A stretch of 64,000 nt of DNA from Armatimonadota bacterium (GTDB lineage Bacteria > Armatimonadota > SYMT01). Both the position numbers and the translations under genes were made by a program. Below, one piece after another: positions 1 through 64,000 of this stretch. The stretch is from NCBI GenBank assembly GCA_046292385.1, contig JBKBRF010000001.1, positions 191,305-255,304 of the forward strand, in the 5' to 3' direction. The stretch's first letter is position 1. Each line of letters begins with the position of its first letter. The notes below the pieces were generated by a model. The model had not been told where the DNA came from. It did not search any database and was given only the letters and a program-made list of their open reading frames with translations.

Positions 1-1077
1 CTGCGAGTACTACCTTCTGGCTTCCAGCAGTTCGGGGCGGTCCACTTCCATAATGTAGACAACCAACTGCAGGAGGCTTACGACCGCGCCAGACAGCTCG
101 TTACCCTCTCTGTGGTTCAAGGCACCATGGCCGGCCGATGCCGGGATCTCGGACGCATGCCGGGTGCTATCCATGCTGGTTTTCGGGCCTTCGGCCAGAT
201 GGCGGAGCACGCGCAGTCACATGGACATGACTGCATACTCACCGGTCAGAACGCCGATAATGTATCGCAATTGGGCAATACCCGTATCGTCACTCCGAGG
301 AACATCCTGCGTAATTTGCTTCTCCACGGGACGACCGGGAACGTAGCGAAAACGTATCTGACCCGCACCGTTACAAACCACTTCGAGCAGGTGAGCCGGC
401 GCCTCAGGCGTTTCTACTGCGATCACATTCTAACCTACCGGGGTGAAGAACCTGGGCTCTCGATGCTGAAGGTGTTCGCGAGCTATTGCAACTCAAATCC
501 GTTCTATCGTGACTTCGCCAGCTTCGGATTCTTGCCCGAGAGCGTACACCGGCGGTGGTGGGAACGCCTGGAGGCAAACGCGACGTTGGTTAATTCACTG
601 GAAGGGCTGAGTCTGCGTCAGAAGATGCTCGTGCTCTTCAGTCGCTGTTACATCATTGCTGGTGATGCAAAGGTGATCGTCACCACGGGAGCCGCGGCGG
701 GGCTTCCTAGCTGGCAGGTCTACACTACGCCTCCCGTCTATCGCTACTTCTTCAACTACCGTCCGCCCGCACGGGACATTCTGAAGCCAAAGCGGACGAT
801 ACGGGAGTTTGCGAACGTTCGCAGGGCACCGGCGGTGAGTGTAGAGTCCATCGTGAACGACCAGCAGCGGGTGAGACGCTTCGCAGGTCGGGATGTGTAT
901 CCGGTGAATCCAGAGGCACCCTTCGAGATCGAGCTCCAGGAGCTGCAGTCGCTGTTCCCCTGGATCCATACCGGCTCGCTTGCCTCTGTAGAGAGATACG
1001 CAAGGCCGCGGGAGAATACGATATCGCACATCTACGGGCTGGTGACGAAGGACTTCACGCCTCGCCTGTCTCCGTGA
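1..1077 (+). CDS. 5'-truncated protein, possibly asparagine synthase-like C-terminal domain, part of the glycan cluster
   Basis: Frame 1 is open from base 1 to TGA at 1077; ILTGQNADNV resembles the (L)SGxGaDE motif of Asn synthase-like proteins; visibly less GC-rich than core genes. Confidence 0.4.
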   Translation: MRVLPSGFQQFGAVHFHNVDNQLQEAYDRARQLVTLSVVQGTMAGRCRDLGRMPGAIHAGFRAFGQMAEHAQSHGHDCILTGQNADNVSQLGNTRIVTPRNILRNLLLHGTTGNVAKTYLTRTVTNHFEQVSRRLRRFYCDHILTYRGEEPGLSMLKVFASYCNSNPFYRDFASFGFLPESVHRRWWERLEANATLVNSLEGLSLRQKMLVLFSRCYIIAGDAKVIVTTGAAAGLPSWQVYTTPPVYRYFFNYRPPARDILKPKRTIREFANVRRAPAVSVESIVNDQQRVRRFAGRDVYPVNPEAPFEIELQELQSLFPWIHTGSLASVERYARPRENTISHIYGLVTKDFTPRLSP

Positions 1078-1401
1078 AGGCGGACGAGGCGCCGGGCTCT
1101 GTTTGCGGGTTGTGTCGCTGAGCCTGCGGTAGCGGCGGGGGGACCGAAGACGGGTTCGGGTCGTCGAGAGCTCTATCGCGCGACCACCCAACAAGACCAC
1201 GGCGAGCGGCAGGACCTCCGGTTCACATGGACGCCGAGGTGGAAGCCCTGGATGGCGTTTGCGATCACGATGTCGTCCCGCCTATCGGTGGGGGGCGATT
1301 CATTGGCTGGGCAGAGTGGCTCTGAACGAGGGCACGGGCGGAGAGCTGCGGACCGGGATGACGCCAAGGGGTGAGGCGGGACCCGCTTGCGGGCCGGCGT
1401 A

Positions 1402-1540
1402 TGGAGTGCGGGAGCTTGCTGCCGCTTTGGGGAGCCGACCGTTCCCGTAGTCTGCTCTCGGGCGACCGCAAGCGGTCGCAGGTTGCGACGCGTCGTGCTC
1501 GCAGCCGGCGGTGAAAGCGGGAGCAAGCTCCCGCACTCCA
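1402..1540. repeat. Inverted pair of 27-bp REP-like elements
   Basis: TGGAGTGCGGGAGCTTGCTGCCGCTTT (1402-1428) and AAAGCGGGAGCAAGCTCCCGCACTCCA (1514-1540) are reverse complements with 1 mismatch; each is internally palindromic. Confidence 0.85.
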
Positions 1541-1985
1541 AGGCCTTCGGCCGGCGTAGACGTAGGACGCTCGTGGTCTGGCGGTCGGGTGCACCAGATC
1601 GGGAGACGCTCCCGCCTCGCCGCCCTTGCGGCTTGGGGCTGCCCGATACCTGCATCGCACCGCGGTGGGGGAGTGCTCGCGCTCCACAGAGCGGCGGCCT
1701 GACCGTGCACAAGCGCGCTCCGCGATGCCGGTTGTTCACGGTACCTCCCTCCGTCCGTCTTTCATGAATGGAAACGTCGATGTGCCCGGATCTTCGCTTC
1801 CACGAGGCTCACACCTTTCGCACGCACGCGGTCGTGGAGTGATCGTCCCCACGAGGGGCAGGTGGAAGGTATCCCTGCACCGGATCCGGAAGGCTCCGCG
1901 GCTGGCGCTGGCATCCGGCGACTTTCAGCTCCACGTCAGAGGTATCATTCCGGTGGAACTGAGAGAGTGGAAGGTGGTCAGCTAG

Positions 1986-2876
1986 ATGAAGGGCATCATT
2001 CTGGCGGGCGGCAGCGGGACGCGGCTCCACCCCGTGACCCAGGCGATCTCCAAGCAGCTCCTGCCGATCTACGACAAGCCGATGATCTACTACCCGCTGA
2101 GCGTGCTGATGCTCGCCGGGATCCGGGAGATCCTGCTGATCTCCACGCCGCAGGACCTGCCCCTCTTCCGCCGCCTGCTGGGGGACGGCTCCCAGTTCGG
2201 AATCCAGCTCGACTACGCGGAGCAGCCCCGCCCGGAAGGTCTGGCGCAAGCGTTCCTGATCGGGCGGGAGTTCCTGGCCGGCGGGCCGGCCGCCCTGATC
2301 CTGGGCGACAATCTCTTCTACGGCAGCGGTCTGCCCCACGTGCTCCGGCGCGCTGCCGCGCAGACTAGGGGGGCGACGATCTTCGGCTACCGCGTGCGCG
2401 ATCCGCAGCGGTACGGGGTGGTGGAGTTCGGCCCGAACGGCGAGCCGCTCTCGATCGAGGAAAAGCCGCCGCACCCGAAGAGCGACTTCGCGGTGGTTGG
2501 GCTCTACTTCTACGACCGGGACGTGACCGAGATCGCGGCGCAGGTCCGCCCGTCCTGGCGGAACGAGCTCGAGATCACCGACGTGAACCGGGCGTACCTG
2601 GAGCGCGGGGATCTCCGGGCGGAGCGGCTGCCGCGAGGGATGGCCTGGCTCGATACCGGCACGCACGACGCCCTGCTGCAGGCAAGCAACTACATCGCCG
2701 CGATCGAGCAGCGCCAGGGTTTGAAGGTCGCCTGCCTGGAAGAGGTCGCGTACGAACTGGGCTACATTTCCACCGCGCAGCTCCTGGAGCAGGCGGAGCG
2801 GCTCAAGAATTCCGAATACGCGGAGTACCTTCGGCGACTGGCAGGAGAGTGCAGCGAGGCTCGCCGCGCGACGTAG
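1986..2876 (+). CDS. rfbA: Glucose-1-phosphate thymidylyltransferase
   Basis: [44 protein letters not shown]. Confidence 0.97.
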
Positions 2877-2903
2877 CTGCGCCCTGCGGCTGCGCAGCGG
2901 TAG

Positions 2904-3947
2904 ATGGCATCCATGACTGAATTCTCGCCTCGGAACGTACTGGTAACCGGCGGTGCCGGCTTCATCGGCTCCAACTGGGTGCGGTCCGCGCTGGCGACCG
3001 ACGCCGACGTGCGGATCGTCAACCTCGATCTCCTGACTTACGCCGGCAGCCCGGAGAACCTGCGAGACCTGCCGGATCCCGCGCGGCACCAATTGGTGGA
3101 AGGCGACATCGCCGACCGGCCTCTCGTCGACCGCCTTCTGCGCGAGCGCGAGATCGACACGATCGTTCACTTCGCGGCGGAGAGCCACGTCGACCGCTCC
3201 ATCGCGGGGCCGGACGCGTTCATCCACACCAACGTGCTGGGGACCTTCACACTGCTGGAAGCGGCCCGCCGCTGGTGGCTGGAGGAGCAACGGTTACCCG
3301 CCGCTCGCATCCGGTTCCACCACATCTCGACCGACGAAGTCTATGGGAGCCTGGGGCCCGGAGATCCGCCGTTTACGGAGGAGACCGCGTACGATCCCAG
3401 CTCTCCCTACTCCGCCAGTAAGGCCGGCTCCGATCACCTGGTGCAGGCCTATCATCGGACCTACGGGCTTCCGGTAACGATCACCAACTGTTCAAACAAC
3501 TACGGGCCGCGCCAGCACGCGGAGAAGTTCATCCCCACGATTATCCGAAAGTGCCTTGCGCAGGAGGCGATTCCGGTCTATGGCGATGGTACGAACGTGC
3601 GCGACTGGCTCTACGTCGAGGACCACTGCCGCGGCGTCGATACCGTGCTGCGGCGGGGAGACGTGGGCCGGACCTACAACATCGGCGGAAACAACGAGTG
3701 GAGCAACATCGAGATCGCCCGGCTGATCTGCCGCGCGATGGACGAGCGCTCCCCCGCGAAGGCGCCGCACGAACGCCTTATCCGTTTCGTGACGGACCGG
3801 CCCGGGCACGACTGGCGGTATGCGGTCGATATCTCTCGCATCCGGCGGGAACTCGGGTGGGAGCCGCGGGAGAGCTTCGAGACAGGCCTGGAAAAGACGC
3901 TCGACTGGTACCTGGGGGCGTGGGGTGAGGCCGGCCCGCCGGTCTAG
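2904..3947 (+). CDS. rfbB: dTDP-glucose 4,6-dehydratase
   Basis: VTGGAGFIG, HFAAESHVDRSI, ISTDEVYG, YSASK, DRPGHD; alternative start at 2913. Confidence 0.97.
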   Translation: MASMTEFSPRNVLVTGGAGFIGSNWVRSALATDADVRIVNLDLLTYAGSPENLRDLPDPARHQLVEGDIADRPLVDRLLREREIDTIVHFAAESHVDRSIAGPDAFIHTNVLGTFTLLEAARRWWLEEQRLPAARIRFHHISTDEVYGSLGPGDPPFTEETAYDPSSPYSASKAGSDHLVQAYHRTYGLPVTITNCSNNYGPRQHAEKFIPTIIRKCLAQEAIPVYGDGTNVRDWLYVEDHCRGVDTVLRRGDVGRTYNIGGNNEWSNIEIARLICRAMDERSPAKAPHERLIRFVTDRPGHDWRYAVDISRIRRELGWEPRESFETGLEKTLDWYLGAWGEAGPPV

Positions 3948-3963
3948 CGCCGGGGAGACGGGG

Positions 3964-4968
3964 ATGACGATGGCAGCGGCTCTCGATCCAAGTTCCGGCG
4001 TTTCCGCCGCGGCGCCCGGTCAGGAGCTTCCCTCGGTCTCCGTCGTCGTACCGGTCTACCAGAGCGAAGGCTCTCTCCCGCTGCTCGTCGAGCGGCTGGC
4101 GGCAGTGCTCCCGCAAGTGGCCCGGAAGTTCGAGGTGGTGCTGGTCAACGACGGTAGCCGGGACCGGAGCTGGGAGGTGGTCTGCCGTCTGGCGGCCGCC
4201 TACCCGTGGGTCCGCGGCCTCGACCTGATGCGGAACTACGGCCAGCACAACGCGCTCCTCTCCGGGATTAGGGCTGCCCGCTACGACGTGATCGTGACGC
4301 TGGACGATGACCTGCAGAACCCGCCTGAAGAGATTCCGACGCTGCTGGACCGGCTGGGGGAGGGGTTCGACGTGGTCTACGGCGCTCCCCAGCGTGAGCA
4401 GCACGGACTGCTGCGCGACCTCGCCTCGAAGATCACCAAGCTGGCGCTGCAGAATGCCATGGGCGCGGAAACTGCGCGGAGCGTGAGCGCCTACCGCGCG
4501 TTTCGGTCCGATCTGCGGAACGCGTTCGTCAACTACCAGAGCAGCTTCGTGTCGATCGACGTGCTGCTTACGTGGGGCGGCTCCCGCTTCACCGCCGTGA
4601 CGGTGCGTCACGAGCCGCGGAAGATCGGCCGCTCCAACTACAGCGTCTCGAAGTTGATCCTCCACGCGCTGAACATGGTCACCGGCTTCAGCGTGGTGCC
4701 GCTGCAGATCGCAAGCATCACCGGCTTCGGCTTCACGCTCTTCGGCATGCTGGTGCTCGCCTATGTCCTCGGGCGCTACCTGATCGAAGGGGGGAGTGTC
4801 CCCGGCTTCCCGTTCCTCGCTTCGCTCATCGCCATCTTCTCCGGGGCCCAACTCTTCGCTCTTGGCGTCATCGGTGAGTACATTGCCCGGATTCACTTCC
4901 GGATGATGGAACGTCCCTCGTATGCCGTGCGAAGCGAGACGTCCCGGCCTGGCACCGGGGCGCCGTGA
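3964..4968 (+). CDS. GT2 glycosyltransferase, ArnC/GtrB-like (polyprenyl-phosphate glycosyltransferase)
   Basis: VVVPVY, NDGSRD, RNYGQHNA, DDDLQNPPE, two C-terminal TM helices, RPSY tail; GGAG upstream of ATG 3964. Confidence 0.88.
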   Translation: MTMAAALDPSSGVSAAAPGQELPSVSVVVPVYQSEGSLPLLVERLAAVLPQVARKFEVVLVNDGSRDRSWEVVCRLAAAYPWVRGLDLMRNYGQHNALLSGIRAARYDVIVTLDDDLQNPPEEIPTLLDRLGEGFDVVYGAPQREQHGLLRDLASKITKLALQNAMGAETARSVSAYRAFRSDLRNAFVNYQSSFVSIDVLLTWGGSRFTAVTVRHEPRKIGRSNYSVSKLILHALNMVTGFSVVPLQIASITGFGFTLFGMLVLAYVLGRYLIEGGSVPGFPFLASLIAIFSGAQLFALGVIGEYIARIHFRMMERPSYAVRSETSRPGTGAP

Positions 4969-5744
4969 GCATCGTGATGGTTGGTAGTGAGCTCTACGAG
5001 CTGCTTCCCTGGGACTCGGAGTTCTTCGGGGTTCCCATCGCGCGGATGGTTGGACACCACGCGGATACGCACCGCCTGACAGACGCCGTGAACGGCTGCC
5101 GTGCGCGAGGCATCGCATGCCTCTACTTTCTGGCCAGCAGTGACGATCCGACGACGGTCCGGAGTGCCGAGGATTGCGGTTTCCGCCTGGTGGACGTGAG
5201 GGTGACGCTCCGCCATTCGCTGCACAGCATTCCGAAGGGCGACAGCACCGCGTCGGCCGCGTCGGACCATCCCATATTCCTAGCTTCGTCCGAGGATGCG
5301 GCAGCGCTGGCCGACCTGGTCGGTGACAGCTTTCAACACTCGCGGTTCTATTTCGACCCAGGTTTTCCGCGGGATCGCTGCCGGGCCCTCTACCGAACCT
5401 GGCTTCTAAAGAGCTGTCATGGCGGAGCCGATGCCGTGTTTGTGGCGGGTCCGTTAGACGCTCCAGCCGGCTATGCGACGTGTACGCTGCGTGACTCCGG
5501 ACAGCGTGCGGAGCTCGGATTGATGGGCGTCGCGGATGAATTCCGCGGCCGCGGCCTCGGAGTGAAGCTGGTGCGGAGCCTGCTGACCTGGTGCCAGGAG
5601 CGGGGAGTTGCCTCCGTAGACGTGGTAACGCAGGGCCGGAACCTCGCAGCACAACGCCTCTATCAGCGCTGCGGCTTTCTAACCACTGACGTGAAGCTCT
5701 GGTATCATTGCTGGTTGGATCCGGGGCAGGACCCCTACGAGTGA
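4965..5744 (+). CDS. GNAT acetyltransferase, dTDP-fucosamine acetyltransferase (WecD/RffC)-like
   Basis: LPWDSEFFG, HSRF, RGRGLG, VVTQGRNLAAQRLYQRCGF; GTGA overlaps with both neighbours. Confidence 0.82.
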   Translation: MSIVMVGSELYELLPWDSEFFGVPIARMVGHHADTHRLTDAVNGCRARGIACLYFLASSDDPTTVRSAEDCGFRLVDVRVTLRHSLHSIPKGDSTASAASDHPIFLASSEDAAALADLVGDSFQHSRFYFDPGFPRDRCRALYRTWLLKSCHGGADAVFVAGPLDAPAGYATCTLRDSGQRAELGLMGVADEFRGRGLGVKLVRSLLTWCQERGVASVDVVTQGRNLAAQRLYQRCGFLTTDVKLWYHCWLDPGQDPYE

Positions 5745-6883
5745 ACGAGCGGACCTCCATCCCTTTCAATAGGCCGTTCCTGGCCGGCAAAGAGCTGTAC
5801 TACATCGCCGAGTGCATCATGAACGGGCATGCCTCCGGCGATGGTCCGTTCACCCAGCGCTGTCGCACCCTGCTGGAGGCGGCGCTCGAGGTGCCTCGGG
5901 TGCTGCTGACCACCTCCTGCACCGCCGCGCTGGAGATGTCGGCACTGCTGCTCGATTTCCAGCCCGGCGACGAAGTGATCGTGCCGAGCTTCACCTTCGT
6001 CTCGACCGTCAACGCCTTCGTGCTGCGGGGCGCCCGGCCGGTCTTCGCCGATATCCGGCCGGATACGCTGAACCTGGACGAGGCTCAGCTCGAAAGCCTG
6101 GTGACCCCACGCACCCGCGCGGTTGTGCCGGTCCACTACGCGGGCGTGGCGTGCGAGATGAGCGCGATCGGAGACGTCGCGGAGCGTCACGGGCTGGCGG
6201 TGGTGGAGGACAACGCGCACGGTCTCTTCGGCCGCTACCATGGTCGCTACCTCGGCACCTTCGGCGCGCTTGCTACGCAGAGCTTTCACGAAACGAAGAA
6301 CTTCACCTGCGGCGAGGGGGGCGCGCTGCTGATCAACCGCCCGGATCTGGTAGAGCGGGCGGAGATCATCCGGGAGAAGGGCACCAACCGCAGCCTCTTC
6401 TTCCGCGGACAGGTCGACAAGTATACCTGGGTCGACGTCGGCTCCAGCTACCTCCCTTCGGATATCCTGGCCGCCTTCCTCTACGCGCAGCTCCAGGAAC
6501 GCGACGCGATTCAGGCGATCCGCCGCCGGATCTGGGAGGGGTACCAGGCGGGACTGCAGGACTGGGCCGAGAGCCGCGGCATTGCGCTGCCGTGGGTGCC
6601 GCCGCACTGCGAGCAGTCATACCACATGTTCTACCTGCTGCTCCCGTCGCCGGGGCAGCGCACCGAGTTCCTCACCCATCTCCGGGCGCGCGGCATCCAC
6701 GCGATCTTCCACTACCAGCCGCTCCATATCTCCGAGATGGGCCGTCGCTTCGGCGGCCGGCCGGGCCAATGCCCGGTCACCGAGTCGATCAGCGACCGCC
6801 TGGTACGGCTGCCGTTCTACGGGACGCTCTCCCCGGAGGAGCAGGGGCGGGTGATCGCCGCGGTGCGGGAGTTCAAGGGATGA
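5741..6883 (+). CDS. wecE: dTDP-4-amino-4,6-dideoxygalactose transaminase (DegT/DnrJ family)
   Basis: IPFNRP, SGDGPFT, TSCTAALEM, SFHETKN (PLP Lys), EKGTNRS, DKYTWVD. Confidence 0.92.
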   Translation: MNERTSIPFNRPFLAGKELYYIAECIMNGHASGDGPFTQRCRTLLEAALEVPRVLLTTSCTAALEMSALLLDFQPGDEVIVPSFTFVSTVNAFVLRGARPVFADIRPDTLNLDEAQLESLVTPRTRAVVPVHYAGVACEMSAIGDVAERHGLAVVEDNAHGLFGRYHGRYLGTFGALATQSFHETKNFTCGEGGALLINRPDLVERAEIIREKGTNRSLFFRGQVDKYTWVDVGSSYLPSDILAAFLYAQLQERDAIQAIRRRIWEGYQAGLQDWAESRGIALPWVPPHCEQSYHMFYLLLPSPGQRTEFLTHLRARGIHAIFHYQPLHISEMGRRFGGRPGQCPVTESISDRLVRLPFYGTLSPEEQGRVIAAVREFKG

Positions 6884-6933
6884 AGGATGAAGGATGAAGG
6901 ATGAAGGATGAAGGATGAAGGATGAAGGATGAA
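6878..6933 (+). repeat. Tandem heptamer array (GGATGAA)8
   Basis: 8 perfect units; the first contains the wecE TGA. Confidence 0.97.
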
Positions 6934-7017
6934 TCCGAACCCTCCGTGAGCGGATGCTCCTGCTGCTCTGGAAACAGCCGTCGAGCTGTAGCACGGCGGG
7001 TCAGCACTCCGGCGCGG

Positions 7018-7115
7018 CCTAACCCCCCAAACCCCCTTCCCTGAAGTGGAAGGGGGAGTAGCAGCATCACACCCGTAGCTTCCCTCTCCTCTCAGGAGAG
7101 GGACCGACGGTGAGG
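7018..7115. repeat. Pair of CCCTCTCC/[12 protein letters not shown] REP-like hairpins
   Basis: CCCCCTTCC-n-GGAAGGGGG and CCCTCTCCT-n-AGGAGAGGG...GGTGAGG; related to copies at 21238 and 29532. Confidence 0.65.
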
Positions 7116-7454
7116 CCCCGTGAGCAGGAGCCGCCGCCGCACTTCTCCTGGCCGCGGGTGACCGGGCGGGTCAGCGACAACTCTTACTCTTGCTCCTGCT
7201 CGCTGGCGACTCTCGCTCTCCGGCACGTCCTCGCCGGGAGCGGGTAGCATTCCCGACGGCGGGGCTTCAAGGACCCGGCTGTAGACCTCGCCGGGAGCAC
7301 CCTGTACGGCACTGCGAGGGATCGACCTCTCGGCCCGAGTTTCTCTCCAACCCTCTGTCGCTCCGTCTCTCCGTCCCCGAAGGGCGGGGACATGGAAGCG
7401 GGTGAGATAATGAGGAAAGCGCCCGCGGCCGTTCGCGGGCCTGGTGCCACGACC

Positions 7455-9518
7455 ATGCAGCGCTCCTTCCACTCGATCTACTCCCACGGCTTCGTCCGCG
7501 CGGCGGTCTGCATCCCACGGGTCACCGTGGCCGACCCGTACTTCAACGTGGACCGCACGCTCGACCTGGCCCGGGAGGTCTCCGCCCGCCACGGGGCGGT
7601 GGCGCTCTTCCCCGAGCTCGGCCTCTCCGCTTATTCGAACGAGGACCTGTTCCAGCAGGACGCGCTGCTCGACGCCTGCCTGGCGGCGCTGGCGCGGGTG
7701 GTGGAGGAGAGCCGCGGTCTCACCCCGGTGCTGCTCGTCGGAGCGCCGCTGCGGTTCGAGGGGAAGCTCTTCAACTGCGCCGTGGTGATCTACCGGGGGC
7801 GAGTGCTCGGCGTGGTGCCGAAGTCGTACCTGCCGAACTACCGTGAGTTCTACGAAAAGCGGCAGTTCACGTCCGGCCGGGATGCGGTGGCGCGCGAGGT
7901 GACCCTGCTGGGGCAGCAGGTGCCGTTCGGCAGCGACCTGCTCTTCGAGGACGAGACGATCCCCGGGTTCGTGCTGCACGTGGAGATCTGCGAGGATGTC
8001 TGGACGCCGATCCCGCCCAGCTCCTACGCCGCGCTGGCGGGGGCGACCGTGCTGGCGAACCTCTCCGCCAGCAACATCACGGTCGGCAAGGCGGAGTGGC
8101 GGCACGCCCTCTGTGCCTCGCAGTCCGGCAAGTGCCTCGCCGCCTATCTCTACTCTGCCGCCGGTCCGGGCGAGTCGACCACCGACCTGGCGTGGGACGG
8201 CCACGCGATGATCTACGAGAACGGCGAGGAGCTGGCGAGCTCCGAGCGCTTCGCGCGGGAGCCGCAGGTGATCTTCGCCGACATCGACCTGGAGCGGCTG
8301 CGCCAGGAGCGGATGCGGATGACCAGCTTCCACGACTGCGCGGGGGAGCACCGGGAGCGCCTGCAGCGGGTGCGCCGCGTTCCGTTTCGCTTCGAGCTGC
8401 CGGCTGACCCGGTCCCGCTCCTCCGGAGTGTTCCTCGCTTCCCCTACGTGCCGAGCGATCCCCGCGTGCTCGACCAGCGCTGCTACGAGGCGTACAACAT
8501 CCAGATCCACGGGTTGATGAAGCGTCTCGCCGCGACCGGTGTCCAGCGGGTGGTGATCGGTGTCTCGGGCGGCCTCGATTCGACGCAGGCGCTCATCGTC
8601 GCGGCGAAGACGATGGACCGGCTGGGGCTACCGCGCACGAATATCCTCGCCTACACGATGCCGGGCTTTGCCACCACCGAGCACACGCTGAAGAACGCGC
8701 ACCGGCTGATGCGGGCGCTCGGCGTCACCGGGGAGGAGATCGACATCCGGCCTTCCTGCCGGCAGATGCTGGCGGATCTCGGTCACCCGTTCTCCAAGGG
8801 AGATCCGGTCTACGACATCACCTTCGAGAACGTCCAGGCCGGCGAGCGAACCTCCCACCTCTTCCGGCTCGCCAACTTCCACCACGGGTTGGTGCTGGGG
8901 ACCGGGGACCTGAGTGAGCAGGCACTCGGGTGGGCGACCTACGGCGTCGGCGATCAGATGTCGCACTACAACGTCAACACCTCCGTCCCCAAGACGCTGA
9001 TCCAGCAGCTCATCCGCTGGGTGGCGCAGACGGACGAGCTGGGGAGTGAGGCGAGCGAGGTGCTGCGGTCGATTCTCGCGACGGAGATCTCGCCCGAGCT
9101 GGTCCCCGGCCGTGAGGGAGACGAGGGTCCCGCCCAGAGCACCGAGGCGAAGATCGGCCCGTACGAGCTCCAGGACTTCAACCTCTACTACGTCAGCCGG
9201 TTCGGGTTCCGGCCGAGCAAAGTCGCCTTCCTGGCGCTGCACGCGTGGGGCGAGCGGGACCGAGGCGCCTGGCCGTCGCTGCTCCCGGAGGAGCGGCGAC
9301 GCGAGTACGATCTCCCCACTATCAAGCACTGGCTGGAGGTCTTCCTCTACCGCTTCTTCCAGATCAGCCAGTTCAAGCGCAGCGCCATGCCGAACGGCCC
9401 GAAGGTCGGCTCCGGCGGCTCCCTCTCCCCCCGCGGCGACTGGCGTGCGCCCAGCGACTCCGACGCCACCATCTGGCTCGAGGAGCTCAAAGCCAACGTC
9501 CCGGATCTTGAGGGATGA
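7455..9518 (+). CDS. nadE: Glutamine-dependent NAD+ synthetase
   Basis: N-terminal nitrilase domain ([22 protein letters not shown]) plus synthetase domain ([24 protein letters not shown]); start could be 7392 or 7410. Confidence 0.95.
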
Positions 9519-9834
9519 GGGATGAATGCCGCACCTACCGCTTGCGGCGGCGCTTGGCTCGCCGGGCAGAGGGTTCTCTCGAGGCCGCAGCGGCTACTCG
9601 CGAAGCGTGAGACAGGCAGTTCCATCTCCTTATCCCCATCACATCCCCTTATCTCCTTTTCTTACACTGCTCCGGTTTGTGGAAGATGCCGAGTTGGGAG
9701 ATGTCCCAGGGGAGCCTGCTTCTCGTACGAATCCGCCACCCCTCGCAGCCCGGTACACGGGAGACCATGACAGAGAGGGCGCCGCCTCCGGGTGGAAGGG
9801 CGCCCTCTACTCGAATCAGTTCCGCCTGGCCGGA

Positions 9835-10296
9835 TTAGATCGGCGGCGGCGGCGGCGGAGTGCTGTCGTCCTGCGGACCGCCGGCGGCAACCGTTACGGA
9901 TGCCTTCTTAGTGGGTCGCACGTTCCCGCCGTCGGACTCCAGGCCCACGAAGATGTTGGCCACCGTCTTCTTCCGCTTGCTGTTCGCCGGGATGGCGACC
10001 TGGCCGGTGTAGAGGCCGGCGCTGCTGCGGGTGAGGGTGGAGGCGGGGCCGGAGCCGCTCACTCCTTTGAGGCTCGCCCGGGCACTCACGGTGATGTTTT
10101 GGGCGTTCGCTTCCTTCACGCGCACCGTGATATCGACCATGCCACCCTGCGACGGGAGCCGCTTGGGCGTGACGGTCACGCGATTAATCTTCGGGCCGCG
10201 CTTAGGAGCGGCGAACACGGAGGTCGCCAGGCAGCCCGCGGACACTACTAACGCGGCGGCGACTGCCGTAGCCGCCAGCAGAGGACGCTTCATCAT
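9835..10296 (-). CDS. Secreted beta-rich protein with C-terminal poly-Pro (paralog 1)
   Basis: Signal peptide MMKRPLLAATAVAAAL...VFA; GGAG upstream; ends DDSTPPPPPPI. Confidence 0.75.
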   Translation of the reverse strand: MMKRPLLAATAVAAALVVSAGCLATSVFAAPKRGPKINRVTVTPKRLPSQGGMVDITVRVKEANAQNITVSARASLKGVSGSGPASTLTRSSAGLYTGQVAIPANSKRKKTVANIFVGLESDGGNVRPTKKASVTVAAGGPQDDSTPPPPPPI

Positions 10297-10467
10297 TCTG
10301 GTCAGGTCTCCCGGGGGAAGCGGGGCTTCCGGAGTAGTGCGGAGAGGGTCCGGTAGAGGAGAGGCTTCAGTATTCAGACGACAATACGCCTCCGAATGCC
10401 TCCCGGATCTAATGTCTATAAGATGCCTGTCGGTCGCCGCGAGTTCCGGCCGCATGCCAGGCAAGCG

Positions 10468-10914
10468 CTAATTGCTTGGCGGCGGCGGGGGCGAGCTGTC
10501 ATTCCATGGCAGCACCTTGATGGTGCCGACCCGGCGCTGAACGGGCACACCGTTCTCCGCGGTAGTGACGTACACGTACACAAAACCCTTCACGGTCCGC
10601 CGCGACGAGTTGACCGGCACCCGGAGAGTTCCCTGGAAGAACCGGCCGCTCGGCTGGAGAGCAGCGGTGGGGCCCGCGATTCCGGGCAGGCTGACCTGCC
10701 CCTCTACCTGGTCGACGGTGACGCCGCTGGCGTTCACCTTGACGCGGACCAGCAGCTCGCGGCCGTCTCCCGGAACTTTCCCGGGTTTCAGCGTCTTCGC
10801 CGTCACCGTGACTCCCGTCCGCCGGCCCTTGGGAGCGGCCCCGGCGACTGCCGTCAGGGAGCCGCAGAGCAGCAGGGCGGTAAGCGCGGTGACGAATGGG
10901 ACGAGTCGACGCAT
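10468..10914 (-). CDS. Secreted beta-rich protein with C-terminal poly-Pro (paralog 2)
   Basis: Signal peptide MRRLVPFVTALTALLL...; ends NDSSPPPPPSN; aligns by eye with the neighbouring gene. Confidence 0.75.
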   Translation of the reverse strand: MRRLVPFVTALTALLLCGSLTAVAGAAPKGRRTGVTVTAKTLKPGKVPGDGRELLVRVKVNASGVTVDQVEGQVSLPGIAGPTAALQPSGRFFQGTLRVPVNSSRRTVKGFVYVYVTTAENGVPVQRRVGTIKVLPWNDSSPPPPPSN

Positions 10915-11120
10915 GGATGCTCTCGCTAACACAGCAGACACCCCGCTTGGTTCTGCGTCGAATGAGACAACTCCTCCTATGCTCCCGCGGGCAATGATAT
11001 TTCTCCCCCGGATGAGCGCCGCGGACATAAAAACGCGGAGGCGCAAAGCTGGCGTCAGCCGGTAGAGCCGGTGCCGCCGCTTCGCGCCTCCGCGTTCGTA
11101 CGGAGGTGCAGACCGTGGAG

Positions 11121-11732
11121 CTACTGCGCGTCGGAGAGCTTCTTCGCCACCGCGTTCCAGTTCACCGTGTTCCACCAGGCCTTCAGGTAGTCCGGCCGGC
11201 GGTTGCGGTAGTCGACGTAGTAGGCGTGCTCCCACACGTCGACCCCCAGGATCGGCGTCTGGCCGTTCATCAGCGGGCTGTCCTGGTTGGCGGTGCTGAT
11301 CACCTTCAGGCTGCCGCCGTCCAGCACCAGCCACGCCCAGCCGGAGCCGAACCGCTTGGCCCCGGCATCGTTGATGGCGCTCTGCAGCTGTTCCAGCCCG
11401 CCGAATGCGGAGTTGATCGCGTCCGCCAGCGCGCCGGAGGGCTGACCGCCGCCGTTGGGGCCCATGATCTCCCAGAAGAGGGTGTGGTTGGCGTGGCCGC
11501 CGCCGTTGTTGATCACCGCCTGGCGGATGTTCTCCGGCACCGACTGGATGTTCCCGAGGATCTCCTCGATGCTCTGATTCTGGAGCTGCGGCTGGTCCTT
11601 CAGCGCGGCGTTCAGGTTGGTGACGTACGCCGCGTGGTGCTTGTCGTGATGGAGCTGCATCGTCTCCTCGCTGATGTGGGGCGCGAGGGCGTCGTACGCG
11701 TACGGCAGCGGGGGCACTTGGAATTCAGGCAT
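11121..11732 (-). CDS. sodA: Superoxide dismutase, Mn-type signature
   Basis: [44 protein letters not shown]. Confidence 0.96.
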
Positions 11733-11944
11733 GCGTTCCTCCGAGGGTCAGTCGAACGAATGGGAAAGCTGGTCGGCGCTCCGCAGCCCTGCGGAGCGAG
11801 CTGGAAAGGCGGGCAAGGGAGCCGGTCCGAGACCGGAGCTCGCCCCGGCGCGCCCTCGTAAGGATACCTTAACCGCCGGGATACCGCATGCCAAACCCGC
11901 CGCGCCGGAAGCGTGCTCGGGCTGGTAGGGAGGTATAGCGAAGG

Positions 11945-11950
11945 TATAAT
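11945..11950 (+). promoter_or_regulatory. Candidate -10 box for rlmN
   Basis: Perfect TATAAT 40 nt upstream of the ATG in very GC-rich DNA; no clear -35. Confidence 0.45.
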
Positions 11951-11990
11951 GGCGAGGCAGGCAGGGGCGGCTGGAGGACGGAGAGGATCG

Positions 11991-13127
11991 ATGGAGCTGC
12001 CGGTAGTGGAGCAGGCGGGAGGGCCGGCGGCAGGACCGCCGCTGGTGGGACGGACGCGCGCGGAGCTGGAAGCGCTGGCCGTGGAGTTGGGGCAGCCGGC
12101 CTACCGCGGGCGGCAGGTGGCGCGCTGGCTCTACGCTCGCGGCGTGCGCTCCGTCGAGGAGATGACCGACCTCCCGGCCGCCTTCCGCGCGCGCCTGGCC
12201 GAAGCCGCGCCGGTCGGCCGCTCGGAGATCGTCCGCCGCCAGGCTTCCCGGGACGGCACGGTCAAAGTGCTGCTTCGGTACCCGGACGAACGGGAGATCG
12301 AGACGGTGGTGCTGCCGTATCCGGATCGCGTCTCCGTTTGCATCTCCAGCCAGGTCGGCTGCCCGGTCGGCTGCGTCTTCTGCGCCACCGCCACCATGGG
12401 CTTCGGGCGCAACCTGACGCCGGGCGAGCTGCTGGACCAGGTGCTCACCGCCCGGGAAGAGGCGCCCGGCGGGCGGCTCACCCACGTGGTGGTGATGGGG
12501 ATGGGCGAGCCGCTGCTGAACTACGAGAGCCTGGTGAAGGCGCTGCGGCTGATGCACGAGGAAGTAGGGCTCTCCTACCGGCACCTCACCGTCTCCACCT
12601 CCGGCCACGTGCCCGGGATCCGGCGGCTGGCGGAGGAGGGCCTGCCGGTCACGCTGGCGCTCTCCCTCCACGCGCCGAACGACCCGCTCCGGGCGGAGCT
12701 CATCCCGCTCTCCCGCAAGTGGGGGATCGACGATGTGATGGGGGCGGTCCGCGACTATCAGGAGCGCACCGGCCGCCGCGTGACGCTGGAGTACCTGCTG
12801 CTGGCGCGCGTGAACGACGAGCCGGAGCACGCGGAGCAGCTCGCCCGCCTCTGCCGCGGCATGATCACGCACGTCAACCTGATCCCGTGGAATCCGGCCG
12901 ACACCTTCACCCGGTTCGAAGCGCCCTCCGGCGCGCGCGTCCGCGCCTTCCGGTCGATCCTGGAGGGGCACGGCGTCACCGTGACGCAGCGGGTGGAGCG
13001 CGGCCAGGACATCGCCGCCGCCTGCGGGCAGCTCGCCGTCAAAGCCCGTCGGGAAGGGGGCGAGGAGATCGCCGTCGCCCCCCGCACCTTCGAAGACGTG
13101 TCGCCCGCGCTAGCAGAGAGCCCGTGA
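11991..13127 (+). CDS. rlmN: 23S rRNA m2A2503/tRNA methyltransferase (radical SAM)
   Basis: CISSQVGCPVGCVFC, MGMGEP, SLHA, NLIPWN, DIAAACGQL. Confidence 0.95.
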   Translation: MELPVVEQAGGPAAGPPLVGRTRAELEALAVELGQPAYRGRQVARWLYARGVRSVEEMTDLPAAFRARLAEAAPVGRSEIVRRQASRDGTVKVLLRYPDEREIETVVLPYPDRVSVCISSQVGCPVGCVFCATATMGFGRNLTPGELLDQVLTAREEAPGGRLTHVVVMGMGEPLLNYESLVKALRLMHEEVGLSYRHLTVSTSGHVPGIRRLAEEGLPVTLALSLHAPNDPLRAELIPLSRKWGIDDVMGAVRDYQERTGRRVTLEYLLLARVNDEPEHAEQLARLCRGMITHVNLIPWNPADTFTRFEAPSGARVRAFRSILEGHGVTVTQRVERGQDIAAACGQLAVKARREGGEEIAVAPRTFEDVSPALAESP

Positions 13128-13249
13128 GCGCGACCTTGCGCCGTTCCTGGGACAGGGCCAATCCGGCAGCTCCGCTAGAGCAACCTGAACTCCTGCTAGA
13201 ATACTCTGTGGCGCCGATTGACGGGACGGGGTCACGCCCGGTAGATCAC

Positions 13250-13471
13250 ATGGATTACAAGCAGATTCTCACACTTGAGCCAGGTAAGCGCAGCGGCAAG
13301 CCCTGCATTCGCGGGATGCGCATTACGGTCTATGACGTGCTGTCGTACCTCGCCGCCGGAATGACCCACGAGGAGCTACTCGCCGATTTCCCCTATCTCA
13401 CCGAGGACGACATCCGCGCCTGCCTCAGCTATGCTGCCGACCGCGAGAAGCACACGCTAGTCGCGGCATGA
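13250..13471 (+). CDS. DUF433 antitoxin (VapB45-like)
   Basis: PGKRSGKPCIRGMRITVYDVL...EELLADFPYLTEDDIRACLSYA; ATGA overlap with the next gene; TGcTAGAAT at 13194-13202 upstream. Confidence 0.92.
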   Translation: MDYKQILTLEPGKRSGKPCIRGMRITVYDVLSYLAAGMTHEELLADFPYLTEDDIRACLSYAADREKHTLVAA

Positions 13472-13800
13472 AGCTGTTATTCGACCAGAACCTCTCACCA
13501 CGGCTGGCGCCGCGTCTTGTCGACCTGTTCCCCGGCAGTTCCCACGTATCGCGCCACTCACTTGGCACGGCGGATGATCGGCAGATCTGGAGCTTTGCCC
13601 GTCAGCACGGCTTCACGCTGGTGACGAAGGACAGCGACTTCGATGATCTATCGTCGCTATTCGGGTTTCCGCCCAAGGTAGTCCGTGTCGGAATTGGCAA
13701 CTGCACCACGCGTCAGATCGAGGAGCTGATCCGGCGGCACTACTCTGCAATCGAGCAGTTCGAGGATGACGCCGAAGCAGGGGTGCTGGCCCTGTACTAA
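13468..13800 (+). CDS. DUF5615 PIN-like toxin (VapC45-like)
   Basis: MKLLFDQNLS, DDRQIW, LVTKDSDF, PPKVV, GNC. Confidence 0.92.
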   Translation: MKLLFDQNLSPRLAPRLVDLFPGSSHVSRHSLGTADDRQIWSFARQHGFTLVTKDSDFDDLSSLFGFPPKVVRVGIGNCTTRQIEELIRRHYSAIEQFEDDAEAGVLALY

Positions 13801-14047
13801 CTCGGCGGGGCGATCAGGACCTTCGGCGAAATGGACGACGGAGGTCGTCGCGCCCGACGCCCGGTAATGTTGCTCCCGGCGCGCTGGCGGCGAGTCCGAA
13901 ACACGTGGGCGGGAGCCCAAGCGGGTGGCCGGCTCCCTTACAGCCTCGGCTCGAGAACAGTGTCGCCCGGACGAGTTGCGCCGCAGCAATCCCCCCGATT
14001 CCGAGCAGCGCGGCGCGACTGCACTCCCGCCGCTTCTTTGCGTCCGC

Positions 14048-14545
14048 TCATGCCGAATGCCGGGCGATGAGGTGTCCGGTGATCGCCCCCGCGCCGGCGA
14101 AGAAGGGCGTCGTCAGCACCGGCAGCACCATGATCTGCGCAGCGAGGACTGGCGCGGGGACGGGCTGGCCGGTGAGGGAGCCCACCACGACGAAGCCGAC
14201 CATCGTGAGCACCGCGTGCGCCGCCCAGCTGATCGCCACTCCCAGCTGTGCGCCGCTCCACCGTCCCGCAGAGGGGAGCCGAACCAGCGGGCAATCCCGC
14301 AGCACGTTGCGCGTCGCCGCCCCGACCATCGCCCCGACGACGCTGAACGCGAACGCAATGACCATGATGATAGTCGAGAGCACCAACAGCTCGTCACGGC
14401 TCTCCGGAGGCCCGACCAGCAGCGCCAGCCCGCCGCCGAAGACCAGTCCCCACCCGGCCGCCACCGCCGCCCCGATGGAGGCGGACCGGTAAGGGCCGGG
14501 CAGACGGGGGAGCCGCTCGCTCAGGTGATCCGGCTTACCGTCCAT
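14048..14545 (-). CDS. Hypothetical membrane protein
   Basis: About four hydrophobic segments; overlaps the end of the upstream HD-domain gene. Confidence 0.55.
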   Translation of the reverse strand: MDGKPDHLSERLPRLPGPYRSASIGAAVAAGWGLVFGGGLALLVGPPESRDELLVLSTIIMVIAFAFSVVGAMVGAATRNVLRDCPLVRLPSAGRWSGAQLGVAISWAAHAVLTMVGFVVVGSLTGQPVPAPVLAAQIMVLPVLTTPFFAGAGAITGHLIARHSA

Positions 14546-15074
14546 GACCCTCCAGCCACCTGAGCCGCTCGTCGGCTCTCTGGGCGATCTCGGCGAGCAT
14601 GTCGTCGAGTGCCAGGTAAACACTCCACCTCTCCAGGCCGAGTTGCTCGGAGAGCCGAGTCGTAATCAGGTCCTCCAACTCCGGAATGCGGCAGCCTTTC
14701 CAGACCTTGTCCGCCAGCGCGACCAGTAGATCTTCGAGCGGACTCTCTGCGCCCCACTCGCCGTGCGAGCGGCAAAACCGAGCCAGACGGGCTGCAATGC
14801 CGAGCTCCAGAAGGAGCCGCTCTCCCTCGGCTTCGTGCCGCGTACCCGGCGCGGACAGCTCCTGCGGGTGTCGCACCTTGCCGAGGTCGTGGGTCGCCGC
14901 CCCGAAGAGAACTGCTTCCGTATCGAGCTCCAGCTCCGGCCACCGCGCGGAAAGCCCCGCCAGCAGCGCCGCCGCGACCTCATGCGTGACCGTCAGGTGC
15001 GCCATCAGTAGCGGCGGCGCACCGGTGCCGGTGAGCAGTTCCCGCGCTCGACTGGGCAGGGGGTGGAGTTTCAT
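14535..15074 (-). CDS. HD-domain phosphohydrolase-like protein
   Basis: AHL...AATHDLGK...HE...SH...LADKVWKG. Confidence 0.8.
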   Translation of the reverse strand: MKLHPLPSRARELLTGTGAPPLLMAHLTVTHEVAAALLAGLSARWPELELDTEAVLFGAATHDLGKVRHPQELSAPGTRHEAEGERLLLELGIAARLARFCRSHGEWGAESPLEDLLVALADKVWKGCRIPELEDLITTRLSEQLGLERWSVYLALDDMLAEIAQRADERLRWLEGHGR

Positions 15075-15145
15075 GACGCTCTCTCGCTTCACGGAGGGGT
15101 ATCCCGGTAGAATCGCCCTAGTTCTGAAACGGGGAGGGAACAGAG

Positions 15146-15352
15146 GTGGCGACTTCGATTGAGACACGGGAGCGAACTGGGGAACGACCGTTCGAATACC
15201 TGCGGGCGACACCGGAGGAGCGCGCACGGGTGCTGGAGGCGCTCTCACCGTTCGACTGTGAAGCGTGGCGGCGCGAAGTCACACCCTCGAGGCCCGAAGA
15301 GCTATTGGAGCTTGAGCGGTTCCTGGAGGAGCGTGAGGAAGACCGTCAGTGA
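15146..15352 (+). CDS. Small acidic hypothetical protein
   Basis: GTG start after GGAGGG; TAGAAT at 15108; 68 aa, helical and charged. Confidence 0.4.
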   Translation: MATSIETRERTGERPFEYLRATPEERARVLEALSPFDCEAWRREVTPSRPEELLELERFLEEREEDRQ

Positions 15353-15590
15353 GCTAAGCGCGCTGTTGCCCCGCGGCCCCAGCGGATGCGGTTCGGGGTC
15401 GGCTCCTCGGGAGCGGGGATCGGTTCAACTGCCTGGGGCATCACGGTCTCCTTAGTTCCATCTTACTCTGCCGAACCGCCCGCTACCTGCCGCCGGTCAC
15501 CGCGCAGGTCGGCGTGAGGGTGACACCCGTGCGCCGGGCCGGTATCCTCCTGTAGCCACTTCTTCCTGAAACCTTCCGCCATCCCGCAGT

Positions 15591-16739
15591 ATGGCTGTCT
15601 ATCTCGATTGCGCGGCCACTCCCCCGATCGACCCGCGCGTGCTCGAGCGGGTGGTAGCGTGCTTCCGCGAGGAGGTGGGGAACGCCGGCAGCCGGACGCA
15701 CGAGTACGGGGCGCGGGCGCGGCGAGTGGTGGAGCAGGCCCGGGACCAGGTCGCCGCCGCGGTCGGCGCGGCGCGGGGCGAGATCGTCTTTACCAGCGGC
15801 GCGACCGAGAGCAACAACCTGGCGATTCTGGGGCTGGCGGAGCACGGCCGGTGGGCCGGTCGCCGTCACCTGGTGAGTACGCAGGTCGAGCACCGGGCGG
15901 TGCTGGAGCCGCTGCAGGCGCTGGCGCGGTCCGGTTTCGAGCTTACGCTGGTGCCGCCGGACCCGGGCGGCCGGGTCGCGCCGGAGGCGGTCCGTGCGGC
16001 GGTGCGGCCGGAAACCCTGCTCGTCTCCGTGATGCAGGTGAACAACGAGACCGGCATCCGCCAGCCGGTGGGGGAGATCGCGGAGCTGCTGGGCGACCAT
16101 CCCGCCTACCTGCACGTCGACGCCGCGCAGGGGTTCGGTCTGGAGCCGGAGACGCTGCGGCACGCCCGGATCGACCTGGTCAGCTTGAGCGGCCACAAGG
16201 CTTATGGGCCCAAGGGAATCGGCGCGCTGGTGGCGCGGCGCCGGTCGGGGAAGCGGCCGCCGCTGGAGCCGCTGCTGCTGGGGGGCGGCCAGGAGCTGGG
16301 GCTGCGTCCCGGGACGCTCCCCGTGCCGCTGATCGCCGGCCTCGGCCTCGCCGCGGAGCTGGCTGCCGCGGAGGCGCTCCAGCGCCGGGAGCGGTGCCGC
16401 CGCTTCGGGGAGCGGCTCCTCCAGGCGCTCGCCCCGCTGGCGTCGGAGGTGACCGGCGACCCGGTCCACCGCGCGCCGCATATTCTCAACCTCGGCTTTC
16501 CGGGGCTTCCCGCGGAGGAGACCATCGAGGCGCTCGGCGAAGTGGTAGCGGTCTCGGACGGCGCCGCCTGCTCCTCCGGCAGCGAGACGTGCAGCCACGT
16601 CCTCGCCGCGATGGGGCTCCCGCCGGACCGGGCGGAGTGCGCCGTCCGCTGGAGCTGGTGCCACCTGACCGAGGAGCCGGACTGGGACCGGATAGTCCGG
16701 GTGCTGGACGAGCTGCGGTCTTCGGCGCGCGAGGGATGA
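15591..16739 (+). CDS. Cysteine desulfurase, IscS class I, DndA-like subfamily
   Basis: YLD, GNAGSRTHEYG, FTSGATESNN, HVDAAQ, SGHK (PLP Lys), RPGTLPVPLI, GAACSS (catalytic Cys), SHVLAAMG. Confidence 0.9.
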   Translation: MAVYLDCAATPPIDPRVLERVVACFREEVGNAGSRTHEYGARARRVVEQARDQVAAAVGAARGEIVFTSGATESNNLAILGLAEHGRWAGRRHLVSTQVEHRAVLEPLQALARSGFELTLVPPDPGGRVAPEAVRAAVRPETLLVSVMQVNNETGIRQPVGEIAELLGDHPAYLHVDAAQGFGLEPETLRHARIDLVSLSGHKAYGPKGIGALVARRRSGKRPPLEPLLLGGGQELGLRPGTLPVPLIAGLGLAAELAAAEALQRRERCRRFGERLLQALAPLASEVTGDPVHRAPHILNLGFPGLPAEETIEALGEVVAVSDGAACSSGSETCSHVLAAMGLPPDRAECAVRWSWCHLTEEPDWDRIVRVLDELRSSAREG

Positions 16740-16779
16740 GGGTATCCGAATCCGCTGGTAGGAGCTTCGCGGCCGGGCG

Positions 16780-16917
16780 GTTGAAACCGCGGCAACCACA
16801 GCACGTAGTTTTATCCCCCGGACGGGGGACTGCCTTCGCGGACTCAGCAGAGCCCAGTTCGGGCGTCCGGAGGACGCGTGGCCGCAGGCCGTCCAGCGAG
16901 GGATTTCAATCCCTCGC
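16780..16917. repeat. REP-like palindromic remnants
   Basis: GTTGAAACCGCGGCAAC at 16780 and the hairpin GCGAGGGATT-TC-AATCCCTCGC at about 16896-16917. Confidence 0.5.
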
Positions 16918-17001
16918 GACCCGCGGAGACTCATTACTGGCACGGTCGTGGTGGACAAACCCCACGCCGACCCGGCCGGCTCGATTAATTCGTAAGTAAG
17001 T

Positions 17002-17481
17002 ATGGAATCGCCCTCCGAGATCCGTTACCGGCGCTCCCGGTTCTCCACTCGTCTCCCCGTCGATCGTCGCTATACCTACTCCCACTTCTGGGTCGCGGAG
17101 GAGGCCCCCGGCGTCTGGAAGGTCGGCTTCACCCGCTTCGCCACGCGGATGCTCGGGGACTTCGTGGAGCTTGGCTTCCAGGTGGAGCCGGGCGACCTCG
17201 TCTCCGTCGGGCAGACGATCGGGTGGGTGGAAGGCTTCAAGGCGCTGACCGATCTCTACTGCGTGGTGGAGGGGGAGTTCCTGGGTGGAAATCCGGAGCT
17301 GGACCAGGACATCACGCTCTCGGACACGGATCCGTACGGCCGCGGCTGGCTCTACCGCGCCCGGGGCGTGCCGGATCGACAGAACGTGGACGTGGACGGC
17401 TACGTCAGACTTCTTGACCAGACGATCGACCGGATGCTCCAGACCTCTCCGGGGATGGGGCAGGATGAGGGGCGGGAATGA
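17002..17481 (+). CDS. Glycine cleavage H-like (lipoyl-carrier) protein
   Basis: YTYSHFW, VGFTRFA..LGD, VEGFKA (lipoyl-Lys position), NPEL...DPYGRGWL. Confidence 0.85.
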   Translation: MESPSEIRYRRSRFSTRLPVDRRYTYSHFWVAEEAPGVWKVGFTRFATRMLGDFVELGFQVEPGDLVSVGQTIGWVEGFKALTDLYCVVEGEFLGGNPELDQDITLSDTDPYGRGWLYRARGVPDRQNVDVDGYVRLLDQTIDRMLQTSPGMGQDEGRE

Positions 17482-18572
17482 GCCAGGCGCGCTACCTGAT
17501 GATCGGCGGCTTTCTCGGTGCCGGGAAGACGACCGCGGTGCTGCGCCTGGCACAGCGCCTCACCGACTCCGGCCTGCGGGTGGGGCTGATCACGAACGAC
17601 CAGAGCTTCGGCCTCGTCGACACCGCCACGCTCGGCGCGCACGGCTTCCCGGTGGAAGAGATCACCGGCGGCTGCTTCTGCTGTCGCTTCAACTCCCTCG
17701 TGACGGCGGCGGATCGACTGACCGAAGCGGCCCGGCCGGACGTCTTCATTGCAGAGCCGGTGGGGAGCTGCACCGATCTGAAGGCGACGGTCGACTACCC
17801 CCTGCGGCGCATGTACGGCGACCACTACTCGGTGGCGCCGCTCAGCGTGATGGTCGACCCGATCCGCGCGCTGCGGATCCTGGGGCTGGAGCCGGGGAAG
17901 TCGTTCTCGCCCAAGGTCACCTACATCTACGAGAAGCAGCTCGAGGAAGCGGACCTGATCGTCGTCAACAAGATTGACCTGCTCGAAGCGGACCGCGTGC
18001 AGACGCTGGTCCGCGCGCTGCGGGAGCGGTTCCCACGCTCCGAGGTGCTCTGCGTCTCTGCCCGCGAGGGCGCCGGGACGGACGAGTGGCTGGAGCGGCT
18101 CACCACCGGCTCCGCGCGAACGGCGGAGAGCATGGAGGTCGACTACGACCTCTACGCGGAAGGCGAAGCGCTGCTCGGTTGGCTTAACGCCACGCTCCGC
18201 CTGGAAGCCGACGACGAAGTGGACGGCAACGCGCTGCTGCTGCGCCTGGCGCAAGAGATCCAGGCGCGCGTGCAGGGAGAAGGCGGAGAGATCGCGCACC
18301 TGAAGCTGACGCTCACGCCGGACGAAGACGGCCGGGATCTGGGCGTGGTGAACGCGGTGCGCGGCGACCGCCCCGCGGAGGCGTCGCACCTCCTGCAGGA
18401 GCCGGTCGCCTCCGGAGAGGTCATCCTCAACCTCCGGGCCGAGGCCGATCCGGAGCGGCTGAAGGAGATCGTGGGAGAGGTCCTGCGAGGAGAAGCGGGC
18501 CTGAGCGTGGAGCACCTGGAGAGCTTTCGACCCGGACGCCCGGTGCCGACGCACAGACTCGCGGCGGTTTAG
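17478..18572 (+). CDS. G3E family P-loop GTPase (CobW/COG0523-like metallochaperone)
   Basis: GGFLGAGKTT, ITND, GGCFCC, EPVGSC, NKID; ATGA overlap. Confidence 0.88.
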   Translation: MSQARYLMIGGFLGAGKTTAVLRLAQRLTDSGLRVGLITNDQSFGLVDTATLGAHGFPVEEITGGCFCCRFNSLVTAADRLTEAARPDVFIAEPVGSCTDLKATVDYPLRRMYGDHYSVAPLSVMVDPIRALRILGLEPGKSFSPKVTYIYEKQLEEADLIVVNKIDLLEADRVQTLVRALRERFPRSEVLCVSAREGAGTDEWLERLTTGSARTAESMEVDYDLYAEGEALLGWLNATLRLEADDEVDGNALLLRLAQEIQARVQGEGGEIAHLKLTLTPDEDGRDLGVVNAVRGDRPAEASHLLQEPVASGEVILNLRAEADPERLKEIVGEVLRGEAGLSVEHLESFRPGRPVPTHRLAAV

Positions 18573-18593
18573 CTCCACCCCGGAAGCGGGTGG

Positions 18594-18747
18594 CGCGTAG
18601 TGCGTATTCCGTATTGCGTAGCGGCTCGCTGCGAACGCTTTGCGGAAGATCGTGCCGCGCGGGAGGCTTATTTAGGCGCCTCGCCCGGCAGGACGTATGG
18701 GAGAGCGGTGGGAGCATCCCGCTACGCAATACGCGATACGGAATACC
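18594..18747. repeat. Inverted pair of heptamer arrays (TGCGTAT-like)
   Basis: CGCGTAG TGCGTAT TCCGTAT TGCGTAG CGG (18594-18624) versus CCG CTACGCA ATACGCG ATACGGA ATACC (18719-18747). Confidence 0.8.
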
Positions 18748-18776
18748 AGATCGTGTTTGGAGACAGCAGTTCCGTC

Positions 18777-19127
18777 ATGCAGAACGCCCGGATACTCTAC
18801 TGCCACTGCGCCTACGCGCAGGTGGTGCCTAAAGCGGTGAAGGAAGAGGTGCTGCTCCGGCTCGCGGAGTCGGACGTGGCGTTCGACGCCGTGCCGGACC
18901 TCTGCGAGATGTCTGCGCGCAACGACCCGCGGCTGCAGCAGCTTGCGGGCGAAGACGCGCTGACGGTGGTCGCCTGCTACCCCCGCGCGGTGAAGTGGCT
19001 CTTCTCCGCGGGCGGAGCGGCGCTGCCGGAAGGCGCGGAGGTGCGGAACATGCGCGTGGAGAGCGCGGAAGAGGTGGTCGCCGCGGTCCTGGGCGAGCGC
19101 CGGGAGCCGGCGGAGGTCTCCCCATGA
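18777..19127 (+). CDS. Small Cys protein resembling the HdrA N-terminal Fe-S domain
   Basis: ILYCHC...DLC...VVACYPR...F...NMR parallels the HdrA pattern CHC...CS...VAACSPR...F...NIRE. Confidence 0.65.
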   Translation: MQNARILYCHCAYAQVVPKAVKEEVLLRLAESDVAFDAVPDLCEMSARNDPRLQQLAGEDALTVVACYPRAVKWLFSAGGAALPEGAEVRNMRVESAEEVVAAVLGERREPAEVSP

Positions 19128-19945
19128 CGACCGGCGCGCTCCGAGTGGTGCTCTACGAAGGCGAAGGCAGCCGCCCGCTGCCCTCGGACGATCGGTACGC
19201 AATCCTGCGGTCGCTCCTGGAGAAGGGGTACTCGGTGACGCGCTCGCTCCCGGGCGGCCGGGTCGGCGCGGCGGGCAGCGATCCGCTCCTGGTGCTCGGC
19301 GACTTCGAAGGACCAGAGCCGCCCACCGCCGAGGACGCCGCGGGCGCGGTGCCGGTGCAGGTACGCGGGATCGCGGAGGTGCCGGCAGAGCAGGTGGTCT
19401 CGCTGGTGGAGGAAGTGGGCCAGAGCCTGGAAGCGCCGAAGCCGGGCGGCTGGAAGCCGTGGTTCCCGGTGATCGACTACGACCGCTGCACCAACTGCAT
19501 GCAGTGCCTAAGCTTCTGCCTCTTCGACGTCTACGGCGTGAAAGACGGCAAGATCGACGTCCGCAACCAGAACCACTGCAAGACCGACTGCCCCGCCTGC
19601 TCCCGCGTCTGCCCGGAGGTGGCGATCCTCTTCCCGAAGTACCGCTCCGGCCCGATCAACGGCGACGAGATCAATGAAGAGGACCTGCGCCGGGAAGCGA
19701 TGAAGGTCGATATCTCCGCGCTCCTCGGCGGGGACATCTACCAGATGCTGCGGGACCGCAGTGAAAAGGCGAAGTCACGCTTTTCCAAGGAACGGGACGA
19801 GAGCCGCGCGCTCAAAGAGCGCATGCGCTGCCTCGCCCAGCTTCAGAAAGATCTCGACATCCCCCCGGAAGTGCTCGCCACCCTCCCCTCGGCGGAGCAG
19901 ATCCAGTCCCGCCTGGCAAACGCCGCGGAAGAAGGACAGGCCTGA
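19124..19945 (+). CDS. 2x[4Fe-4S] ferredoxin-domain protein
   Basis: WFPVIDYDRCTNCMQCLSFC and CKTDCPACSRVCP; ATGA overlap. Confidence 0.85.
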   Translation: MTTGALRVVLYEGEGSRPLPSDDRYAILRSLLEKGYSVTRSLPGGRVGAAGSDPLLVLGDFEGPEPPTAEDAAGAVPVQVRGIAEVPAEQVVSLVEEVGQSLEAPKPGGWKPWFPVIDYDRCTNCMQCLSFCLFDVYGVKDGKIDVRNQNHCKTDCPACSRVCPEVAILFPKYRSGPINGDEINEEDLRREAMKVDISALLGGDIYQMLRDRSEKAKSRFSKERDESRALKERMRCLAQLQKDLDIPPEVLATLPSAEQIQSRLANAAEEGQA

Positions 19946-19948
19946 CCG

Positions 19949-21139
19949 ATGATGGTGCAGTTCGCCCGCCGGATGATGACGGAGCCGGATCCCCGGCTCC
20001 TCTGGAAAATCGGCTACAACTTCGGCTTCAAGGGGATGCTCTCCGTCAACCGCTTCAAGAAGCGGCTCAAGCAGGGGATCCACTTCCCGCCGTTCCTCTT
20101 CATCTCGATCATCAATAGCTGCCAGCTCCGCTGCCAGGGCTGCTGGGTCGACGTCGCCTCCCCCCGCAAGATGATCACGCTGGAGGAGATGAACCGGATC
20201 ATCAACGACGCCAAGCGCCACGGGAACAGCTTCTTCGGCATCCTGGGCGGCGAGCCGTTCCTCCACCCGCAGCTTCTCGACATCCTGGCGGCCCACCCGG
20301 ACTGCTACTTCCAGATCTTCACCAACGGCCAGCTCATCACCGACGAGGTGGCGAAGGAGCTGCGCCGTCTCGGGAATGCGAGCCCGCTCATCAGCATCGA
20401 GGGCACCGAGATCGTCAGCGACGCGCGCCGCGGCCGGCTCAACGTGCTGAACAAGACGCTGGAAGGGCTGGCGAACTGCCGCAAGCACCGCCTGATCACC
20501 GGTGTGGCGACCAGCGTCTGCCAGACCAACATCGACCTGGTGAGCGAGTCGTGGCTCCGTAAGCTGATCGATCTTGGAGCCCACTACGCCTGGTTCCACA
20601 CCTATCGGGTAGTCGGCCCCGTTCCGCACTCGGAGCTGGCGCTCTCGCCGGAGCAGGTGCTGCAGGTGCGGCGGTTCGTCGTCGAGATGCGCAAGAAGCT
20701 CCCGATCGCGATCGTCGACGCCTACTGGGACGACAAGGGCGAAGCGCTCTGCCCCATGGCGACCGGCGTGAGCCACCACATCGGCCCCGGCGGCGACATC
20801 GAGCCGTGCCCGATCATCCAGTTCGCCCGGGAGAACATCCGGGACCGGGAGAGCCTCTACGAGACGCTCACCGGCTCCGAGTTCCTGCAGGACTTCCGCC
20901 GCACCGCCGCGAAGGCGACCCGCGGGTGCATCGTGCTGGAGCGCCCGGACCTGGTGCAGGAGCTGGTCGCCCGCCACGGCGCGCGAGACACCACCCAGCG
21001 CGGCACCGCGCTGGCGGAGATGGCGGCGCTGGAGCCGCGCACCAGCCAGCACAACCCCGGCAACGAGATTCCGGAAGACCACTGGGCCTACCGGTTCGCA
21101 AAGAAGCACTGGTTCTTCGGATTCGGAGCCTACACCTAA
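19949..21139 (+). CDS. Radical SAM protein with SPASM/Twitch-like C-terminus
   Basis: CQLRCQGC, LGGEP, FTNG, ISIEG, C-terminal CPMA...HIGPGGDIEPCP...GC. Confidence 0.9.
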   Translation: MMVQFARRMMTEPDPRLLWKIGYNFGFKGMLSVNRFKKRLKQGIHFPPFLFISIINSCQLRCQGCWVDVASPRKMITLEEMNRIINDAKRHGNSFFGILGGEPFLHPQLLDILAAHPDCYFQIFTNGQLITDEVAKELRRLGNASPLISIEGTEIVSDARRGRLNVLNKTLEGLANCRKHRLITGVATSVCQTNIDLVSESWLRKLIDLGAHYAWFHTYRVVGPVPHSELALSPEQVLQVRRFVVEMRKKLPIAIVDAYWDDKGEALCPMATGVSHHIGPGGDIEPCPIIQFARENIRDRESLYETLTGSEFLQDFRRTAAKATRGCIVLERPDLVQELVARHGARDTTQRGTALAEMAALEPRTSQHNPGNEIPEDHWAYRFAKKHWFFGFGAYT

Positions 21140-21220
21140 AAGCTAAAGGCTAAAGGCTAAAGGCTAAAGGCTAAAGGCTAAAGGCTAAAGGCTAAAGGCT
21201 AAAGGCTAAAGGCTAAAGGC
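21136..21220 (+). repeat. Tandem heptamer array CTAAAAG(CTAAAGG)11
   Basis: 11 perfect units plus 1 variant; the first unit contains the radical SAM TAA. Confidence 0.97.
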
Positions 21221-21237
21221 CTGCCTAACACCGATAG

Positions 21238-21336
21238 CTCCCCTCTCCTCGCAGGAGAGGGGCCGGGGGTGAGGCCGCGGTCGAATGCCTGGCTCTCGTG
21301 CACGCTGTCGGTCATCCTGAACGGAGTGAAGGATCT
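21238..21336. repeat. REP-like elements (CCCTCTCC hairpin family and GTCATCCTGA...GAAGGATCT type)
   Basis: 21253-21279 is the exact reverse complement of 29532-29558; GTCATCCTGAACGGAGTGAAGGATCT at 21311-21336. Confidence 0.7.
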
Positions 21337-21457
21337 CGGCAGCCGGATTGGGACGAGAAACGCATGAGGGTGAAGTGGTAGCGCCCCCGGCGAAGTGAGA
21401 GTCTTCCGGCAGAACCTGCCGAAAGCAGCAGAGACGCTACGAAAAGGGACCCCACGC

Positions 21458-23173
21458 ATGCAGCAGCTTCCGATATTGCAGCTTCCGCGCGCCGTGCCGC
21501 CGGAGCGAGAGCGCCAGCCGCAGGCGAACATTCCGCAAACCCGCGGCGAGCGGGAGAAGGCGAAGGAGCTGGCCGCCGCCTACGTGGAGAAGACGCGCCC
21601 GGTGACGCCGCTCTCCGCCGCGGAGCTGCGGGAGCACGCGGAGGCGTTCGTCCGCCAGTACGAGCTCTCCGGGGCCTACACCGACTACTACGGGGTGCTG
21701 CTGAACAACGAGGCGTGGCGGGAGCACCTGGCGGGCATCCCGTACGAGCGGCGGCTCCTGCTGCTGCCAAAGTGCCTGCGCGTGGAAGACAAGTGCCCCG
21801 CGCCGTTCGACGACTTCGGACTGCTCTGCAAGCGCTGCGGCCTCTGCTCCATCCAGGAGCTCCAGGAAGAGGCGGAGCGGCTCGGCTACGCCGTGCTGGT
21901 GGCGGAGGGCTCCGCGCTGGTGATGGCGATCATCCAGACCGGAAGGATCGACGCGATCGTCGGCGTGAGCTGCCTGAACGTGCTGGAGCGGGCCTTCCCG
22001 TATATGGAAGCCGCCGCCGTCCCCGGCATCGCGATCCCGCTGCTGCAGGATGACTGCAAAGACACCTCGGTCGACATGGAGTGGATCTGGGACGTGATCC
22101 ACCTGACCAGCGACGACCGCACGCGCCGGATGGACCTGGACGGGCTGCGGCGGCGGGTCGACGCCTGGTTCACCCCGGAGGCGCTGGCGGAGCTGCTCGG
22201 CCCCGCGGCGGGGGAGACCGACGAGATCGCCCGGGGCTGGCTCGCTCGCGCCGGCAAGCGGTGGCGGCCGTTCCTCACCGTCTGCGCCTGGAGCGCGCTG
22301 CAAGAGGACCCGAACGCGGAGCCGCCGGCCGACCTGCGCCGCATCGCTCTCGCGGTGGAGTGCTTCCACAAGGCGTCGCTGATCCACGACGACATCGAGG
22401 ACCAGGACGAGCGCCGCTACGGCGAGCGCACGCTCCACGAGGAGCACGGGGTGCCGGTGGCGCTGAACGTGGGCGACCTGCTCCTGGGCGAGGGCTACCG
22501 CCTCCTGGCGGAGTGCGAGGCGCCGGCGCCGGTCCGCTCGGAGATGCTGCGCCTGGCCGCCTCCGGCCACCGCACGCTCTGCCTGGGGCAGGGCGCGGAG
22601 CTGAGCTGGACCCGCGCGCCGCGGCCGCTGTCGTCGCTGGAAGTGCTCGACATCTTCCGTCGCAAGACCGCGCCCGCGTTCGAGGTCGCGCTGCGGCTCG
22701 GGGCGGTCTACGCCGGGGCCGGGCCGGAGGTGGCGGAGGTGCTGGCGCGCTACAGCGAGGCGCTCGGCATTGCCTACCAGATCCGCGACGACCTGAGCGA
22801 CCTGGAGAACCCGCAGGACGGCGACGACCTCGCCGCCGCGCGGCCGACGCTGCCGCTGGCCGTCGCGCTGGAGAAGTCGAAGAAGGACGACCGCGAGCTG
22901 CTGGAGGCGGCGTGGCGGCGGGAGGCGGTCGACCCGGAGGCGGTGCGCGCCGCGATCTCCCGGCTGCAGGCGGACGAGCGCTGCCGCGCGCTGCTCGACT
23001 CCTACAAGGAAGAGGCGGTGCGCTCGCTGGTGGAGCTGGAGCATCCGAGCCTGAAGGGGCTGCTCCGCCGCGTGATCAGCAAGATCTTCAGCATCGAGGT
23101 AAAGGGCTGGTGCAGTGAGTTTGAGGCTCGAAATGCTGCAGGTCGCGAGGCTGGCACCGCGGCTGCTGTCTGA
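21458..23173 (+). CDS. DUF116-like Cys-rich domain fused to a trans-polyprenyl diphosphate synthase
   Basis: N-part LLLPKCLR..C..CKRCGLC..GVSC..IPL..C.DTSVD; C-part GKRWRP, LIHDDIED (FARM), RRY, GQ, KT, QIRDDLSD (SARM). Confidence 0.85.
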   Translation: MQQLPILQLPRAVPPERERQPQANIPQTRGEREKAKELAAAYVEKTRPVTPLSAAELREHAEAFVRQYELSGAYTDYYGVLLNNEAWREHLAGIPYERRLLLLPKCLRVEDKCPAPFDDFGLLCKRCGLCSIQELQEEAERLGYAVLVAEGSALVMAIIQTGRIDAIVGVSCLNVLERAFPYMEAAAVPGIAIPLLQDDCKDTSVDMEWIWDVIHLTSDDRTRRMDLDGLRRRVDAWFTPEALAELLGPAAGETDEIARGWLARAGKRWRPFLTVCAWSALQEDPNAEPPADLRRIALAVECFHKASLIHDDIEDQDERRYGERTLHEEHGVPVALNVGDLLLGEGYRLLAECEAPAPVRSEMLRLAASGHRTLCLGQGAELSWTRAPRPLSSLEVLDIFRRKTAPAFEVALRLGAVYAGAGPEVAEVLARYSEALGIAYQIRDDLSDLENPQDGDDLAAARPTLPLAVALEKSKKDDRELLEAAWRREAVDPEAVRAAISRLQADERCRALLDSYKEEAVRSLVELEHPSLKGLLRRVISKIFSIEVKGWCSEFEARNAAGREAGTAAAV

Positions 23174-23999
23174 TTCCGCCGAGCTCGTCGCCGACTTCCT
23201 GCGCTCCCAGCTCCACCCGGACGGCGGCTTCTGCGACCGCGCCGGGGAGAGCGACCTCTACTACACCGTCTTCGGCCTGGAGGGCCTGCTCGCTCTCCAG
23301 GCCGACCTGCCGGTCTCGCAGATCGCCGCCTACCTGCGCCGCTTCGGCGACGGGGACGGCCTCGACTTCATCCATCTCACCTGCCTCGCCCGCGGCTGGG
23401 CCGCGCTGCCGCTGCCGCTGCGCGCGGAGGTGCCGAGAGACGCCATCGCCGCCCGGCTGGAGACGCACCGCTCCGCGGACGGCGGCTATCACACGGAGCC
23501 AGGGACGGAGCGGGGCACCGTCTACGGCTGCTTCATGGCGCTCGGCGGCTACCAGGACCTGGGACTGCCGCTGCCCGATCCGGAGGGGGTGCTGCGGTGT
23601 GTCCGCAGCCTGCGCGCGTTCGACGGCGGCTACGCCAACCAGGAAGAGGTCCCGATGGGGCTCACTCCCTCCACGGCGGCGGCGGCGACCCTGCTCCGCC
23701 ACCTGGGCGAGCCGGCGGAGCCGGCGCTGGCGGAGTGGCTGCTGGCGCGCTGCCTGCCGGAAGGCGGCTTCTTCGCGACGCCGGTCGCGCCGATCCCCGA
23801 CCTCCTCTCCACCGCCACCGCGCTTCACGCCCTCTCCGGCCTGAAAGCGGACTACGAGGCGGTGCGGGAGCCGTGCCTCGACTTCGTCGACAGCCTCTGG
23901 ACCAACCGCGGCGCCTTCTACGGCAACTGGACCGACGACTGCGCCGACTGCGAGTACACCTACTACGGCCTCCTCTCGCTGGGGCATCTGAGCCTGTGA
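23115..23999 (+). CDS. Prenyltransferase/squalene-oxidase-repeat barrel protein (GGTase-beta-like)
   Basis: Repeated QW-like motifs (QLHPDGGF, RSADGGY, RAFDGGY, LPEGGF), SDLYYT, DCEYTYYG; alternative ATG at 23133. Confidence 0.8.
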   Translation: MSLRLEMLQVARLAPRLLSDSAELVADFLRSQLHPDGGFCDRAGESDLYYTVFGLEGLLALQADLPVSQIAAYLRRFGDGDGLDFIHLTCLARGWAALPLPLRAEVPRDAIAARLETHRSADGGYHTEPGTERGTVYGCFMALGGYQDLGLPLPDPEGVLRCVRSLRAFDGGYANQEEVPMGLTPSTAAAATLLRHLGEPAEPALAEWLLARCLPEGGFFATPVAPIPDLLSTATALHALSGLKADYEAVREPCLDFVDSLWTNRGAFYGNWTDDCADCEYTYYGLLSLGHLSL

Positions 24000-24009
24000 G
24001 GGGCCGCGC

Positions 24010-25857
24010 GTGATCGACCTCCGTACCCTCGACGAGACCCTCGCCGCCTCCCGCGCGCGCCTGCTCTCGGAGCGGAACGCCGCGGGCCACTGGGAGGGGG
24101 AGCTCTCCTCCAGCGCCCTCTCCACCGCCACCGCCCTCTTCGCCCTGCACCTGGCGGGGCGTGTCCGCCCGGACGATCCGGACTACTCCGAGCTGGTGCG
24201 GGGTGGGGTCCGCTGGCTGACGGAGCACCGGAACGCGGACGGCGGCTGGGGCGACACCACTCTGAGCGTGAGCAACATCAGCACCACGGCGCTCTGCTGG
24301 GCCGCGCTCTCCGCCGTGCTCGGTCCGGACGCCGAGCCGGTGCGGGCCGCGGAAGCCTGGCTCCAGCAGGCCGCCGGCTCGACGGAGCCCGCGCCGCTCG
24401 CCCGCGCCATCGCAGACCGGTACGGGAAAGACCGCACCTTCTCCGTCCCGATCCTCACGATGTGCGCGCTCGCCGGCCGGCTGGGGAAAGGCGTCGAGGG
24501 CTGGCGCCACGTGCCGCACCTGCCGTTCGAGCTCGCCGCCTGCCCGCACGACTGGTTCCGCTGGCTCAAGCTCCCGGTCGTGAGCTACGCCCTCCCGGCG
24601 CTGATCGCCATCGGCCAGGCGGGGCACTACCACCGGCCGTCGTGGAACCCGGCCGGGCGCCTGGTCCGTGCGCTGGCGAAGCCGCGGACGCTGCGGGTGC
24701 TGGAAGAGATCCAGCCGGAAGGGGGCGGCTTCCTGGAGGCGACCCCGCTGACCAGTTTCGTCGCGATGAGCCTGCTTGGAGCGGGGGAGGGGCGGCAGCC
24801 GGTGGTGACCCGCTGCCTGGAGTTCCTCGTCCGCTCCGTACGTCCCGACGGAAGCTGGCCGATCGACACCAATCTCGCCACCTGGGTCACCACGCTCTCC
24901 GTGAACGCGCTCGCCGCTGGCGATGCGGTGGAGAGCGCGCTGGGAGACGACGCCGGCACCCTCCTCGCCTGGCTGCTGCGCCAGCAGTACCGGGAGGTGC
25001 ACCCCTACACCCGCGCGGCGCCGGGCGGCTGGGCCTGGACCGACCTCCCCGGCGGCGTCCCGGACGCGGACGACACGCCCGGAGCGCTCCTGGCGCTGCG
25101 CCACCTCGGTCCGCCGACACCGGAGGTGCGCTCCGCAGCGGACGCCGGGGTCACCTGGCTCCTCGACCTCCAGAACGCCGACGGCGGGATGCCGACCTTC
25201 TGCCGCGGCTGGGGAGCGCTCCCGTTCGACCGCAGCGGGGCAGACCTCACCGCCCACGCGCTGCTCGCCTGGAACACGTGGCTGCCCGATCTTTCGCCTG
25301 CGGTAGCCGCGCGGGTTCGGCAGGCGATCCCCGCCGCGCTCCGCTACCTCGCCCGGGAACAGCGCCCCGACGGCGCCTGGCTCCCGCTCTGGTTCGGCAA
25401 CCAGCACGCCCACGATGATGCCAACCCGACCTACGGCACCGCCCGCGTGCTGATCGCCCTGGGTGCGCTCGATCCGGCGCGCTATCCGGAAGTCCGCACC
25501 CTCTCCGACCCGGCGGTCCGCTGGCTCCGGCAGGCCCAGAACCCCGACGGAAGCTGGGGCGGAGAGCGGGGCGTCCCCGGCTCCATCGAAGAGACCGCCC
25601 TCGGCGTCCATGCGCTTGCGGTATCCCCCGTCACGCCGGAAAGCGCGGCAGCCCTGGAGCGAGGCGCTGCATGGCTGATCGAGCAAACAGACGGCGGCAA
25701 GAGCTTCCCCGCGTCTCCGATCGGCTTCTACTTCGCCCGCCTCTGGTACTGGGAGCGTCTCTACCCCCTCATCTTCTCCGTCGCCGCCCTCGGCGCCGCG
25801 CGAAAGGCGCTCGGTAAGGGGAGCGTTCCCGAAACGGAGAACAAGACGGATGGGTAA
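24010..25857 (+). CDS. Class II terpene cyclase, squalene-hopene cyclase-like
   Basis: HWEGELSSS, QW motifs (RNADGGWG, QNADGG, QRPDGAW, QNPDGSWG), catalytic PDADDT (DxDD), GFYFARLWY. Confidence 0.88.
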   Translation: MIDLRTLDETLAASRARLLSERNAAGHWEGELSSSALSTATALFALHLAGRVRPDDPDYSELVRGGVRWLTEHRNADGGWGDTTLSVSNISTTALCWAALSAVLGPDAEPVRAAEAWLQQAAGSTEPAPLARAIADRYGKDRTFSVPILTMCALAGRLGKGVEGWRHVPHLPFELAACPHDWFRWLKLPVVSYALPALIAIGQAGHYHRPSWNPAGRLVRALAKPRTLRVLEEIQPEGGGFLEATPLTSFVAMSLLGAGEGRQPVVTRCLEFLVRSVRPDGSWPIDTNLATWVTTLSVNALAAGDAVESALGDDAGTLLAWLLRQQYREVHPYTRAAPGGWAWTDLPGGVPDADDTPGALLALRHLGPPTPEVRSAADAGVTWLLDLQNADGGMPTFCRGWGALPFDRSGADLTAHALLAWNTWLPDLSPAVAARVRQAIPAALRYLAREQRPDGAWLPLWFGNQHAHDDANPTYGTARVLIALGALDPARYPEVRTLSDPAVRWLRQAQNPDGSWGGERGVPGSIEETALGVHALAVSPVTPESAAALERGAAWLIEQTDGGKSFPASPIGFYFARLWYWERLYPLIFSVAALGAARKALGKGSVPETENKTDG

Positions 25858-26123
25858 CCGTTACTCGTCATCTGTCGCCCATCGGGCGTTTTGGCACGAC
25901 CACCGAGCCGCAGTCCGCCAACCGCCCTGGATATACCCGGCCACGGACATCCGAGGCGCACACGCAAGGATGTCCCCCTGGCAGCGAAGAAAAGCTCATC
26001 CGCGGGTTTGAGGCTGAGGATGATCGCCTCAAGAAGACGCTATAGCGTCACTCCGAAGCCCGTATTGGAGCCGTAGGTCGAAGACGCGGAGCCGTCGGGC
26101 GTTGAAGTCGCGAGAGGTGCGAT

Positions 26124-26390
26124 ATGGCTGGAAAATTCTTAGGACGTGACGCAATCATCGACACCATCAAGAGCGAGCAGCGGACTAACGCGATTCGGAA
26201 GCGGAGTGGGCTGACAAGGCACCCGGTCCGTGTTACCTCGTGCGGTTGCCCGGATCCCGCGTGCGGCGCATTCCATGTCATCGAGACCGACCGGCTAATC
26301 CCCACGCCAGAGGAGGCGGTAGCCCGGCTGGTAGATGATAATCGCAGGCGCAAGCCGATCAAGATTCATCGAAAGCACGAAGGGCGCTGA
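26124..26390 (+). CDS. Small basic hypothetical protein with a CGCPDPAC..FH motif
   Basis: GAGGTG RBS; 88 aa. Confidence 0.5.
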   Translation: MAGKFLGRDAIIDTIKSEQRTNAIRKRSGLTRHPVRVTSCGCPDPACGAFHVIETDRLIPTPEEAVARLVDDNRRRKPIKIHRKHEGR

Positions 26391-26707
26391 TTAGAGTGGA
26401 CGGGATCATTCACGATGAACAGACCCGCTGGCCCCGGAGCTTTACGCGGCCAGCGTAGCTCGCAGTCCACGGCGTTCCGACAGATGCCGCCTCGGACGCC
26501 CAGGGCCCCCGCGAGATCGCTGCGGCTGCAGTTTGAACGACCACTGCTGTCGGCCCTCGCGCTGTGCCATGGGGGCTCGCCTGGTCCTCGGGATAGCTCC
26601 GACCTGGAGAAGGAGTAGGAGTAGGAGCTGAGGCCGTTGGCTGCCTCCTCCCCCTCATCCCCGTTCCCCATCCCCACATCTCCTTTTCTTACACGCTCTG
26701 GGTTCGT

Positions 26708-26737
26708 TTGACTTCGTTCTGAGCCACCGAGTATACT
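26708..26737 (+). promoter_or_regulatory. Candidate sigma-70 promoter of ffh
   Basis: TTGACT-18 nt-TATACT, 32 nt before the ffh ATG. Confidence 0.6.
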
Positions 26738-26769
26738 GGTCGGGTTTGCCGGTGGACCGGCGCGACACC

Positions 26770-28113
<1,344 letters not shown>

Positions 28114-28190
28114 TCGGCTCCGCCGCGGGCACACCGCTCCCGGCGGATTTATGCTACTCTTTACGCAGTTCGCAGCAGGAGGAGATTCCC

Positions 28191-28490
28191 TTGGTTCGTA
28201 TTCGTCTCACCCGCATGGGCTCGAAGAAGCGGCCCTTCTACCGCATCGTGGTCGCCAACTCGACGTCGCCTCGTGAAGGCCGCGCGATCGACCAGATCGG
28301 CTACTATGATCCGCTGACCGACCCGGCCACCATCAAGATCGACGCGCAGAAGGCGGGCGACTGGCTCCGCAAGGGCGCGCAGCCGACCGAGTCGGTGTCG
28401 CAGCTCTTCCGGCGCAGCGGCCTGCAGGAGCAGATCGACGCGGCCCGCACCGGAGCCGCGGCTCCCGCCGCGACCGCGACCGCCGAGTAA
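28191..28490 (+). CDS. rpsP: 30S ribosomal protein S16
   Basis: TTG start after [26 protein letters not shown]...GYYDP...GAQPTE. Confidence 0.96.
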
Positions 28491-28560
28491 GCGCCGCCCC
28501 TGAACGCCCGAAAAGGAGCGCACCGGCCGGTGCGCTCCGCGTGCTTGCGAGGAGGCTGAT

Positions 28561-28794
28561 ATGAGGGAAGTGGTGGACGTGCTGGTTCGCGCCCTCGTCG
28601 ACAACCCCGACGCCGTGACGGTGACCGAGGAAGATCGCCGGGGACGGACGGTCTTCCTCCGCGTGAACGTGGGCCCGGGCGACATGGGGAAGGTGATCGG
28701 CCGGCAGGGTCGCATCGCCAATGCCATTCGCCAGGTGGCGAGCGGCGTGGCGGCGCACGACGACCTCCGGGTGGTGGTAGATTTCAGCGACTAG
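28561..28794 (+). CDS. khpA: KH-domain RNA-binding protein (KhpA/YlqC)
   Basis: LVDNPD, DMGKVIGRQGR; GGAGG RBS; conserved position after rpsP. Confidence 0.92.
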   Translation: MREVVDVLVRALVDNPDAVTVTEEDRRGRTVFLRVNVGPGDMGKVIGRQGRIANAIRQVASGVAAHDDLRVVVDFSD

Positions 28795-28993
28795 CCTCGG
28801 GCGGCGCTGAACCGTCTCTCGCGGCTCGCCGCGGGTTGAACGTTCCGGAGAGTCCCGATTTGATGCGGGGCTCTCTTGTTTTGCGGGTAGAGGCGGACCG
28901 GGCCGCGGCGCGGCTCTCCGTCCTCTCTCCCTTCCATTACCGCAGCTACGACTGGTTCTGGCAGCCCTGCCGGAGCTTGCTGGAGAAGTCAGG

Positions 28994-29458
28994 ATGATCA
29001 TCAAGCGCAACGTACTGCTGAAGGCCGTCGTCACCGAGGGCCTGAAGTCGCAGCTCATCGAAGAAGTGCAGGAAGCGATCGGCCAGGTCGAGCAGGCCCA
29101 GGACGAGCTGGAGCGCCAGAGCCGGCGGCTGATGCTGGAGCTGCAGCGCACCGACATGAACCGCGCCATGGCGTTCCGCCAGCAGCTCGAGGTGGAGAAG
29201 CGCCGCCACGAGGATGCCAAGGCGGAGCTCCAGGAATCGCTCCGGCAGTACGAGGCGCTGGAGCTCGGCAGCGAGTTTACCCGCGGCGCCCTGGAGGGAA
29301 GCGTGGAGCTGAAGGTCGGCGACAACATCGCCGAGCGGCTCGGCCTGGCGGAGATCCTGATCGAAGACGACGTGATCAAGGAGATCCGGGACCCGGCCAA
29401 GCGCGAAGGCGACGCCCCGCGCGCGCCGAGCCGGCTAATCCTGCCCGGGCAGAAGTAG
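28994..29458 (+). CDS. ylqD: YlqD family protein
   Basis: IKRNVLLKAVVTE, coiled coil, G..EG.VELKVGD...EILIEDDVIKEIR; synteny with rimM. Confidence 0.85.
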   Translation: MIIKRNVLLKAVVTEGLKSQLIEEVQEAIGQVEQAQDELERQSRRLMLELQRTDMNRAMAFRQQLEVEKRRHEDAKAELQESLRQYEALELGSEFTRGALEGSVELKVGDNIAERLGLAEILIEDDVIKEIRDPAKREGDAPRAPSRLILPGQK

Positions 29459-29531
29459 GCCCGAGGGGCGCGGACTGCGGCTGCGGGCGAGTGCCGGGTG
29501 GGTGCAGCACCCGGCCGGCGGTCCATTCTAT

Positions 29532-29653
29532 CGCGGCCTCACCCCCGGCCCCTCTCCTGGGAGGAGAGGGGCCGGGGGTGTTAACCGAGCCTGCTCCCCC
29601 TTCCCTTTAAGGGAAGGCCTGTCCCCCGCACGGGGGAGGGTGCCGGGGGGGTC
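29532..29653. repeat. REP-like palindrome cluster including a perfect 19-bp stem
   Basis: CACCCCCGGCCCCTCTCCT-GGG-AGGAGAGGGGCCGGGGGTG (29540-29580), followed by further C/G-run hairpins. Confidence 0.85.
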
Positions 29654-29701
29654 GGCCGCGCCGAAGTGCCGGCTTGCCGCCGTCCGTCAGCTCATGGTCC
29701 C

Positions 29702-29823
29702 AGCTGGCGAGGCCGCGCCGGTGTACCGCGGGTCGCCAGCGAGCAAGAGCAGGAGCAGGAGCAGGGCTCTCCGTTCACGGAGGGTTGGGATTCATCCCTC
29801 ATCCCTCATCGTTCATCCCTCGT
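29702..29823 (-). repeat. Dispersed ~90-bp element plus (GGGATGA)-type heptamer array
   Basis: Reverse complement aligns with 36075-36169, 7181-7235 and 6934-6968. Confidence 0.8.
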
Positions 29824-29830
29824 CAGACCC

Positions 29831-30361
29831 ATGGCACGCGAACCCCGTCCTCCCACCGATACCCTGGTCGTCGCCGCCATCGTAGGGGCGCACGGCATCC
29901 GCGGCGAGGTGAAGCTCCGCCCGCTGACCGAGTTTCCCGAGCGTCTCACGAAGGCTCCGGAGCTGCGGCTGCGGTTCCCTAATGGAGAAGAGGCGCGCTA
30001 CCGCCGGCTCGGCACGCGCTGGCACCAGCAGCAGCTCCTCGCTCGGCTGGAGGGCGTCGACAACCGCAGCGACGCCCAGGCGCTGGTCGGGGCAGAGGTC
30101 GTGATCGACGTCTCCGAGGCGCAGCCGCTGCCGGAAGGGCGTTACTACCATCACCAGCTTCTCGGCCTGCGGGTGGTCACCCCGGACGGCGAAGAGCTGG
30201 GGCGCGTGCGGAACATCATCGAGGGCGCTTCGAACGACGTCTACGTCGCCGGCAGGTACATGGTCCCCGCTACCCACGACGCGGTGCTCCGGATCGACCC
30301 GGAGGAAGGGGTGATCGTGGTGCGCAGCCGGGAGTACCTGGAGGGCGAGGAGGTGCGCTAG
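29831..30361 (+). CDS. rimM: Ribosome maturation factor RimM
   Basis: GAHGIRGEVK, LPEGRYY, LLGLRV, LGRV, ASNDVYV. Confidence 0.93.
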   Translation: MAREPRPPTDTLVVAAIVGAHGIRGEVKLRPLTEFPERLTKAPELRLRFPNGEEARYRRLGTRWHQQQLLARLEGVDNRSDAQALVGAEVVIDVSEAQPLPEGRYYHHQLLGLRVVTPDGEELGRVRNIIEGASNDVYVAGRYMVPATHDAVLRIDPEEGVIVVRSREYLEGEEVR

Positions 30362-30379
30362 GCCCTCCGTGCCCAGTCA

Positions 30380-30463
30380 CTCCTACTCCTACTCGTTCTC
30401 GTACTCCTACTCAAAGAGCCCTCCGATCTTGAGAAGGATTACGAGAAGGAGAAGGAGTAAGAG
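30380..30463. repeat. Inverted pair of hexamer arrays (CTCCTA / GAGAAG-GAGTAA)
   Basis: CTCCTACTCCTACTCGTTCTCGTACTCCTACTC, 18-nt spacer, GAGAAGGATTACGAGAAGGAGAAGGAGTAAGAG. Confidence 0.75.
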
Positions 30464-30522
30464 GCCGAACCGTCTGTTCCGCCAGGTTCTGCCGTCCACC
30501 ATTCGCGTCTGATCGCAACGCA

Positions 30523-31431
30523 ATGCCTGCCTCCGGCCCCACTACCGCTCTGCCAGACGTGCTCCACCTGGCCGGGCTTACCGCGGACGTGCTAGCACAG
30601 GTCGACCACCTGGTGGTCGGGTGCGGCGGTTTTGCCCGGGAGCTGGTGCGGTTTACCGGCGGCGCCAGCAGCGTGAAGGATTCCGCCGGGCAGCGGGTGA
30701 CCGAGGCGGACCGGCTAATCGACAGCCTGCTGCGCGAGCGGCTGACGCAGCTCGTCCCCGGCTCCACCGGCTACTCCGAGGAAGGCGGGCGGTTCGGCGC
30801 GGAGCGGGAGGGGCTGCGGGTGCGCTGGTCGATCGATCCGGTCGACGGCACCCGGCCGGCGCTGCTGGGGGGTGCCTTCGGCGTCTCGGTCGGCGCGCTC
30901 GTGTGCGACGGCCGGCAGACCCGGGCCGCCGTAGGCTGGCTCTACGCGCCGACCCTCGCGACCCTCTACCGCGGCATCCTGACGGGCGACTTCGCCGAGG
31001 CTCGGTTGAACGGCGACCTCGTACGCCTTCCGAAGCTGGCGCCGCTGGAGAACTGCTACCTCGGGGTCAGCAGCAACTGGCGCTCCACCTTCCTGACAGG
31101 CTGCTCGCTCAAGCTCTCCGCGGCGGGTGCCACCTCCATCCACCTGACCCAGCTCTTGCAGCCCGGCAGCGATGTCGCCGCGGTGGCGCTCACCCGCTAC
31201 CGGGCCTACGACGTAGCCGGGGCGCTCGTGCCGGCGGTCGCGGCCGGCTGTGCCGTCTACCCGCTCGAGATGGATCGCGGCGGGATCGCCTCTGAGCCGC
31301 TCGACCCGCTCGCCTACCTGGCCGGAGGAGCGCGGCAGCCGGAGGCGCTCGGGCCGCCGGTGCTCGTCTGCCGGCCGGAGGTGGCGGACCGGCTGCGCGA
31401 GCGGTGCGGGAGTCCGGAGCAGCACTCCTGA
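30523..31431 (+). CDS. Inositol monophosphatase (FIG superfamily) protein
   Basis: VTEAD, SEE, WSIDPVDGT, YDVAG. Confidence 0.8.
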   Translation: MPASGPTTALPDVLHLAGLTADVLAQVDHLVVGCGGFARELVRFTGGASSVKDSAGQRVTEADRLIDSLLRERLTQLVPGSTGYSEEGGRFGAEREGLRVRWSIDPVDGTRPALLGGAFGVSVGALVCDGRQTRAAVGWLYAPTLATLYRGILTGDFAEARLNGDLVRLPKLAPLENCYLGVSSNWRSTFLTGCSLKLSAAGATSIHLTQLLQPGSDVAAVALTRYRAYDVAGALVPAVAAGCAVYPLEMDRGGIASEPLDPLAYLAGGARQPEALGPPVLVCRPEVADRLRERCGSPEQHS

Positions 31432-32210
31432 TGCGCATCGACGTCGTCACGATCTTTCCCGAGATGGTGCTGGCTCCGCTGGAGCACAGCATCCTGGGGC
31501 GGGCGCGGGAAGCGGGGCTGCTCGACGTCCGCTGCACCGATCCGCGCGAGTTCACCACCGATCGCCACCGGCAGGTCGACGACAGCCCCTACGGCGGCGG
31601 CGCGGGGATGGTGATGAAGCCGGAGCCGCTCTTCGCGGCGGTCGAGGCGCTGGCGCAGGAGCCGCCGGCGCCGGAGCGGGTGGTCCTCTTCACGCCGCTG
31701 GGGCGCCGGTTCGACCAGGAGGTCGCCCGCGAGCTCTCCGGCTGCTCCCGGTTGGTATTCCTCTGCGGCCGGTATGAGGGAATGGATGAGCGGGTCCATC
31801 GCCACCTTGCCACCGACGAGCTCTCGATCGGCGACTTTGTGCTGACCGGAGGAGAATTCGCGGCGCTGGTGGTGATCGACGCGGTGGCGCGGCTGCTGCC
31901 GGGGGTGCTGGGGAAGGACGAGTCGTCGGAGATCGAGACGTTCAGCGAGCACCTGCTGGAGTACCCGCATTACACCCGGCCGGCCGATTTCCGCGGCTGG
32001 CGCGTGCCGGAGATCCTGCTCTCCGGGAACCACCAGGCGGTGGAGCTGTGGCGGCGGGAGCAGGCGCTCCGGCGGACCCTGGAGCGCCGGCGCGACCTGT
32101 TCCTGCGGCACGAGCTAACGGTGGAAGACCAGAAGCTGCTCGGCCTGATTCCGCCGAAGAAGAAGCGCCGGCGCCGGAAGCCGGAAGAGGGAGAACCGAA
32201 TGCGTCGTGA
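31431..32210 (+). CDS. trmD: tRNA (guanine37-N1)-methyltransferase
   Basis: VDDSPYGGGAGMV, CGRYEG.DER, SIGDFVLTGGE, LEYPHYTRP, LSGNH. Confidence 0.97.
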   Translation: MRIDVVTIFPEMVLAPLEHSILGRAREAGLLDVRCTDPREFTTDRHRQVDDSPYGGGAGMVMKPEPLFAAVEALAQEPPAPERVVLFTPLGRRFDQEVARELSGCSRLVFLCGRYEGMDERVHRHLATDELSIGDFVLTGGEFAALVVIDAVARLLPGVLGKDESSEIETFSEHLLEYPHYTRPADFRGWRVPEILLSGNHQAVELWRREQALRRTLERRRDLFLRHELTVEDQKLLGLIPPKKKRRRRKPEEGEPNAS

Positions 32211-32790
32211 GAGTGCCCGCGGAAACAAGCCGAAGAAGGGGAAGAGCGCCCCGGCGACCCAGCCCCCGCAGGACGCGCCGGAGCGGGCCCGCGATCTCCT
32301 CCTCCGGCTGGAGACCGGCGGTCCGAACCCGGTGAACGCCGCGGAAGAGCTCGACCGCCTGCAGGGCCGCCTGGAGCGGGACGGCACGCTGGAGCTGTTT
32401 CGGGAGCACGTCGCCGAGCTGGCCGACGCATGGTCGGAGACCGCGCTCCGCGGGGAGCGAGGGCGGGCGTGGCTGACGCTGGTGGGCGCCTACGACCTGA
32501 AGGAGCACACGCTCCTGGTGGCGAACCTGGCGCTCGATCCAGGCCTGCCTGGGCCGCTGCGCTCCCAGGCGTGTCACGTCCTGGCGCGCCTGGGCGGGGA
32601 GACCGCCTCCGGCGCGCTGCAGCAGGTGCTGCTCTCCGGCGGCGACGCGCAGGTCCGCGCCGCGTCCGCGGAGAGCCTGGGGCTGCTCCGGGACCGCTCC
32701 GTGCGTCCCGTCCTGGAGACGCTGCTGGAGGAGGACCTCCCTCGTAACGTCTGGAACGCGGTTAGCGAGGCGGCGGACCGCCTGCGCTGA
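32200..32790 (+). CDS. HEAT-repeat protein
   Basis: LRSQACHVLARLG, VRAASAESLGLL repeats; GGAG RBS; overlaps the trmD end. Confidence 0.7.
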   Translation: MRRESARGNKPKKGKSAPATQPPQDAPERARDLLLRLETGGPNPVNAAEELDRLQGRLERDGTLELFREHVAELADAWSETALRGERGRAWLTLVGAYDLKEHTLLVANLALDPGLPGPLRSQACHVLARLGGETASGALQQVLLSGGDAQVRAASAESLGLLRDRSVRPVLETLLEEDLPRNVWNAVSEAADRLR

Positions 32791-32828
32791 CGAGCCGGCC
32801 GGCGCGAGACCCGCCGCACTCTCCCGGA

Positions 32829-34112
32829 GTGCCGATGCTGATTCTCGCCGCCGCGCTGATCGATGGAACCGGCGCGGAGCCGTCTCGTGATATCGCCGTT
32901 CTGCTCGACGGCGAGCGGATCACCCGGGTGCTGCCCCAACGCGACCTCGAGCGCACCGCCCGGGAAGGACGGGAGGTGCTCGACCTTGGCGACGCCACGC
33001 TGCTGCCGGGCTTGATCGACACGCACGTCCACCTCACCTTCAGCGCGGCCCCCACGCACGAGGAAGTACGCCGCGCCGTGACGGAGGAGAGTGACGCCAC
33101 CCTCGCCCTGCGGGCGATCGGCAACGCGCAGGCTCACCTCGCCGGCGGGGTCACCACCGTGCGCGATGTCGGCGGGCGCGGCTTCGTCGCCCTGGCGGTG
33201 CGGGACGCAGTCGCCGCCGGCATCGTTCTCGGCCCGCGCATCCTCGCCTCGGGCCCCGCGATCACCACCCGCACGGGGCACCTGAACTACCTCGGGGCGG
33301 TGGCGGACGATGCGGAGGAGGTCCGGATGAGGGTCGCGGAGGTGCTCGACGCCGGGGCCGACCTGGTGAAGATCTGCGCGACGGGCGGGATCATGACCGC
33401 CGAGTCGGACCCGATGCAGAGCCAGTACACGGCGGAAGAGCTGCGGGCGGCGGTGGAGGTGGCGGAAGCGCGCGGCAAGCTCGTGGCGGCCCACGTACTC
33501 ACCACCGACGGCGTGGAGCGCTGCGTGGAGGCGGGGGTCCGCAGCCTGGAGCACTGCCTGTTCCAGGAAGCCCCCGGCGAGTACCGGTTCCGTCCGGAGC
33601 TGGCCGAGCGGATGCGGGACCGGGGAATCTTCGCCGGCCTGACGTACGCGGGAATCACGCAGGCCCGGTACCGCCGCGAGGTGCTGGGCGAGGCGGTGGG
33701 AGAGCTCGGAATCTGGCAGGAGCGGCTGATGCGGCGGGGCGCGGCAGAGCGGGCGCTGATCGACGCCGGGGTCCGGTACGTGCTCCACTCCGACTGCGGC
33801 GTGCGGGAGACGCCGTTCGGCGAGTTCTGGCGGGTGCTCGCGTCCGCCTGCTACGAGCTCTCCCTCTCGCCGCTGGAGGCGATCCGGGCCGCCACCGGCA
33901 CCGCCGCCGAGCTGCTGGGGCTGGGGGCGGAGCTGGGCAGCGTCGCCCCCGGCAAGCGCGCGGACCTGCTGGCGGTGAGCGGCCGGCCGGAAGAGCGGAT
34001 CAAGGCGCTGGCCCGGCCCGGGATGGTGATGCGCGACGGCCGGGTGGTCAGCCGCGAACGGGACGGCGGGGGCTCGCTCCGCGCCCCCTTCTGCCCGGAA
34101 CGGCGCGCGTGA
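32829..34112 (+). CDS. Metal-dependent amidohydrolase (prolidase-like)
   Basis: LLPGLIDTHVH, GVTTVRD, VKICATGG, AAH, SLEH, SD, GKRADL. Confidence 0.88.
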   Translation: MPMLILAAALIDGTGAEPSRDIAVLLDGERITRVLPQRDLERTAREGREVLDLGDATLLPGLIDTHVHLTFSAAPTHEEVRRAVTEESDATLALRAIGNAQAHLAGGVTTVRDVGGRGFVALAVRDAVAAGIVLGPRILASGPAITTRTGHLNYLGAVADDAEEVRMRVAEVLDAGADLVKICATGGIMTAESDPMQSQYTAEELRAAVEVAEARGKLVAAHVLTTDGVERCVEAGVRSLEHCLFQEAPGEYRFRPELAERMRDRGIFAGLTYAGITQARYRREVLGEAVGELGIWQERLMRRGAAERALIDAGVRYVLHSDCGVRETPFGEFWRVLASACYELSLSPLEAIRAATGTAAELLGLGAELGSVAPGKRADLLAVSGRPEERIKALARPGMVMRDGRVVSRERDGGGSLRAPFCPERRA

Positions 34113-34201
34113 TCTGGGCTATAATGCAGAGGCCCCCGGCAGGTGCCGGTGGGGTCTGCGGTGCGCGTGGTCGCCCCATACCGATCGGTAGCCGTCAGAT
34201 T

Positions 34202-34549
34202 ATGTACGCCATTAACTTCTATACGTCCCTCTACGAGGACATGCTGGTCCGCGGCCGCAAGACGGCCACCATCCGCCTGGGTGACAAGGTCGAAAAGTAC
34301 AAGCCGGGCGAGCTGGTGTGGATTACGGTGGGCCAGCGCTTCGGGCGCCGCCGGAAGCTCTTCACCGCGATCATCGACTCCGTCACGGTGAAGCCGCTCA
34401 TGGACGTCACCCCGCGGGAGCTGGACCGCGAGAACCCGGAGATGCGGACGCACGGCGAGCTGGCCAAGTTTCTCGCGATGATTTACGACCGCCCGGTGGC
34501 CCAGGACGACATCGTGACCGTCGTCCACTTCTCGCCGGTCAGCGAGTAG
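34202..34549 (+). CDS. ASCH-domain protein
   Basis: INF...GRKTATIR (GxKxxTxR); TATAAT at 34120-34125. Confidence 0.8.
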   Translation: MYAINFYTSLYEDMLVRGRKTATIRLGDKVEKYKPGELVWITVGQRFGRRRKLFTAIIDSVTVKPLMDVTPRELDRENPEMRTHGELAKFLAMIYDRPVAQDDIVTVVHFSPVSE

Positions 34550-34576
34550 GCGCAAGCTCCGCAGCAGGCATGAAAC

Positions 34577-34608
34577 AGAGGGGAGGCTCCGGATGGGGCC
34601 TCCCCTCT
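34577..34608. terminator. Hairpin between convergent genes
   Basis: AGAGGGGAGGCTCC-GGAT-GGGGCCTCCCCTCT; no strong U-tract. Confidence 0.5.
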
Positions 34609-34789
34609 ACGTATGTCAACCGCCGGGGCGGATTGGGAGCGCGGCAGCCGGCGCCCAACCGCCGCGCTCGTGTCGTGGGCCGGTATGCAGTTCGGCGGGA
34701 GCGCGGTAGCTGGGCGCCGGGAGATCGCGCTCATATCTCCAGGACCCGGAGGGCTCTGCCACGGTTCCGTGTGCGTTACCGGCCTTTGT

Positions 34790-35404
34790 TCATGGAGAGC
34801 CCGCCAGGCAGGCGATCGTGGCTCGGATCGCGCGCGCGATCTCTTCCACCGGAAGGAATGCCTGCCCCGCGGAGGCTTGCTCCGGCAGCGCCGGGAGGTG
34901 CAGAAAGCCGGCCGGTGGAGCGGTAGGGTCGCGCTCCCGCCGCCGCAGCGAGCGGTAGAGCACGTGGTTGCAGAGGTAAATCCCCGCGTGGTTGGAAGTG
35001 ACCGCGGGGACGCCCTCCGCGCGGATCGCCTCGGTGATCCGCTCCACGGGCAGGGGAGAGACGAGCGCGGCGGGTCCGTCCGGCTCGATCCACTGCTGCG
35101 GCGATTCCGGGGTGGGGAGGCTGCTCTCCACATACCGCACGTTCACCGCCAGCCGCTCCGGGCGCACGTGAGAGGCGCCGGTAGCCTGCCCGGTATGCAG
35201 CAGGAGATCGTACCGCTCCGCCGCCAGCTCGCGCTCCACCGCCTCGGTATCGCGGTCGTAGCTCACGGGCAGCACGGCGAAGCGCAGGTCCCAGTGGCGG
35301 CCCCACTGCTCCAGGAAGAGCCGGCAGCCCTCCAGGCTGGAGTTGAGGCCGGTGCCGTCGAACGGCTCGAACGCCGTCAGCAGGATCCGCATTCGCTCCG
35401 GCAC
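34790..35404 (-). CDS. pcp: Pyroglutamyl-peptidase I
   Basis: ILLTAFEPF, LPV, ERLAVN, SNHAGIYLCN (Cys), GFLHLP (His). Confidence 0.9.
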   Translation of the reverse strand: MPERMRILLTAFEPFDGTGLNSSLEGCRLFLEQWGRHWDLRFAVLPVSYDRDTEAVERELAAERYDLLLHTGQATGASHVRPERLAVNVRYVESSLPTPESPQQWIEPDGPAALVSPLPVERITEAIRAEGVPAVTSNHAGIYLCNHVLYRSLRRRERDPTAPPAGFLHLPALPEQASAGQAFLPVEEIARAIRATIACLAGSP

Positions 35405-35406
35405 TT

Positions 35407-35889
35407 TTAAGCGATCAGGGCCTTGTTAAAGCAGGAGATCAGCTCCTGCGGCACCGCAGACTGGTCCCGGCCCGTGAAGACGAGGAGACACTCGTCGTTC
35501 ACCAGCTTCTCCTTCGACTGCCGCAGCCAGGAGCAGAGCGTCTTCGCCAGGCTGTCGTCTCCCTCGTGCAGCTTCTTCCACTTCGCCAGCGCGGCATCCA
35601 GCTTGTCCAGGTACATTACGCTGTTCTTCTGCGCCTCGCACAGCCGCAGCAGGTTCTCCAACTGGTGCTGCGCGTCGTGGTTTTCGAACAGCTCCATCAG
35701 GTTGCACATCAGCACGTCGCGTCCGAGCCGGTCCGCGATCCGACCCACGGCGGCCGCTTTGCCGGTCCCGGGAGGGGCCAGGATCAAGACGGCGGCGTCG
35801 GTCGCCCCGGTCTGGACCAGCCAGTCGTTCAGCCCGGGGATGTCTACGGAACCTTTCAGCTCGTCGGCGTGCAGATTGCGGAAGTGCAT
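35407..35889 (-). CDS. Stand-alone degenerate AAA-like P-loop protein
   Basis: ILAPPGTGKA, MYLDKLD; AGGAGA RBS; 160 aa. Confidence 0.7.
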   Translation of the reverse strand: MHFRNLHADELKGSVDIPGLNDWLVQTGATDAAVLILAPPGTGKAAAVGRIADRLGRDVLMCNLMELFENHDAQHQLENLLRLCEAQKNSVMYLDKLDAALAKWKKLHEGDDSLAKTLCSWLRQSKEKLVNDECLLVFTGRDQSAVPQELISCFNKALIA

Positions 35890-36040
35890 GGGTCTTCTCC
35901 TTGGGCGGGAGGTGGGGAGGGGGAGTCCATCGCCTTTAACGTTGCCCCGGGAGAGGGTGTCGAAACGCGATTCGTACCCCCGCCCCGCCGCGGGAACCGA
36001 AGCCTTACCGGGAGGTTCGCCGGGCCGTCTGGGGAGCCCT

Positions 36041-36222
36041 CTAAAGGCTAAAGGCAGAAGGCTAAAGGCTAAAGTCCGAACCGTCCGTTAGCGGGAGGTC
36101 TTGCTCCTGCTACTACTCTTGCTCTTGCTCGCTGGCGAGCTTCGATTCTCCGGCGCGTCCTCGCCAGCTTAGGCCGTGCGGTGGCGGAGCTCGTTCTCTT
36201 TCTCCTTCTCGTTCTCTTTCTC
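36041..36222 (+). repeat. (CTAAAGG)-type array, then dispersed element, then hexamer array
   Basis: 5 heptamer units at 36041-36075, TCCGAACC...TTGCTCGCTGGCGA...CCGGCGCGTCCTCGCCAGCT to 36169, CTC(G/T/C)TT hexamers at 36190-36222. Confidence 0.85.
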
Positions 36223-36612
36223 CAGGCCGCTGCCCGGGTGAACGCAGGCTCCGGCGCGGGGCGGCGAAGGCAGTAATCCGTCCGCCCGCAGCCTTGCGGC
36301 TCCGTTGCTCGCTACGCTAGCACCACTCAAAGCCGCGGCGGGAACGCGCGGCCCCCGGGCCGGGTCCGAAGTAGCACTGAACGGAAGCGGCGGAGCGGGC
36401 AACTATTCTGGCAAGGCAGACCGGCTTCGGGACGCTCGTCACCAGCTCACTGCGACGGCGCCTCGGAATCGCTACCTGGCGGGAAGCAACCGAAGAACCG
36501 GTTTTCTCGTCTATTAGAGCAAGGACCGGTGGCTCTCCCGGGGCCGAACCGTGGACCGGCGGTGGATTCCACCGCGGCGCGGGGCGGCTCCGTCCACTGC
36601 AGAGGTACATCC

Positions 36613-37512
36613 ATGGCCGAGCATGTTGGGGCGCTCGAACGATGGCTGCGCTACAGCCGCAGCGGGGATGAGGAAGATCCGCTCGCGGAGGCGCGGCCGC
36701 GGATCTCCCGCAACAGCCTGACCTACTCCACGCATCACCGCCTGCTCAGCGCGCGGGAGGAAGTGATCCTCGCGGCGCGAGCCCGCAGCGGCGACCCGGC
36801 CGCGCGCCAGGCGATGATGGAGGCGAACATCCGGCTGGTGATGAGCGTGGCGCGGAGGTACACCTGCAAGAGCCTGACGTTCGAGGACCTGGTGCAGGAG
36901 GGGATCGTCGGCCTGCTGGAGGCGATCAACAAGTTCGACGGCACCCTGGGCAACCGGTTCAGCACCTACGCCACCTACTGGATCCGCCAGGCGATCGTGC
37001 GCGCCATCGAGAAGCAGGACCGCCTGATCCGGCTCCCCGTCTACGGCTGCGACGCGGTGCGGAAAGTGGAGCGGGTGACCCGCGCCCTCGCCGACTCGCT
37101 GGGCCGCGAGCCGAGCCCGGAAGAGGTGGCGCGCGAGACCGGGCTGCCGCTCCGGCTGGTCAAGAACATCGAGAAGTACGGGCAGGACCCGCTCTCGCTT
37201 GACGTGCTGGTGGGGGACAGCGAGGACACCGTCTTCTCCGACCTGGTGGTCGACGGCGACGCGATCGACCCCGCGGATACCGCGTTGAGCTCCATGGAGC
37301 GCGAGGTGCTGCTGGAGCAGGTGGAGCACCTGGAGCCGCGGGAGCAGCTGGTCATCCAGAAGCGGTTCGGGTTGGTCGACGGCCAGGTCTACACGCTCAA
37401 GGAGATCGCGGACCAGCTCAAGATGTCGCGCGAGGGAGTCCGCCACGTGCAGATCCGCGCCCTGCGGAAGCTGCGCGACGGCCTGCAGGGCGTGGGGCTG
37501 GTGCCGGCCTGA
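36613..37512 (+). CDS. Sigma-70 family RNA polymerase sigma factor (RpoD/RpoS-like, no region 1.1)
   Basis: LLSAREE, ANIRLV, DLVQEG..GL..A..KFD, FSTYATYWIRQAI, SLD, RFGL...TLKEI; GAGG RBS. Confidence 0.92.
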   Translation: MAEHVGALERWLRYSRSGDEEDPLAEARPRISRNSLTYSTHHRLLSAREEVILAARARSGDPAARQAMMEANIRLVMSVARRYTCKSLTFEDLVQEGIVGLLEAINKFDGTLGNRFSTYATYWIRQAIVRAIEKQDRLIRLPVYGCDAVRKVERVTRALADSLGREPSPEEVARETGLPLRLVKNIEKYGQDPLSLDVLVGDSEDTVFSDLVVDGDAIDPADTALSSMEREVLLEQVEHLEPREQLVIQKRFGLVDGQVYTLKEIADQLKMSREGVRHVQIRALRKLRDGLQGVGLVPA

Positions 37513-37568
37513 CGCCGAATCGAGACCCCGCTCGCTGCGCGAGCCGGGGAAGTTGTCCGACGATTAGC

Positions 37569-37596
37569 GCGGGCGGGACCCCATGGTCCCGCCCGC
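37569..37596 (+). terminator. Perfect 12-bp hairpin after the sigma gene
   Basis: GCGGGCGGGACC-CCAT-GGTCCCGCCCGC; weak U-tract. Confidence 0.4.
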
Positions 37597-37675
37597 TTCC
37601 CGCGAATAGGGCACATTGCGGCTTTGCTGCCGCAGTCTTTCCGTTTCGAAGTAACTCGCTCTCACGAGGTGAACC

Positions 37676-38431
37676 ATGAAGATATCGACCCTCTCCCCGC
37701 GTCTGGTGCCCGCCGCGCTCGCCGCCGCGTGCAGCCTGGCGCTGGTCGCTCCCGTCTTCGCGCAGAAGACGCTCGATCACTACATCCAGCCCAGCCTGAA
37801 GGACCTGAGCGCCAGCGTGGACGTCGTCTCCAAAAACGACCGCGAGCTCGCCAAGATCGGCAAAGGCTACGTGGACGCCTACAAGCTCAGCAAGCAGGAA
37901 GTGTGGGCCAAGGAGCCCGGCCGCGTGCGCTTCCAGGGGAAGCAGGGCGTCTTCACCATTCGCTACGTCACCAACGGCAACCGCAAGCTGACGGAGGTGC
38001 CGACGCTGCGGATCAAGGACGTGGACGACATCAGCCAGGAGCCGTCGAAGGGCGACTCGATCGTCGACCTCGGCGTGATCAGCACCACGTGGGCGAACCG
38101 GGTGGTGAGCCGGTGGCTCCGCACGGAGCAGCGCGCCGGCAAGACGGTGCAGATCTTCCAGACCTGGTACAAGGAAGACCCCCGGCGCAAGTACACCTTC
38201 GTGCTCGACCCGGCGACCAAGACCGTGGTGGAGCGGATCGAGCATCACCGGAATAAGAAGAAGGAAGGCTACCGCAAGCGCCTCGTCTACAGCGAGGTCA
38301 AGCAGGTGGACGGCGTGAGCGTGCCGACTCGGGTGGAGCTCTACAACGGCGAAGGCAAGCTGGCCGGCGTGATGAAGTACGACGCGATCAAGATCAACAG
38401 CGGCCTGCCCGACACGATGTTCACCTTCTAA
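37676..38431 (+). CDS. Exported LolA-like / outer-membrane lipoprotein-sorting protein
   Basis: Signal peptide ending VFA; KEPGRVRF; C-terminal VPTRVE...IKINSGLPDTMF. Confidence 0.7.
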   Translation: MKISTLSPRLVPAALAAACSLALVAPVFAQKTLDHYIQPSLKDLSASVDVVSKNDRELAKIGKGYVDAYKLSKQEVWAKEPGRVRFQGKQGVFTIRYVTNGNRKLTEVPTLRIKDVDDISQEPSKGDSIVDLGVISTTWANRVVSRWLRTEQRAGKTVQIFQTWYKEDPRRKYTFVLDPATKTVVERIEHHRNKKKEGYRKRLVYSEVKQVDGVSVPTRVELYNGEGKLAGVMKYDAIKINSGLPDTMFTF

Positions 38432-38638
38432 CCGGCGTTGCAGGGTTGCAGGTCGCAGGCCCCGACCGCTGACCGCTGACCCCTGCTAACCTGCCGCGGC
38501 AGCCGGTCCCTCCACGCGAGCGGGCCGGCTGCCGCGCTCGGCTTCTGGCCTCGTCGGGGTGCCTGGCGTGGAGGACTTCCGCGGGGGCGGCCGTGAACTG
38601 ACGCTCAGAACGCAGGATGGTCGCGCGAGGGGGCGGGA

Positions 38639-39223
38639 GTGTCGGGCAGGATCGAGGTGATCACGGGGCCGATGTTCAGCGGCAAGTCGACCGAGCTGCT
38701 CCGCCGGCTGCGGCTCGCCCAGATCGCGCGGAAGCGGACCGCCGCCTTCAAGCACGCGGCGGACGTTCGCTACGCCGAAGACGAGATCGCCACCCACGCG
38801 GAGCAGCGGAGCTGGGCCATGGCGGTCTCCACCGCCGGCGAGATCCTGGAATCGTGGCACACGCGCGCCGCGGCGGTAGTCGGGATCGACGAAGCGCAGT
38901 TCTTCGACGACAGCCTGGTGGATGTGGTGGAGGCGCTGGCCCGGCGCGGCAAGCGAGTGCTCGTGGCGGGGCTCAACCAGGACTCCTACGGGCGGCCGTT
39001 CCAGCCGATTCCGGAGCTGATGGCGCGGGCGGACGAAATCTTCCTCTCCCGCGCCGTATGCATGGTCTGCGGCGGAGACGCCACCAAGACCTTCCGCAAG
39101 CCGGGGGCGGCGGTGGCCCAGGTACTGGTGGGAACCGACGAGGAATACGAGGCGCGCTGCCGGGCCTGCTGGTATGCCGGCGAGCAAGCGAAGGAAACTT
39201 CTCCCCGTCTAGAAAACTCCTAA
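38639..39223 (+). CDS. tdk: Thymidine kinase
   Basis: GPMFSGKSTEL, IDEAQFF, VAGL, C..C...YEARCRAC. Confidence 0.95.
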   Translation: MSGRIEVITGPMFSGKSTELLRRLRLAQIARKRTAAFKHAADVRYAEDEIATHAEQRSWAMAVSTAGEILESWHTRAAAVVGIDEAQFFDDSLVDVVEALARRGKRVLVAGLNQDSYGRPFQPIPELMARADEIFLSRAVCMVCGGDATKTFRKPGAAVAQVLVGTDEEYEARCRACWYAGEQAKETSPRLENS

Positions 39224-39283
39224 AGGCCGGGAACACTTCCCAACACCGTGTCGTCGGACAGTTACTGGAGTTTCGCTCAGCTC

Positions 39284-40162
39284 GTGTTGCCTTTGATCAC
39301 CGGCCGAACCGAGGTGTACTGCGTTCTAGGCCACCCCGTGGGGCATTCCGTCTCCCCCGCAATGCAGAACGCGGCCCTGAAAGAAATGGGCCGGGACGGG
39401 GTATACGTTGCCTTCAACGTGGCGCCTGCGGATCTCCCCCGGGCCGTGGAAGGCCTGCGCGCGCTGGGTGTGAGGGGCGCGAACTGCACCATTCCCCATA
39501 AGGAAGCGCTCGTGGGGCTGGTCGATGAGCTCTCGGAAGAAGCGGAGCTCATCGGCGCGGTGAACACGCTGGTGTTCCGAGACGGGAAGGTTCGCGGAGA
39601 GAACACGGACGGCCGCGGGTTCCTGGCGGCCCTGCGCGAGGCAGGCGTCGAGCCGGAAGGCCAGCGGGCGGTAGTGCTGGGAGCCGGAGGGGCCGCGCGG
39701 GCGGTGGTGGTGGCGCTGGCGCAGTGCGGGGCCGAGGTGGCGATAAGCAATCGGACCGAAAGTCGCGCGAGTGAGCTGGCGCGAGAGGTGAACACCCGCC
39801 TCGGTGGTGAACGTGTATCGGTGGCCCCCGGAGAGGCGGCCGCACTGGGCCCGTTGGTGGCCCGGGCGAACCTGCTGGTGAACACGACGTCGGTGGGAAT
39901 GGCGCCGCAGGTCGACGCGATGCCGCCGGTCCCGGCCGAAGCGCTCCATCCGGGGCTGTTCGTATATGATTTGATTTACAATCCCCTCCAGACGCTGCTG
40001 CTGCGCACCGCCCGCTCGCGGGGGGCGCGCGGCACGCACGGGGCGGGGATGCTGGCGCACCAGGGCGCGCTCGCACTGGAGCATTGGACCGGGGTGCGAG
40101 GTCCGGCTCGCTTGATGGAACAGGTAATACTGCGGACCCTCGGCGCGGAAGCGACCGTCTGA
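39284..40162 (+). CDS. aroE: Shikimate dehydrogenase
   Basis: GHPVGHSVSP, NCTIPHK, GAVNT, NTDG, GAGGAA, DLIYNP, GMLAHQG; start codon uncertain. Confidence 0.95.
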   Translation: MLPLITGRTEVYCVLGHPVGHSVSPAMQNAALKEMGRDGVYVAFNVAPADLPRAVEGLRALGVRGANCTIPHKEALVGLVDELSEEAELIGAVNTLVFRDGKVRGENTDGRGFLAALREAGVEPEGQRAVVLGAGGAARAVVVALAQCGAEVAISNRTESRASELAREVNTRLGGERVSVAPGEAAALGPLVARANLLVNTTSVGMAPQVDAMPPVPAEALHPGLFVYDLIYNPLQTLLLRTARSRGARGTHGAGMLAHQGALALEHWTGVRGPARLMEQVILRTLGAEATV

Positions 40163-40257
40163 GCCGCTCGAGACGGCTCAGGTGCGGGCGACCCGCCCGG
40201 GTGAGCCGCGGAGCGGTGCGACAGGGGCTGCATGTTCAGGAATAGGTCGGTATACCC

Positions 40258-42033
40258 ATGACCCAGATGATGCGACGCGATGTCGGCGAAGTGCTGCTGC
40301 AGGGGCGAGTGATTACCCCGGAGCAGCTCGCGCAGGCCCGGGAGATTTCCGAGAAGAAGGGGATCGCCCTGCCCGACGTGCTGCTCCAGCAAGGCATCGA
40401 GCCGTTCAAGCTCCTTCAGGCGAACGCGTTCCTTCACAACATGAAGGCGGTCGACCTGAAGCAGCACGCGCCGGAAGTGAGCGCCATCAACGTGGTCCCG
40501 CCGCACGTCGCGCGCCGCGCCCGGATGATTCCGGTTCGGAAGGTGAGCCAGAACGGCCAGGACGTGCTGGTCTGCGCCATCGCCGATCCGAACGACGTGA
40601 TGGCGCTGGACAACGTGCGGGATGCCTGCCGGCTGCGGGTACAGGCGGTACTGGCGCCGCCGGAGCAGATCGAAGAGCTGCTCGACCGGCACTATCCGGA
40701 GGGCGGCGGCGCGCCGGCCGCGGAAGCATCCAACGGCGGCGCCGGCGGCTCCACCAGCATCGCGGCCTCGGGCGCGAGCATCCTCGGCATGGTGAGCGAG
40801 TACACCCCGACCGGGGGCACGGATGACGACGCCGGCGGAAGCGACGATTCCGACGTGGTGCAGGGGCCGATCATCCGGATTGCCCACGCCATCATCCAGG
40901 AAGCGGTCAAGTCGGGCGCCTCGGACATCCATATCGAGCCGGCCGGCCGCAACCTCCGGGTCCGGTACCGCATCGACGGCGTGCTGCACGAGATCATGCA
41001 GATGCCGAAGTACATCCACCCGCCGCTCACCTCCCGCTTCAAGATCATGGCGGAGCTGAACATCGCGGAGCGCCGGATTCCCCAGGACGGTCGTATCGGC
41101 ATCAACTTCCAGAACAAGGACTACGACCTGCGCGTGAGCGTGCTTCCCACCCAGTACGGTGAGAAGATCGTCATGCGAATTCTGGACAAGTCGAGCGTGA
41201 TGCTCGGCCTGAACAAGCTCGGCTTCTTCCCGGATACCCTGGCCCAAATGGAGCGGCTGATCACCCAGCCGAACGGGATGTTCCTCTCCACCGGACCGAC
41301 CGGGGCGGGCAAGACGACCACCCAGTACTCCGTGCTGCACCGGATCAACTCGGTAGAGAAGAACATCAGCACGGTGGAAGACCCGGTCGAATACCAGCTT
41401 CCCGGCGTCAGCCAGGTGCAGGTCCACCGCAAGGCGGGTCTCACCTTCGCCACCGCGCTGCGCTCCCTGATGCGCCAGGACCCGGACATCATCATGGTGG
41501 GTGAAATCCGAGACCTGGAAACGGCGGAAATGGCGATCCAGGCGTCGCTGACGGGCCACCTGGTGCTCTCCACGCTGCACACCAACGACGCGCCCTCCGC
41601 CGTAACCCGACTGGTCGACATGGGCGTGGAGCCGTTCCTCGTCTCCGCCACCCTGATCGGCGCCAACGCCCAGCGCCTCGGCCGCCGCATCTGCGACCAG
41701 TGCAAGGACGACTACGAGATCGACGCGACCGAGCTGCTGCAGCTGGGCTACGAGCCGCAGCACGAGGGCGAGAAGGTGGTGCTCAAGCGCGGCCGCGGCT
41801 GCGACACCTGCAAGCACACCGGCTACAAGGGTCGTATCGGCATCTACGAGTTGATGGTGGTGAACGAAGAGATCTCCGACCTGATGGTCCGCCGCGCGCC
41901 GGTGACCGAGATCCGCAACGCCGCCCGCGCCAACGGGATGAAGACGCTGAAGGAAGACGGCTTGCGCAAGGTCCTCGCCGGCATCACCACGCCGGAAGAG
42001 GTGGCCCGCGTCGTCTTCACCGCCGGTCACTAA
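40258..42033 (+). CDS. pilB: Type IV pilus assembly ATPase (PilB/GspE)
   Basis: ASDIHIEP, PQDGR, GPTGAGKTT, EDPVE, RQDPD, GEIRD, TLHTND, two CxxC. Confidence 0.93.
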   Translation: MTQMMRRDVGEVLLQGRVITPEQLAQAREISEKKGIALPDVLLQQGIEPFKLLQANAFLHNMKAVDLKQHAPEVSAINVVPPHVARRARMIPVRKVSQNGQDVLVCAIADPNDVMALDNVRDACRLRVQAVLAPPEQIEELLDRHYPEGGGAPAAEASNGGAGGSTSIAASGASILGMVSEYTPTGGTDDDAGGSDDSDVVQGPIIRIAHAIIQEAVKSGASDIHIEPAGRNLRVRYRIDGVLHEIMQMPKYIHPPLTSRFKIMAELNIAERRIPQDGRIGINFQNKDYDLRVSVLPTQYGEKIVMRILDKSSVMLGLNKLGFFPDTLAQMERLITQPNGMFLSTGPTGAGKTTTQYSVLHRINSVEKNISTVEDPVEYQLPGVSQVQVHRKAGLTFATALRSLMRQDPDIIMVGEIRDLETAEMAIQASLTGHLVLSTLHTNDAPSAVTRLVDMGVEPFLVSATLIGANAQRLGRRICDQCKDDYEIDATELLQLGYEPQHEGEKVVLKRGRGCDTCKHTGYKGRIGIYELMVVNEEISDLMVRRAPVTEIRNAARANGMKTLKEDGLRKVLAGITTPEEVARVVFTAGH

Positions 42034-42155
42034 CCGGCGGGAGCCGGGCCGGAGGCGGAGCCCGCCTCCGGCATTCGCGCGCTTGTCGCCTGGTCCTACT
42101 TTTCACGGCGCCGCGTGTGCTCGGCTGCCGAGCCCTTGCCGAAGGGAGCATCGAT

Positions 42156-43388
42156 TTGTCCGAAGTAACTCAAAACGCCACGTCCGCGACCTACACGGCA
42201 CCGACGCCCCCGCGTCCCAATAAGCCGAAGCCGCTGGACGAAGCCCATATCGACGACCTGCTCCGCCTGGTGGTGGAGTGGAAGGGATCCGACCTGCACC
42301 TCACGGTCGGCGTGCCGCCGATCATCCGCGCGGACGGAAAGCTGCAGCCGGCGCCGTACGAGCGGGTAACGCCGCAGGACACGCAGCGGATGTGCTACGA
42401 CATCCTCTCGGACGAGCAGATCCAGCGGTTCGAGAGCACCCTGGAGCTCGACTTCTCCTACCAGGTGCCCCGGGTCGCGCGCTTCCGCGTGAACCTCTAC
42501 AAAGAGCGCGGTAACCTGGCGGCGGCGCTCCGGGTGATCCCGCAGCAGATCCCCACCATGGAAGAGCTGGGGCTCCCGGCGGTGCTCAAGGAGCTCTGCC
42601 ACAAGCCCCGCGGCCTGGTGCTGGTGACCGGCCCGACCGGCTCCGGAAAGTCGACCACCCTCGCCGCGATGATCAACCAGATCAACTCGGAGCGCGCGGA
42701 GCACATCCTCACGATCGAAGACCCGATCGAGTACATCCACCCGCACAAGTACAGCGTGGTGGGCCAGCGCGAGCTGGGGATGGATACTAAGAGCTTCTCC
42801 GCCGCGCTGAAGTCGGCGCTCCGCGAAGATCCGGACGTGATCCTCGTGGGTGAAATGCGAGACCTCGAGACGATGCAGCTCGCGGTGACCGCCGCGGAAA
42901 CCGGCCACCTCGTCTTCGCGACCCTGCACACCAACAGCGCCGCGCAGACGGTCGACCGCATCGTCGACGTCTTCCCGCCCGGGCAGCAGGAGCAGATCCG
43001 CATCCAGCTCTCCAACAACCTGGAAGGCGTGGTGACGCAGCAGCTCCTCCGCCGGGCGAACCAGCCGGGGCGCGTCTGCGCGATGGAGATCATGACCGCC
43101 TCCCCCGCGATCCGGAACCTGATCCGCGAAGGGAAGTCGCACCAGATCAACTCGATGATCCAGATCAGCAACGGCATGGGCATGCAGACGATGGACCAGT
43201 GCCTGCGCGATCTCTACGCGAAGGGGGTCATCACTTACGACGACGCGATTACCCGCGCCATGCAGCCGGACGAGCTGAAGAAGATGATCAGCGGCGGCGC
43301 GGCCGGCGGGCCGGGCGGCCCCGGTGGCCCGGGTGCGCCGGGCGGCCCCGGCGGCCGGCCCGGTCAGGGCCAGGGAACCGGCCGGTGA
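42156..43388 (+). CDS. pilT: Type IV pilus retraction ATPase
   Basis: TTG start after GGGAG; SDLHL, RFRVN, GPTGSGKSTT, ALREDPD, AIRNLIRE, GMQT; Gly/Pro tail. Confidence 0.95.
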   Translation: MSEVTQNATSATYTAPTPPRPNKPKPLDEAHIDDLLRLVVEWKGSDLHLTVGVPPIIRADGKLQPAPYERVTPQDTQRMCYDILSDEQIQRFESTLELDFSYQVPRVARFRVNLYKERGNLAAALRVIPQQIPTMEELGLPAVLKELCHKPRGLVLVTGPTGSGKSTTLAAMINQINSERAEHILTIEDPIEYIHPHKYSVVGQRELGMDTKSFSAALKSALREDPDVILVGEMRDLETMQLAVTAAETGHLVFATLHTNSAAQTVDRIVDVFPPGQQEQIRIQLSNNLEGVVTQQLLRRANQPGRVCAMEIMTASPAIRNLIREGKSHQINSMIQISNGMGMQTMDQCLRDLYAKGVITYDDAITRAMQPDELKKMISGGAAGGPGGPGGPGAPGGPGGRPGQGQGTGR

Positions 43389-43496
43389 TCAGGACCGTCT
43401 AAGCCAGGGTAGCAGTTGCACTACCGGGGCGGCGCACTCCGCGCGATGCCGTCCCGTCCACTCTCCCCCGGCGCCGAGAGAGCAGGAAGCAGGGCG

Positions 43497-44774
43497 ATGC
43501 CAACTTTTCAGTACACAGTCCGCGATCAGGCCGGCAAGGTGACCACCGGCGTCAAGGAGGCCGACAGCCAGGCCGTCCTGGCCCGGCAGCTCCGCGAGCA
43601 GGGCTTCACCGTTGCCAAGATCAAGCAGACCAGGGCGGCGGCCAAGGGCGCAGTGGCCGGTCAGCCCGCCAAGGGCACCGGCGGCGGCGTGAAGCTGGCG
43701 GACCTCTCCGTCTTCTGCCGCCAGTTCTCCACGATGGTCGACGCCGGCGTCTCGCTGGTGCGGTGCCTCAACGTGCTGCAGGAGCAGGCGACCAACCCGA
43801 AGCTGAAGCGGATCACCGCCGACATCCAGGCGGAGGTGGAGGCGGGGAACTCGCTCTCCAAGGCGATGTCGAAGTACCCCCGCGTCTTCAACAACCTCTT
43901 CATCGGTCTGGTGCGCGCGGGAGAAGTGGGCGGTGTGCTGGAAGAGAGCCTCCAGCGTCTCGCGCACTTCCTGGAGAAGGACCTCGAGCTTCGCCGCAAG
44001 GTGAAGGCGGCGATGACCTATCCCACCATCGTCGTCTTCGTGGCGCTGGCGATCGTGCTCGGTCTCTGCACCTTCATCGTGCCCAAGTTCTTCGATCTCT
44101 TCAAAGAGCTGGGGCTGAAGGAAGACACGTTCCCGGTGATGACGCTGTGGCTGAAGCAGTTCAGCGACTTCCTCATCATGGGCTTCCCCGGACGCCAGAT
44201 CATCACGCTGCTGGTGGTGACCGGCCTGGTGATCGGGTTCAAGATGTTCATCCGGACCCGGTTCGGAAAGCGGCTCTACGACCGGTTCAAGCTGAAGGCG
44301 CCGGTCTTCGGCAAGCTGAATCACAAGATCGCGCTCGCCCGCTTCTCGCGGACGCTCTCCACGCTGCTCACCTCCGGCGTGCCGATCCTCCAGGCGATGG
44401 AGACGGTGGCCGGCGCGGTCGACAACGAGATCATCTCGGACGCCGTGATGCACGCCCGGGCCCGCATCCGGGAAGGAGACCGCATCGGGCCGCCGCTGCA
44501 AAAGAGCCGCCTCTTCCCGCCGATGGTGGTGCAGATGATCAGCATCGGCGAGGAGTCCGGGGCGCTCGACAACATGCTGACCAAGGTGGCGGAGTTCTAC
44601 GAAGCCGAAGTGGATGCGGCGCTGGACAGCTTGACCGCGGCGATCGAGCCGGTGCTTATCGTGTTCCTCGGCTTCTGCGTCGGCTTCATCGTCATCGCGA
44701 TGTTCCTGCCGATGGTGAACCTGATCCAGGGCCTGTCGGGCGGTGAAGGTGACGGCGACGGTGGTGGTGAGTAA
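43497..44774 (+). CDS. pilC: Type IV pilus platform protein (PilC/GspF)
   Basis: FCRQFSTMVDAG, AGEVGG, AMTYP, RFSRTL..L..SGVP, GEESGAL, IEP. Confidence 0.94.
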   Translation: MPTFQYTVRDQAGKVTTGVKEADSQAVLARQLREQGFTVAKIKQTRAAAKGAVAGQPAKGTGGGVKLADLSVFCRQFSTMVDAGVSLVRCLNVLQEQATNPKLKRITADIQAEVEAGNSLSKAMSKYPRVFNNLFIGLVRAGEVGGVLEESLQRLAHFLEKDLELRRKVKAAMTYPTIVVFVALAIVLGLCTFIVPKFFDLFKELGLKEDTFPVMTLWLKQFSDFLIMGFPGRQIITLLVVTGLVIGFKMFIRTRFGKRLYDRFKLKAPVFGKLNHKIALARFSRTLSTLLTSGVPILQAMETVAGAVDNEIISDAVMHARARIREGDRIGPPLQKSRLFPPMVVQMISIGEESGALDNMLTKVAEFYEAEVDAALDSLTAAIEPVLIVFLGFCVGFIVIAMFLPMVNLIQGLSGGEGDGDGGGE

Positions 44775-44795
44775 CGCTGCGGAAGTCTCGCCTGA

Positions 44796-46145
44796 ATGAC
44801 GTTCGACTTCTGGACCGCTTACTGGACGTTCACGTCCTTCGTCTTCGGGGCAATCGTAGGGAGCTTTCTTAACGTCTGCATCCTGCGGTTGCCCCGCGGC
44901 GAGTCTCCCTGGGGCCCGCCCTCCCACTGTCCCCAGTGCCAGCACCGGCTGCGCGTGCTGCCGGACATGGTGCCGATCCTGAGCCAGCTCTGGTACCGCT
45001 CCCGGTGCCGGTACTGCGGATCGCCCTTCTCCTGGCGCTACCTCTGGATCGAGCTGCTCACCGGCCTCGCCTTCGTCGCCGTCTACTTACGGTACGGCGT
45101 CTTCGGCAACGAGATGCTCTCCGAAGAGGCGCGCGGGTGGTCCGCCGCCGCGACGATGCTCTATGTCGCCGCGCTGATCGCCATCTTCTTCATCGACCTG
45201 GAGCACTACGAGATCCCGGATATCGCCGTGCTGGCGGCGTTCGTCTGCGCCTTCGCGCGCGACGTGATGCTGATCATGGCGAACCAGCGGCCGCTCTGGC
45301 AGACGATCCCCGGCACCGAGTGGAAGATTCCGCTCCCGCTCTCCATCTTCTGGGGACTGGTGGCGTTCTGGATGCTCTGGCAGTTCGCCACGCTCATGAC
45401 CGCCATGCTCGGCCGGGAGGCGATGGGCGCGGGCGATTCGCTGCTCCTCGGCGCCATGGGCGCGTTCCTGATCCCGTGGCCGCTGCTGGTGCTGGCCTTC
45501 CTGGCCGCGGTAGCGCTGGGAACCGTCGGCGGCCTGATCGGCATGGGCTTCGCGGCGCGGGACGAGCAGCGCGCGGAAGCGGCGCCGCCGGCCGCCGACC
45601 CGCTCGCCGCGGCGGAATCTCCTCCGGGCGGTCCGGTCGCGGCCGAGCAGGCGCAAACCAGTGCGACCGAGCCGGAGCACGCCGCCGCCGGCCCGATCAG
45701 CGAGCGAGCGAGCCGCGGCGCGGCAGGAATCCCGTCCGGCGATGCAGAAACGCCAGCGGTGCCGGAGCTGCCGCCCTCCAGCCGGTGGGGCCGGCTCTGG
45801 ACCGTCGCGGGCACCTGGCTGGCGGTCTTCGGACTCTGGGGCGCGGCGGTGCAGGCGCGCCACAGCCTGCCGCTGGGACTGGCCCTCGGGCTCGGGGCCG
45901 TGCTGGCCGCGGCGGCGCTGATCTACTTCGGCGCCCGGCAGTGGGTGGCGGGGGACCGGGAGTGGCTGCCGGCGATGGACGAGTTGTTCGAGGGGGATCC
46001 GGGGCCGCGGTTCATCCCGTTCGGGCCTTACCTGGTGGCCGGTACGTTCCTGGCGATGATGTTCGGGCGGGCGGTGGTGGAATGGTACGCGCAGTCGCAG
46101 CTCGGCATCCCGCCGCAAGAGCTCGCCGGAATGGGCTGGTACTGA
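44796..46145 (+). CDS. pilD: Prepilin peptidase with a large C-terminal insertion
   Basis: GSFLNVCI.RLP, CPQC/CRYC, FIDLEH and MGAGD (catalytic Asp residues), IPFGPYL. Confidence 0.88.
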   Translation: MTFDFWTAYWTFTSFVFGAIVGSFLNVCILRLPRGESPWGPPSHCPQCQHRLRVLPDMVPILSQLWYRSRCRYCGSPFSWRYLWIELLTGLAFVAVYLRYGVFGNEMLSEEARGWSAAATMLYVAALIAIFFIDLEHYEIPDIAVLAAFVCAFARDVMLIMANQRPLWQTIPGTEWKIPLPLSIFWGLVAFWMLWQFATLMTAMLGREAMGAGDSLLLGAMGAFLIPWPLLVLAFLAAVALGTVGGLIGMGFAARDEQRAEAAPPAADPLAAAESPPGGPVAAEQAQTSATEPEHAAAGPISERASRGAAGIPSGDAETPAVPELPPSSRWGRLWTVAGTWLAVFGLWGAAVQARHSLPLGLALGLGAVLAAAALIYFGARQWVAGDREWLPAMDELFEGDPGPRFIPFGPYLVAGTFLAMMFGRAVVEWYAQSQLGIPPQELAGMGWY

Positions 46146-46372
46146 GCGGCGCTGGCACGCGCCCGGCCCCGGTTTACGTATCCGCTATGGTCCTCTGATT
46201 TCCCGGCGTCACTCCGGCCCCGCGGCTCGAGCCGCCCCGGCTCACCCGCGCTGCACGCGCGTATCGCGGTCCGGTGCGATCCGGCGCGCACGCTGGAAAG
46301 CCACGGCCCTGCAGGAACATTGCAGGGACGGTAATCGTCTTGCTACATGACTTTTCCCACGGAGGAACTCCG

Positions 46373-47122
46373 ATGAACGCCCGTGCCTTCGGGAGCCGCC
46401 GCCGCAGCGGTTTCACCCTGATCGAGCTGCTCACGGTCATCGCCATCATCGCTATCCTGGCCGCGCTCCTGTTCCCCGTCTTCGCCGGCATGGGCCGCAA
46501 GATGCGAGAGACGCAGTGTCAGAACAACCTGAAGGCGATCGTGCAGGCGATGAACGTCTATAAGGAAGACCACGGCGTCTATCCGGATGCCCTCTACGGG
46601 GTCGGTTACACCAATGGACTGGAGCTGCGCCTGGCGAAGCAGGTCAAGGATCCGGGCATCTTCACCTGCCCGGAGCATCCGCAGCAGTTCAAGCAGAGTG
46701 ACACGCTGGTGCCGGCGATCAATCCGATGACCGGCCAGCCGGCGACCGATCGCTACAACCGGCCGATGCTCTTCCCGCAGCGGAGCAGCTACGACATCCA
46801 GTACCGCCCGAACCAGGCGAGCGGCACGGCGATCCTGAACTACAACCTGAAGTGGACCGGTTGGGCGCAGAACCAGACCGGCGCGGGCGACCAGCCGCGT
46901 CAGCTCGCCTACAAGAACCCGCCGGACAACACGGTGGTGGCGATCTGTCTCAACCACGCCAAGCCCGGCGCGGCGGTGAACGGCGTTTTCCCGGTCGGCA
47001 AGGGGGAGATGGCGATCGTGGCGTTCCTGAACGGCCGCGTGCAGAAGATCCCGGCGGAGCAGGTCAACAACTGGACCGGCCAGGGCCAGCCGTATCCGTG
47101 GCTGGTGATGCCGAAGCCGTAG
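46373..47122 (+). CDS. Prepilin-type protein (DUF1559-like)
   Basis: RRRSG|FTLIELLTVIAIIAILAALLFPVF, CQNNLK; GGAGGA RBS. Confidence 0.9.
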   Translation: MNARAFGSRRRSGFTLIELLTVIAIIAILAALLFPVFAGMGRKMRETQCQNNLKAIVQAMNVYKEDHGVYPDALYGVGYTNGLELRLAKQVKDPGIFTCPEHPQQFKQSDTLVPAINPMTGQPATDRYNRPMLFPQRSSYDIQYRPNQASGTAILNYNLKWTGWAQNQTGAGDQPRQLAYKNPPDNTVVAICLNHAKPGAAVNGVFPVGKGEMAIVAFLNGRVQKIPAEQVNNWTGQGQPYPWLVMPKP

Positions 47123-47247
47123 GCCGCGTCATTCGGATCCCGGCGCCGGCCGCGCCGCCGGGCGGCGCAGCACCTCACGCTGGAGGGCCTCCCCAGTCCG
47201 GAAGGGCGTGCGTCAGAGAGAGTCCGCGTGTTAAGGACGGGTGTGTG

Positions 47248-49431
47248 ATGGCAGAACTCCGAAAGTCAACCGGTGAGAGGACCCCCTGGACGCTCCGCGG
47301 GGGCCGTCGCGGTACCTCGCTGGTCGAGATCCTGGTGGTGCTGGTGATCCTGATCGTCGGGATCTTCGCCGTCACGCGGCTCTTCCCGGAAGGGATGCTC
47401 AGCCTCGGCTACTCCGGCAACTTAACGCTGGCGAACGCGCTGGTGCAGAAGAACGAAGACTTCCACGCCAGCCACCGCACCAACGTGCCGGAAGGGATGG
47501 TCGGCATCGACCCGGACACCGGGCTGATCCGCACCCAGATCACGCCGGCCGACATCCGCAGCGAGCGGCCCTATCTGGACACGCCGGTGACCAGCGCCAC
47601 CGGTACGCCGCCGAACGACCCGCGCCACTCCGGCGTGAACCAGGTGCGCCGGGTCATCGGCGAGCGGCTGATGCTGCCGCCTCCCTCCCAGTTCCCGGAC
47701 CCGCGCCTGGGGCTCGGCTCGGAGAATGTCTGCCTCTACCGGCCGCTCTACACGCCGATCTACTCCCTGAACGCGATGCCCGGCAGCAGCCTGGGGGTCC
47801 AGGCCTACAGCGGCACGCCGTTCCGGCGGGTGGTGATCGCCAAGGAGCCGCAGACGGTGGAGGAGTGGCAGGCGTTCTACACGCTGCTCGATCCGTACAC
47901 CTACGCCGTCGACTACGACAACGCGAAGCTCTACTTCCTGGCGACCGGCTACGAGCGCCGCTTCAAGATCCGTGGCAACCTCCGCGCGCAGCTCCAGAAC
48001 GGGCGGTACCTGAGCACGGAGATGCACCCGAACAATACGGTGTACCTCCCTGCCGGCCGGGACGCCGACGACCCGACCGATCCGCGGGGGATCATCCAGC
48101 GGTTCGACCTGCGCGTCACGCAGCCGGGGTTCGAGCGCCTGCCGCTGCCGGGCGACCTGGTGGCGGACGACCAGGGCAATCCCGCCACGGTGGCGGAGGA
48201 GGGGATGCTCGATCCGGAGACCGAGTTCCTCTACCGGTACTTCACGCCGCTGCTGACGAACCAGCCGTTCAGCGCCACGATCGACTCCGACCCTTACCAG
48301 TTCAAGGTCTACGACCCGGTCTTCGGCCTCCTCGGCTTCAACCCCCGGGTGGCGTCGGTACCGCGGCACCAGGGCGGCGGCGCCCAGCTGGTAAAGGTCG
48401 ACTACGACGTGGACGACTGGCAGATCCTGCGCGAGGAGCTGGTGGTGCCGACCGAGCTCGTCAACCGCGACGAGCCGAATGCGCAGGCCCAGTTCCACAG
48501 CGTCAAGCTGGCGATCTCCGGGCTCAAGAAGATCGGCGACATGGAAGAGACGATCAACTTCGTCGCCAACAGCGCCTCCGACACCTTCGAGCACCAGGGC
48601 CTGGTCCGACACTACCCGCCGTCGCAGCGCACGGGCGCCCCCGCGCGGCCGGGAACGGGGGCCGGCTCCACCCTGCTGGGCGCGCAGAACCAGTCCGGCG
48701 TCGACCTGGTGCTGGTCGACCTGGAGACGGGGCTGCAGATCGACAGCCGCACGCTGCAGCGGCCCGGCACCAACCCGGACCCGAACGTGAGCAACCTGAA
48801 CGGCGAGATCGACTATGCCAACGGAGTGATCCACCTGCGGCCGACGGTGCAGCTCAGGCTGCCGTTCGCGCTCCAGGGCGGCAACGCCTCGCTGCAGGTG
48901 CCGGCCGGCGGTCGCCGCTTCCGGATCCACTACCGCAGCTCGAGCGACTTCGCCGTTGCGTCGATGAAGCCGTACTCCAACTACGGAACCTTCGGCTTCC
49001 ACCCGAATGACGCGCCGAACCGCCTGCCGACCTTCAAGGAATACCAGCCGTACCCGTACGGCTTCGTGCTCTTCTTCAATACCGACGCCGACAAGACAGT
49101 GGCGGTCGACTACCAGTGGACGCACCGGCTCTCCGGCGAGGTGCGGATGGAGGTGGGAGAGCTGCACCAGATCCAGTCGCCGACGGCCCTTTACCCGCCC
49201 GGCCCGCCGCCGAACAACTGCGGTGGCGGGAGGCCGCAGAGCTACTGGGTGCGGGTGCGGCACTCGGACCCGCAGGCGTGCGAGCCGAGCGATCCAAACT
49301 TCGATCCGGACGTGCTGCCGGGGAGTGTCCGGGTCATCGGCGTGCGCGGAGCCTCGTTCCACACCTGGGTGGAGTGGCGCGATCTGAACCGCTTCCGGCG
49401 GCTGCAGCGCTCCACCATCCTCGGCGGATAG
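47248..49431 (+). CDS. Giant minor pilin-like protein (727 aa)
   Basis: RRG|TSLVEILVVLVILIVGIFAV class III signal. Confidence 0.82.
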   Translation: MAELRKSTGERTPWTLRGGRRGTSLVEILVVLVILIVGIFAVTRLFPEGMLSLGYSGNLTLANALVQKNEDFHASHRTNVPEGMVGIDPDTGLIRTQITPADIRSERPYLDTPVTSATGTPPNDPRHSGVNQVRRVIGERLMLPPPSQFPDPRLGLGSENVCLYRPLYTPIYSLNAMPGSSLGVQAYSGTPFRRVVIAKEPQTVEEWQAFYTLLDPYTYAVDYDNAKLYFLATGYERRFKIRGNLRAQLQNGRYLSTEMHPNNTVYLPAGRDADDPTDPRGIIQRFDLRVTQPGFERLPLPGDLVADDQGNPATVAEEGMLDPETEFLYRYFTPLLTNQPFSATIDSDPYQFKVYDPVFGLLGFNPRVASVPRHQGGGAQLVKVDYDVDDWQILREELVVPTELVNRDEPNAQAQFHSVKLAISGLKKIGDMEETINFVANSASDTFEHQGLVRHYPPSQRTGAPARPGTGAGSTLLGAQNQSGVDLVLVDLETGLQIDSRTLQRPGTNPDPNVSNLNGEIDYANGVIHLRPTVQLRLPFALQGGNASLQVPAGGRRFRIHYRSSSDFAVASMKPYSNYGTFGFHPNDAPNRLPTFKEYQPYPYGFVLFFNTDADKTVAVDYQWTHRLSGEVRMEVGELHQIQSPTALYPPGPPPNNCGGGRPQSYWVRVRHSDPQACEPSDPNFDPDVLPGSVRVIGVRGASFHTWVEWRDLNRFRRLQRSTILGG

Positions 49432-49550
49432 CGGGCGCCGGGAACCGATGCGACGACTTGCAACGTGATTGGGTCTGCGGGATACCCCGCGAGTCCGCGG
49501 CGGCCAGGCATGGCCCGGGCGCCCGGCTCCGGCCCGAGAAGTAGGGGACG

Positions 49551-51416
49551 TTGATGCGCGACAGAGAGCATACACTGGCACGACGGCGGCCGCGCGGCGC
49601 TGCTCGGCGGGGCTTCACGATCATCGAGATGATCGTGGTCATTGCCATCACCGCACTCCTGATGACGATCCTGTTCGTTCCGCTCTCCCGCACGCTCGAC
49701 CTGGTCTCGCGCGGCAACGCCCGCGTGACGAGTCAGGACAGCGTGCGGGCGGCGATGCGGACGGTGCGCCGGGACCTCTCCAACGCGATGCAGGTCTTCC
49801 CGCCGCGCCCCATTCACATCTGGGGCTACCGGGACTGGACCTACGACAACCGGAAAGACCGTCCGGAGCCGCTGCCCAACAGCCCTTCGGAGCGGTACCT
49901 GGTGGAGAACGGGGTCTTCGCCTTCCGTTTGCCGAAGCACCAGTACCACTGCCCGCGCTTCGATCACACCATCCTCCCCACGGAGGCGGATCCGAACCTG
50001 GCGCTCGACACCTGCCCGCGCCACCTCGGCTCTCCCATCGAGATGCGCCCGCTCTCGCCGCTGGAGCCGGACGATAAGATCGTCGCCTACTTCCTGGCGC
50101 TGAAAGATCCGACCGTGACAGACGGGCAGGGCCTCCCGCAGTACCGGAATATCGCGCTCTTCAGCAACGTCGCCACCAACACGCTGAACACCTACACGCT
50201 CTACCGGCTGGAGTTCGACCCCCGGCTGCCGCAGTTCGCCCGCTGGACCATCGACGCAGACGGAGATGGTCAGGTCGACGATCCGAATCCGAACTTCTTC
50301 TACGAGACCCAGAACGTGACGGGTCTGGTCGGGGGCCAGCAGGTGACCCTGCCGGCGTATCAGTGGTGGCGGGACGCGTCTCGCGTGGTAGTGAACCAGC
50401 AGCAGTCCGACATGGTGAAGTGGCTGGCGAGCGGAGCGAAGTGGCTGCCGCACCCGATTACCACCATGGGCCCGGCACCGGTCTCCGATGCCGACCTGCT
50501 GCCGAACCGGAACGTCGGCCTCTTCAACCAGGACGGCTCCACGCTGCCGGCGTCGATCCCCTCCGCGGAATACCTGGCCGAGTTCGGGCACTGGCTGGGG
50601 CTGGAGAATGACGGCCAGGGACTGATCCCGGCCACCTGGGTGATCAAGCCGGACGGTCAGACCGGGACCTATCTCCGCGGGCCTCGCATCCAGATCTTCG
50701 ACTTCAGCCTGGCTCCGGCGCAGCAGCTAGTCTTCGACTCTGCCGATGCCACGCGCCGCAACCGGCTGGTCTCCTATGACTCGATGACCGGGCGCGTCAC
50801 CTTCGCGATGCGGCGGTTCAACTACGGCACCAACGATCCGGTGCTGATGGAGCACTATTCGGCTCCGGCGCCGAGTGCCGCCAATCTCTACACGGTCGAC
50901 CTCACGCTGGACCAGGTCAGCGACCCGAACAACATGCCGAGCAGTTTCGGCGCCGCGAAGGTGTGGGAGGGGAACAATGCGCTGCGCCAGGGAACATCGC
51001 TGATCGTCCCCGGGTCAGAAGAGGTGCAGCTCACCTTCCAGCCGGCGAGCGGCCCGCGCGAGGTGGAGATACTGCGACGGGTGGGGTGGACCGGCCTCGG
51101 CAACGGGGTAGACCGGTACGTGGCGCAGGCAGACCTGGCGCCGGACGAGTACACCATCGACTACCGCACCGGCATCATCGGACTCGCCGACCGCGATCCC
51201 AACCGCTGGAGCGGGGTGGCCCCGGGCGGCCAGCGCCAGCTCCTGGTGAAGCACCGCTTCCAGACCAACCGGCCGGGCGACGTGGTGAAGGCGAGCTTCG
51301 TCACCCAGGAAGCGGCCCTGGCGAACCTGGGTCTGGTGGAGTTCACCCGCGCCAAGGGTGAGAAGCTGCCGTTCGAAGTCTCCGAGCGGATCGTTATCCG
51401 GAACCTCAAGCGATGA
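49551..51416 (+). CDS. Giant minor pilin-like protein (~620 aa, PilW/GspJ position)
   Basis: RRG|FTIIEMIVVIAITALLM; helix ...RRDLSNA. Confidence 0.85.
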   Translation: MMRDREHTLARRRPRGAARRGFTIIEMIVVIAITALLMTILFVPLSRTLDLVSRGNARVTSQDSVRAAMRTVRRDLSNAMQVFPPRPIHIWGYRDWTYDNRKDRPEPLPNSPSERYLVENGVFAFRLPKHQYHCPRFDHTILPTEADPNLALDTCPRHLGSPIEMRPLSPLEPDDKIVAYFLALKDPTVTDGQGLPQYRNIALFSNVATNTLNTYTLYRLEFDPRLPQFARWTIDADGDGQVDDPNPNFFYETQNVTGLVGGQQVTLPAYQWWRDASRVVVNQQQSDMVKWLASGAKWLPHPITTMGPAPVSDADLLPNRNVGLFNQDGSTLPASIPSAEYLAEFGHWLGLENDGQGLIPATWVIKPDGQTGTYLRGPRIQIFDFSLAPAQQLVFDSADATRRNRLVSYDSMTGRVTFAMRRFNYGTNDPVLMEHYSAPAPSAANLYTVDLTLDQVSDPNNMPSSFGAAKVWEGNNALRQGTSLIVPGSEEVQLTFQPASGPREVEILRRVGWTGLGNGVDRYVAQADLAPDEYTIDYRTGIIGLADRDPNRWSGVAPGGQRQLLVKHRFQTNRPGDVVKASFVTQEAALANLGLVEFTRAKGEKLPFEVSERIVIRNLKR

Positions 51417-54400
51417 TGAGCGCCATGCGAACTAGAGCCAGGACCGGGTGGGCGAGGGGCCGGCGCGGGCAGACGATCGTCGTGGCGATCGCCATCCTGT
51501 TTCTCCTCATCCTCGTCGGCTCGATCTTCATCACGACGGTGGTGCAGAACCTCCGCCGGGTTACTGCCCAGGGGGAGCGGAACGACGCGCTCACGCTGGC
51601 GCTCGCCGGCCTGCGCTACGCGGGACAGCAGTTTGCCGCCAGCCCCGCGGGGGCCGACTGGCGACCGACGCCGACCGAGGCACTGTGGCGCACCCCGGTG
51701 CCGCCGGCGACGATCTTTCGTGACCAGCTTCCCCCCAATACGCCGGGGGACCTGAACGGCGACCAGGTGCTCGACGCCAACGAGATCCGCCTGCTCGACC
51801 CGGACTACAAGTGGCTGAGCGACGACGGCACCTACCGCCGTCCCTTCGTTCGCGTTCCGACGGGCCGCGGCCGGTTCCTGGTGCGCGTGACTTACATTCC
51901 GCGCTACGAGGCGTCCGGTCCGAACGCCGTCGAGTTCGCGCAGAACTCCGGCCTGATCCACGTGGAAGCGGTGGGCCGCCCCGGCGAGCTCGATCCGAAC
52001 GACCCGACCTTCTACACCTCCGACCCGACCGGCAACACGCAGGGTGGAGAAGTGGTGGGGCCGTATCGCAAGGTCGACGCCTACGTGCCGATGGGCCTGG
52101 TGGACCAGCTCTGGTGGGTGACCAACCGCACCAGGGAGCGGGGCCCGGCGACCCTGGGCGTGCCCGGCTTCCGGGACGGCCTGGCGCGTGGGGTCGAGTT
52201 CCCGGCGGTGTGGGAGGGCGGCATCCGCAGCGATACCGATCTCCAGCTCCAGGGCCAGAACAACGTGCGGCTCTACCCGTCCCGCGGGGAGGGGGTCTTC
52301 GTGAAGGGCGAGCTCCGGCTTAGCCCCCGCGGCAATACCGCGCAGCCGCGCCCGCAGCTCGAGCTGCAGGTGCTGGAGGACAGCGGAGAGACAGCTGGGA
52401 CCGCCCCGGATGGAAATCCGATTATTCCGTCGGAGAACTTCGACGATAATCCGGGTAACGACTCGCTCATCATCCGGGTCGATGCGGACCCGCTGATCGC
52501 GAACAATGGTCTCGCCTCGGTCCTGCTCTACACCCCGGGCGGGAGCCAGCGGCGCGTGCTGCTGGACGAGCGGCACCTGCGGAGCGATCCGGAGCTGGCC
52601 GCGCGCAGCACCCGCATGCAGCCGCCGCCGGACCTGACCGCGGGCGACCCGACCACCGGGATGAACCGCTGGCTGCTCCTCACCCGGGAGACCGGCGGCA
52701 TGCTGAGCATTCCGCAGCAGGGCGAAGCGACGCGCCTGGTGCGGGCCGGCTGGTATGGCCTGGTCGATCAGAACCTGTCGCCGACGATCCGCGCCCAGGG
52801 GCTCTACCTCGATAACCACGGCGACATCCAGTATCCCGGCGACCGCTCCGCAGTGAAGGACGAGTGGCTGCGGCGCGGCAACTCCGACACCCGGAACCGC
52901 GGCTGGCTGGGCGACTACTACGTGCCGAGCGTGGAAGAGGGCGGCACCCTCCACCCGATCGCGGAGGTGGCGCTGGTCGACGTGCATTCGAACCCGAACG
53001 ACCCGAGCTCGCCGCGCGTGCCGAAGATCCGGATCACACGCTACGACCTGGATCAGCGGCACATGAACCTCCAGGGGGCCGTGGGCCGGCAGCGGTTGTT
53101 CTACCGCCACGACGGCACCCAGCTCGTTCCCGTCGGCTACACCCGCGAGTTCGACTATCCCTCCAACGGCGTCTTCTTCGCCGAGGGGAGCATCCGCCTC
53201 CGCGGGCGGGTGGGAACCGAGACCGACCCGAGGCAGCTCACCATCGTCTCCGGCGGCACCATCTATGTCGAAGGCAACATCGTCAAGCCGCACCGCGCCT
53301 CCTTCGTGGGGCTGCTGGCGCGCGACTACGTGACGCTCAACCCGACCGCCTTCACGCGGGTCCAGCCGGGCAGCGACATCCTGGTCGAGGCGGACACCTT
53401 CGACACGGACGGCCGCCCGGTGGGCTACCACTTCACGGTGCAGCAGGGGAGCGACCTCGACTTCTCCTTCCAGTCCGCCGAGCCGCTCGGCAGCGGCATG
53501 ATCCACGTGAAGCACTCCGCCGCTTACGAGGCGGACGGCTCCCAGACCGCCGTCACGCTCAACCTGCCGCGGCTGGCGCCGAACGCCGACCAGAATGGCT
53601 GGCCCGCGTGGAACACCGATCGGTACGACTTCGGCGCAAACCGTCCGCCGGGCGATCCGCCGGCGGGGCTGACGCCGTACACCGGCGTATCGCAGCTCTT
53701 CTACCTGTTCCGGAAGTTCTCGCCGGGTGAATTCCGCGACCAATCCGCGGAGGACCCCCAGAGCTACGCCGAGTCTAACTTCCAGACGCCGCTCGGCACG
53801 CAGACGCCGCGCTTCGAGCGCAAGACGTTCTTCCTGCCGCAGCTTGGCTCCGGCGGCGCCGTGCGGCCTGGAATGGACGCGACCTACCGGCTGGTGGTCG
53901 GCTCCCAGGACGACGGCTCCGGCAACCCGGTGACGCAGCCGAACGGGCAGCCCTACTGGCTTTCCCGGATCGCGGTGCTGCCGCAGGACCGGCCGCTGCC
54001 GATCAAGATCGAGGCGGTGATGTACGCGCAGAACGGCTCCTGGTTCGTGATCCCGCCGCCGTACTTCAACGACAACCCGACGGACACGCGGGCGGAGTTC
54101 GCTTCTACGGGTCGCCGCCCGATCGGCACCTTCCCGCGGAACACGGACCATTACCCGTTCTACAACGAGCCGCTGAACATCGAGGTGCAGATCAACGGGT
54201 CGATGACGGAGAACATGCCGGCCGCGCCGAGCGAGCAGGCCGCGTGGGTGAACCGGACCTGGATCCACGATCCGGGCTACGACCCGGGCGTCTTCCCGCT
54301 CCAGGGCCGCCCGCCGTTCTCCCCGCGGCTGCGCTACCGCTACGACTCCGATCTGAAGCGGATGGTCCGGGCCCGCATCCCGCGGCTCGGCCAGGAGTTC

Positions 54401-54586
54401 ATCGTGTGGACGGCGCCCACCGCGCCGCCGGTGAACGGAATGATGACGGTGGATCAGGTCATCGCCTTCGCCCGCGGCAACGATCCGAACACGAACCAGC
54501 CGATCAACAGCTACGTGGAGTTCCTGCCGGTGCTGCCGCGGATGCCCGCCGGCACGCTGGTCTACGAGGGCAATCCGCAGCAGTAA
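51413..54586 (+). CDS. Giant PilX/GspK-like minor pilin (1057 aa)
   Basis: RRG|QTIVVAIAILFLLILVG lacks Glu5; A..LA.AGL.YA motif; FFAEGSIRLRG...LTIVSGGTIYVEGNI. Confidence 0.8.
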   Translation: MMSAMRTRARTGWARGRRGQTIVVAIAILFLLILVGSIFITTVVQNLRRVTAQGERNDALTLALAGLRYAGQQFAASPAGADWRPTPTEALWRTPVPPATIFRDQLPPNTPGDLNGDQVLDANEIRLLDPDYKWLSDDGTYRRPFVRVPTGRGRFLVRVTYIPRYEASGPNAVEFAQNSGLIHVEAVGRPGELDPNDPTFYTSDPTGNTQGGEVVGPYRKVDAYVPMGLVDQLWWVTNRTRERGPATLGVPGFRDGLARGVEFPAVWEGGIRSDTDLQLQGQNNVRLYPSRGEGVFVKGELRLSPRGNTAQPRPQLELQVLEDSGETAGTAPDGNPIIPSENFDDNPGNDSLIIRVDADPLIANNGLASVLLYTPGGSQRRVLLDERHLRSDPELAARSTRMQPPPDLTAGDPTTGMNRWLLLTRETGGMLSIPQQGEATRLVRAGWYGLVDQNLSPTIRAQGLYLDNHGDIQYPGDRSAVKDEWLRRGNSDTRNRGWLGDYYVPSVEEGGTLHPIAEVALVDVHSNPNDPSSPRVPKIRITRYDLDQRHMNLQGAVGRQRLFYRHDGTQLVPVGYTREFDYPSNGVFFAEGSIRLRGRVGTETDPRQLTIVSGGTIYVEGNIVKPHRASFVGLLARDYVTLNPTAFTRVQPGSDILVEADTFDTDGRPVGYHFTVQQGSDLDFSFQSAEPLGSGMIHVKHSAAYEADGSQTAVTLNLPRLAPNADQNGWPAWNTDRYDFGANRPPGDPPAGLTPYTGVSQLFYLFRKFSPGEFRDQSAEDPQSYAESNFQTPLGTQTPRFERKTFFLPQLGSGGAVRPGMDATYRLVVGSQDDGSGNPVTQPNGQPYWLSRIAVLPQDRPLPIKIEAVMYAQNGSWFVIPPPYFNDNPTDTRAEFASTGRRPIGTFPRNTDHYPFYNEPLNIEVQINGSMTENMPAAPSEQAAWVNRTWIHDPGYDPGVFPLQGRPPFSPRLRYRYDSDLKRMVRARIPRLGQEFIVWTAPTAPPVNGMMTVDQVIAFARGNDPNTNQPINSYVEFLPVLPRMPAGTLVYEGNPQQ

Positions 54587-55052
54587 AGGCAGAAGTAAGA
54601 AGGCAGAAGGCAGAAGGACCGTGACGGAGACTGCTACGTGATCCCAGGTGGCAGTGGTGAGCGCGATCTCCACGGACGTACAAAGCGGTATGCGCTGGAG
54701 ATTATCCGGCTTTGCGGGCGCTTGCCCAGGACCAGCGTTGCGCAGGTCCTGGGCAAGCAGCTACTTCGTTCGGGAACGAATCCCGGGGCGCAGTATCGGG
54801 AAGCGCAGCGGTCCCGGACTCCGGCGGAGTTCGTGAGCAAGCTGGGAGTGGCTCTTCAGGAATTGGAAGAGACCGGGTATTGGTTGGAGTTGTTGACGGA
54901 GAGCGGCGTAGTCCCGCCCGCCGAAACCGAGCGGCTTGTCACGGAGACACGTGAGCTGACCGCCATTTTCGTCACGATAGTCCGCAGAGCGAAGGCCCGC
55001 GACTGAGCTGGTTCGGATCTTTTGCCTTCTGCCTTTTGACTTTTGCCTTTTG
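54583..55052. mobile_element. Four-helix-bundle cassette bounded by inverted heptamer arrays (mobility inferred only)
   Basis: Left GTAAAGG CAGAAGT AAGAAGG CAGAAGG CAGAAGG (54583-54617); right TCTTTTG CCTTCTG CCTTTTG ACTTTTG CCTTTTG (55018-55052); codon style differs from the flanking genes. Confidence 0.6.
54638..55006 (+). CDS. Four helix bundle protein (23S rRNA IVS protein/Avd-like family)
   Basis: LP...LGKQLLRSGT..GAQYREA.R.R..AEFVSKL..ALQELEET.YWLELL; start uncertain. Confidence 0.88.
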   Translation: MIPGGSGERDLHGRTKRYALEIIRLCGRLPRTSVAQVLGKQLLRSGTNPGAQYREAQRSRTPAEFVSKLGVALQELEETGYWLELLTESGVVPPAETERLVTETRELTAIFVTIVRRAKARD

Positions 55053-55065
55053 GACGAGGTGTACG

Positions 55066-58000
55066 ATGCTCAGACGAGCCGGATTCATCCTGATCACAGT
55101 CGCTCTCATGGCAGCAGGGTCGCTGCCGATGGCGTGGGCCGCGCGGTTCACGCAGGGGCGCACGCGTCAGTTGAAGGTCTGCGTGCTCACCATCCCCACC
55201 CCGAGTGAGCCCGGGAGTCCGATGGCGCAGCCGGATCCGGACGCGGTGAGCCAGACCCGGAGCCCCAACCCGTATCCGTACGTCTTCTACGTGCTGCAGA
55301 ACCGGGGCGACCTGAAGCCGGACGGCTGGAGCTTCGTCAACCCGGCGGCGCCCGCCACGGTGTCGCTGGAGCAGGCGGTCCGCTGGGGCGTGGCACAGGG
55401 CACCGCCCTGAAGCCGGACATGGCGGCCTACTGGGAGACGCCGCTCAACGAGCGGAACATCAACGTGCTGCGGCAGATGGACGTGGTCTACCTGCCGATC
55501 GCTCGCAACCCGGTGCTCTTCACGGAAGACCAGCGCCGAATGCTCACCACGATGGCGGACAGCGGCGTGACGATCTGGGTCGACTGGGCGCTGCCGGCCG
55601 CGACCGCCAACGACGCGATGGGCGGTCCGAACCCGCTGACCCGGGATCCGTTCTTCACGAACGTCGACTTCGGCACGGTAGGGGGGACCGCCGCGGTGCC
55701 GCCGGTGCGCCACCCGCTGCTGGAGGCGCAGTACGTGCTGCAGGACCAGGAAGTGCTGCAGGTCGGCTCGCTCTACGGCACCGCGACGGCCCCGGGTGCC
55801 AGCCGCGCCGTGCAGACCCGCGGCGACGCGCAGCCGACCGCCAACTTCACCACCGTGATTCCCAACTCCGTGGCTCCCACCCACCTGGGCGGCTACGTGG
55901 TGGCCGCGCGGATGGGCGCCGGCTACGTGATCGGGACCGCGGGGAACGTCGGCGGCGCGCTGGCGGGGCAGATCCTGACCCCGGCGAACGCGGCAACCGT
56001 GCGGAACCAGCCGGTCGACCTGAACCGCGCGCAGGACGAGGACCTCAAGTTCGCCTACAACATCTTCGCCTGGCGCACCGAGGCGGCGACCGTCTCCAAG
56101 GACGCGCGCCATACCGGTGAGACCAACGTCCACGTTCAAGGGCTCATCGAGCAGGGCAACTTCCCGCACCTGCTCTACCCCGGCTCCGCCGGCCAGCCGT
56201 GGATCAACTACGCCACCTACGCCGCCGCCAACCCGGCCCAGCTCCTGCCGAACCCGAGCAGCCCGCTGATCATGAACGGGGTGGTGGTGGCGGCGACCCG
56301 CTACCGCGACGCCGGCAACAACCCGGTCAGCGAGCTGAACGCGTTCCAGACCGATCCGAAGGACGACTTCGACTCCAACGGCTACCTGGACGACCCGATT
56401 CCGAGCGACGCCACGCCGCCGAACGAGCTGAAGGACTTCTCCCTCGGGCAGCCGTACGACCGGATTCTGCGGCTCCCGCTCGGACCGAATACCGTGGTGA
56501 CTGGGCTTACCTCCGGCGAGATCCCGGACATCACCGGCGCGGGCGGCGCGCAGTCGTACGTCTTCGCCACCGCCAACACCGGGCTGCTTTCCTTCTCCGC
56601 CCCGCGTCCCGGCGTGCCGATGCCCACCAACACCCAGCTCGCGCCGGCCGTGCCGATGAGCTACACCGGACCGGCGGCGTTCGCGAACATCCCGGGCCCG
56701 ATCATCAACAACCAGCCGTGGGTGAGCAGCCAGCTCTACGCGGGTGGGGTGGTCAACAGCGGGTCGCCGTTCGGCGGGAGCTCCAACGGTAAGGTGATCG
56801 CGTGGAACGTGGCGTTCGACGGGAGCCTGAACAACGGCGCCCTGCCGACGCCGAGTGCCGGGCCGGCCTGGTACTATCCGGCCAACCAGGAGGCAAACCG
56901 GATGGGCCCGGTGGCCGGGCCGGTTACCGTGGCGCAGGTGCAGGATGCCGCCACCGGCGCGATCGACACGCTCGTCTTCACGACCTCCGTCTCCTCCGGC
57001 GACTCCGCCGGCGACGTCCAGGGCAACCAGGGCGGCGATACCACCGGCAAGGTGCAGGGCTTCATCGTGGCGACGCGGGGCGACGTCCTCGCCTTCCCGC
57101 AGGGCGCCAACGCGCCCGGCGGCGGCAACCCCACGGCGGGCCGGCGCTTCGTGAGCAGCCGCTGGCAGAACCTGGCGCCGGGCTCCGGCGCGCCGCCTTC
57201 CGCCCAGGAGCTGCGGATCGATCCGCTCAAGCACGTGGAGGTGCGCGTGATCAGCCGCGCGACCGGCTACGTGGAAGGACGCTACTTCGCGCCGCAGCCG
57301 GGGCAGACGTTCAACGCCACGCAGCACATCCGGCTGCTGCCGGACGGCGTGGGCGGCCAGTTCGAGCTGCCGGAGCCGCCTCCCGCGTTCGTCTCGCCGA
57401 CGATCCCGGGCCAGTGGGACCTGAATCGCTTCATCCTGGTGGCGGACTACTCCCCGCTGCCGGTGCCGGTCGATAACAACGCCGGCCTCTCCATGCGGCC
57501 GCGGTTCAACCCGAGCACTCCGTACGAGCGGAACGCGAACGGCTCCGTGCAGAGCCAGATCCAGCCGACCGGCGTGGCCGGCGGCGTAGCGGTGGGCAAG
57601 GACAACCTGATCTACTACGGCACCGGCATCGGCTTCATGTGCGCCGCCGAGATGCGTAAGGGCCAGGCCGCCTTCCGCTGGAAGATGCGCGCGCAGGAGT
57701 ACCTGGACGGCTCCGGCCGCAGCAGCAACGTCGACCCGACGAGCGGGGCGTATCTGAACGACTACGCCTTCACCGCGGCGCCCGCGGCCGGCAGCCACAT
57801 CGTCTTCGCGGCGAGGGGCCGGGGCGGCCCGGGTCGCGTCTACGTCTTCGACCCGAACGCCACGATCCGCTTCAAGCTGCCGATCCCGCAGGGCTCCCTG
57901 AACCCCACCCTGGCGCGGGAAGTCTCAATCCAGGCGGACCACGGCGTCGGCGTCAACCCGAACGACCCGTATCTCTTCGCGGAGCAGCAGCCCTGGGGGC

Positions 58001-60375
58001 GGTATCCGAACCAGTTCAGCGTCGACCCCGACACCGGGGTGGTGACGTTCCTGAACATGGAGAACTTCTCCCTCAACCTGCAGAACATGGTCTCTCCGGC
58101 CCAGGCTGCGGCGCAGGGCGTCGATACCGGCGGCCGGCCCGCCGTGCCGATCAACGTCCGCGTGGGGCGGCAGGGTATGATCGCGTTCCAGGGCACCGTG
58201 CTCGTGCCGCTGCCGCTGGTGGCGGTCTACCAGCCGAACACCGGCGAGCAGTTCCTCTCCAGCCCGGTGATCGCGTCGGACCGGGCGATCCTGATGGGCT
58301 CCGGCGGGTTCATGCACGAGATCCCGCTCAACCCGAAGACGCTGAACCCGAACTTCGGCCTGGGTGCCGGGGCGGGACTGGCGGCGCTGGACCTGCAGGT
58401 CGCGGGCCTGCGGCGGGTCCGGGCCGTCACCGTGGTGCCGCCGACTTCGCCGGTGACCGCGCCGCCGGTGCTCTCGGACGACCTGCTGGTCGCCACCACG
58501 CCGCAGGGGCTCACGTTCTACCGGTCTCCCAACGTGGTGATCGCGGATTCGAACCGGATCATCGAGGCGTCCGGCGACTCCCAGGCGCTCGCGTCTACCG
58601 ACGCGGTGTTGAAGCACCGGGTCGACAACAGCGAGTTCGCCATCCCGACCGATCCGGCGTTCTCCAACACCTTCGGCCGCGCGGTGCTGACGGAGCGATT
58701 GCCGCTGAACCGCCCGTCGACGGTGCGCAAGCTGAACCGCGACAGCAGTCTAACGTCGATCTTCCAGAGCCAGTCGGTGACCAGGATCGGGAATGGGATG
58801 GACCCCACCGTCCAGGAGCATTCCGACCTGGCGACCGAGAGCTACCTGGTGGCGGATACCGGCAACAACCGCTGCGTGGAGTTCAACCCGCTCGGGAAGG
58901 CGGTCTGGGACCTCACCAGCTTCCAGGACCCGTTCAACATCCTTCCGGCCGGGGAATCGCTCTCCCTCCGCTCGCCGATGGACGTGCAGCGCTGGGTGGA
59001 AGTGGAGCGCAACACCGCGGTCTTCGACCCGGGCACCGGGATGTCCGGCACCGCGCCGTTCGTCTATGTGATCCACACGCTGATCGCCGATACCGGCAAC
59101 CACCGGGTGCTGGAGATCGTGGACAAGGTGCTGCCGCAGCCGAACGGCATGTTCACGCCGGCCAGCTTCCCCTACACGCCGAACCAGGTCGGCTCGGACG
59201 GCCAGCCGATCCGGTGGTACCACGTGCTGGTCTGGTCATCCCAGACCAACGCGCAGGGTCTGAAGCTGAACTACCGCACCGCGCAGCGGATCTTCTGGAC
59301 CGACGAGCAGGGCAACCCGATTCCCACGCAGGCGCCGCCTGGAAACGTGCCGGGCGAGGCGGTGCCGCACCCGCCGTATCTCCCGCACGAGCCGTACCTC
59401 AGCTACACCATGTGCGCGGTGAACGGTCAGATCGTGGGTTACCCGGAGACGGGCGCCGCCTACGTGTCGTACAACCGCTTCTACGCGGGGAACGTCCCCG
59501 ATTCGGTGGTACACCGCAAGCCGATAACCCGCGGCGGCGGGGACAGCATCGTCTTCCTGCGCGGGCGCTACCGCGCGGAGCAACCGGGGGAGCTGGCCCA
59601 GGCGCCGCCCGCGGCCGTCGGCTTCGGGGGCGTGGGTCCGTTCGACTTCCGCGTGCCGGTCTCCAACGGCAGCCAGCAGGTGCGGTTCGCGCAGGGCGTG
59701 GTCGATCCGAACGTGCCGGTGCTGACCCATATCTGGGACGACGTCCGCATGTCCGGCGCCAACCTGCGCCCGGTGCACCGGCTGAACGGCATCACCTCCG
59801 TGCAGCGGACCGTGCGCACCGACGTGCGGTTCGCGCCGGACATGTTCTCCCCCAACGCCCCCATGCGCCCGCAGATGTACTTCCTGGTGGCGGATCGGGA
59901 CGGCGTGTGGGAGTGCCGCTTCCTGGCCGGGCAGTTCGTGCCGAACATCAGCGTGCCGGATTGGGATCAGCCCCGGTTCCGGCTCACCTGGGCGCTGAAT
60001 GGCCCGGACTACGCGGCGATCACCGGAGGCCGGCGCCTGACGCCGTCGTCCGCGAGGCGGCTGGACAACGGCATGGTGCTGATCACCAACCGCACTCCGG
60101 CCCCGGATCCGACCGCCGCCAGCGGCAGCGCCATCGGGTCGGACGTCTTCATCCTGCAGCCGGCCGACTTCGCGACGCCGGAGCTGCGCGGCGGGCAGCC
60201 GTACGATCCCGTCAACGTGGCGATGCACGGCTGGCGGCCGGACCGCCTCGTGCAGGCGAACAGCAACCCGAGCATCCGCTGGCGCGCGGCGGAGGTGACG
60301 GCGGCGAACCAACCGCCCAGCCTCGCCGGCAGCTACGTGCCGATTCAGCCGACCTACGCGGACGTGGTGGACTGA
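55066..60375 (+). CDS. Very large secreted protein (1769 aa), DUF4159-like N-terminus and beta-propeller/NHL-like repeats
   Basis: GAGGTG RBS; signal peptide ending AWA; LVADTGNNR, LIADTGNHR, FLSSPVI, LDNGMVLITN. Confidence 0.8.
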   Translation: MLRRAGFILITVALMAAGSLPMAWAARFTQGRTRQLKVCVLTIPTPSEPGSPMAQPDPDAVSQTRSPNPYPYVFYVLQNRGDLKPDGWSFVNPAAPATVSLEQAVRWGVAQGTALKPDMAAYWETPLNERNINVLRQMDVVYLPIARNPVLFTEDQRRMLTTMADSGVTIWVDWALPAATANDAMGGPNPLTRDPFFTNVDFGTVGGTAAVPPVRHPLLEAQYVLQDQEVLQVGSLYGTATAPGASRAVQTRGDAQPTANFTTVIPNSVAPTHLGGYVVAARMGAGYVIGTAGNVGGALAGQILTPANAATVRNQPVDLNRAQDEDLKFAYNIFAWRTEAATVSKDARHTGETNVHVQGLIEQGNFPHLLYPGSAGQPWINYATYAAANPAQLLPNPSSPLIMNGVVVAATRYRDAGNNPVSELNAFQTDPKDDFDSNGYLDDPIPSDATPPNELKDFSLGQPYDRILRLPLGPNTVVTGLTSGEIPDITGAGGAQSYVFATANTGLLSFSAPRPGVPMPTNTQLAPAVPMSYTGPAAFANIPGPIINNQPWVSSQLYAGGVVNSGSPFGGSSNGKVIAWNVAFDGSLNNGALPTPSAGPAWYYPANQEANRMGPVAGPVTVAQVQDAATGAIDTLVFTTSVSSGDSAGDVQGNQGGDTTGKVQGFIVATRGDVLAFPQGANAPGGGNPTAGRRFVSSRWQNLAPGSGAPPSAQELRIDPLKHVEVRVISRATGYVEGRYFAPQPGQTFNATQHIRLLPDGVGGQFELPEPPPAFVSPTIPGQWDLNRFILVADYSPLPVPVDNNAGLSMRPRFNPSTPYERNANGSVQSQIQPTGVAGGVAVGKDNLIYYGTGIGFMCAAEMRKGQAAFRWKMRAQEYLDGSGRSSNVDPTSGAYLNDYAFTAAPAAGSHIVFAARGRGGPGRVYVFDPNATIRFKLPIPQGSLNPTLAREVSIQADHGVGVNPNDPYLFAEQQPWGRYPNQFSVDPDTGVVTFLNMENFSLNLQNMVSPAQAAAQGVDTGGRPAVPINVRVGRQGMIAFQGTVLVPLPLVAVYQPNTGEQFLSSPVIASDRAILMGSGGFMHEIPLNPKTLNPNFGLGAGAGLAALDLQVAGLRRVRAVTVVPPTSPVTAPPVLSDDLLVATTPQGLTFYRSPNVVIADSNRIIEASGDSQALASTDAVLKHRVDNSEFAIPTDPAFSNTFGRAVLTERLPLNRPSTVRKLNRDSSLTSIFQSQSVTRIGNGMDPTVQEHSDLATESYLVADTGNNRCVEFNPLGKAVWDLTSFQDPFNILPAGESLSLRSPMDVQRWVEVERNTAVFDPGTGMSGTAPFVYVIHTLIADTGNHRVLEIVDKVLPQPNGMFTPASFPYTPNQVGSDGQPIRWYHVLVWSSQTNAQGLKLNYRTAQRIFWTDEQGNPIPTQAPPGNVPGEAVPHPPYLPHEPYLSYTMCAVNGQIVGYPETGAAYVSYNRFYAGNVPDSVVHRKPITRGGGDSIVFLRGRYRAEQPGELAQAPPAAVGFGGVGPFDFRVPVSNGSQQVRFAQGVVDPNVPVLTHIWDDVRMSGANLRPVHRLNGITSVQRTVRTDVRFAPDMFSPNAPMRPQMYFLVADRDGVWECRFLAGQFVPNISVPDWDQPRFRLTWALNGPDYAAITGGRRLTPSSARRLDNGMVLITNRTPAPDPTAASGSAIGSDVFILQPADFATPELRGGQPYDPVNVAMHGWRPDRLVQANSNPSIRWRAAEVTAANQPPSLAGSYVPIQPTYADVVD

Positions 60376-60460
60376 CCCCGCGTATACAAGGCGGTAGGTC
60401 CCGTTCGAAGCAGATGAGAGCGACCCCCCGTGGGTTTCGATACGAGAGTATGGTGAGACG

Positions 60461-63400
60461 ATGTTGAAGCGCAGTGCAGTCCTCTGGATGCTGCTGGCAA
60501 GCCTGGCGACGCTGCCGGTCTTTGCTCGAGACTTCCGCTCGTGGCGCACCGACGGAATCCATCTCCGTGGGAGCAGCGTGGGGCAGCAGTCGACTCACCA
60601 GGCGTTCAACCTGTATGAGAGCCTGCTGGATACCGGCGCGCTGGACCTCTCTCTCTACTGGAAAGGCGCCCTCCAGGAGCACGGCGGGATGACGACGGCC
60701 CCGTTTGGGGACGTGCCTCCCACCCAGGCGCTCCGCGACAACCGCGAGCAGGACGCGGAAGTCGACTGGAGCACCTGGGGGCCGGTCGCGAGCAAGGCGC
60801 CCGCGCCGCCGCGCCCGCTCTTTACCCCCAACGTGCCGCAGGCCTGGAGCCCGATGGTGCTCGACCTGGACCAGACCAACGGCGGCAACCCGGACCACGT
60901 GCTCGTCTCCGTCTCGTTCGAGCCGCTGCAGCCGGGAGGCTCCACCCGGGAGCAGGTGCTGAACCTCTACTATCCGCAGGTCGCCGCGGGCCTGCCGCAG
61001 AACGCCACGAGCGTGACCGCGGCGGACCGGGGCACGGTGCGGCCGCTCTGGGTGCGGGGCGGGAATACCAGCACCCCCGGCATGCTGATCCGGAACCTGG
61101 CGCCGGTGCGCGCCAGCCTGACCAACGCCGCGGACCCCGGCGTCGGCGTGGTGACGCACGCCCCGATCCTGGCGCGGGTGCCGGCCACCTTCGCTGCGGC
61201 CCAGAATCCCACTGATCCGAACCGGCAGCCGGAGATCCTGCCGGTCGTCTACCTGGTAGTGGGCACCGGAGAGAACAACGACTTCGCGCGGGTGATCTGC
61301 GTCTCGCTGAAGCGGCCGGACGCGTTCGCGAACGCCGCCGCCAATCCGATCCTGCCGAATCCGGCCAGCTACACCACCGGTACCACCCTCGAGGCGCCGA
61401 ACGGCGACTACTTCAACCCCACCAACGGGGACGGCAACGTCATGTGGTCGTACACCGTGCGCGCCCGCGACGGCGTCGCCGCGACCCCGGTGGCCGGCAT
61501 CTCGTTCGCGGACGTGGGCGACAGCACCCTGCCGGTGCCGCTCGTCTTCCTCACCACTGCGGACGGCCAGGTGATCGCGCTGAACGGCCGGGCGGTGGAC
61601 CAGCGCGACGTGAGCCAGGACGGCGATCCGGCGATCGACGTTCAGAACCCGACGCCCCGCTGGACCTGGGCGACTCCGTCCCGGAACGTCGGCGGCGTGC
61701 CGGAGCTTCCCGGCTTCTCCTACGGCATGGCCCCGGCCGTGGCGCGCGTGCCGCTGGATGAGATGTTCAGCGGCCAGGGCAACAGCAGCCAGACCGTCAC
61801 CAACGCGGCCGCGAAGCACAACGTCACCGAGTGGCCGCTCTACGTGGCGGACAAGCAGGGCACCTTCTGGGCGCTGGAGGCCCCCGGTCGCACCGACCGC
61901 AACGGCAGCGGCGCGGTAACCGGCCACAGCGCCCTGGTGCGCTGGAAGAACGAGGCCGCGGCGGATGCCGCCCGCCTCGACGCGCTGGGTCAGCGGGAGC
62001 GGTTCATCCTGCCGCCGGTGATCTACCAGGGCAACACGCCGATGCTCACCTCCGGCGGCGCCGTGGTGAACGGCAGCAGCGACGTCGGCTTCGACGACCA
62101 GGTGATCTTCGGCGCGGAGAAGGGGAACGTCTTCGCCCTCGACGCGATCGGCGAGCTGATGGTGGAGGGCGCGGCCAACGCGGACGACGGCCGCCCCACC
62201 GGAAATACCTCGTTCCGCTGGCAGTGGCCGCAGGACGATACCACGCTCACCAACGCCGATGATTTTACGAACACCGCGGAAGAGCCGCGGGTCTGGCCTC
62301 GAGAGCTTCGGGACCCGAACCTCTCGACCTCGCCAACTCCGGCCCGGCTTGCGCCGCCGGTGGACCCGGCCGACTACTTCACCCGCAGCCCTCTCGCCGT
62401 GGCGCTGGGCGGAAACTCCAATCCCGACGGGTCAAACCCCAACCTCGATCCGGGCGACGACGCCGTCTTCGTGCCGTACCTGCAGGAACGGGCCGCGGAT
62501 CCGTCCGTGCCGGCCGGGAATCGCGGCTTCTGGGAGTACGTGGGCAGCCTCAAGCCGTACGGCTTCGTGCAGGTGAGCCGTCCGGTCCTGGAGCTTCGTG
62601 AGATCGAGTTCACGCAGGGCGCGGACACCTTCAAGCTGCCGCTCAACACGCTGCGCGTGGGTACCGTCAAGGGGAACGGCCTGCCGAGCAACCTGGTGCA
62701 GACCACGCGGGATCTGAACAACAATCCCGGCGGAGCCAACCCGAACTACGATCCGGTCGGCCTTACGCCGGAAGATACGATCTACTTCGCCGATACCACC
62801 TGGTACGCCGACGAGACCGGAGAGTATGTCACGCTGCCGTTCGGCACGCAGGTGACGATCCGCTACCGCGCGCCGGCGTCACCCTCGGACCTGACGCCGC
62901 AGGACGTGACGGAGACGCTCGTCTTCCCCTCGTGCTATCGGGACATCTCGACCGACCCCGCGGTGATCACCCCGGCGCGCTCCCGCGCCAGCCTGAGCGA
63001 GGCTTACAACCGGCTGGAGCAGCGCAGGATTACCCGCTCCGGCGCTACCTTTACCGTTGAACATGAGAACCCGGCGCTGGTCCCCACCGGCGACTTCCTC
63101 ATCGCGCCGGACGGCGAGGGCGCGCGGCCGCCAGCGATGTTCGGCGCCGGTAGCTCCAGCACGGCGGGCACCCTTCTGGTGCCGTCGCTCTTCCGCGGTC
63201 GCGTCGTCGCCTTCGACCACCGGCTGCGGCTGCAGCGGATCATCCCGGGTTTCTATCATCCCGCGCTTCAGACCGGAGCACTACCGCAGGAGCCGCCGGC
63301 GTTCGGGCCGGCGACCGGGGACCCCGGCTCATTTGTCCAGACCGCACTTGGCACGCCGTTTGTCGAGGATATCCCTGCTTCACGCGTAGCCACGCAGCCG

Positions 63401-64000
63401 GGCTGCCCGGATATCGGCGGCTCGGTGACCGTGGTGGATGGCTGGATCTATCTCACCTACCGCAACGGCCACACGCGCTCCCTGGCAAATGTGAGCGGCG
63501 GAGGTGCCGGTGCCGGCGGCGGCACGGGCGCCAACCCTCCCCTGTGGGAAGGGCTCCCGGGACCGCCGAGCGGTGGTGGTAACCTGGTGCGCGCGCCGCT
63601 TTCCATCCGCATTCTCCGGAATAAGCCGCCGACCGATATCTCTACTTTCAACCCCGGGGCGAACGACTACCGGGACTCGGCCGAGCTGGATGCCTCCGTC
63701 CTTCTCGAGTGGGGAGAGACCCTCTACGCGGAGGTCTATTACGGCCCAGCTAACGAGCTGCCTCCGCTTGGAGCTCCGCCGGCGAGTCCTCACGCGGTGC
63801 CCCAGCCGGGAAGCCTGTATCTCGATCCACAGGTGCTGCAGCGCGAGGTGCAGGGGCAGATCCGCAGCAAGGGGGCGGTGCAGCAGCTCCCCGGCTCCAA
63901 CCGCGGCACGCGTCCCACGGTAGCAAACGGGCGCGTCATCGCGATCGTGCCGATCTTCGCGGGGGTGCCGTCCGGCACGAACCCCCTGACCCCGGGAACA
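60461..64000 (+). CDS. Very large secreted protein, 3'-truncated (at least 1180 aa), PQQ-like propeller motifs
   Basis: Absent from the ORF track, consistent with no stop in the window. I translated the start (MLKRSAVLWMLLASLATLPVFA|RDF), several internal stretches (TADGQVIALN, LYVADKQGTFWAL, FGAEKGNVFALD) and the end, all open in the same frame. Confidence 0.85.
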   Translation, partial: MLKRSAVLWMLLASLATLPVFARDFRSWRTDGIHLRGSSVGQQSTHQAFNLYESLLDTGALDLSLYWKGALQEHGGMTTAPFGDVPPTQALRDNREQDAEVDWSTWGPVASKAPAPPRPLFTPNVPQAWSPMVLDLDQTNGGNPDHVLVSVSFEPLQPGGSTREQVLNLYYPQVAAGLPQNATSVTAADRGTVRPLWVRGGNTSTPGMLIRNLAPVRASLTNAADPGVGVVTHAPILARVPATFAAAQNPTDPNRQPEILPVVYLVVGTGENNDFARVICVSLKRPDAFANAAANPILPNPASYTTGTTLEAPNGDYFNPTNGDGNVMWSYTVRARDGVAATPVAGISFADVGDSTLPVPLVFLTTADGQVIALNGRAVDQRDVSQDGDPAIDVQNPTPRWTWATPSRNVGGVPELPGFSYGMAPAVARVPLDEMFSGQGNSSQTVTNAAAKHNVTEWPLYVADKQGTFWALEAPGRTDRNGSGAVTGHSALVRWKNEAAADAARLDALGQRERFILPPVIYQGNTPMLTSGGAVVNGSSDVGFDDQVIFGAEKGNVFALDAIGELMVEGAANADDGRPTGNTSFRWQWPQDDTTLTNADDFTNTAEEPRVWPRELRDPNLSTSPTPARLAPPVDPADYFTRSPLAVALGGNSNPDGSNPNLDPGDDAVFVPYLQERAADPSVPAGNRGFWEYVGSLKPYGFVQVSRPVLELREIEFTQGADTFKLPLNTLRVGTVKGNGLPSNLVQTTRDLNNNPGGANPNYDPVGLTPEDTIYFADTTWYADETGEYVTLPFGTQVTIRYRAPASPSDLTPQDVTETLVFPSCYRDISTDPAVITPARSRASLSEAYNRLEQRRITRSGATFTVEHENPALVPTGDFLIAPDGEGARPPAMFGAGSSSTAGTLLVPSLFRGRVVAFDHRLRLQRIIPGFYHPALQTGALPQEPPAFGPATGDPGSFVQTALGTPFVEDIPASRVATQPGCPDIGGSVTVVDGWIYLTYRNGHTRSLANVSGGGAGAGGGTGANPPLWEGLPGPPSGGGNLVRAPLSIRILRNKPPTDISTFNPGANDYRDSAELDASVLLEWGETLYAEVYYGPANELPPLGAPPASPHAVPQPGSLYLDPQVLQREVQGQIRSKGAVQQLPGSNRGTRPTVANGRVIAIVPIFAGVPSGTNPLTPGT

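What the first reader, a model, noticed from the sequence alone, without database searches (positions are those of the whole stretch)
6934..55017. Conserved TCCGAACC motif directly abuts tandem arrays of different unit sequence
Seen: on the purine-rich strand the array is followed at once by TCCGAACC at 6934 (after GGATGAA x8), 36075 (after CTAAAGG-type x5) and 55017-55010 on the minus strand (after CAAAAGG-type x5, the four-helix cassette end). Variants are TCCCAACC at 29790-29783 on the minus strand (after GGGATGA-type units) and GCCGAACC at 30464 (after hexamers). Plain slippage would not predict one boundary motif for unrelated repeat units. Inference: the motif is a recognition, priming or insertion site linking the four-helix cassette to the gene-less arrays. 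The arrays at 21136 and 54583 lack a clear copy.
Basis: partly seen in the sequence, partly recalled or inferred. Interest (0 to 1): 0.72.

Follow-up and report, generated by a model that had tools for sequence, protein, structure and literature searches.

The report
Shared end-motif of intergenic repeat arrays
A seven-base word, CCGAACC, closes the purine-rich side of many short tandem-repeat arrays in this one bacterial genome, because arrays and word are copied around together as parts of small gene-less elements related to a little four-helix-bundle gene cassette.

Summary
Observation confirmed, and it holds genome-wide. In this uncultured Armatimonadota genome, CCGAACC is the most enriched 7-mer at array ends: 132 of 1418 flanks against 3.6 expected. 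It lies directly 3' of the array in 70 of 1882 sites, against 3 of 1882 in the opposite orientation. It is on the purine-rich strand in 123 of 130 cases.

It is neither a slippage product nor one MITE. It is a shared joint of several copied intergenic element families: class A (64 copies), GGTT+CCGAACC sites (58), class B (16), and composite 8-9-mer arrays. These elements lie close to gene 3' ends.

All 3 genes of one four-helix (PF05635) subfamily carry the joint; none of the other 5 does. Its arm families carry the joint on 56-60% of arrays.

The joint was found at array ends only in this genome. It was missing in sampled sister genera. Among 67 cross-phylum cassettes of the same subfamily, 2 had the word nearby; one was seen to be coding and the other was not inspected.

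No reverse transcriptase was found. Function is not shown. The scan has seen four-helix plus heptamer cassettes before, in at least 288 genomes. The joint had not been noted.

The parts
6878..6933 (+). Purine-rich arm, GGATGAA x8. The stop codon TGA of the upstream gene (crude call 5741-6883) lies in its first unit.
6934..6941 (+). Joint TCCGAACC
6942..7010 (+). Inner module: CTCCGTGAGCGGA, a short CTCCTG-type run and a tail. It resembles the copy at G000:C3:270087.
29703..29765 (-). Class A right-hand module read on the minus strand: hairpin GCTGGCGA..TCGCCAGC plus CTCCTG/CTCTTG hexamers
29783..29790 (-). Variant joint TCCCAACC
29792..29821 (-). Purine-rich arm, GGGATGA-type x4.3, ending 10 nt before the rimM start at 29831
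30379..30463 (+). Inverted hexamer arms: ACTCCT x5.7, an 18-nt loop, then GAGAAG/GGAGTA
30464..30471 (+). Variant joint GCCGAACC. Here it sits on the outer side of the purine arm.
36041..36074 (+). Purine-rich arm, units CTAAAGG CTAAAGG CAGAAGG CTAAAGG CTAAAG
36075..36082 (+). Joint TCCGAACC
36083..36168 (+). Class A inner module: GTCCGTTAGCGGGAGG, CTCTTG/CTCCTG hexamers (36099-36130), hairpin GCTGGCGAG..CTCGCCAGC (36131-36168)
36190..36222 (+). Further pyrimidine hexamer array, CTCGTT x5.5
54586..54617 (+). Left arm of the four-helix cassette, AAGGCAG x4.6. It starts at the TAA stop (54584-54586) of the upstream gene and has no joint.
54638..55006 (+). Four-helix-bundle gene, 122 aa, PF05635 23S_rRNA_IVP (E 3.2e-14)
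55010..55017 (-). Joint TCCGAACC on the strand antisense to the gene
55019..55052 (-). Right arm, GCAAAAG/GCAGAAG-type x4.9 on the minus strand. It ends 13 nt before the ATG (55066) of the next gene.
21136..21220 (+). CTAAAGG x12.1 array without a joint; an array of this unit family that lacks the joint

Best explanation
SHOWN. (T)CCGAACC is a fixed joint at the 3' end of the purine-rich arm in a set of dispersed, copied intergenic elements. These were found only in this Armatimonadota genome. The elements are mosaics of exchangeable blocks: an arm of 4-5 heptamer (or 6-, 8-, 9-mer) units, the joint, then an inner module. The inner module can be a short GC-rich segment plus pyrimidine hexamers plus a second hairpin, or an inverted copy of the arm, or a four-helix gene. 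The arm usually starts at or within 30 nt of the stop codon of a same-strand gene. The elements avoid divergent (promoter) spacers. The three cassettes of one four-helix subfamily have the same arm families and the same joint.

INFERRED. The gene-less elements are non-autonomous relatives of those cassettes. The joint is kept because it acts in cis: it is the terminal word at which the still unknown copying machinery recognises or cuts the end of the purine arm, probably on DNA rather than RNA, because orientation relative to transcription is only weakly biased. One boundary word beside unrelated repeat units is thus explained by copy-and-paste and block exchange, not by slippage in place.
For: Enrichment and polarity.
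- 132 of 1418 array flanks against 3.6 expected.
- 70 of 1882 sites against 3 of 1882 in the opposite orientation.
- 123 of 130 on the purine-rich strand.

Copy-and-paste.
- Class A has 64 copies, and similarity drops outside arm and module. At least 21 copies show 79-87% identity.
- Unit usage in the arm depends on position. At the third unit from the joint, 22 of 46 are GCAGAAG, TCAAAAG or GCAAAAG and 6 are GCTAAAG. At units -1, -2 and -4, GCTAAAG accounts for 32, 25 and 21 of 46.

Block exchange.
- The same right-hand module follows GCTAAAG or GGGATGA arms through the joint, and TAGGGTN arms through another linker.
- The joint also punctuates 8-9-mer composite arrays.

Link to the four-helix subfamily: 3 of 3 against 0 of 5, plus the arm-family figures.

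Constraint. In 64 class A copies chosen without using the motif, CCGAACC is intact in 48 (75%). That is the best-kept 7-mer outside the selection sites. The following 5' stem is intact in 58-62%, the 3' stem in 36-44% and the loop in 3-11%.

Placement.
- 45 of 57 arms start within 30 nt of a same-strand stop codon, or contain it.
- Divergent spacers hold 11 of 124 elements against 22% of spacers genome-wide. Convergent spacers hold 43 of 124 against 16%.

DNA-level hint: the motif is on the G-rich strand in 34 cases against 13.
Against: - No enzyme is identified. There is no RVT_1. The Y2_Tnp search found nothing, but its control was silent. The one RAYT-like Y1 gene examined is bracketed by a different hairpin.
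- The joint is missing from 76 of 121 arm-selected GCAGGTT-type hairpin elements. It is also missing from about 40% of arrays in the arm families that carry it.
- Its better conservation than neighbouring positions is modest (75% against 62%).
- The segment after the joint folds no better than shuffles: median z -0.25, and 9 of 89 below -1.5 against 5 of 89 in a control segment.
- The gene's orientation relative to the joint differs between cassettes. C43 and C10 have it on the sense strand 5' of the gene; the window copy has it antisense and 3' of the gene.
- The joint is not a conserved part of cross-phylum cassettes of the same subfamily (2 of 67 with the word nearby), so it cannot be a general requirement of that protein.
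- The strand bias is confounded with gene orientation (32 against 19, p 0.09).
Confidence: 0.45

Rival explanations
1. Passive relic. The joint has no function of its own. It is a piece of one ancestral element that hitch-hikes with arms and modules, and it is mixed among families by recombination in the low-complexity arrays.
For: - It was found only in this genome.
- The class A junction 20-mer has only chance hits in public collections: 1 in genome contigs and 2 in metagenome contigs, none at an array.
- The joint is absent from many members: 76 of 121 arm-selected hairpin elements.
- Variants are tolerated: TGGGACC, TGGAACC, GGGAACC, TCCAGACC.
- Sister genera use overlapping words as array units, CCCGAACA in G005 and GGGTTCR in G006. 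The joint could be a stranded single unit of such an array.
Against: - It is the best-kept unselected 7-mer in class A although copies differ by 13-21%.
- It is shared by at least seven arm types and by modules with no other similarity.
- Its polarity is strict: 70 against 3.
Confidence: 0.3
2. Small add-on element. CCGAACC is the 5' end of short mobile modules, comparable to cyanobacterial SDRs. These modules insert at the 3' end of purine-rich arrays that were already in place.
For: - Cross-phylum cassettes are compact and lack the joint, so it looks like an addition in this lineage.
- It can sit on either strand of a cassette and even on the outer side of a purine arm (window 30464).
- Several unrelated bodies all begin with it.
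Against: - Arms with the same position-specific unit pattern travel with the joint.
- The array does not continue on the far side: a direct partner is found in 1 of 89 elements against an inverted partner in 21 of 89.
- No consistent target word precedes the joint: GATGAA|T, CTAAAG|T or |C, CAGGTT|C, GGGAGA|T.
Confidence: 0.12
3. RNA signal. The elements are transcribed with the upstream gene. Purine arms give stop codons in all frames. Paired arms make RNase III-type stems as in rRNA intervening sequences, or the G-poor pyrimidine arrays act as Rho loading sites. The joint is then a processing or binding word in the RNA.
For: - Arms abut stop codons.
- There is a preference for gene 3' ends.
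- 46 of 49 GCAGGTT-type elements fold as long hairpins (z below -2, median -4.8) with the joint at the 5' side of the tip.
- The window cassette fills the whole 479-nt gap between two same-strand genes.
Against: - Orientation relative to the neighbouring genes is only 53 against 26. In co-directional spacers it is 27 against 18.
- Class A elements fold no better than shuffles (z +1.2 and +1.4).
- No Rfam family matches in the window.
- Nothing shows that the seven bases matter in RNA.
Confidence: 0.1
4. Chance or plain slippage. The motif next to arrays is a coincidence of composition.
For: Seven of the 10 exact copies in the window lie inside crude gene calls, away from arrays.
Against: - 37-fold enrichment at array flanks.
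- Pooled rate for composition-matched permutations 0.14% against 3.7%.
- GATGAATCCGAACC occurs 44 times in the genome and 0 times when read backwards.
Confidence: 0.01

Closest known systems
Four-helix-bundle (PF05635, '23S rRNA intervening sequence protein') gene cassettes bracketed by inverted heptamer arrays. Earlier notes of this scan report them in at least 288 genomes. ORF-bearing 23S rRNA IVS of Leptospira and Coxiella are recalled, not read.
   Same: - The window copy (54586-55052) is such a cassette: a PF05635 ORF between inverted arrays, wedged between two genes.
- All 8 copies in the genome are array-flanked, 7 of them by inverted arrays.
- 25 of 67 cross-phylum relatives of the subfamily have strict arrays on both sides. 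Many rows that I read carried GGATGA-type arms; a strict pattern counted 15 of 67.
   Different: - The joint CCGAACC is not a feature of that class: 2 of 67 cross-phylum loci and 2 of 25 Armatimonadota loci have the word nearby, and the three of these four that I saw were in sequence that looked coding, not at an arm.
- Here most joint-bearing elements carry no gene.
- None lies in rRNA.
REP/REPIN elements mobilised by RAYT Y1 transposases (Bertels and Rainey 2011, PMC3116915; abstract and passages seen)
   Same: - Short, very abundant extragenic repeats.
- A conserved linear word next to a GC-rich palindromic segment.
- A preference for gene 3' ends.
- A Y1 transposase gene is present in the genome.
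   Different: - The Y1 gene at C51 is bracketed by another hairpin, GAGGGGTTGAAAACCCCTC.
- The segment after the joint varies in sequence and is not unusually stable.
- REPs have no tandem-array arms.
Small dispersed repeats (SDR) embedded in heptamer tandem repeats of Nostoc (Elhai et al. 2008, Genome Res 18:1484). Only the reference entry was seen, in PMC3116915. The content is recalled; the paper itself was not held.
   Same: Very short conserved elements found at or within heptamer arrays; suspected mobility; no known enzyme.
   Different: - Here the array does not continue on the other side (1 of 89).
- The conserved part is only 7-8 nt.
- It sits at one defined end (3' of the purine strand).
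- The host is a different phylum.
Heptamer simple-sequence repeats of Xanthomonas (GGGAATC) and Nostoc (GGGGAYT) (Rehm et al. 2015, PMC4692102; passages seen)
   Same: Intergenic heptamer arrays, many as convergent inverted pairs (70 in Xcc and 75 in Xac, according to the paper).
   Different: The passages I saw describe no boundary word. They treat the arrays as SSRs and possible G-quadruplexes, not as parts of copied composite elements.
MITEs
   Same: Small, gene-less, multi-copy and dispersed. Some classes have inverted arms. A gene-bearing relative exists (the four-helix cassette).
   Different: - No transposase-bearing parent is known.
- 68 of 89 strict elements have no inverted partner arm.
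- No target-site duplication was established.
Target and cleavage-site logic of IS200/IS605 elements: a fixed 4-5-nt word abutting the left end, next to a subterminal hairpin (recalled, not read)
   Same: A short fixed word at one end of several otherwise different elements, strand polarity, and a possible bias to one replication strand (34 against 13).
   Different: No matching TnpA ends were found, the word is 7 nt long, and the hairpins are not conserved.

Membership tests
Four-helix (PF05635) cassette with inverted heptamer arms | ORF matching PF05635 above the curated cut-off | tested here: met
   Window 54638-55006: 53.5 bits against a cut-off of 33.8. There are 8 such genes in the genome.
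Four-helix (PF05635) cassette with inverted heptamer arms | Gene bracketed by inverted arrays of one short unit | tested here: met
   AAGGCAG x4.6 on the left and CTTTTGC x4.9 on the right. Seven of 8 genome copies have inverted arrays and 1 has direct arrays.
Four-helix (PF05635) cassette with inverted heptamer arms | The joint CCGAACC as a family feature | tested here: not met
   2 of 67 cross-phylum loci and 2 of 25 Armatimonadota loci have the word within 170-230 nt. The three I saw were in sequence that looked coding; L214 was not inspected.
MITE | Small, gene-less, multi-copy, dispersed, with similarity ending at the element ends | tested here: met
   Class A has 64 copies and conservation drops outside. 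At least 21 copies show 79-87% identity. There are 58 GGTT+CCGAACC sites.
MITE | Terminal inverted repeats | tested here: inconclusive
   Met for hairpin classes: 21 of 89 have an inverted partner arm, and 121 elements were found by their arms alone. Not met for classes A and B (68 of 89).
MITE | Target-site duplication and a transposase-encoding parent with the same ends | not tested
   No systematic TSD search was run. The only gene-bearing relatives carry a four-helix gene, or in one case a Y1 gene behind a variant joint.
REP/REPIN-RAYT | The RAYT gene is flanked by the same repeat | tested here: not met
   The C51 Y1 gene is flanked by GAGGGGTTGAAAACCCCTC. The C22 copy has no arrays.
REP/REPIN-RAYT | Conserved stable palindrome next to the fixed word | tested here: not met
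   Median z -0.25; 9 of 89 below -1.5 against 5 of 89 in a control segment.
Cyanobacterial SDR in heptamer arrays | Element embedded within one array, with the same units on both sides | tested here: not met
   A direct partner array within 1200 nt is found in 1 of 89.
Simple sequence repeat made in place by slippage | Array content independent of other loci, with no shared flank | tested here: not met
   There is a shared joint and position-specific unit usage across 46 arms.
Integron attC | Core GTTRRRY / RYYYAAC and linkage to an integrase or cassette array (consensus recalled) | tested here: not met
   The reverse complement GTTCGGA breaks the recalled consensus at two positions. The elements are dispersed singly. 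Integrase linkage was not tested.
Known RNA family (Rfam 15) | Match at the gathering score | tested here: not met
   0 matches in the window.

The most novel reading that the evidence does not exclude
The joint is the cis-acting recognition or cleavage word of the still unknown machinery that copies heptamer-armed four-helix cassettes. It would act at the 3' end of the purine arm on single-stranded or hairpin DNA. This genome has more than a hundred joint-bearing copies, three cognate four-helix genes and no reverse transcriptase. It would then be the first place where the ends and the polarity of these widespread cassettes can be defined and tested.
Probability: 0.2. Interest if true: 0.8.

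Novelty: new variant of a known kind. Interest (0 to 1): 0.5.

Why it matters
Heptamer arrays and the four-helix 'IVS protein' genes they bracket are widespread. My library searches found no paper that links the two or describes an array boundary word.

This genome adds three points.
- The arrays are not local slippage products. They are arms of copied, modular elements.
- These elements have a polarity, marked by a fixed word at the 3' end of the purine arm.
- One four-helix subfamily shares arm type and joint with more than a hundred gene-less elements.

If the joint is a cis site, it gives a concrete sequence to mutate, or to use as bait for the missing enzyme. If it is only a relic, the finding is still a useful description of how intergenic space is filled in a barely studied phylum. 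In that case it is of local interest only.

Tried and rejected
- Reverse-transcriptase or DGR-like priming (Avd analogy): no RVT_1 in the genome.
- IS91-type rolling-circle transposon targeting GAAC (recalled): no Y2_Tnp hit, but the control genomes were silent too, so this is uninformative.
- RAYT/REP: the Y1 gene has other flanking hairpins.
- tRNA T-arm mimicry of GGTTCGG and integron attC core: rejected by eye against recalled consensus sequences, with no tool test.
- A structured hairpin directly after the joint: a simple stem count gave 68 of 89 against 47 of 89 in a control, but energies are no better than shuffles.
- Whole class A elements as structured RNA: z +1.2 and +1.4.
- Conservation in relatives:
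  - The 14-mer junction gives 3 single hits in 40 relatives, none at an array.
  - The 106-nt class A module gives only marginal short hits.
  - AGGCAG+CGAACC in 5 family genomes is at control level. Only one site is a real array joint, G005:C2:458371, with centre GCGAACCGAACTCCC.
- Search for a comparable single boundary word in samples of G005 and G006: none as strong. The best is CGGACG, 8 of 82 flanks, 7-fold.
- Public collections: the 20-mer junction gives 1 hit in genome contigs and 2 in metagenome contigs; none lies at an array.
- My first arm-only pattern for the hairpin class was badly designed (second part) and was replaced.
- Target-site duplications and exact outer ends were not worked out.
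- Elhai et al. 2008 could not be read.

Full report
THE OBSERVATION

- GGATGAA x8 at 6878-6933 is followed at once by TCCGAACC at 6934.
- CTAAAGG-type x4.9 at 36041-36074 is followed by TCCGAACC at 36075.
- On the minus strand, a GCAAAAG-type array x4.9 (55052-55019) is followed, after one A, by TCCGAACC (55017-55010). This lies 3 nt from the stop codon of a 122-aa ORF, which is a PF05635 '23S rRNA intervening sequence protein' (E 3.2e-14).
- The variants TCCCAACC (29790-29783, minus) and GCCGAACC (30464-30471) are also there.
- The arrays at 21136 and 54586 have no copy.

The window holds 10 TCCGAACC against 2.9 expected. Seven of them lie inside my crude gene calls, away from arrays. The window alone therefore proves little.

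GENOME-WIDE TEST

The window lies in a 7.04-Mb assembly of 91 contigs with about 68% G+C. Earlier notes of this scan call the organism an uncultured Armatimonadota bacterium.

Tandem Repeats Finder gives 709 merged arrays of period 6-8 with at least 3.5 copies. There are 391 period-7 rows in 43 unit classes.
- In the 1418 outward 25-nt flanks, CCGAACC is the most frequent 7-mer: 132 flanks against 3.6 expected. Its reverse complement comes next (67). A second module word, GCTGGCG, follows (53).
- With a strict rule (24 nt directly 5', lag 6-8, at most 2 mismatches), an array precedes 70 of 1882 CCGAACC sites. It precedes 3 of 1882 in the opposite orientation. The pooled figure for 105 composition-matched permutations is 197 of 140259, and this pool includes CCGAACC itself and words overlapping it.
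- The motif follows the purine-rich strand in 123 of 130 array-linked cases.
- CCGAACC is about three times denser between genes (796 in 1.32 Mb) than in genes (1086 in 5.72 Mb). Control words are not.

WHAT THE COPIES ARE

Listing 89 strict cases shows several element types that share little more than the joint.
- Class A has 64 copies. It consists of a GCTAAAG- or GGGATGA-type arm, (T)CCGAACC, CTCCGTnnnCGGGAGG, CTCCTG/CTCTTG hexamers, and a hairpin GCTCGCTGGCGAC..CGTCCTCG. Similarity drops outside these limits. At least 21 copies are 79-87% identical to the window copy.
- Class B has 16 copies. GGGATGA or GAGTGGG-type arms are followed by the joint, TCCCGGKACGGGCAC and ACTCCT-type hexamers.
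- A hairpin class has 58 GGTT+CCGAACC sites. GCAGGTT-type arms, the joint, a short variable GC-rich centre and inverted AACCTGC arms make up the element. Of the 49 sites followed by an inverted AACCTG-type arm, 46 fold as long hairpins (z below -2, median -4.8), with the joint at the 5' side of the tip.
- Smaller classes have GACAGAGG, GGAGTGCAGAGGA or GCTAAAG inverted arms.
- The joint also punctuates composite arrays of 8-9-mers, of the form CCGAACC-tGATTCACC-(GCAGAGRAC)n-CCGAACC-..(GCCAAGAAC)n.
- It also sits inside a roughly 300-nt structured repeat that earlier agents described.

ARMS ARE COPIED, NOT GROWN IN PLACE

In 46 arms ending in AAAG plus joint, unit usage depends on position.
- GCTAAAG accounts for 32, 25 and 21 of 46 at units -1, -2 and -4.
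- At unit -3, 22 of 46 are GCAGAAG, TCAAAAG or GCAAAAG, and only 6 are GCTAAAG.

Blocks are also exchanged.
- The word CTCGCTGGCGA of the class A right-hand module occurs 119 times, and 52 of these sites have the exact joint upstream.
- Among the 48 sites with no joint-like word, I read roughly half as chance matches in coding sequence (judged by eye, not counted).
- The true modules among them carry other left joints: TGGGACC or TGGAACC after GCTAAAG arms, and a GCTGGCGGGGGCGG..GCGCC linker after TAGGGTN arms.

The joint is specific to arm families. It is found on 37 of 62 GCTAAAG, 32 of 53 GGGATGA and 14 of 25 GGATGAA arrays. It is found on 0 of 35 AATACGC, 0 of 25 ACCCTAG and 0 of 19 ACACCCT arrays.

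PLACEMENT

These figures rest on a crude gene call of my own (5176 genes, 81% coding).
- The arm side faces the 3' end of a same-strand gene in 53 of 79 elements. It faces a gene start in 26.
- Among 57 elements with a same-strand gene end within 200 nt, the stop codon lies inside the arm in 11 and within 3 nt of its start in 10. It lies 4-30 nt away in 24 and further away in 12.
- Classes A, B and the hairpin class sit in divergent spacers in 11 of 124 cases, against 22% of spacers genome-wide. They sit in convergent spacers in 43 of 124, against 16%.
- Orientation in co-directional spacers is only 27 against 18. This argues against a strictly strand-specific RNA function.
- The motif lies on the locally G-rich strand in 34 cases against 13 (p 0.003, using the 47 of 89 elements with |skew| above 0.01). 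This is confounded with gene strand, where the split is 32 against 19.

THE FOUR-HELIX LINK

The genome has 8 PF05635 genes. All are array-flanked, 7 of them by inverted arrays, and the arms start at or next to the upstream stop codon.
- Three carry the joint: the window copy, C43 and C10.
- These three form one subfamily, with 54-83% identity to each other and at most 37% to the other five. The C10 copy looks frameshifted.
- Their arms belong to the GGATGAA/GGGATGA and CTAAAGG/CAGAAGG families, the families that most often carry the joint.
- In C43 and C10 the joint is 5' of the gene on the sense strand. In the window it is 3' of the gene on the antisense strand.
- At 30464 the joint lies on the outer side of a purine arm.

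The rule is therefore '3' of a purine arm'. It is not a fixed relation to the gene or to the loop.

NOT CONSERVED ELSEWHERE

- GATGAATCCGAACC occurs 44 times in this genome and 0 times when read backwards. It occurs once each in 3 of 40 Armatimonadota relatives, never at an array.
- Sister genera of the same family do have arrays: G005 has 38 in 400 kb, G006 has 23 in 173 kb and G001 has 3 in 400 kb. CCGAACC lies in 1 of 76, 0 of 46 and 0 of 6 of their flanks. No single word dominates there.
- PF05635 genes occur in 25 of 41 genomes searched, this one included. Of 25 loci from relatives, 11 have strict arrays on both sides. Two have the word within 230 nt, in sequence that looked coding in the flanks I read.
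- Relatives of the joint-bearing subfamily were found at 72 loci in Acidobacteriota, Verrucomicrobiota, Planctomycetota, Bacteroidota and others.
  - In the 49 of 68 rows visible (the output was cut), many carry GGATGA-type arms set tightly around the gene.
  - Of 67 loci scored, 40 have a strict array upstream, 36 downstream and 25 on both sides.
  - 15 have a GGATGA-type arm by a strict pattern.
  - 2 have the word within 170 nt of a gene end. One (L204) was seen to lie in apparently coding sequence past the gene end; L214 was not inspected.
- The class A junction 20-mer has 1 match in genome contigs and 2 in metagenome contigs; none lies at an array.
- The 106-nt module has no convincing match in 40 relatives.
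- One array joint in G005 (AAGGCAG arms, centre GCGAACCGAACTCCC) may be a distant cousin.
- The tools say that records of this genome or of very near ones may be left out.

IS THE JOINT CONSTRAINED?

To avoid circularity I chose 64 class A copies by the right-hand module and the left arm only.
- CCGAACC is intact in 48 (75%). That is the highest value of any 7-column window outside the selection sites.
- The 5' stem that follows is intact in 58-62%, the 3' stem in 36-44%, the loop in 3-11% and the tail in 5-47%.

This is modest evidence for constraint. Against it:
- Only 45 of 121 arm-selected GCAGGTT-type hairpins have the exact joint, always on one strand only. Variants are GGGAACC, TGGAACC and TCGAACC.
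- The 24 nt after the joint fold no better than shuffles.

ENZYMES

- No RVT_1 was found.
- No Y2_Tnp was found, but the control was silent.
- There are five Y1_Tnp matches, two of them strong.
- The Y1 gene at C51 sits behind a stop codon, a GGGATGA arm and TCCGAGC, a one-base variant of the joint. It is bracketed by inverted GAGGGGTTGAAAACCCCTC hairpins, which are not joint-type repeats.
- Rfam gives nothing in the window.

READING

Slippage cannot explain one boundary word beside unrelated units, and it does not need to. Arm, joint and module are copied together and then reshuffled.

I take the gene-less elements to be non-autonomous relatives of the cassettes of one four-helix subfamily. 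I take the joint to be their lineage-specific terminal word, most likely kept because it acts in cis during copying (0.45).

A functionless relic is nearly as likely (0.3). An independent add-on element (0.12) and an RNA signal (0.1) remain open.

LITERATURE

- Rehm et al. 2015 (PMC4692102; passages seen) describe heptamer SSRs and inverted pairs. The passages I saw mention no boundary word.
- Bertels and Rainey 2011 (PMC3116915; abstract and passages seen) describe REPINs and RAYTs.
- Elhai et al. 2008 could not be read and is cited from memory.
- Four library searches found no paper linking PF05635 to heptamer repeats or describing such a joint. Supplements were not consulted.

Noticed in passing
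window 7075-7115 and 21240-21285: A second dispersed repeat: the palindrome CCCTCTCCTCnCAGGAGAGGG followed by CCGnnGGTGAGGCC. It lies just downstream of two array elements.
   Followed up: no
G000:C51:25920-26261 (outside the window): A Y1 transposase gene (PF01797, E 3e-23) lies behind a stop codon, a GGGATGA arm and TCCGAGC (a one-base variant of the joint). It is bracketed by inverted GAGGGGTTGAAAACCCCTC hairpins. GAGG..TTGAAA..CCTC occurs 31 times in the genome. It resembles the GCGAGGCATTGAAATACCTCGC hairpin I saw in copies of a longer repeat that carries CCGAACC, probably the structured ~300-nt repeat of earlier notes.
   Followed up: partly
G000:C10:107689-107910 (outside the window): This four-helix gene of the joint-bearing subfamily loses similarity to its closest paralogue in the last ~30 residues. 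It looks frameshifted.
   Followed up: no
L181-L248 (public MAG contigs): The same four-helix subfamily occurs in Acidobacteriota, Verrucomicrobiota, Planctomycetota and Bacteroidota. Many copies have the same GGATGAA-type arm unit, so protein subfamily and arm unit appear to travel together across phyla.
   Followed up: partly
L141-L160 (G005) and L161-L180 (G006): Sister genera have array densities like this genome's but other units. G005's commonest unit is CCCGAACA, and G006 has GGGTTCR arrays. Both words overlap the joint CCGAACC.
   Followed up: partly
G000, e.g. C4:219678, C8:144084, C88:5189: TAGGGTN-type (plant-telomere-like) heptamer arms are joined to the same class A right-hand module by a different linker, GCTGGCGGGGGCGG..GCGCC.
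   Followed up: no
window 51482-54586, 55066-60375 and 60461 onward: The four-helix cassette fills the whole gap between two very large same-strand genes (about 1030 and 1770 codons). A third gene runs off the window. Their function was not examined.
   Followed up: no
G000:C7:140096, C30:41468, C49:39839, C4:292884: Four GACAGAGG-type joint elements fall inside long ORFs of my crude gene call. Two of them lie about 1 kb from four-helix genes (C7, C49). They may be in-gene insertions or gene-call artefacts.
   Followed up: no

Follow-up and report, generated by a model that had tools for sequence, protein, structure and literature searches.

Nine consecutive genes of an Armatimonadota bacterium join a terpene module to iron-sulfur, radical SAM and sulfur genes, a combination that hundreds of bacterial species in many phyla have retained. 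Sequence comparison supports the view that the nine genes (g1 to g9) form one conserved functional unit, and they probably, though far from certainly, act as an operon-like unit that makes a cyclic terpenoid without squalene, by a pathway dependent on iron-sulfur and radical chemistry. No description of this gene set was found in a full-text literature search, in agreement with the first-pass annotation of this DNA, which knew of no characterised pathway containing it.

Organization of the gene cluster

The window is the whole stretch of 64,000 nucleotides that was analysed. The nine genes, confirmed as genuine, span positions 15591-25857, all on the + strand. The features are:

15520..15548, + strand: candidate sigma-70-like promoter just 5' of g1 (consensus match only)
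15591..16739, + strand: g1, class I cysteine desulfurase, DndA/NifS/IscS-like
17002..17481, + strand: g2, GcvH paralogue with the lipoyl-type Lys retained
17478..18572, + strand: g3, COG0523/CobW-type G3E GTPase
18604..18746, no strand: inverted repeat in the g3-g4 spacer, 17-nt arms 109 nt apart
18777..19127, + strand: g4, 116 aa, 4-Cys flavodoxin-like partner domain of the ferredoxin
19124..19945, + strand: g5, 2x[4Fe-4S] ferredoxin that also has N- and C-terminal regions of its own
19949..21139, + strand: g6, radical SAM protein with a partial SPASM/Twitch-like C-terminal region
21395..23173, + strand: g7, DUF116 (Cys-rich) fused to a trans-prenyl diphosphate synthase
23115..23999, + strand: g8, single-domain prenyltransferase-type alpha/alpha toroid without DxDD
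24010..25857, + strand: g9, divergent two-domain class II (DxDD) terpene cyclase

Overlaps occur between g2 and g3 (4 nt), g4 and g5 (4 nt) and g7 and g8 (59 nt), and the gaps between g5 and g6 and between g8 and g9 are 3 nt and 10 nt. Coordinates, overlaps and family matches agree with the initial description of nine co-oriented genes, several overlapping or abutting, and seven of the nine labels given there were confirmed, those of g4 and g6 being looser. The promoter candidate, GTGACA-17-TATCCT, matches 9/12 consensus positions, and no terminator-like site was found on the + strand between 14500 and 26800. The arms of the inverted repeat are 94% complementary and such matches were obtained in 0/100 shuffles. 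No transmembrane segments were found in any of the nine proteins. As had been stated earlier, squalene synthase and GcvT are absent from the window: no SQS_PSY or GcvT gene was found there, the genome's copies being located on other contigs.

Conservation across bacterial genomes

The earlier proposal depended on the genes occurring together in other genomes, and they do: a scan of species-representative genomes for the g5 family gave 553 confirmed loci, and all nine families recur in the best 80 of these, which were analysed further. These 80 represent at least eight phyla by record title; most loci come from metagenome bins and the taxon assignments are the record labels as given. By tblastn of the nine proteins, the best 80 of the 553 loci contained g5 in 80, g4 in 76, g3 in 63, g2 in 62, g6 in 62, g7 in 60, g8 in 48, g1 in 35 and g9 in 34. 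When their 1333 ORFs were clustered only the g1-g9 families recurred, the next family being found in 6 loci.

For 38 loci with full flanks (at least 5 kb upstream and at least 7 kb downstream of g5) all nine genes were present in 19 and g2-g8 in 7 more. The individual frequencies were 38/38 for g4, 36/38 for g7, 34/38 for each of g2, g6 and g8, and 31/38 for g3. An orthologue of g1 (at least 40% identity) was present in 20/38 and any desulfurase match in 24/38, and g9 was adjacent in 23/38 and located elsewhere in the genome in others. As 15/38 of the loci have no adjacent g9 and 18/38 have no g1 at the level of at least 40% identity, the core may comprise fewer than nine genes. The order g4-g5-radical SAM-g7 is fixed and, since it recurs across phyla, the arrangement is far beyond chance. 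Two variant clusters (L023 and L025) are without g1, g2 and g3, which indicates that these three genes are dispensable for the terpenoid chemistry itself.

If g1-g5 were a general iron-sulfur, redox or sulfur-relay module and g6-g9 an independent terpenoid module, the two having a mere tendency to be neighbours, one would read in the same way some Verrucomicrobiota in which g1-g5 or g4-g5 adjoin genes of no related function, for example ATP synthase, kinases and MoxR, three of which have g7 alone. However, in the five Verrucomicrobiota genomes where only g1-g5 or only g4-g5 lie together, g6, g8 and g9 were found elsewhere in 5/5 and g7 in 4/5. Among 40 Planctomycetota relatives, g9 orthologues were found in 6 and the g5 ferredoxin core (E <= 1e-20) only in the same 6, a 6/6 versus 0/34 contrast that overstates the statistics given that these relatives are non-independent; DUF116 was found in 5/6 of the g9 carriers and 0/34 of the other relatives. 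With the fixed g4-g5-radical SAM-g7 order also against it, the separation into two modules is very unlikely.

Terpenoid enzymes and the supply of squalene

The g7 protein matched both DUF116 (123 bits) and polyprenyl_synt (156 bits), with seven conserved Cys in the DUF116 half and both DDxxD motifs invariant in the synthase half. Its nearest PDB entries are GGPP/FPP synthases and it is the third polyprenyl synthase (PPS) of the genome, which has two other PPS genes. DUF116 (arCOG02078) is described as a Cys-rich, flavodoxin-like, predicted metal-binding domain for which a role in electron transfer was proposed (Makarova et al. 2015, PMC5898192), and its fusion to a polyprenyl synthetase is already noted in that account for Pirellula staleyi (Psta_0175). 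For g8 a Prenyltrans match was obtained (PF00432, 53 bits), and the closest solved relative is the RabGGTase beta subunit, a weak PDB match (E 5e-5) confined to the repeat motifs. Rare single records show g8 fused to g9-like and to PPS proteins.

Both cyclase domains were matched by g9 (SQHop_cyclase_C PF13243, 110 bits; SQHop_cyclase_N PF13249, 68 bits) and its DADD aligned to the DVDD of squalene-hopene cyclase (SHC), as expected from its earlier labelling as a DxDD class II cyclase; the surrounding motif GGVPDaDDTpGA was conserved in 32 sequences. A weak TED_complement match was also seen. The alpha/alpha toroid fold occurs in non-cyclase proteins as well, and together with the TED_complement match this might suggest that g8 and g9 bind some other ligand and that the synthase serves quinone or carrier-lipid synthesis. 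Such a role is highly improbable when set against the conservation of DxDD and its flanking motif in g9, the two other PPS genes already held by the genome, the g7/g8 overlap and the position of g9 next to them in 23/38 full-flank loci.

The similarity of g9 to SHC has limits: it scored 94.4 bits against TIGR01507, for which the SHC cut-off is 431.1, and in a quick tree, a comparison suggested in the first-pass annotation, it formed a clade apart from 6 SHCs (SH-aLRT 100). A true SHC of the same genome (491 bits) is located on another contig. These results support the conclusion from sequence that g9 is not an ordinary SHC. The cluster could still be an accessory hopanoid-type pathway with g9 as a second squalene cyclase, g7 boosting FPP and the radical SAM enzyme tailoring a triterpenoid like HpnH, HpnP or HpnR, given that hpn clusters pair a cyclase with radical SAM enzymes (PMC13459092) and that g9 matches SHC in size and two-domain build. 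SQS_PSY genes are indeed present in two copies in the source genome, in two each in three of the six Planctomycetota carriers examined (G005, G008 and G036), in one in a fourth (G031) and in all 5 Verrucomicrobiota carriers. However, no PF00494 (SQS_PSY) gene was found in the remaining two (G019, 96% complete; G024, 95% complete), although both carry g9, the DUF116-PPS protein and the ferredoxin core, and a second cyclase gave no match in either. Nor was an SQS_PSY gene recurrent in the best 80 of the 553 loci. Since 2/6 carrier genomes are without an SQS_PSY gene, the cluster is not generally accompanied by a squalene supply, and with g9 so far below the SHC cut-off, in its own clade, and a bona fide SHC kept elsewhere in the genome, a hopanoid-type pathway appears unlikely.

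Redox proteins and the radical SAM enzyme

The g4 family keeps four Cys (C9, C11, C43 and C67) without exception in 53 sequences. The protein was without any Pfam or NCBIfam match, and searches with its AF2 model (pLDDT 86) gave generic fold matches only, leaving the initial "HdrA-N-like" label unsupported by any of the three. The g4 domain is carried by 141 proteins at E <= 1e-8; among the 120 of these that were listed, most have a length of about 284-340 aa, and a Fer4-family Pfam match is recorded for about two thirds. These fusion proteins show that g4 and g5 together make up one ferredoxin, split between two genes. Weak matches to PF11823 (Se_S_carrier, E > 0.02) were seen in 7/53 g4 members. 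Both 4Fe-4S motifs of g5 are present with all their Cys invariant, as its ferredoxin label implied.

The g6 protein matched Radical_SAM in Pfam (59 bits), was below all curated cut-offs and has CX3CX2C at C58/C62/C65. The radical SAM part of its earlier "radical SAM-SPASM" label therefore stands; the SPASM part does not, the C-terminal region holding a partial motif (CX13GX4C plus the further conserved C327) that was not matched by the Pfam SPASM model. The best PDB match is the thioether-forming SkfB (E 1.8e-9), and NCBIfam matches to peptide, haem and other radical SAM families were equally good. In two loci (L054 and L111) a 504-aa B12-domain-like radical SAM protein, whose second-best family is MiaB/RimO, takes the place of g6 between g5 and g7, and in the variant clusters L023 and L025 a radical SAM family other than that of g6 adjoins the ferredoxin and cyclase. 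These substitutions indicate, at the level of sequence, that a radical SAM enzyme is required at the g6 position.

Sulfur- and metal-handling proteins

For g1 the Pfam match was Aminotran_5 (PF00266, 223.6 bits) and the best NCBIfam match DndA (TIGR03235, 446.2 bits, cut-off 480), with IscS at 332 and NifS at 325 bits; its PLP motif (SxHK) and its catalytic Cys, in a C-terminal AAC, were conserved in 25 sequences. The g3 protein matched the cobW/HypB/UreG domain (PF02492, 84.5 bits) and fell under every equivalog cut-off, and its Walker A, GGCFCC (CxCC) and NKxD motifs were conserved in 61 sequences.

The g2 protein matched GCV_H (PF01597, 65.5 bits) and scored 67.2 bits against TIGR00527, below the cut-off of 115.85; the canonical GcvH of the genome (148 bits) is on another contig. 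Its lipoyl Lys, within EGFKA, aligned with the ESVKA Lys of the E. coli H protein and was retained in 95% or more of the 63 sequences, which bears out the intact Lys reported at first. No conserved Cys was found in the g2 family. Fusions of g1 to g2 were found as two single records (P0001 and P0002), which are possible gene-calling artefacts.

The Lys could mean that the product is carrier-bound or protein-linked: the lipoyl-type arm of g2 would act as acceptor or shuttle and receive sulfur from g1, and g8 would join the cyclised prenyl group to it or to another protein or cofactor, giving a terpenoid-modified protein or cofactor and not a free lipid. This would fit the conservation of the Lys, the presence of g2 in 34/38 full-flank loci, the fusion records, the solved protein geranylgeranyltransferase beta subunits closest to g8, and the nine proteins being without transmembrane segments and a transporter not recurrent in the best 80 of the 553 loci. 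However, a ligase or transferase for loading H protein was not recurrent in the same 80 loci, g2 is without a conserved Cys and absent from L023 and L025, and the match of g8 to prenyltransferase beta subunits (E 5e-5) covers only repeat motifs, Zn ligands not being identified. A carrier-bound product is thus a minor possibility, if one to be kept in mind.

A proposed pathway

In the squalene-independent pathway that we favour, proposed from the protein families and their linkage, the synthase half of g7 would first form an all-trans prenyl diphosphate; its family is established, and its nearest relatives are C15-C20 synthases. The chain would then be cyclised by g9 through protonation at the conserved DxDD, with the toroid g8 as a putative accessory substrate-binding or transfer subunit. 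In a third step g6, or the B12-domain-like enzyme in some lineages, may functionalise an unactivated terpenoid carbon, a C-S bond being favoured over a C-C bond; radical SAM enzymes of SPASM or B12-type architecture are described as acting on isoprenoid lipids (PMC13459092; 10.1101/2025.10.20.683597). The g4/g5 ferredoxin would deliver low-potential electrons to the radical SAM enzyme and to an Fe-S DUF116 domain, which may act reductively on the prenyl substrate. Finally, g1, g2 and g3 would supply sulfur and metal, either for building and repairing about 6-7 clusters or for delivery of sulfur into the product.

The DxDD, both DDxxD motifs, CX3CX2C, the H-protein Lys and CxCC are all conserved. 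Hints of sulfur chemistry are DndA as the nearest family of g1, SkfB as the best solved relative of g6, MiaB/RimO as second-best family of the alternative radical SAM enzyme, the PF11823 matches of g4 members and the g1-g2 fusion records. All of these hints are weak, given that the radical SAM relatives are at E 1e-9 or worse with equally good NCBIfam matches of g6 elsewhere, the PF11823 matches are at E > 0.02 and the fusions are single records.

Comparison with known systems

In lipoyl synthesis by LipA on GcvH, a radical SAM enzyme with an auxiliary cluster, an H-protein Lys carrier and desulfurase-derived sulfur act in one process. With Fe-S resupply included, this system resembles the cluster in having a radical SAM protein, an H-protein-type Lys carrier and a cysteine desulfurase together. 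In contrast, g6 had no LipA-family match in the NCBIfam search, an octanoyl or lipoyl transferase was not recurrent in the cluster loci, g2, a paralogue, scores under the GcvH cut-off and the cluster is linked to terpenoid enzymes. Among curated families g1 matches the DndA of DNA phosphorothioation best, but it is below the DndA cut-off and dnd genes were not recurrent beside g1 homologues.

Bacterial class II sesqui- and diterpene cyclases are two-domain DxDD cyclases like g9. The solved 7xq4 and 6vpt, which we take to be such cyclases fed by a short-chain prenyl diphosphate synthase of their own, are weakly similar to g9 (E 2.6e-12 and 2.4e-7, respectively). Unlike those systems, the cluster has no recurrent class I synthase partner and contains Fe-S, radical SAM and sulfur genes.

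DUF116/arCOG02078 proteins have the same Cys-rich domain as g7 and a precedent for the polyprenyl synthetase fusion, but the archaeal members have two transmembrane helices, g7 has none, and the surrounding gene set is absent from the DUF116 account in PMC5898192. Hopanoid hpn/shc clusters likewise encode radical SAM tailoring enzymes (HpnH, HpnJ, HpnP/R) alongside a class II cyclase with DxDD and genes for isoprenoid supply (PMC13459092). However, HpnC/D/E or Sqs was not found in this cluster or in the best 80 of the 553 loci, g9 is far under the SHC cut-offs in a clade of its own with a separate SHC in the genome, and hpn clusters, as far as that account goes, are without counterparts of the ferredoxin, the 4-Cys protein, the H-protein paralogue, the COG0523 GTPase, the desulfurase, DUF116 and the extra toroid.

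The archaeal Tes and Gms (SPASM) and GrsA (B12-type) act on membrane tetraether lipids, whereas the g6-type enzymes are bacterial, without a transmembrane segment and linked to a cyclase. The likeness is one of architecture, no specific sequence relationship having been seen: both architectures found at the g6 locus are described as functionalising unactivated isoprenoid carbons (PMC13459092; 10.1101/2025.10.20.683597).

Results

Organization and surroundings of the cluster

The nine genes lie on the + strand at 15591-25857 of the window, in a host genome of 68% GC and 7.0 Mb, with overlaps of 4 nt between g2 and g3, 4 nt between g4 and g5 and 59 nt between g7 and g8. Housekeeping genes flank them on both sides: rlmN and sodA-type genes precede the cluster, and ffh, rpsP, rimM and trmD follow it. 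A consensus match to a promoter was found immediately 5' of g1 and no terminator-like site was found on the + strand within the cluster, both being weak evidence. No hydrophobic segment of transmembrane quality was found in any of the nine proteins.

Table. Genes of the cluster (all + strand, within 15591-25857), with scores against family models.
g1: class I cysteine desulfurase, nearest to DndA (TIGR03235, 446.2 bits, cut-off 480)
g2: GcvH paralogue (65.5 bits)
g3: CobW/HypB/UreG-type, COG0523 G3E GTPase (PF02492, 84.5 bits, cut-off 20.7)
g4: protein of 116 aa with four Cys, no family match
g5: ferredoxin with two [4Fe-4S] motifs
g6: radical SAM enzyme (PF04055, 59 bits, cut-off 29.5)
g7: DUF116 (PF01976, 123.3 bits, cut-off 25) fused to a polyprenyl synthase (PF00348, 156.1 bits, cut-off 27)
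g8: single prenyltransferase-type toroid (PF00432, 53 bits, cut-off 26.5)
g9: two-domain SHC-like class II cyclase (PF13243, 110.1 bits, cut-off 26.1; PF13249, 68.2 bits, cut-off 26.2)

Some features of the non-coding and neighbouring sequence were recorded separately. The 204-nt spacer between g3 and g4 holds an inverted repeat of 17 nt, together with a third copy that overlaps it (18604-18746); no other copy exists within the window, such matches occurred in 0/100 shuffles, and the repeat may be either a small repeat element or a hairpin with a regulatory role. The 890 nt between g9 and ffh (25858-26745) contain no ORF of coding-type GC3 and no Rfam match, and a promoter-like site for ffh is located at 26708-26737. 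Searching 13000-27000 against Rfam (E <= 1) gave no riboswitch clue, the sole match being a Guanidine-III-like stretch at 13943-14019 (23.2 bits against a gathering score of 36, E 0.26) that is probably due to chance. Upstream of the cluster, a 191-aa ORF on the - strand (14048-14623) has several hydrophobic segments and no Pfam match, and was not recurrent among related loci. At 55036-60375 there is an ORF of 1779 aa whose GC3 is strongly of the coding type.

Distribution among bacterial genomes

An alignment of the window's g5 with that of four relatives was used to scan one genome per species; at least 599 stretches matched the patterns and at least 553 loci were confirmed. The best 80 of these were 54-67% identical (best segment), with matches spanning nearly the whole protein. 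Judged by the submitters' record titles, mostly of metagenome bins, these 80 loci belonged to Planctomycetota (30), Verrucomicrobiota (26), Acidobacteriota (16), Abditibacteriaceae (2), Hydrogenedentota (2), Chthonomonadales, Haliangiales and Bacteroidales (1 each) and an unclassified record (1). One of the loci, L071, is on the chromosome of an isolate. By tblastn the 80 loci contained g5 (80), g4 (76), g3 (63), g2 (62), g6 (62), g7 (60), g8 (48), g1 (35) and g9 (34); many of them are truncated where their contigs end. In 38 loci the sequence extends at least 5 kb upstream and at least 7 kb downstream of g5; all nine genes were present in conserved order in 19 of these, and g2-g8 in 7 more. 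The co-occurrence in other genomes on which the first-pass annotation had staked its proposal was thus found. Individually, g4 was present in 38/38 of these loci, g7 in 36/38, g2, g6 and g8 in 34/38 each, g3 in 31/38, g9 in 23/38 and g1 (at 40% identity or more) in 20/38.

All-against-all clustering of the 1333 ORFs from the best 80 loci showed that the nine families alone were recurrent, the next family being found at 6 loci. The cluster boundaries as first drawn were correct.

Some Verrucomicrobiota carry g1-g5, or g4-g5 alone, beside unrelated genes. Of five such genomes, all encode orthologues of g6, g8 and g9 (51-68% identity) on other contigs and four have g7, the fifth genome being a fragmented assembly; in 3/5, g7 stood alone within about ±8 kb. 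Similarly, a relative of the same family as the host has g1-g8 together and g9 on a separate contig. The linkage of the nine genes thus survives their dispersal within genomes. Among 40 Planctomycetota relatives, g9 orthologues were found in six genomes of five families, and the g5 core (E <= 1e-20) in the same six. DUF116 was present in 5/6 of these carriers, the sixth genome being 80% complete, and in 0/34 of the others. Since these relatives share descent, the co-occurrence is to be read as a pattern and not as a statistic.

The terpenoid module

Both DDxxD motifs of the g7 synthase domain (D332, D333, D336 and D465, D466, D469) were invariant in 36 sequences. Its nearest solved relatives are GGPP and FPP synthases, and the small residues ahead of the first DDxxD might allow products of C20 or longer. 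The DUF116 part was modelled as a flavodoxin-like fold (pLDDT 68.7, below 50 in the Cys loop) whose best match, to a receiver domain (Z 8.0), is generic. The fold agrees with the HHpred result of Makarova et al. 2015 (PMC5898192), who also noted that Pirellula staleyi has DUF116 joined to a polyprenyl synthetase (Psta_0175); this was the only mention of the fusion in the full-text literature searched.

In g8, similarity to the protein prenyltransferase beta subunit in the PDB was limited to the repeat motifs. Such beta subunits have a Zn-binding Asp/Cys/His triad and an alpha-subunit partner, and no alpha-subunit-like partner was among the recurrent families at the best 80 loci. A complex prediction for g7 and g8 scored 0.00 and gives no answer either way on binding. 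Separately, single records were seen in which g8 is fused to g9-like and to polyprenyl synthase proteins, which may be gene-calling artefacts.

The DADD of g9 aligned with the DVDD of A. acidocaldarius squalene-hopene cyclase (SHC; 1gsz), and the DxDD motif was conserved in 32 sequences. The two toroid domains each exceed their Pfam cut-off, and the assignment as a DxDD class II cyclase holds. Identification of g9 as a squalene-hopene cyclase was rejected (TIGR01507, 94.4 against 431.1 bits; TIGR01787, 127.9 against 322.7 bits). A maximum-likelihood tree of 43 rows, built by a quick search, placed the 37 g9-type cyclases in one group, split from six Planctomycetota SHCs (including the host's own) by a branch with SH-aLRT 100. 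The cyclases of the variant clusters described below and of locus L111 were basal. Sequences from Abditibacteriaceae, Hydrogenedentota, Acidobacteriota and Planctomycetota were intermixed, which suggests that the cluster has moved horizontally between phyla.

A PF00494 (SQS_PSY) match is present in four of the six carriers and in the host genome. In the other two, G019 and G024 (96% and 95% complete, respectively), neither a PF00494 gene nor a second cyclase match was found, and squalene is thus unlikely as the general substrate. Other contigs of the host genome encode a true SHC (491 bits), two SQS_PSY genes, a canonical GcvH (148 bits), two GcvT-family genes and two further prenyl synthases; the cyclase, H protein and synthase of the cluster are therefore extra, dedicated copies. 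The host genome also contains, at C3:126063-126341 and C9:12108-12383, SQHop_cyclase_C-like stretches of 36-37 bits within open frames of about 1570 aa, which look like large toroid-repeat proteins.

The radical SAM position and variant clusters

The first-pass annotation had described g6 as a radical SAM-SPASM protein. The radical SAM part stands, and the CX3CX2C cysteines (C58, C62, C65) are conserved. SPASM is defined by the PF13186 domain with a seven-Cys motif for two auxiliary clusters; for g6 there was no PF13186 match at E <= 0.01 and only a partial motif was seen, namely a C-terminal CX13GX4C and one further conserved Cys, with some SPASM-family models aligning to residue ~320. The best solved relative of g6 is SkfB.

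At two loci (L054 and L111) the place of g6 between g5 and g7 is taken by an alternative radical SAM protein with a B12-domain-like region. These loci otherwise carry g2-g5 and g7, and L111 also g8 and g9. When either family is counted, a radical SAM enzyme therefore occupies this position in 35/38 of the loci with full flanks. Two carriers, G008 and G019, have a reduced cluster consisting of a ferredoxin of the same core, the same alternative radical SAM protein (504-506 aa; TIGR04013, 6e-17; MiaB/RimO second-best), a cyclase, DUF116-polyprenyl synthase and a beta-propeller, without g1-g4; G008 has a short g8-like stretch as well (53 aa, E 7.6e-5).

A PQQ_2/BamB-like beta-propeller gene adjoins the g9-type cyclase at L021 1893-3275 (from G005, the relative of the host's family), L023 10952-12394 (G008) and L025 1287-2684 (G019), and none lies beside g9 in the window; in certain lineages this propeller may serve the system as an accessory. 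Paralogues 31-35% identical to g6 were seen in small Planctomycetota genomes in unrelated neighbourhoods and gave no hint on the chemistry of g6. In small Planctomycetota genomes of 45% GC (L124 4856-7764 and L125 6263-9130), there are two adjoining radical SAM-SPASM genes, one of them 34-35% identical to g6, whose neighbours are mutS, a gene of MiaB type and one for an iron-dependent repressor.

The putative electron, sulfur and metal genes

For g4 the earlier label was HdrA-N-like, and no link to HdrA was obtained by Pfam, NCBIfam or fold searches. The model of g4 (pLDDT 86) is a four-stranded flavodoxin-like domain with generic matches; Foldseek against pdb gave nothing at E <= 1e-3, and in a wider fold search (VIA wide) the top match was PurE (Z 7.8). 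As these matches are of generic flavodoxin/Rossmann type, the label is neither confirmed nor excluded. The g4 domain was found in 141 proteins (E <= 1e-8). Among the 120 listed, most were ~284-340 aa and about two thirds had a recorded Fer4-family Pfam match; an Atlas search gave the same lead of a g4-ferredoxin fusion. These fusions identify g4 and g5 as the two halves of one ferredoxin. Profile comparison found no relationship between g4 and g5 themselves (probability 0.3).

A conserved Lys of g2 aligned with the Lys in the ESVKA stretch of the E. coli H protein, which we take to be the lipoyl site. The intact Lys claimed for the GcvH-like protein is accordingly present as a candidate lipoyl-attachment residue and is kept in the family. 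Against the glycine cleavage H protein model (TIGR00527), g2 scored 67.2 bits, under the cut-off of 115.85. The CxCC motif of g3 (GGCFCC) was conserved across 61 sequences. The desulfurase, GTPase, ferredoxin, DUF116-polyprenyl synthase and prenyltransferase toroid labels were all upheld by Pfam/NCBIfam and motifs. Two narrower identities were rejected: DndA proper for g1, which is below the model cut-off and has no dnd neighbours among the recurrent families at the loci, and CobW proper for g3 (TIGR02475, only 43.2 bits against a cut-off of 332.1). Single-record fusions joining g2 with a desulfurase were also seen and may be gene-calling artefacts.

Discussion

The cluster is a widely distributed, sharply delimited nine-gene unit with intact catalytic motifs. 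Its cyclases form a clade apart from SHC, it has its own prenyl synthase, two different families fill its radical SAM position and its ferredoxin is split. From these gene identities we propose that a prenyl chain would be made by the cluster's own synthase and cyclised by the DxDD enzyme, with g8 as a possible accessory, and that the product would then be functionalised by radical chemistry, g4/g5 supplying electrons and g1-g3 sulfur and metal.

Several hints, each weak, suggest that sulfur might enter the product: the DndA-like g1, SkfB as the nearest solved relative of g6, the MiaB/RimO-like alternative radical SAM protein, weak Se_S_carrier matches of g4 and the lipoyl-type carrier g2. Against this, the variant clusters manage without g1-g3. 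In a more specific form, g2 would be a swinging-arm carrier on which sulfur mobilised by g1 is held by a lipoyl-type arm, and the radical SAM enzyme would join this sulfur to the cyclised prenyl group, a so far undescribed chemistry that would occur in several hundred species belonging to eight phyla or more. We consider this unlikely; if it were true, the cluster would make either a cyclic terpenoid that contains sulfur or a protein or cofactor that carries a terpenoid modification.

Among the biosynthetic loci predicted in Planctomycetota, Verrucomicrobiota and Acidobacteria, terpene clusters are the most common, and few of their products are known. The present cluster stands out by having exactly nine recurrent families (best 80 loci) and at least 553 confirmed loci among species representatives. 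Solving it would show what DUF116 does, and likewise the g4 and g8 families (for which no curated model exists) and a deep-branching group of SHC-like cyclases. It might also uncover a new cofactor or lipid biomarker of bacteria that are abundant in soil and fresh water, and would be a test of radical sulfur insertion in terpenoid biosynthesis.

As the first-pass annotation had stated, no characterised pathway with this gene set, and no published description of it, was found in the full-text literature (subscription journals and supplements being outside this scope). This includes any characterised terpenoid pathway that combines class II cyclase, ferredoxin, radical SAM enzyme, lipoyl-type carrier, metallochaperone and desulfurase, as the present cluster does. 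The hopanoid hpn cluster differs in having hpnC/D/E or sqs beside the cyclase; none of these lies beside g9 and none was recurrent at the best 80 loci. The available part of a 2026 review of lipid-modifying radical SAM enzymes lists Tes, Mss, Gms, GrsA/B, Gmm, Cds, HpnH, HpnJ, HpnP/R, Jaw5 and ladderane candidates, none of which, in that part, comes from a gene set like g1-g9 (PMC13459092). We see a real, though small, chance that the carrier and sulfur genes make the cluster categorically new; we place it, as a variant, with the known terpenoid clusters that combine a class II cyclase with radical SAM tailoring.
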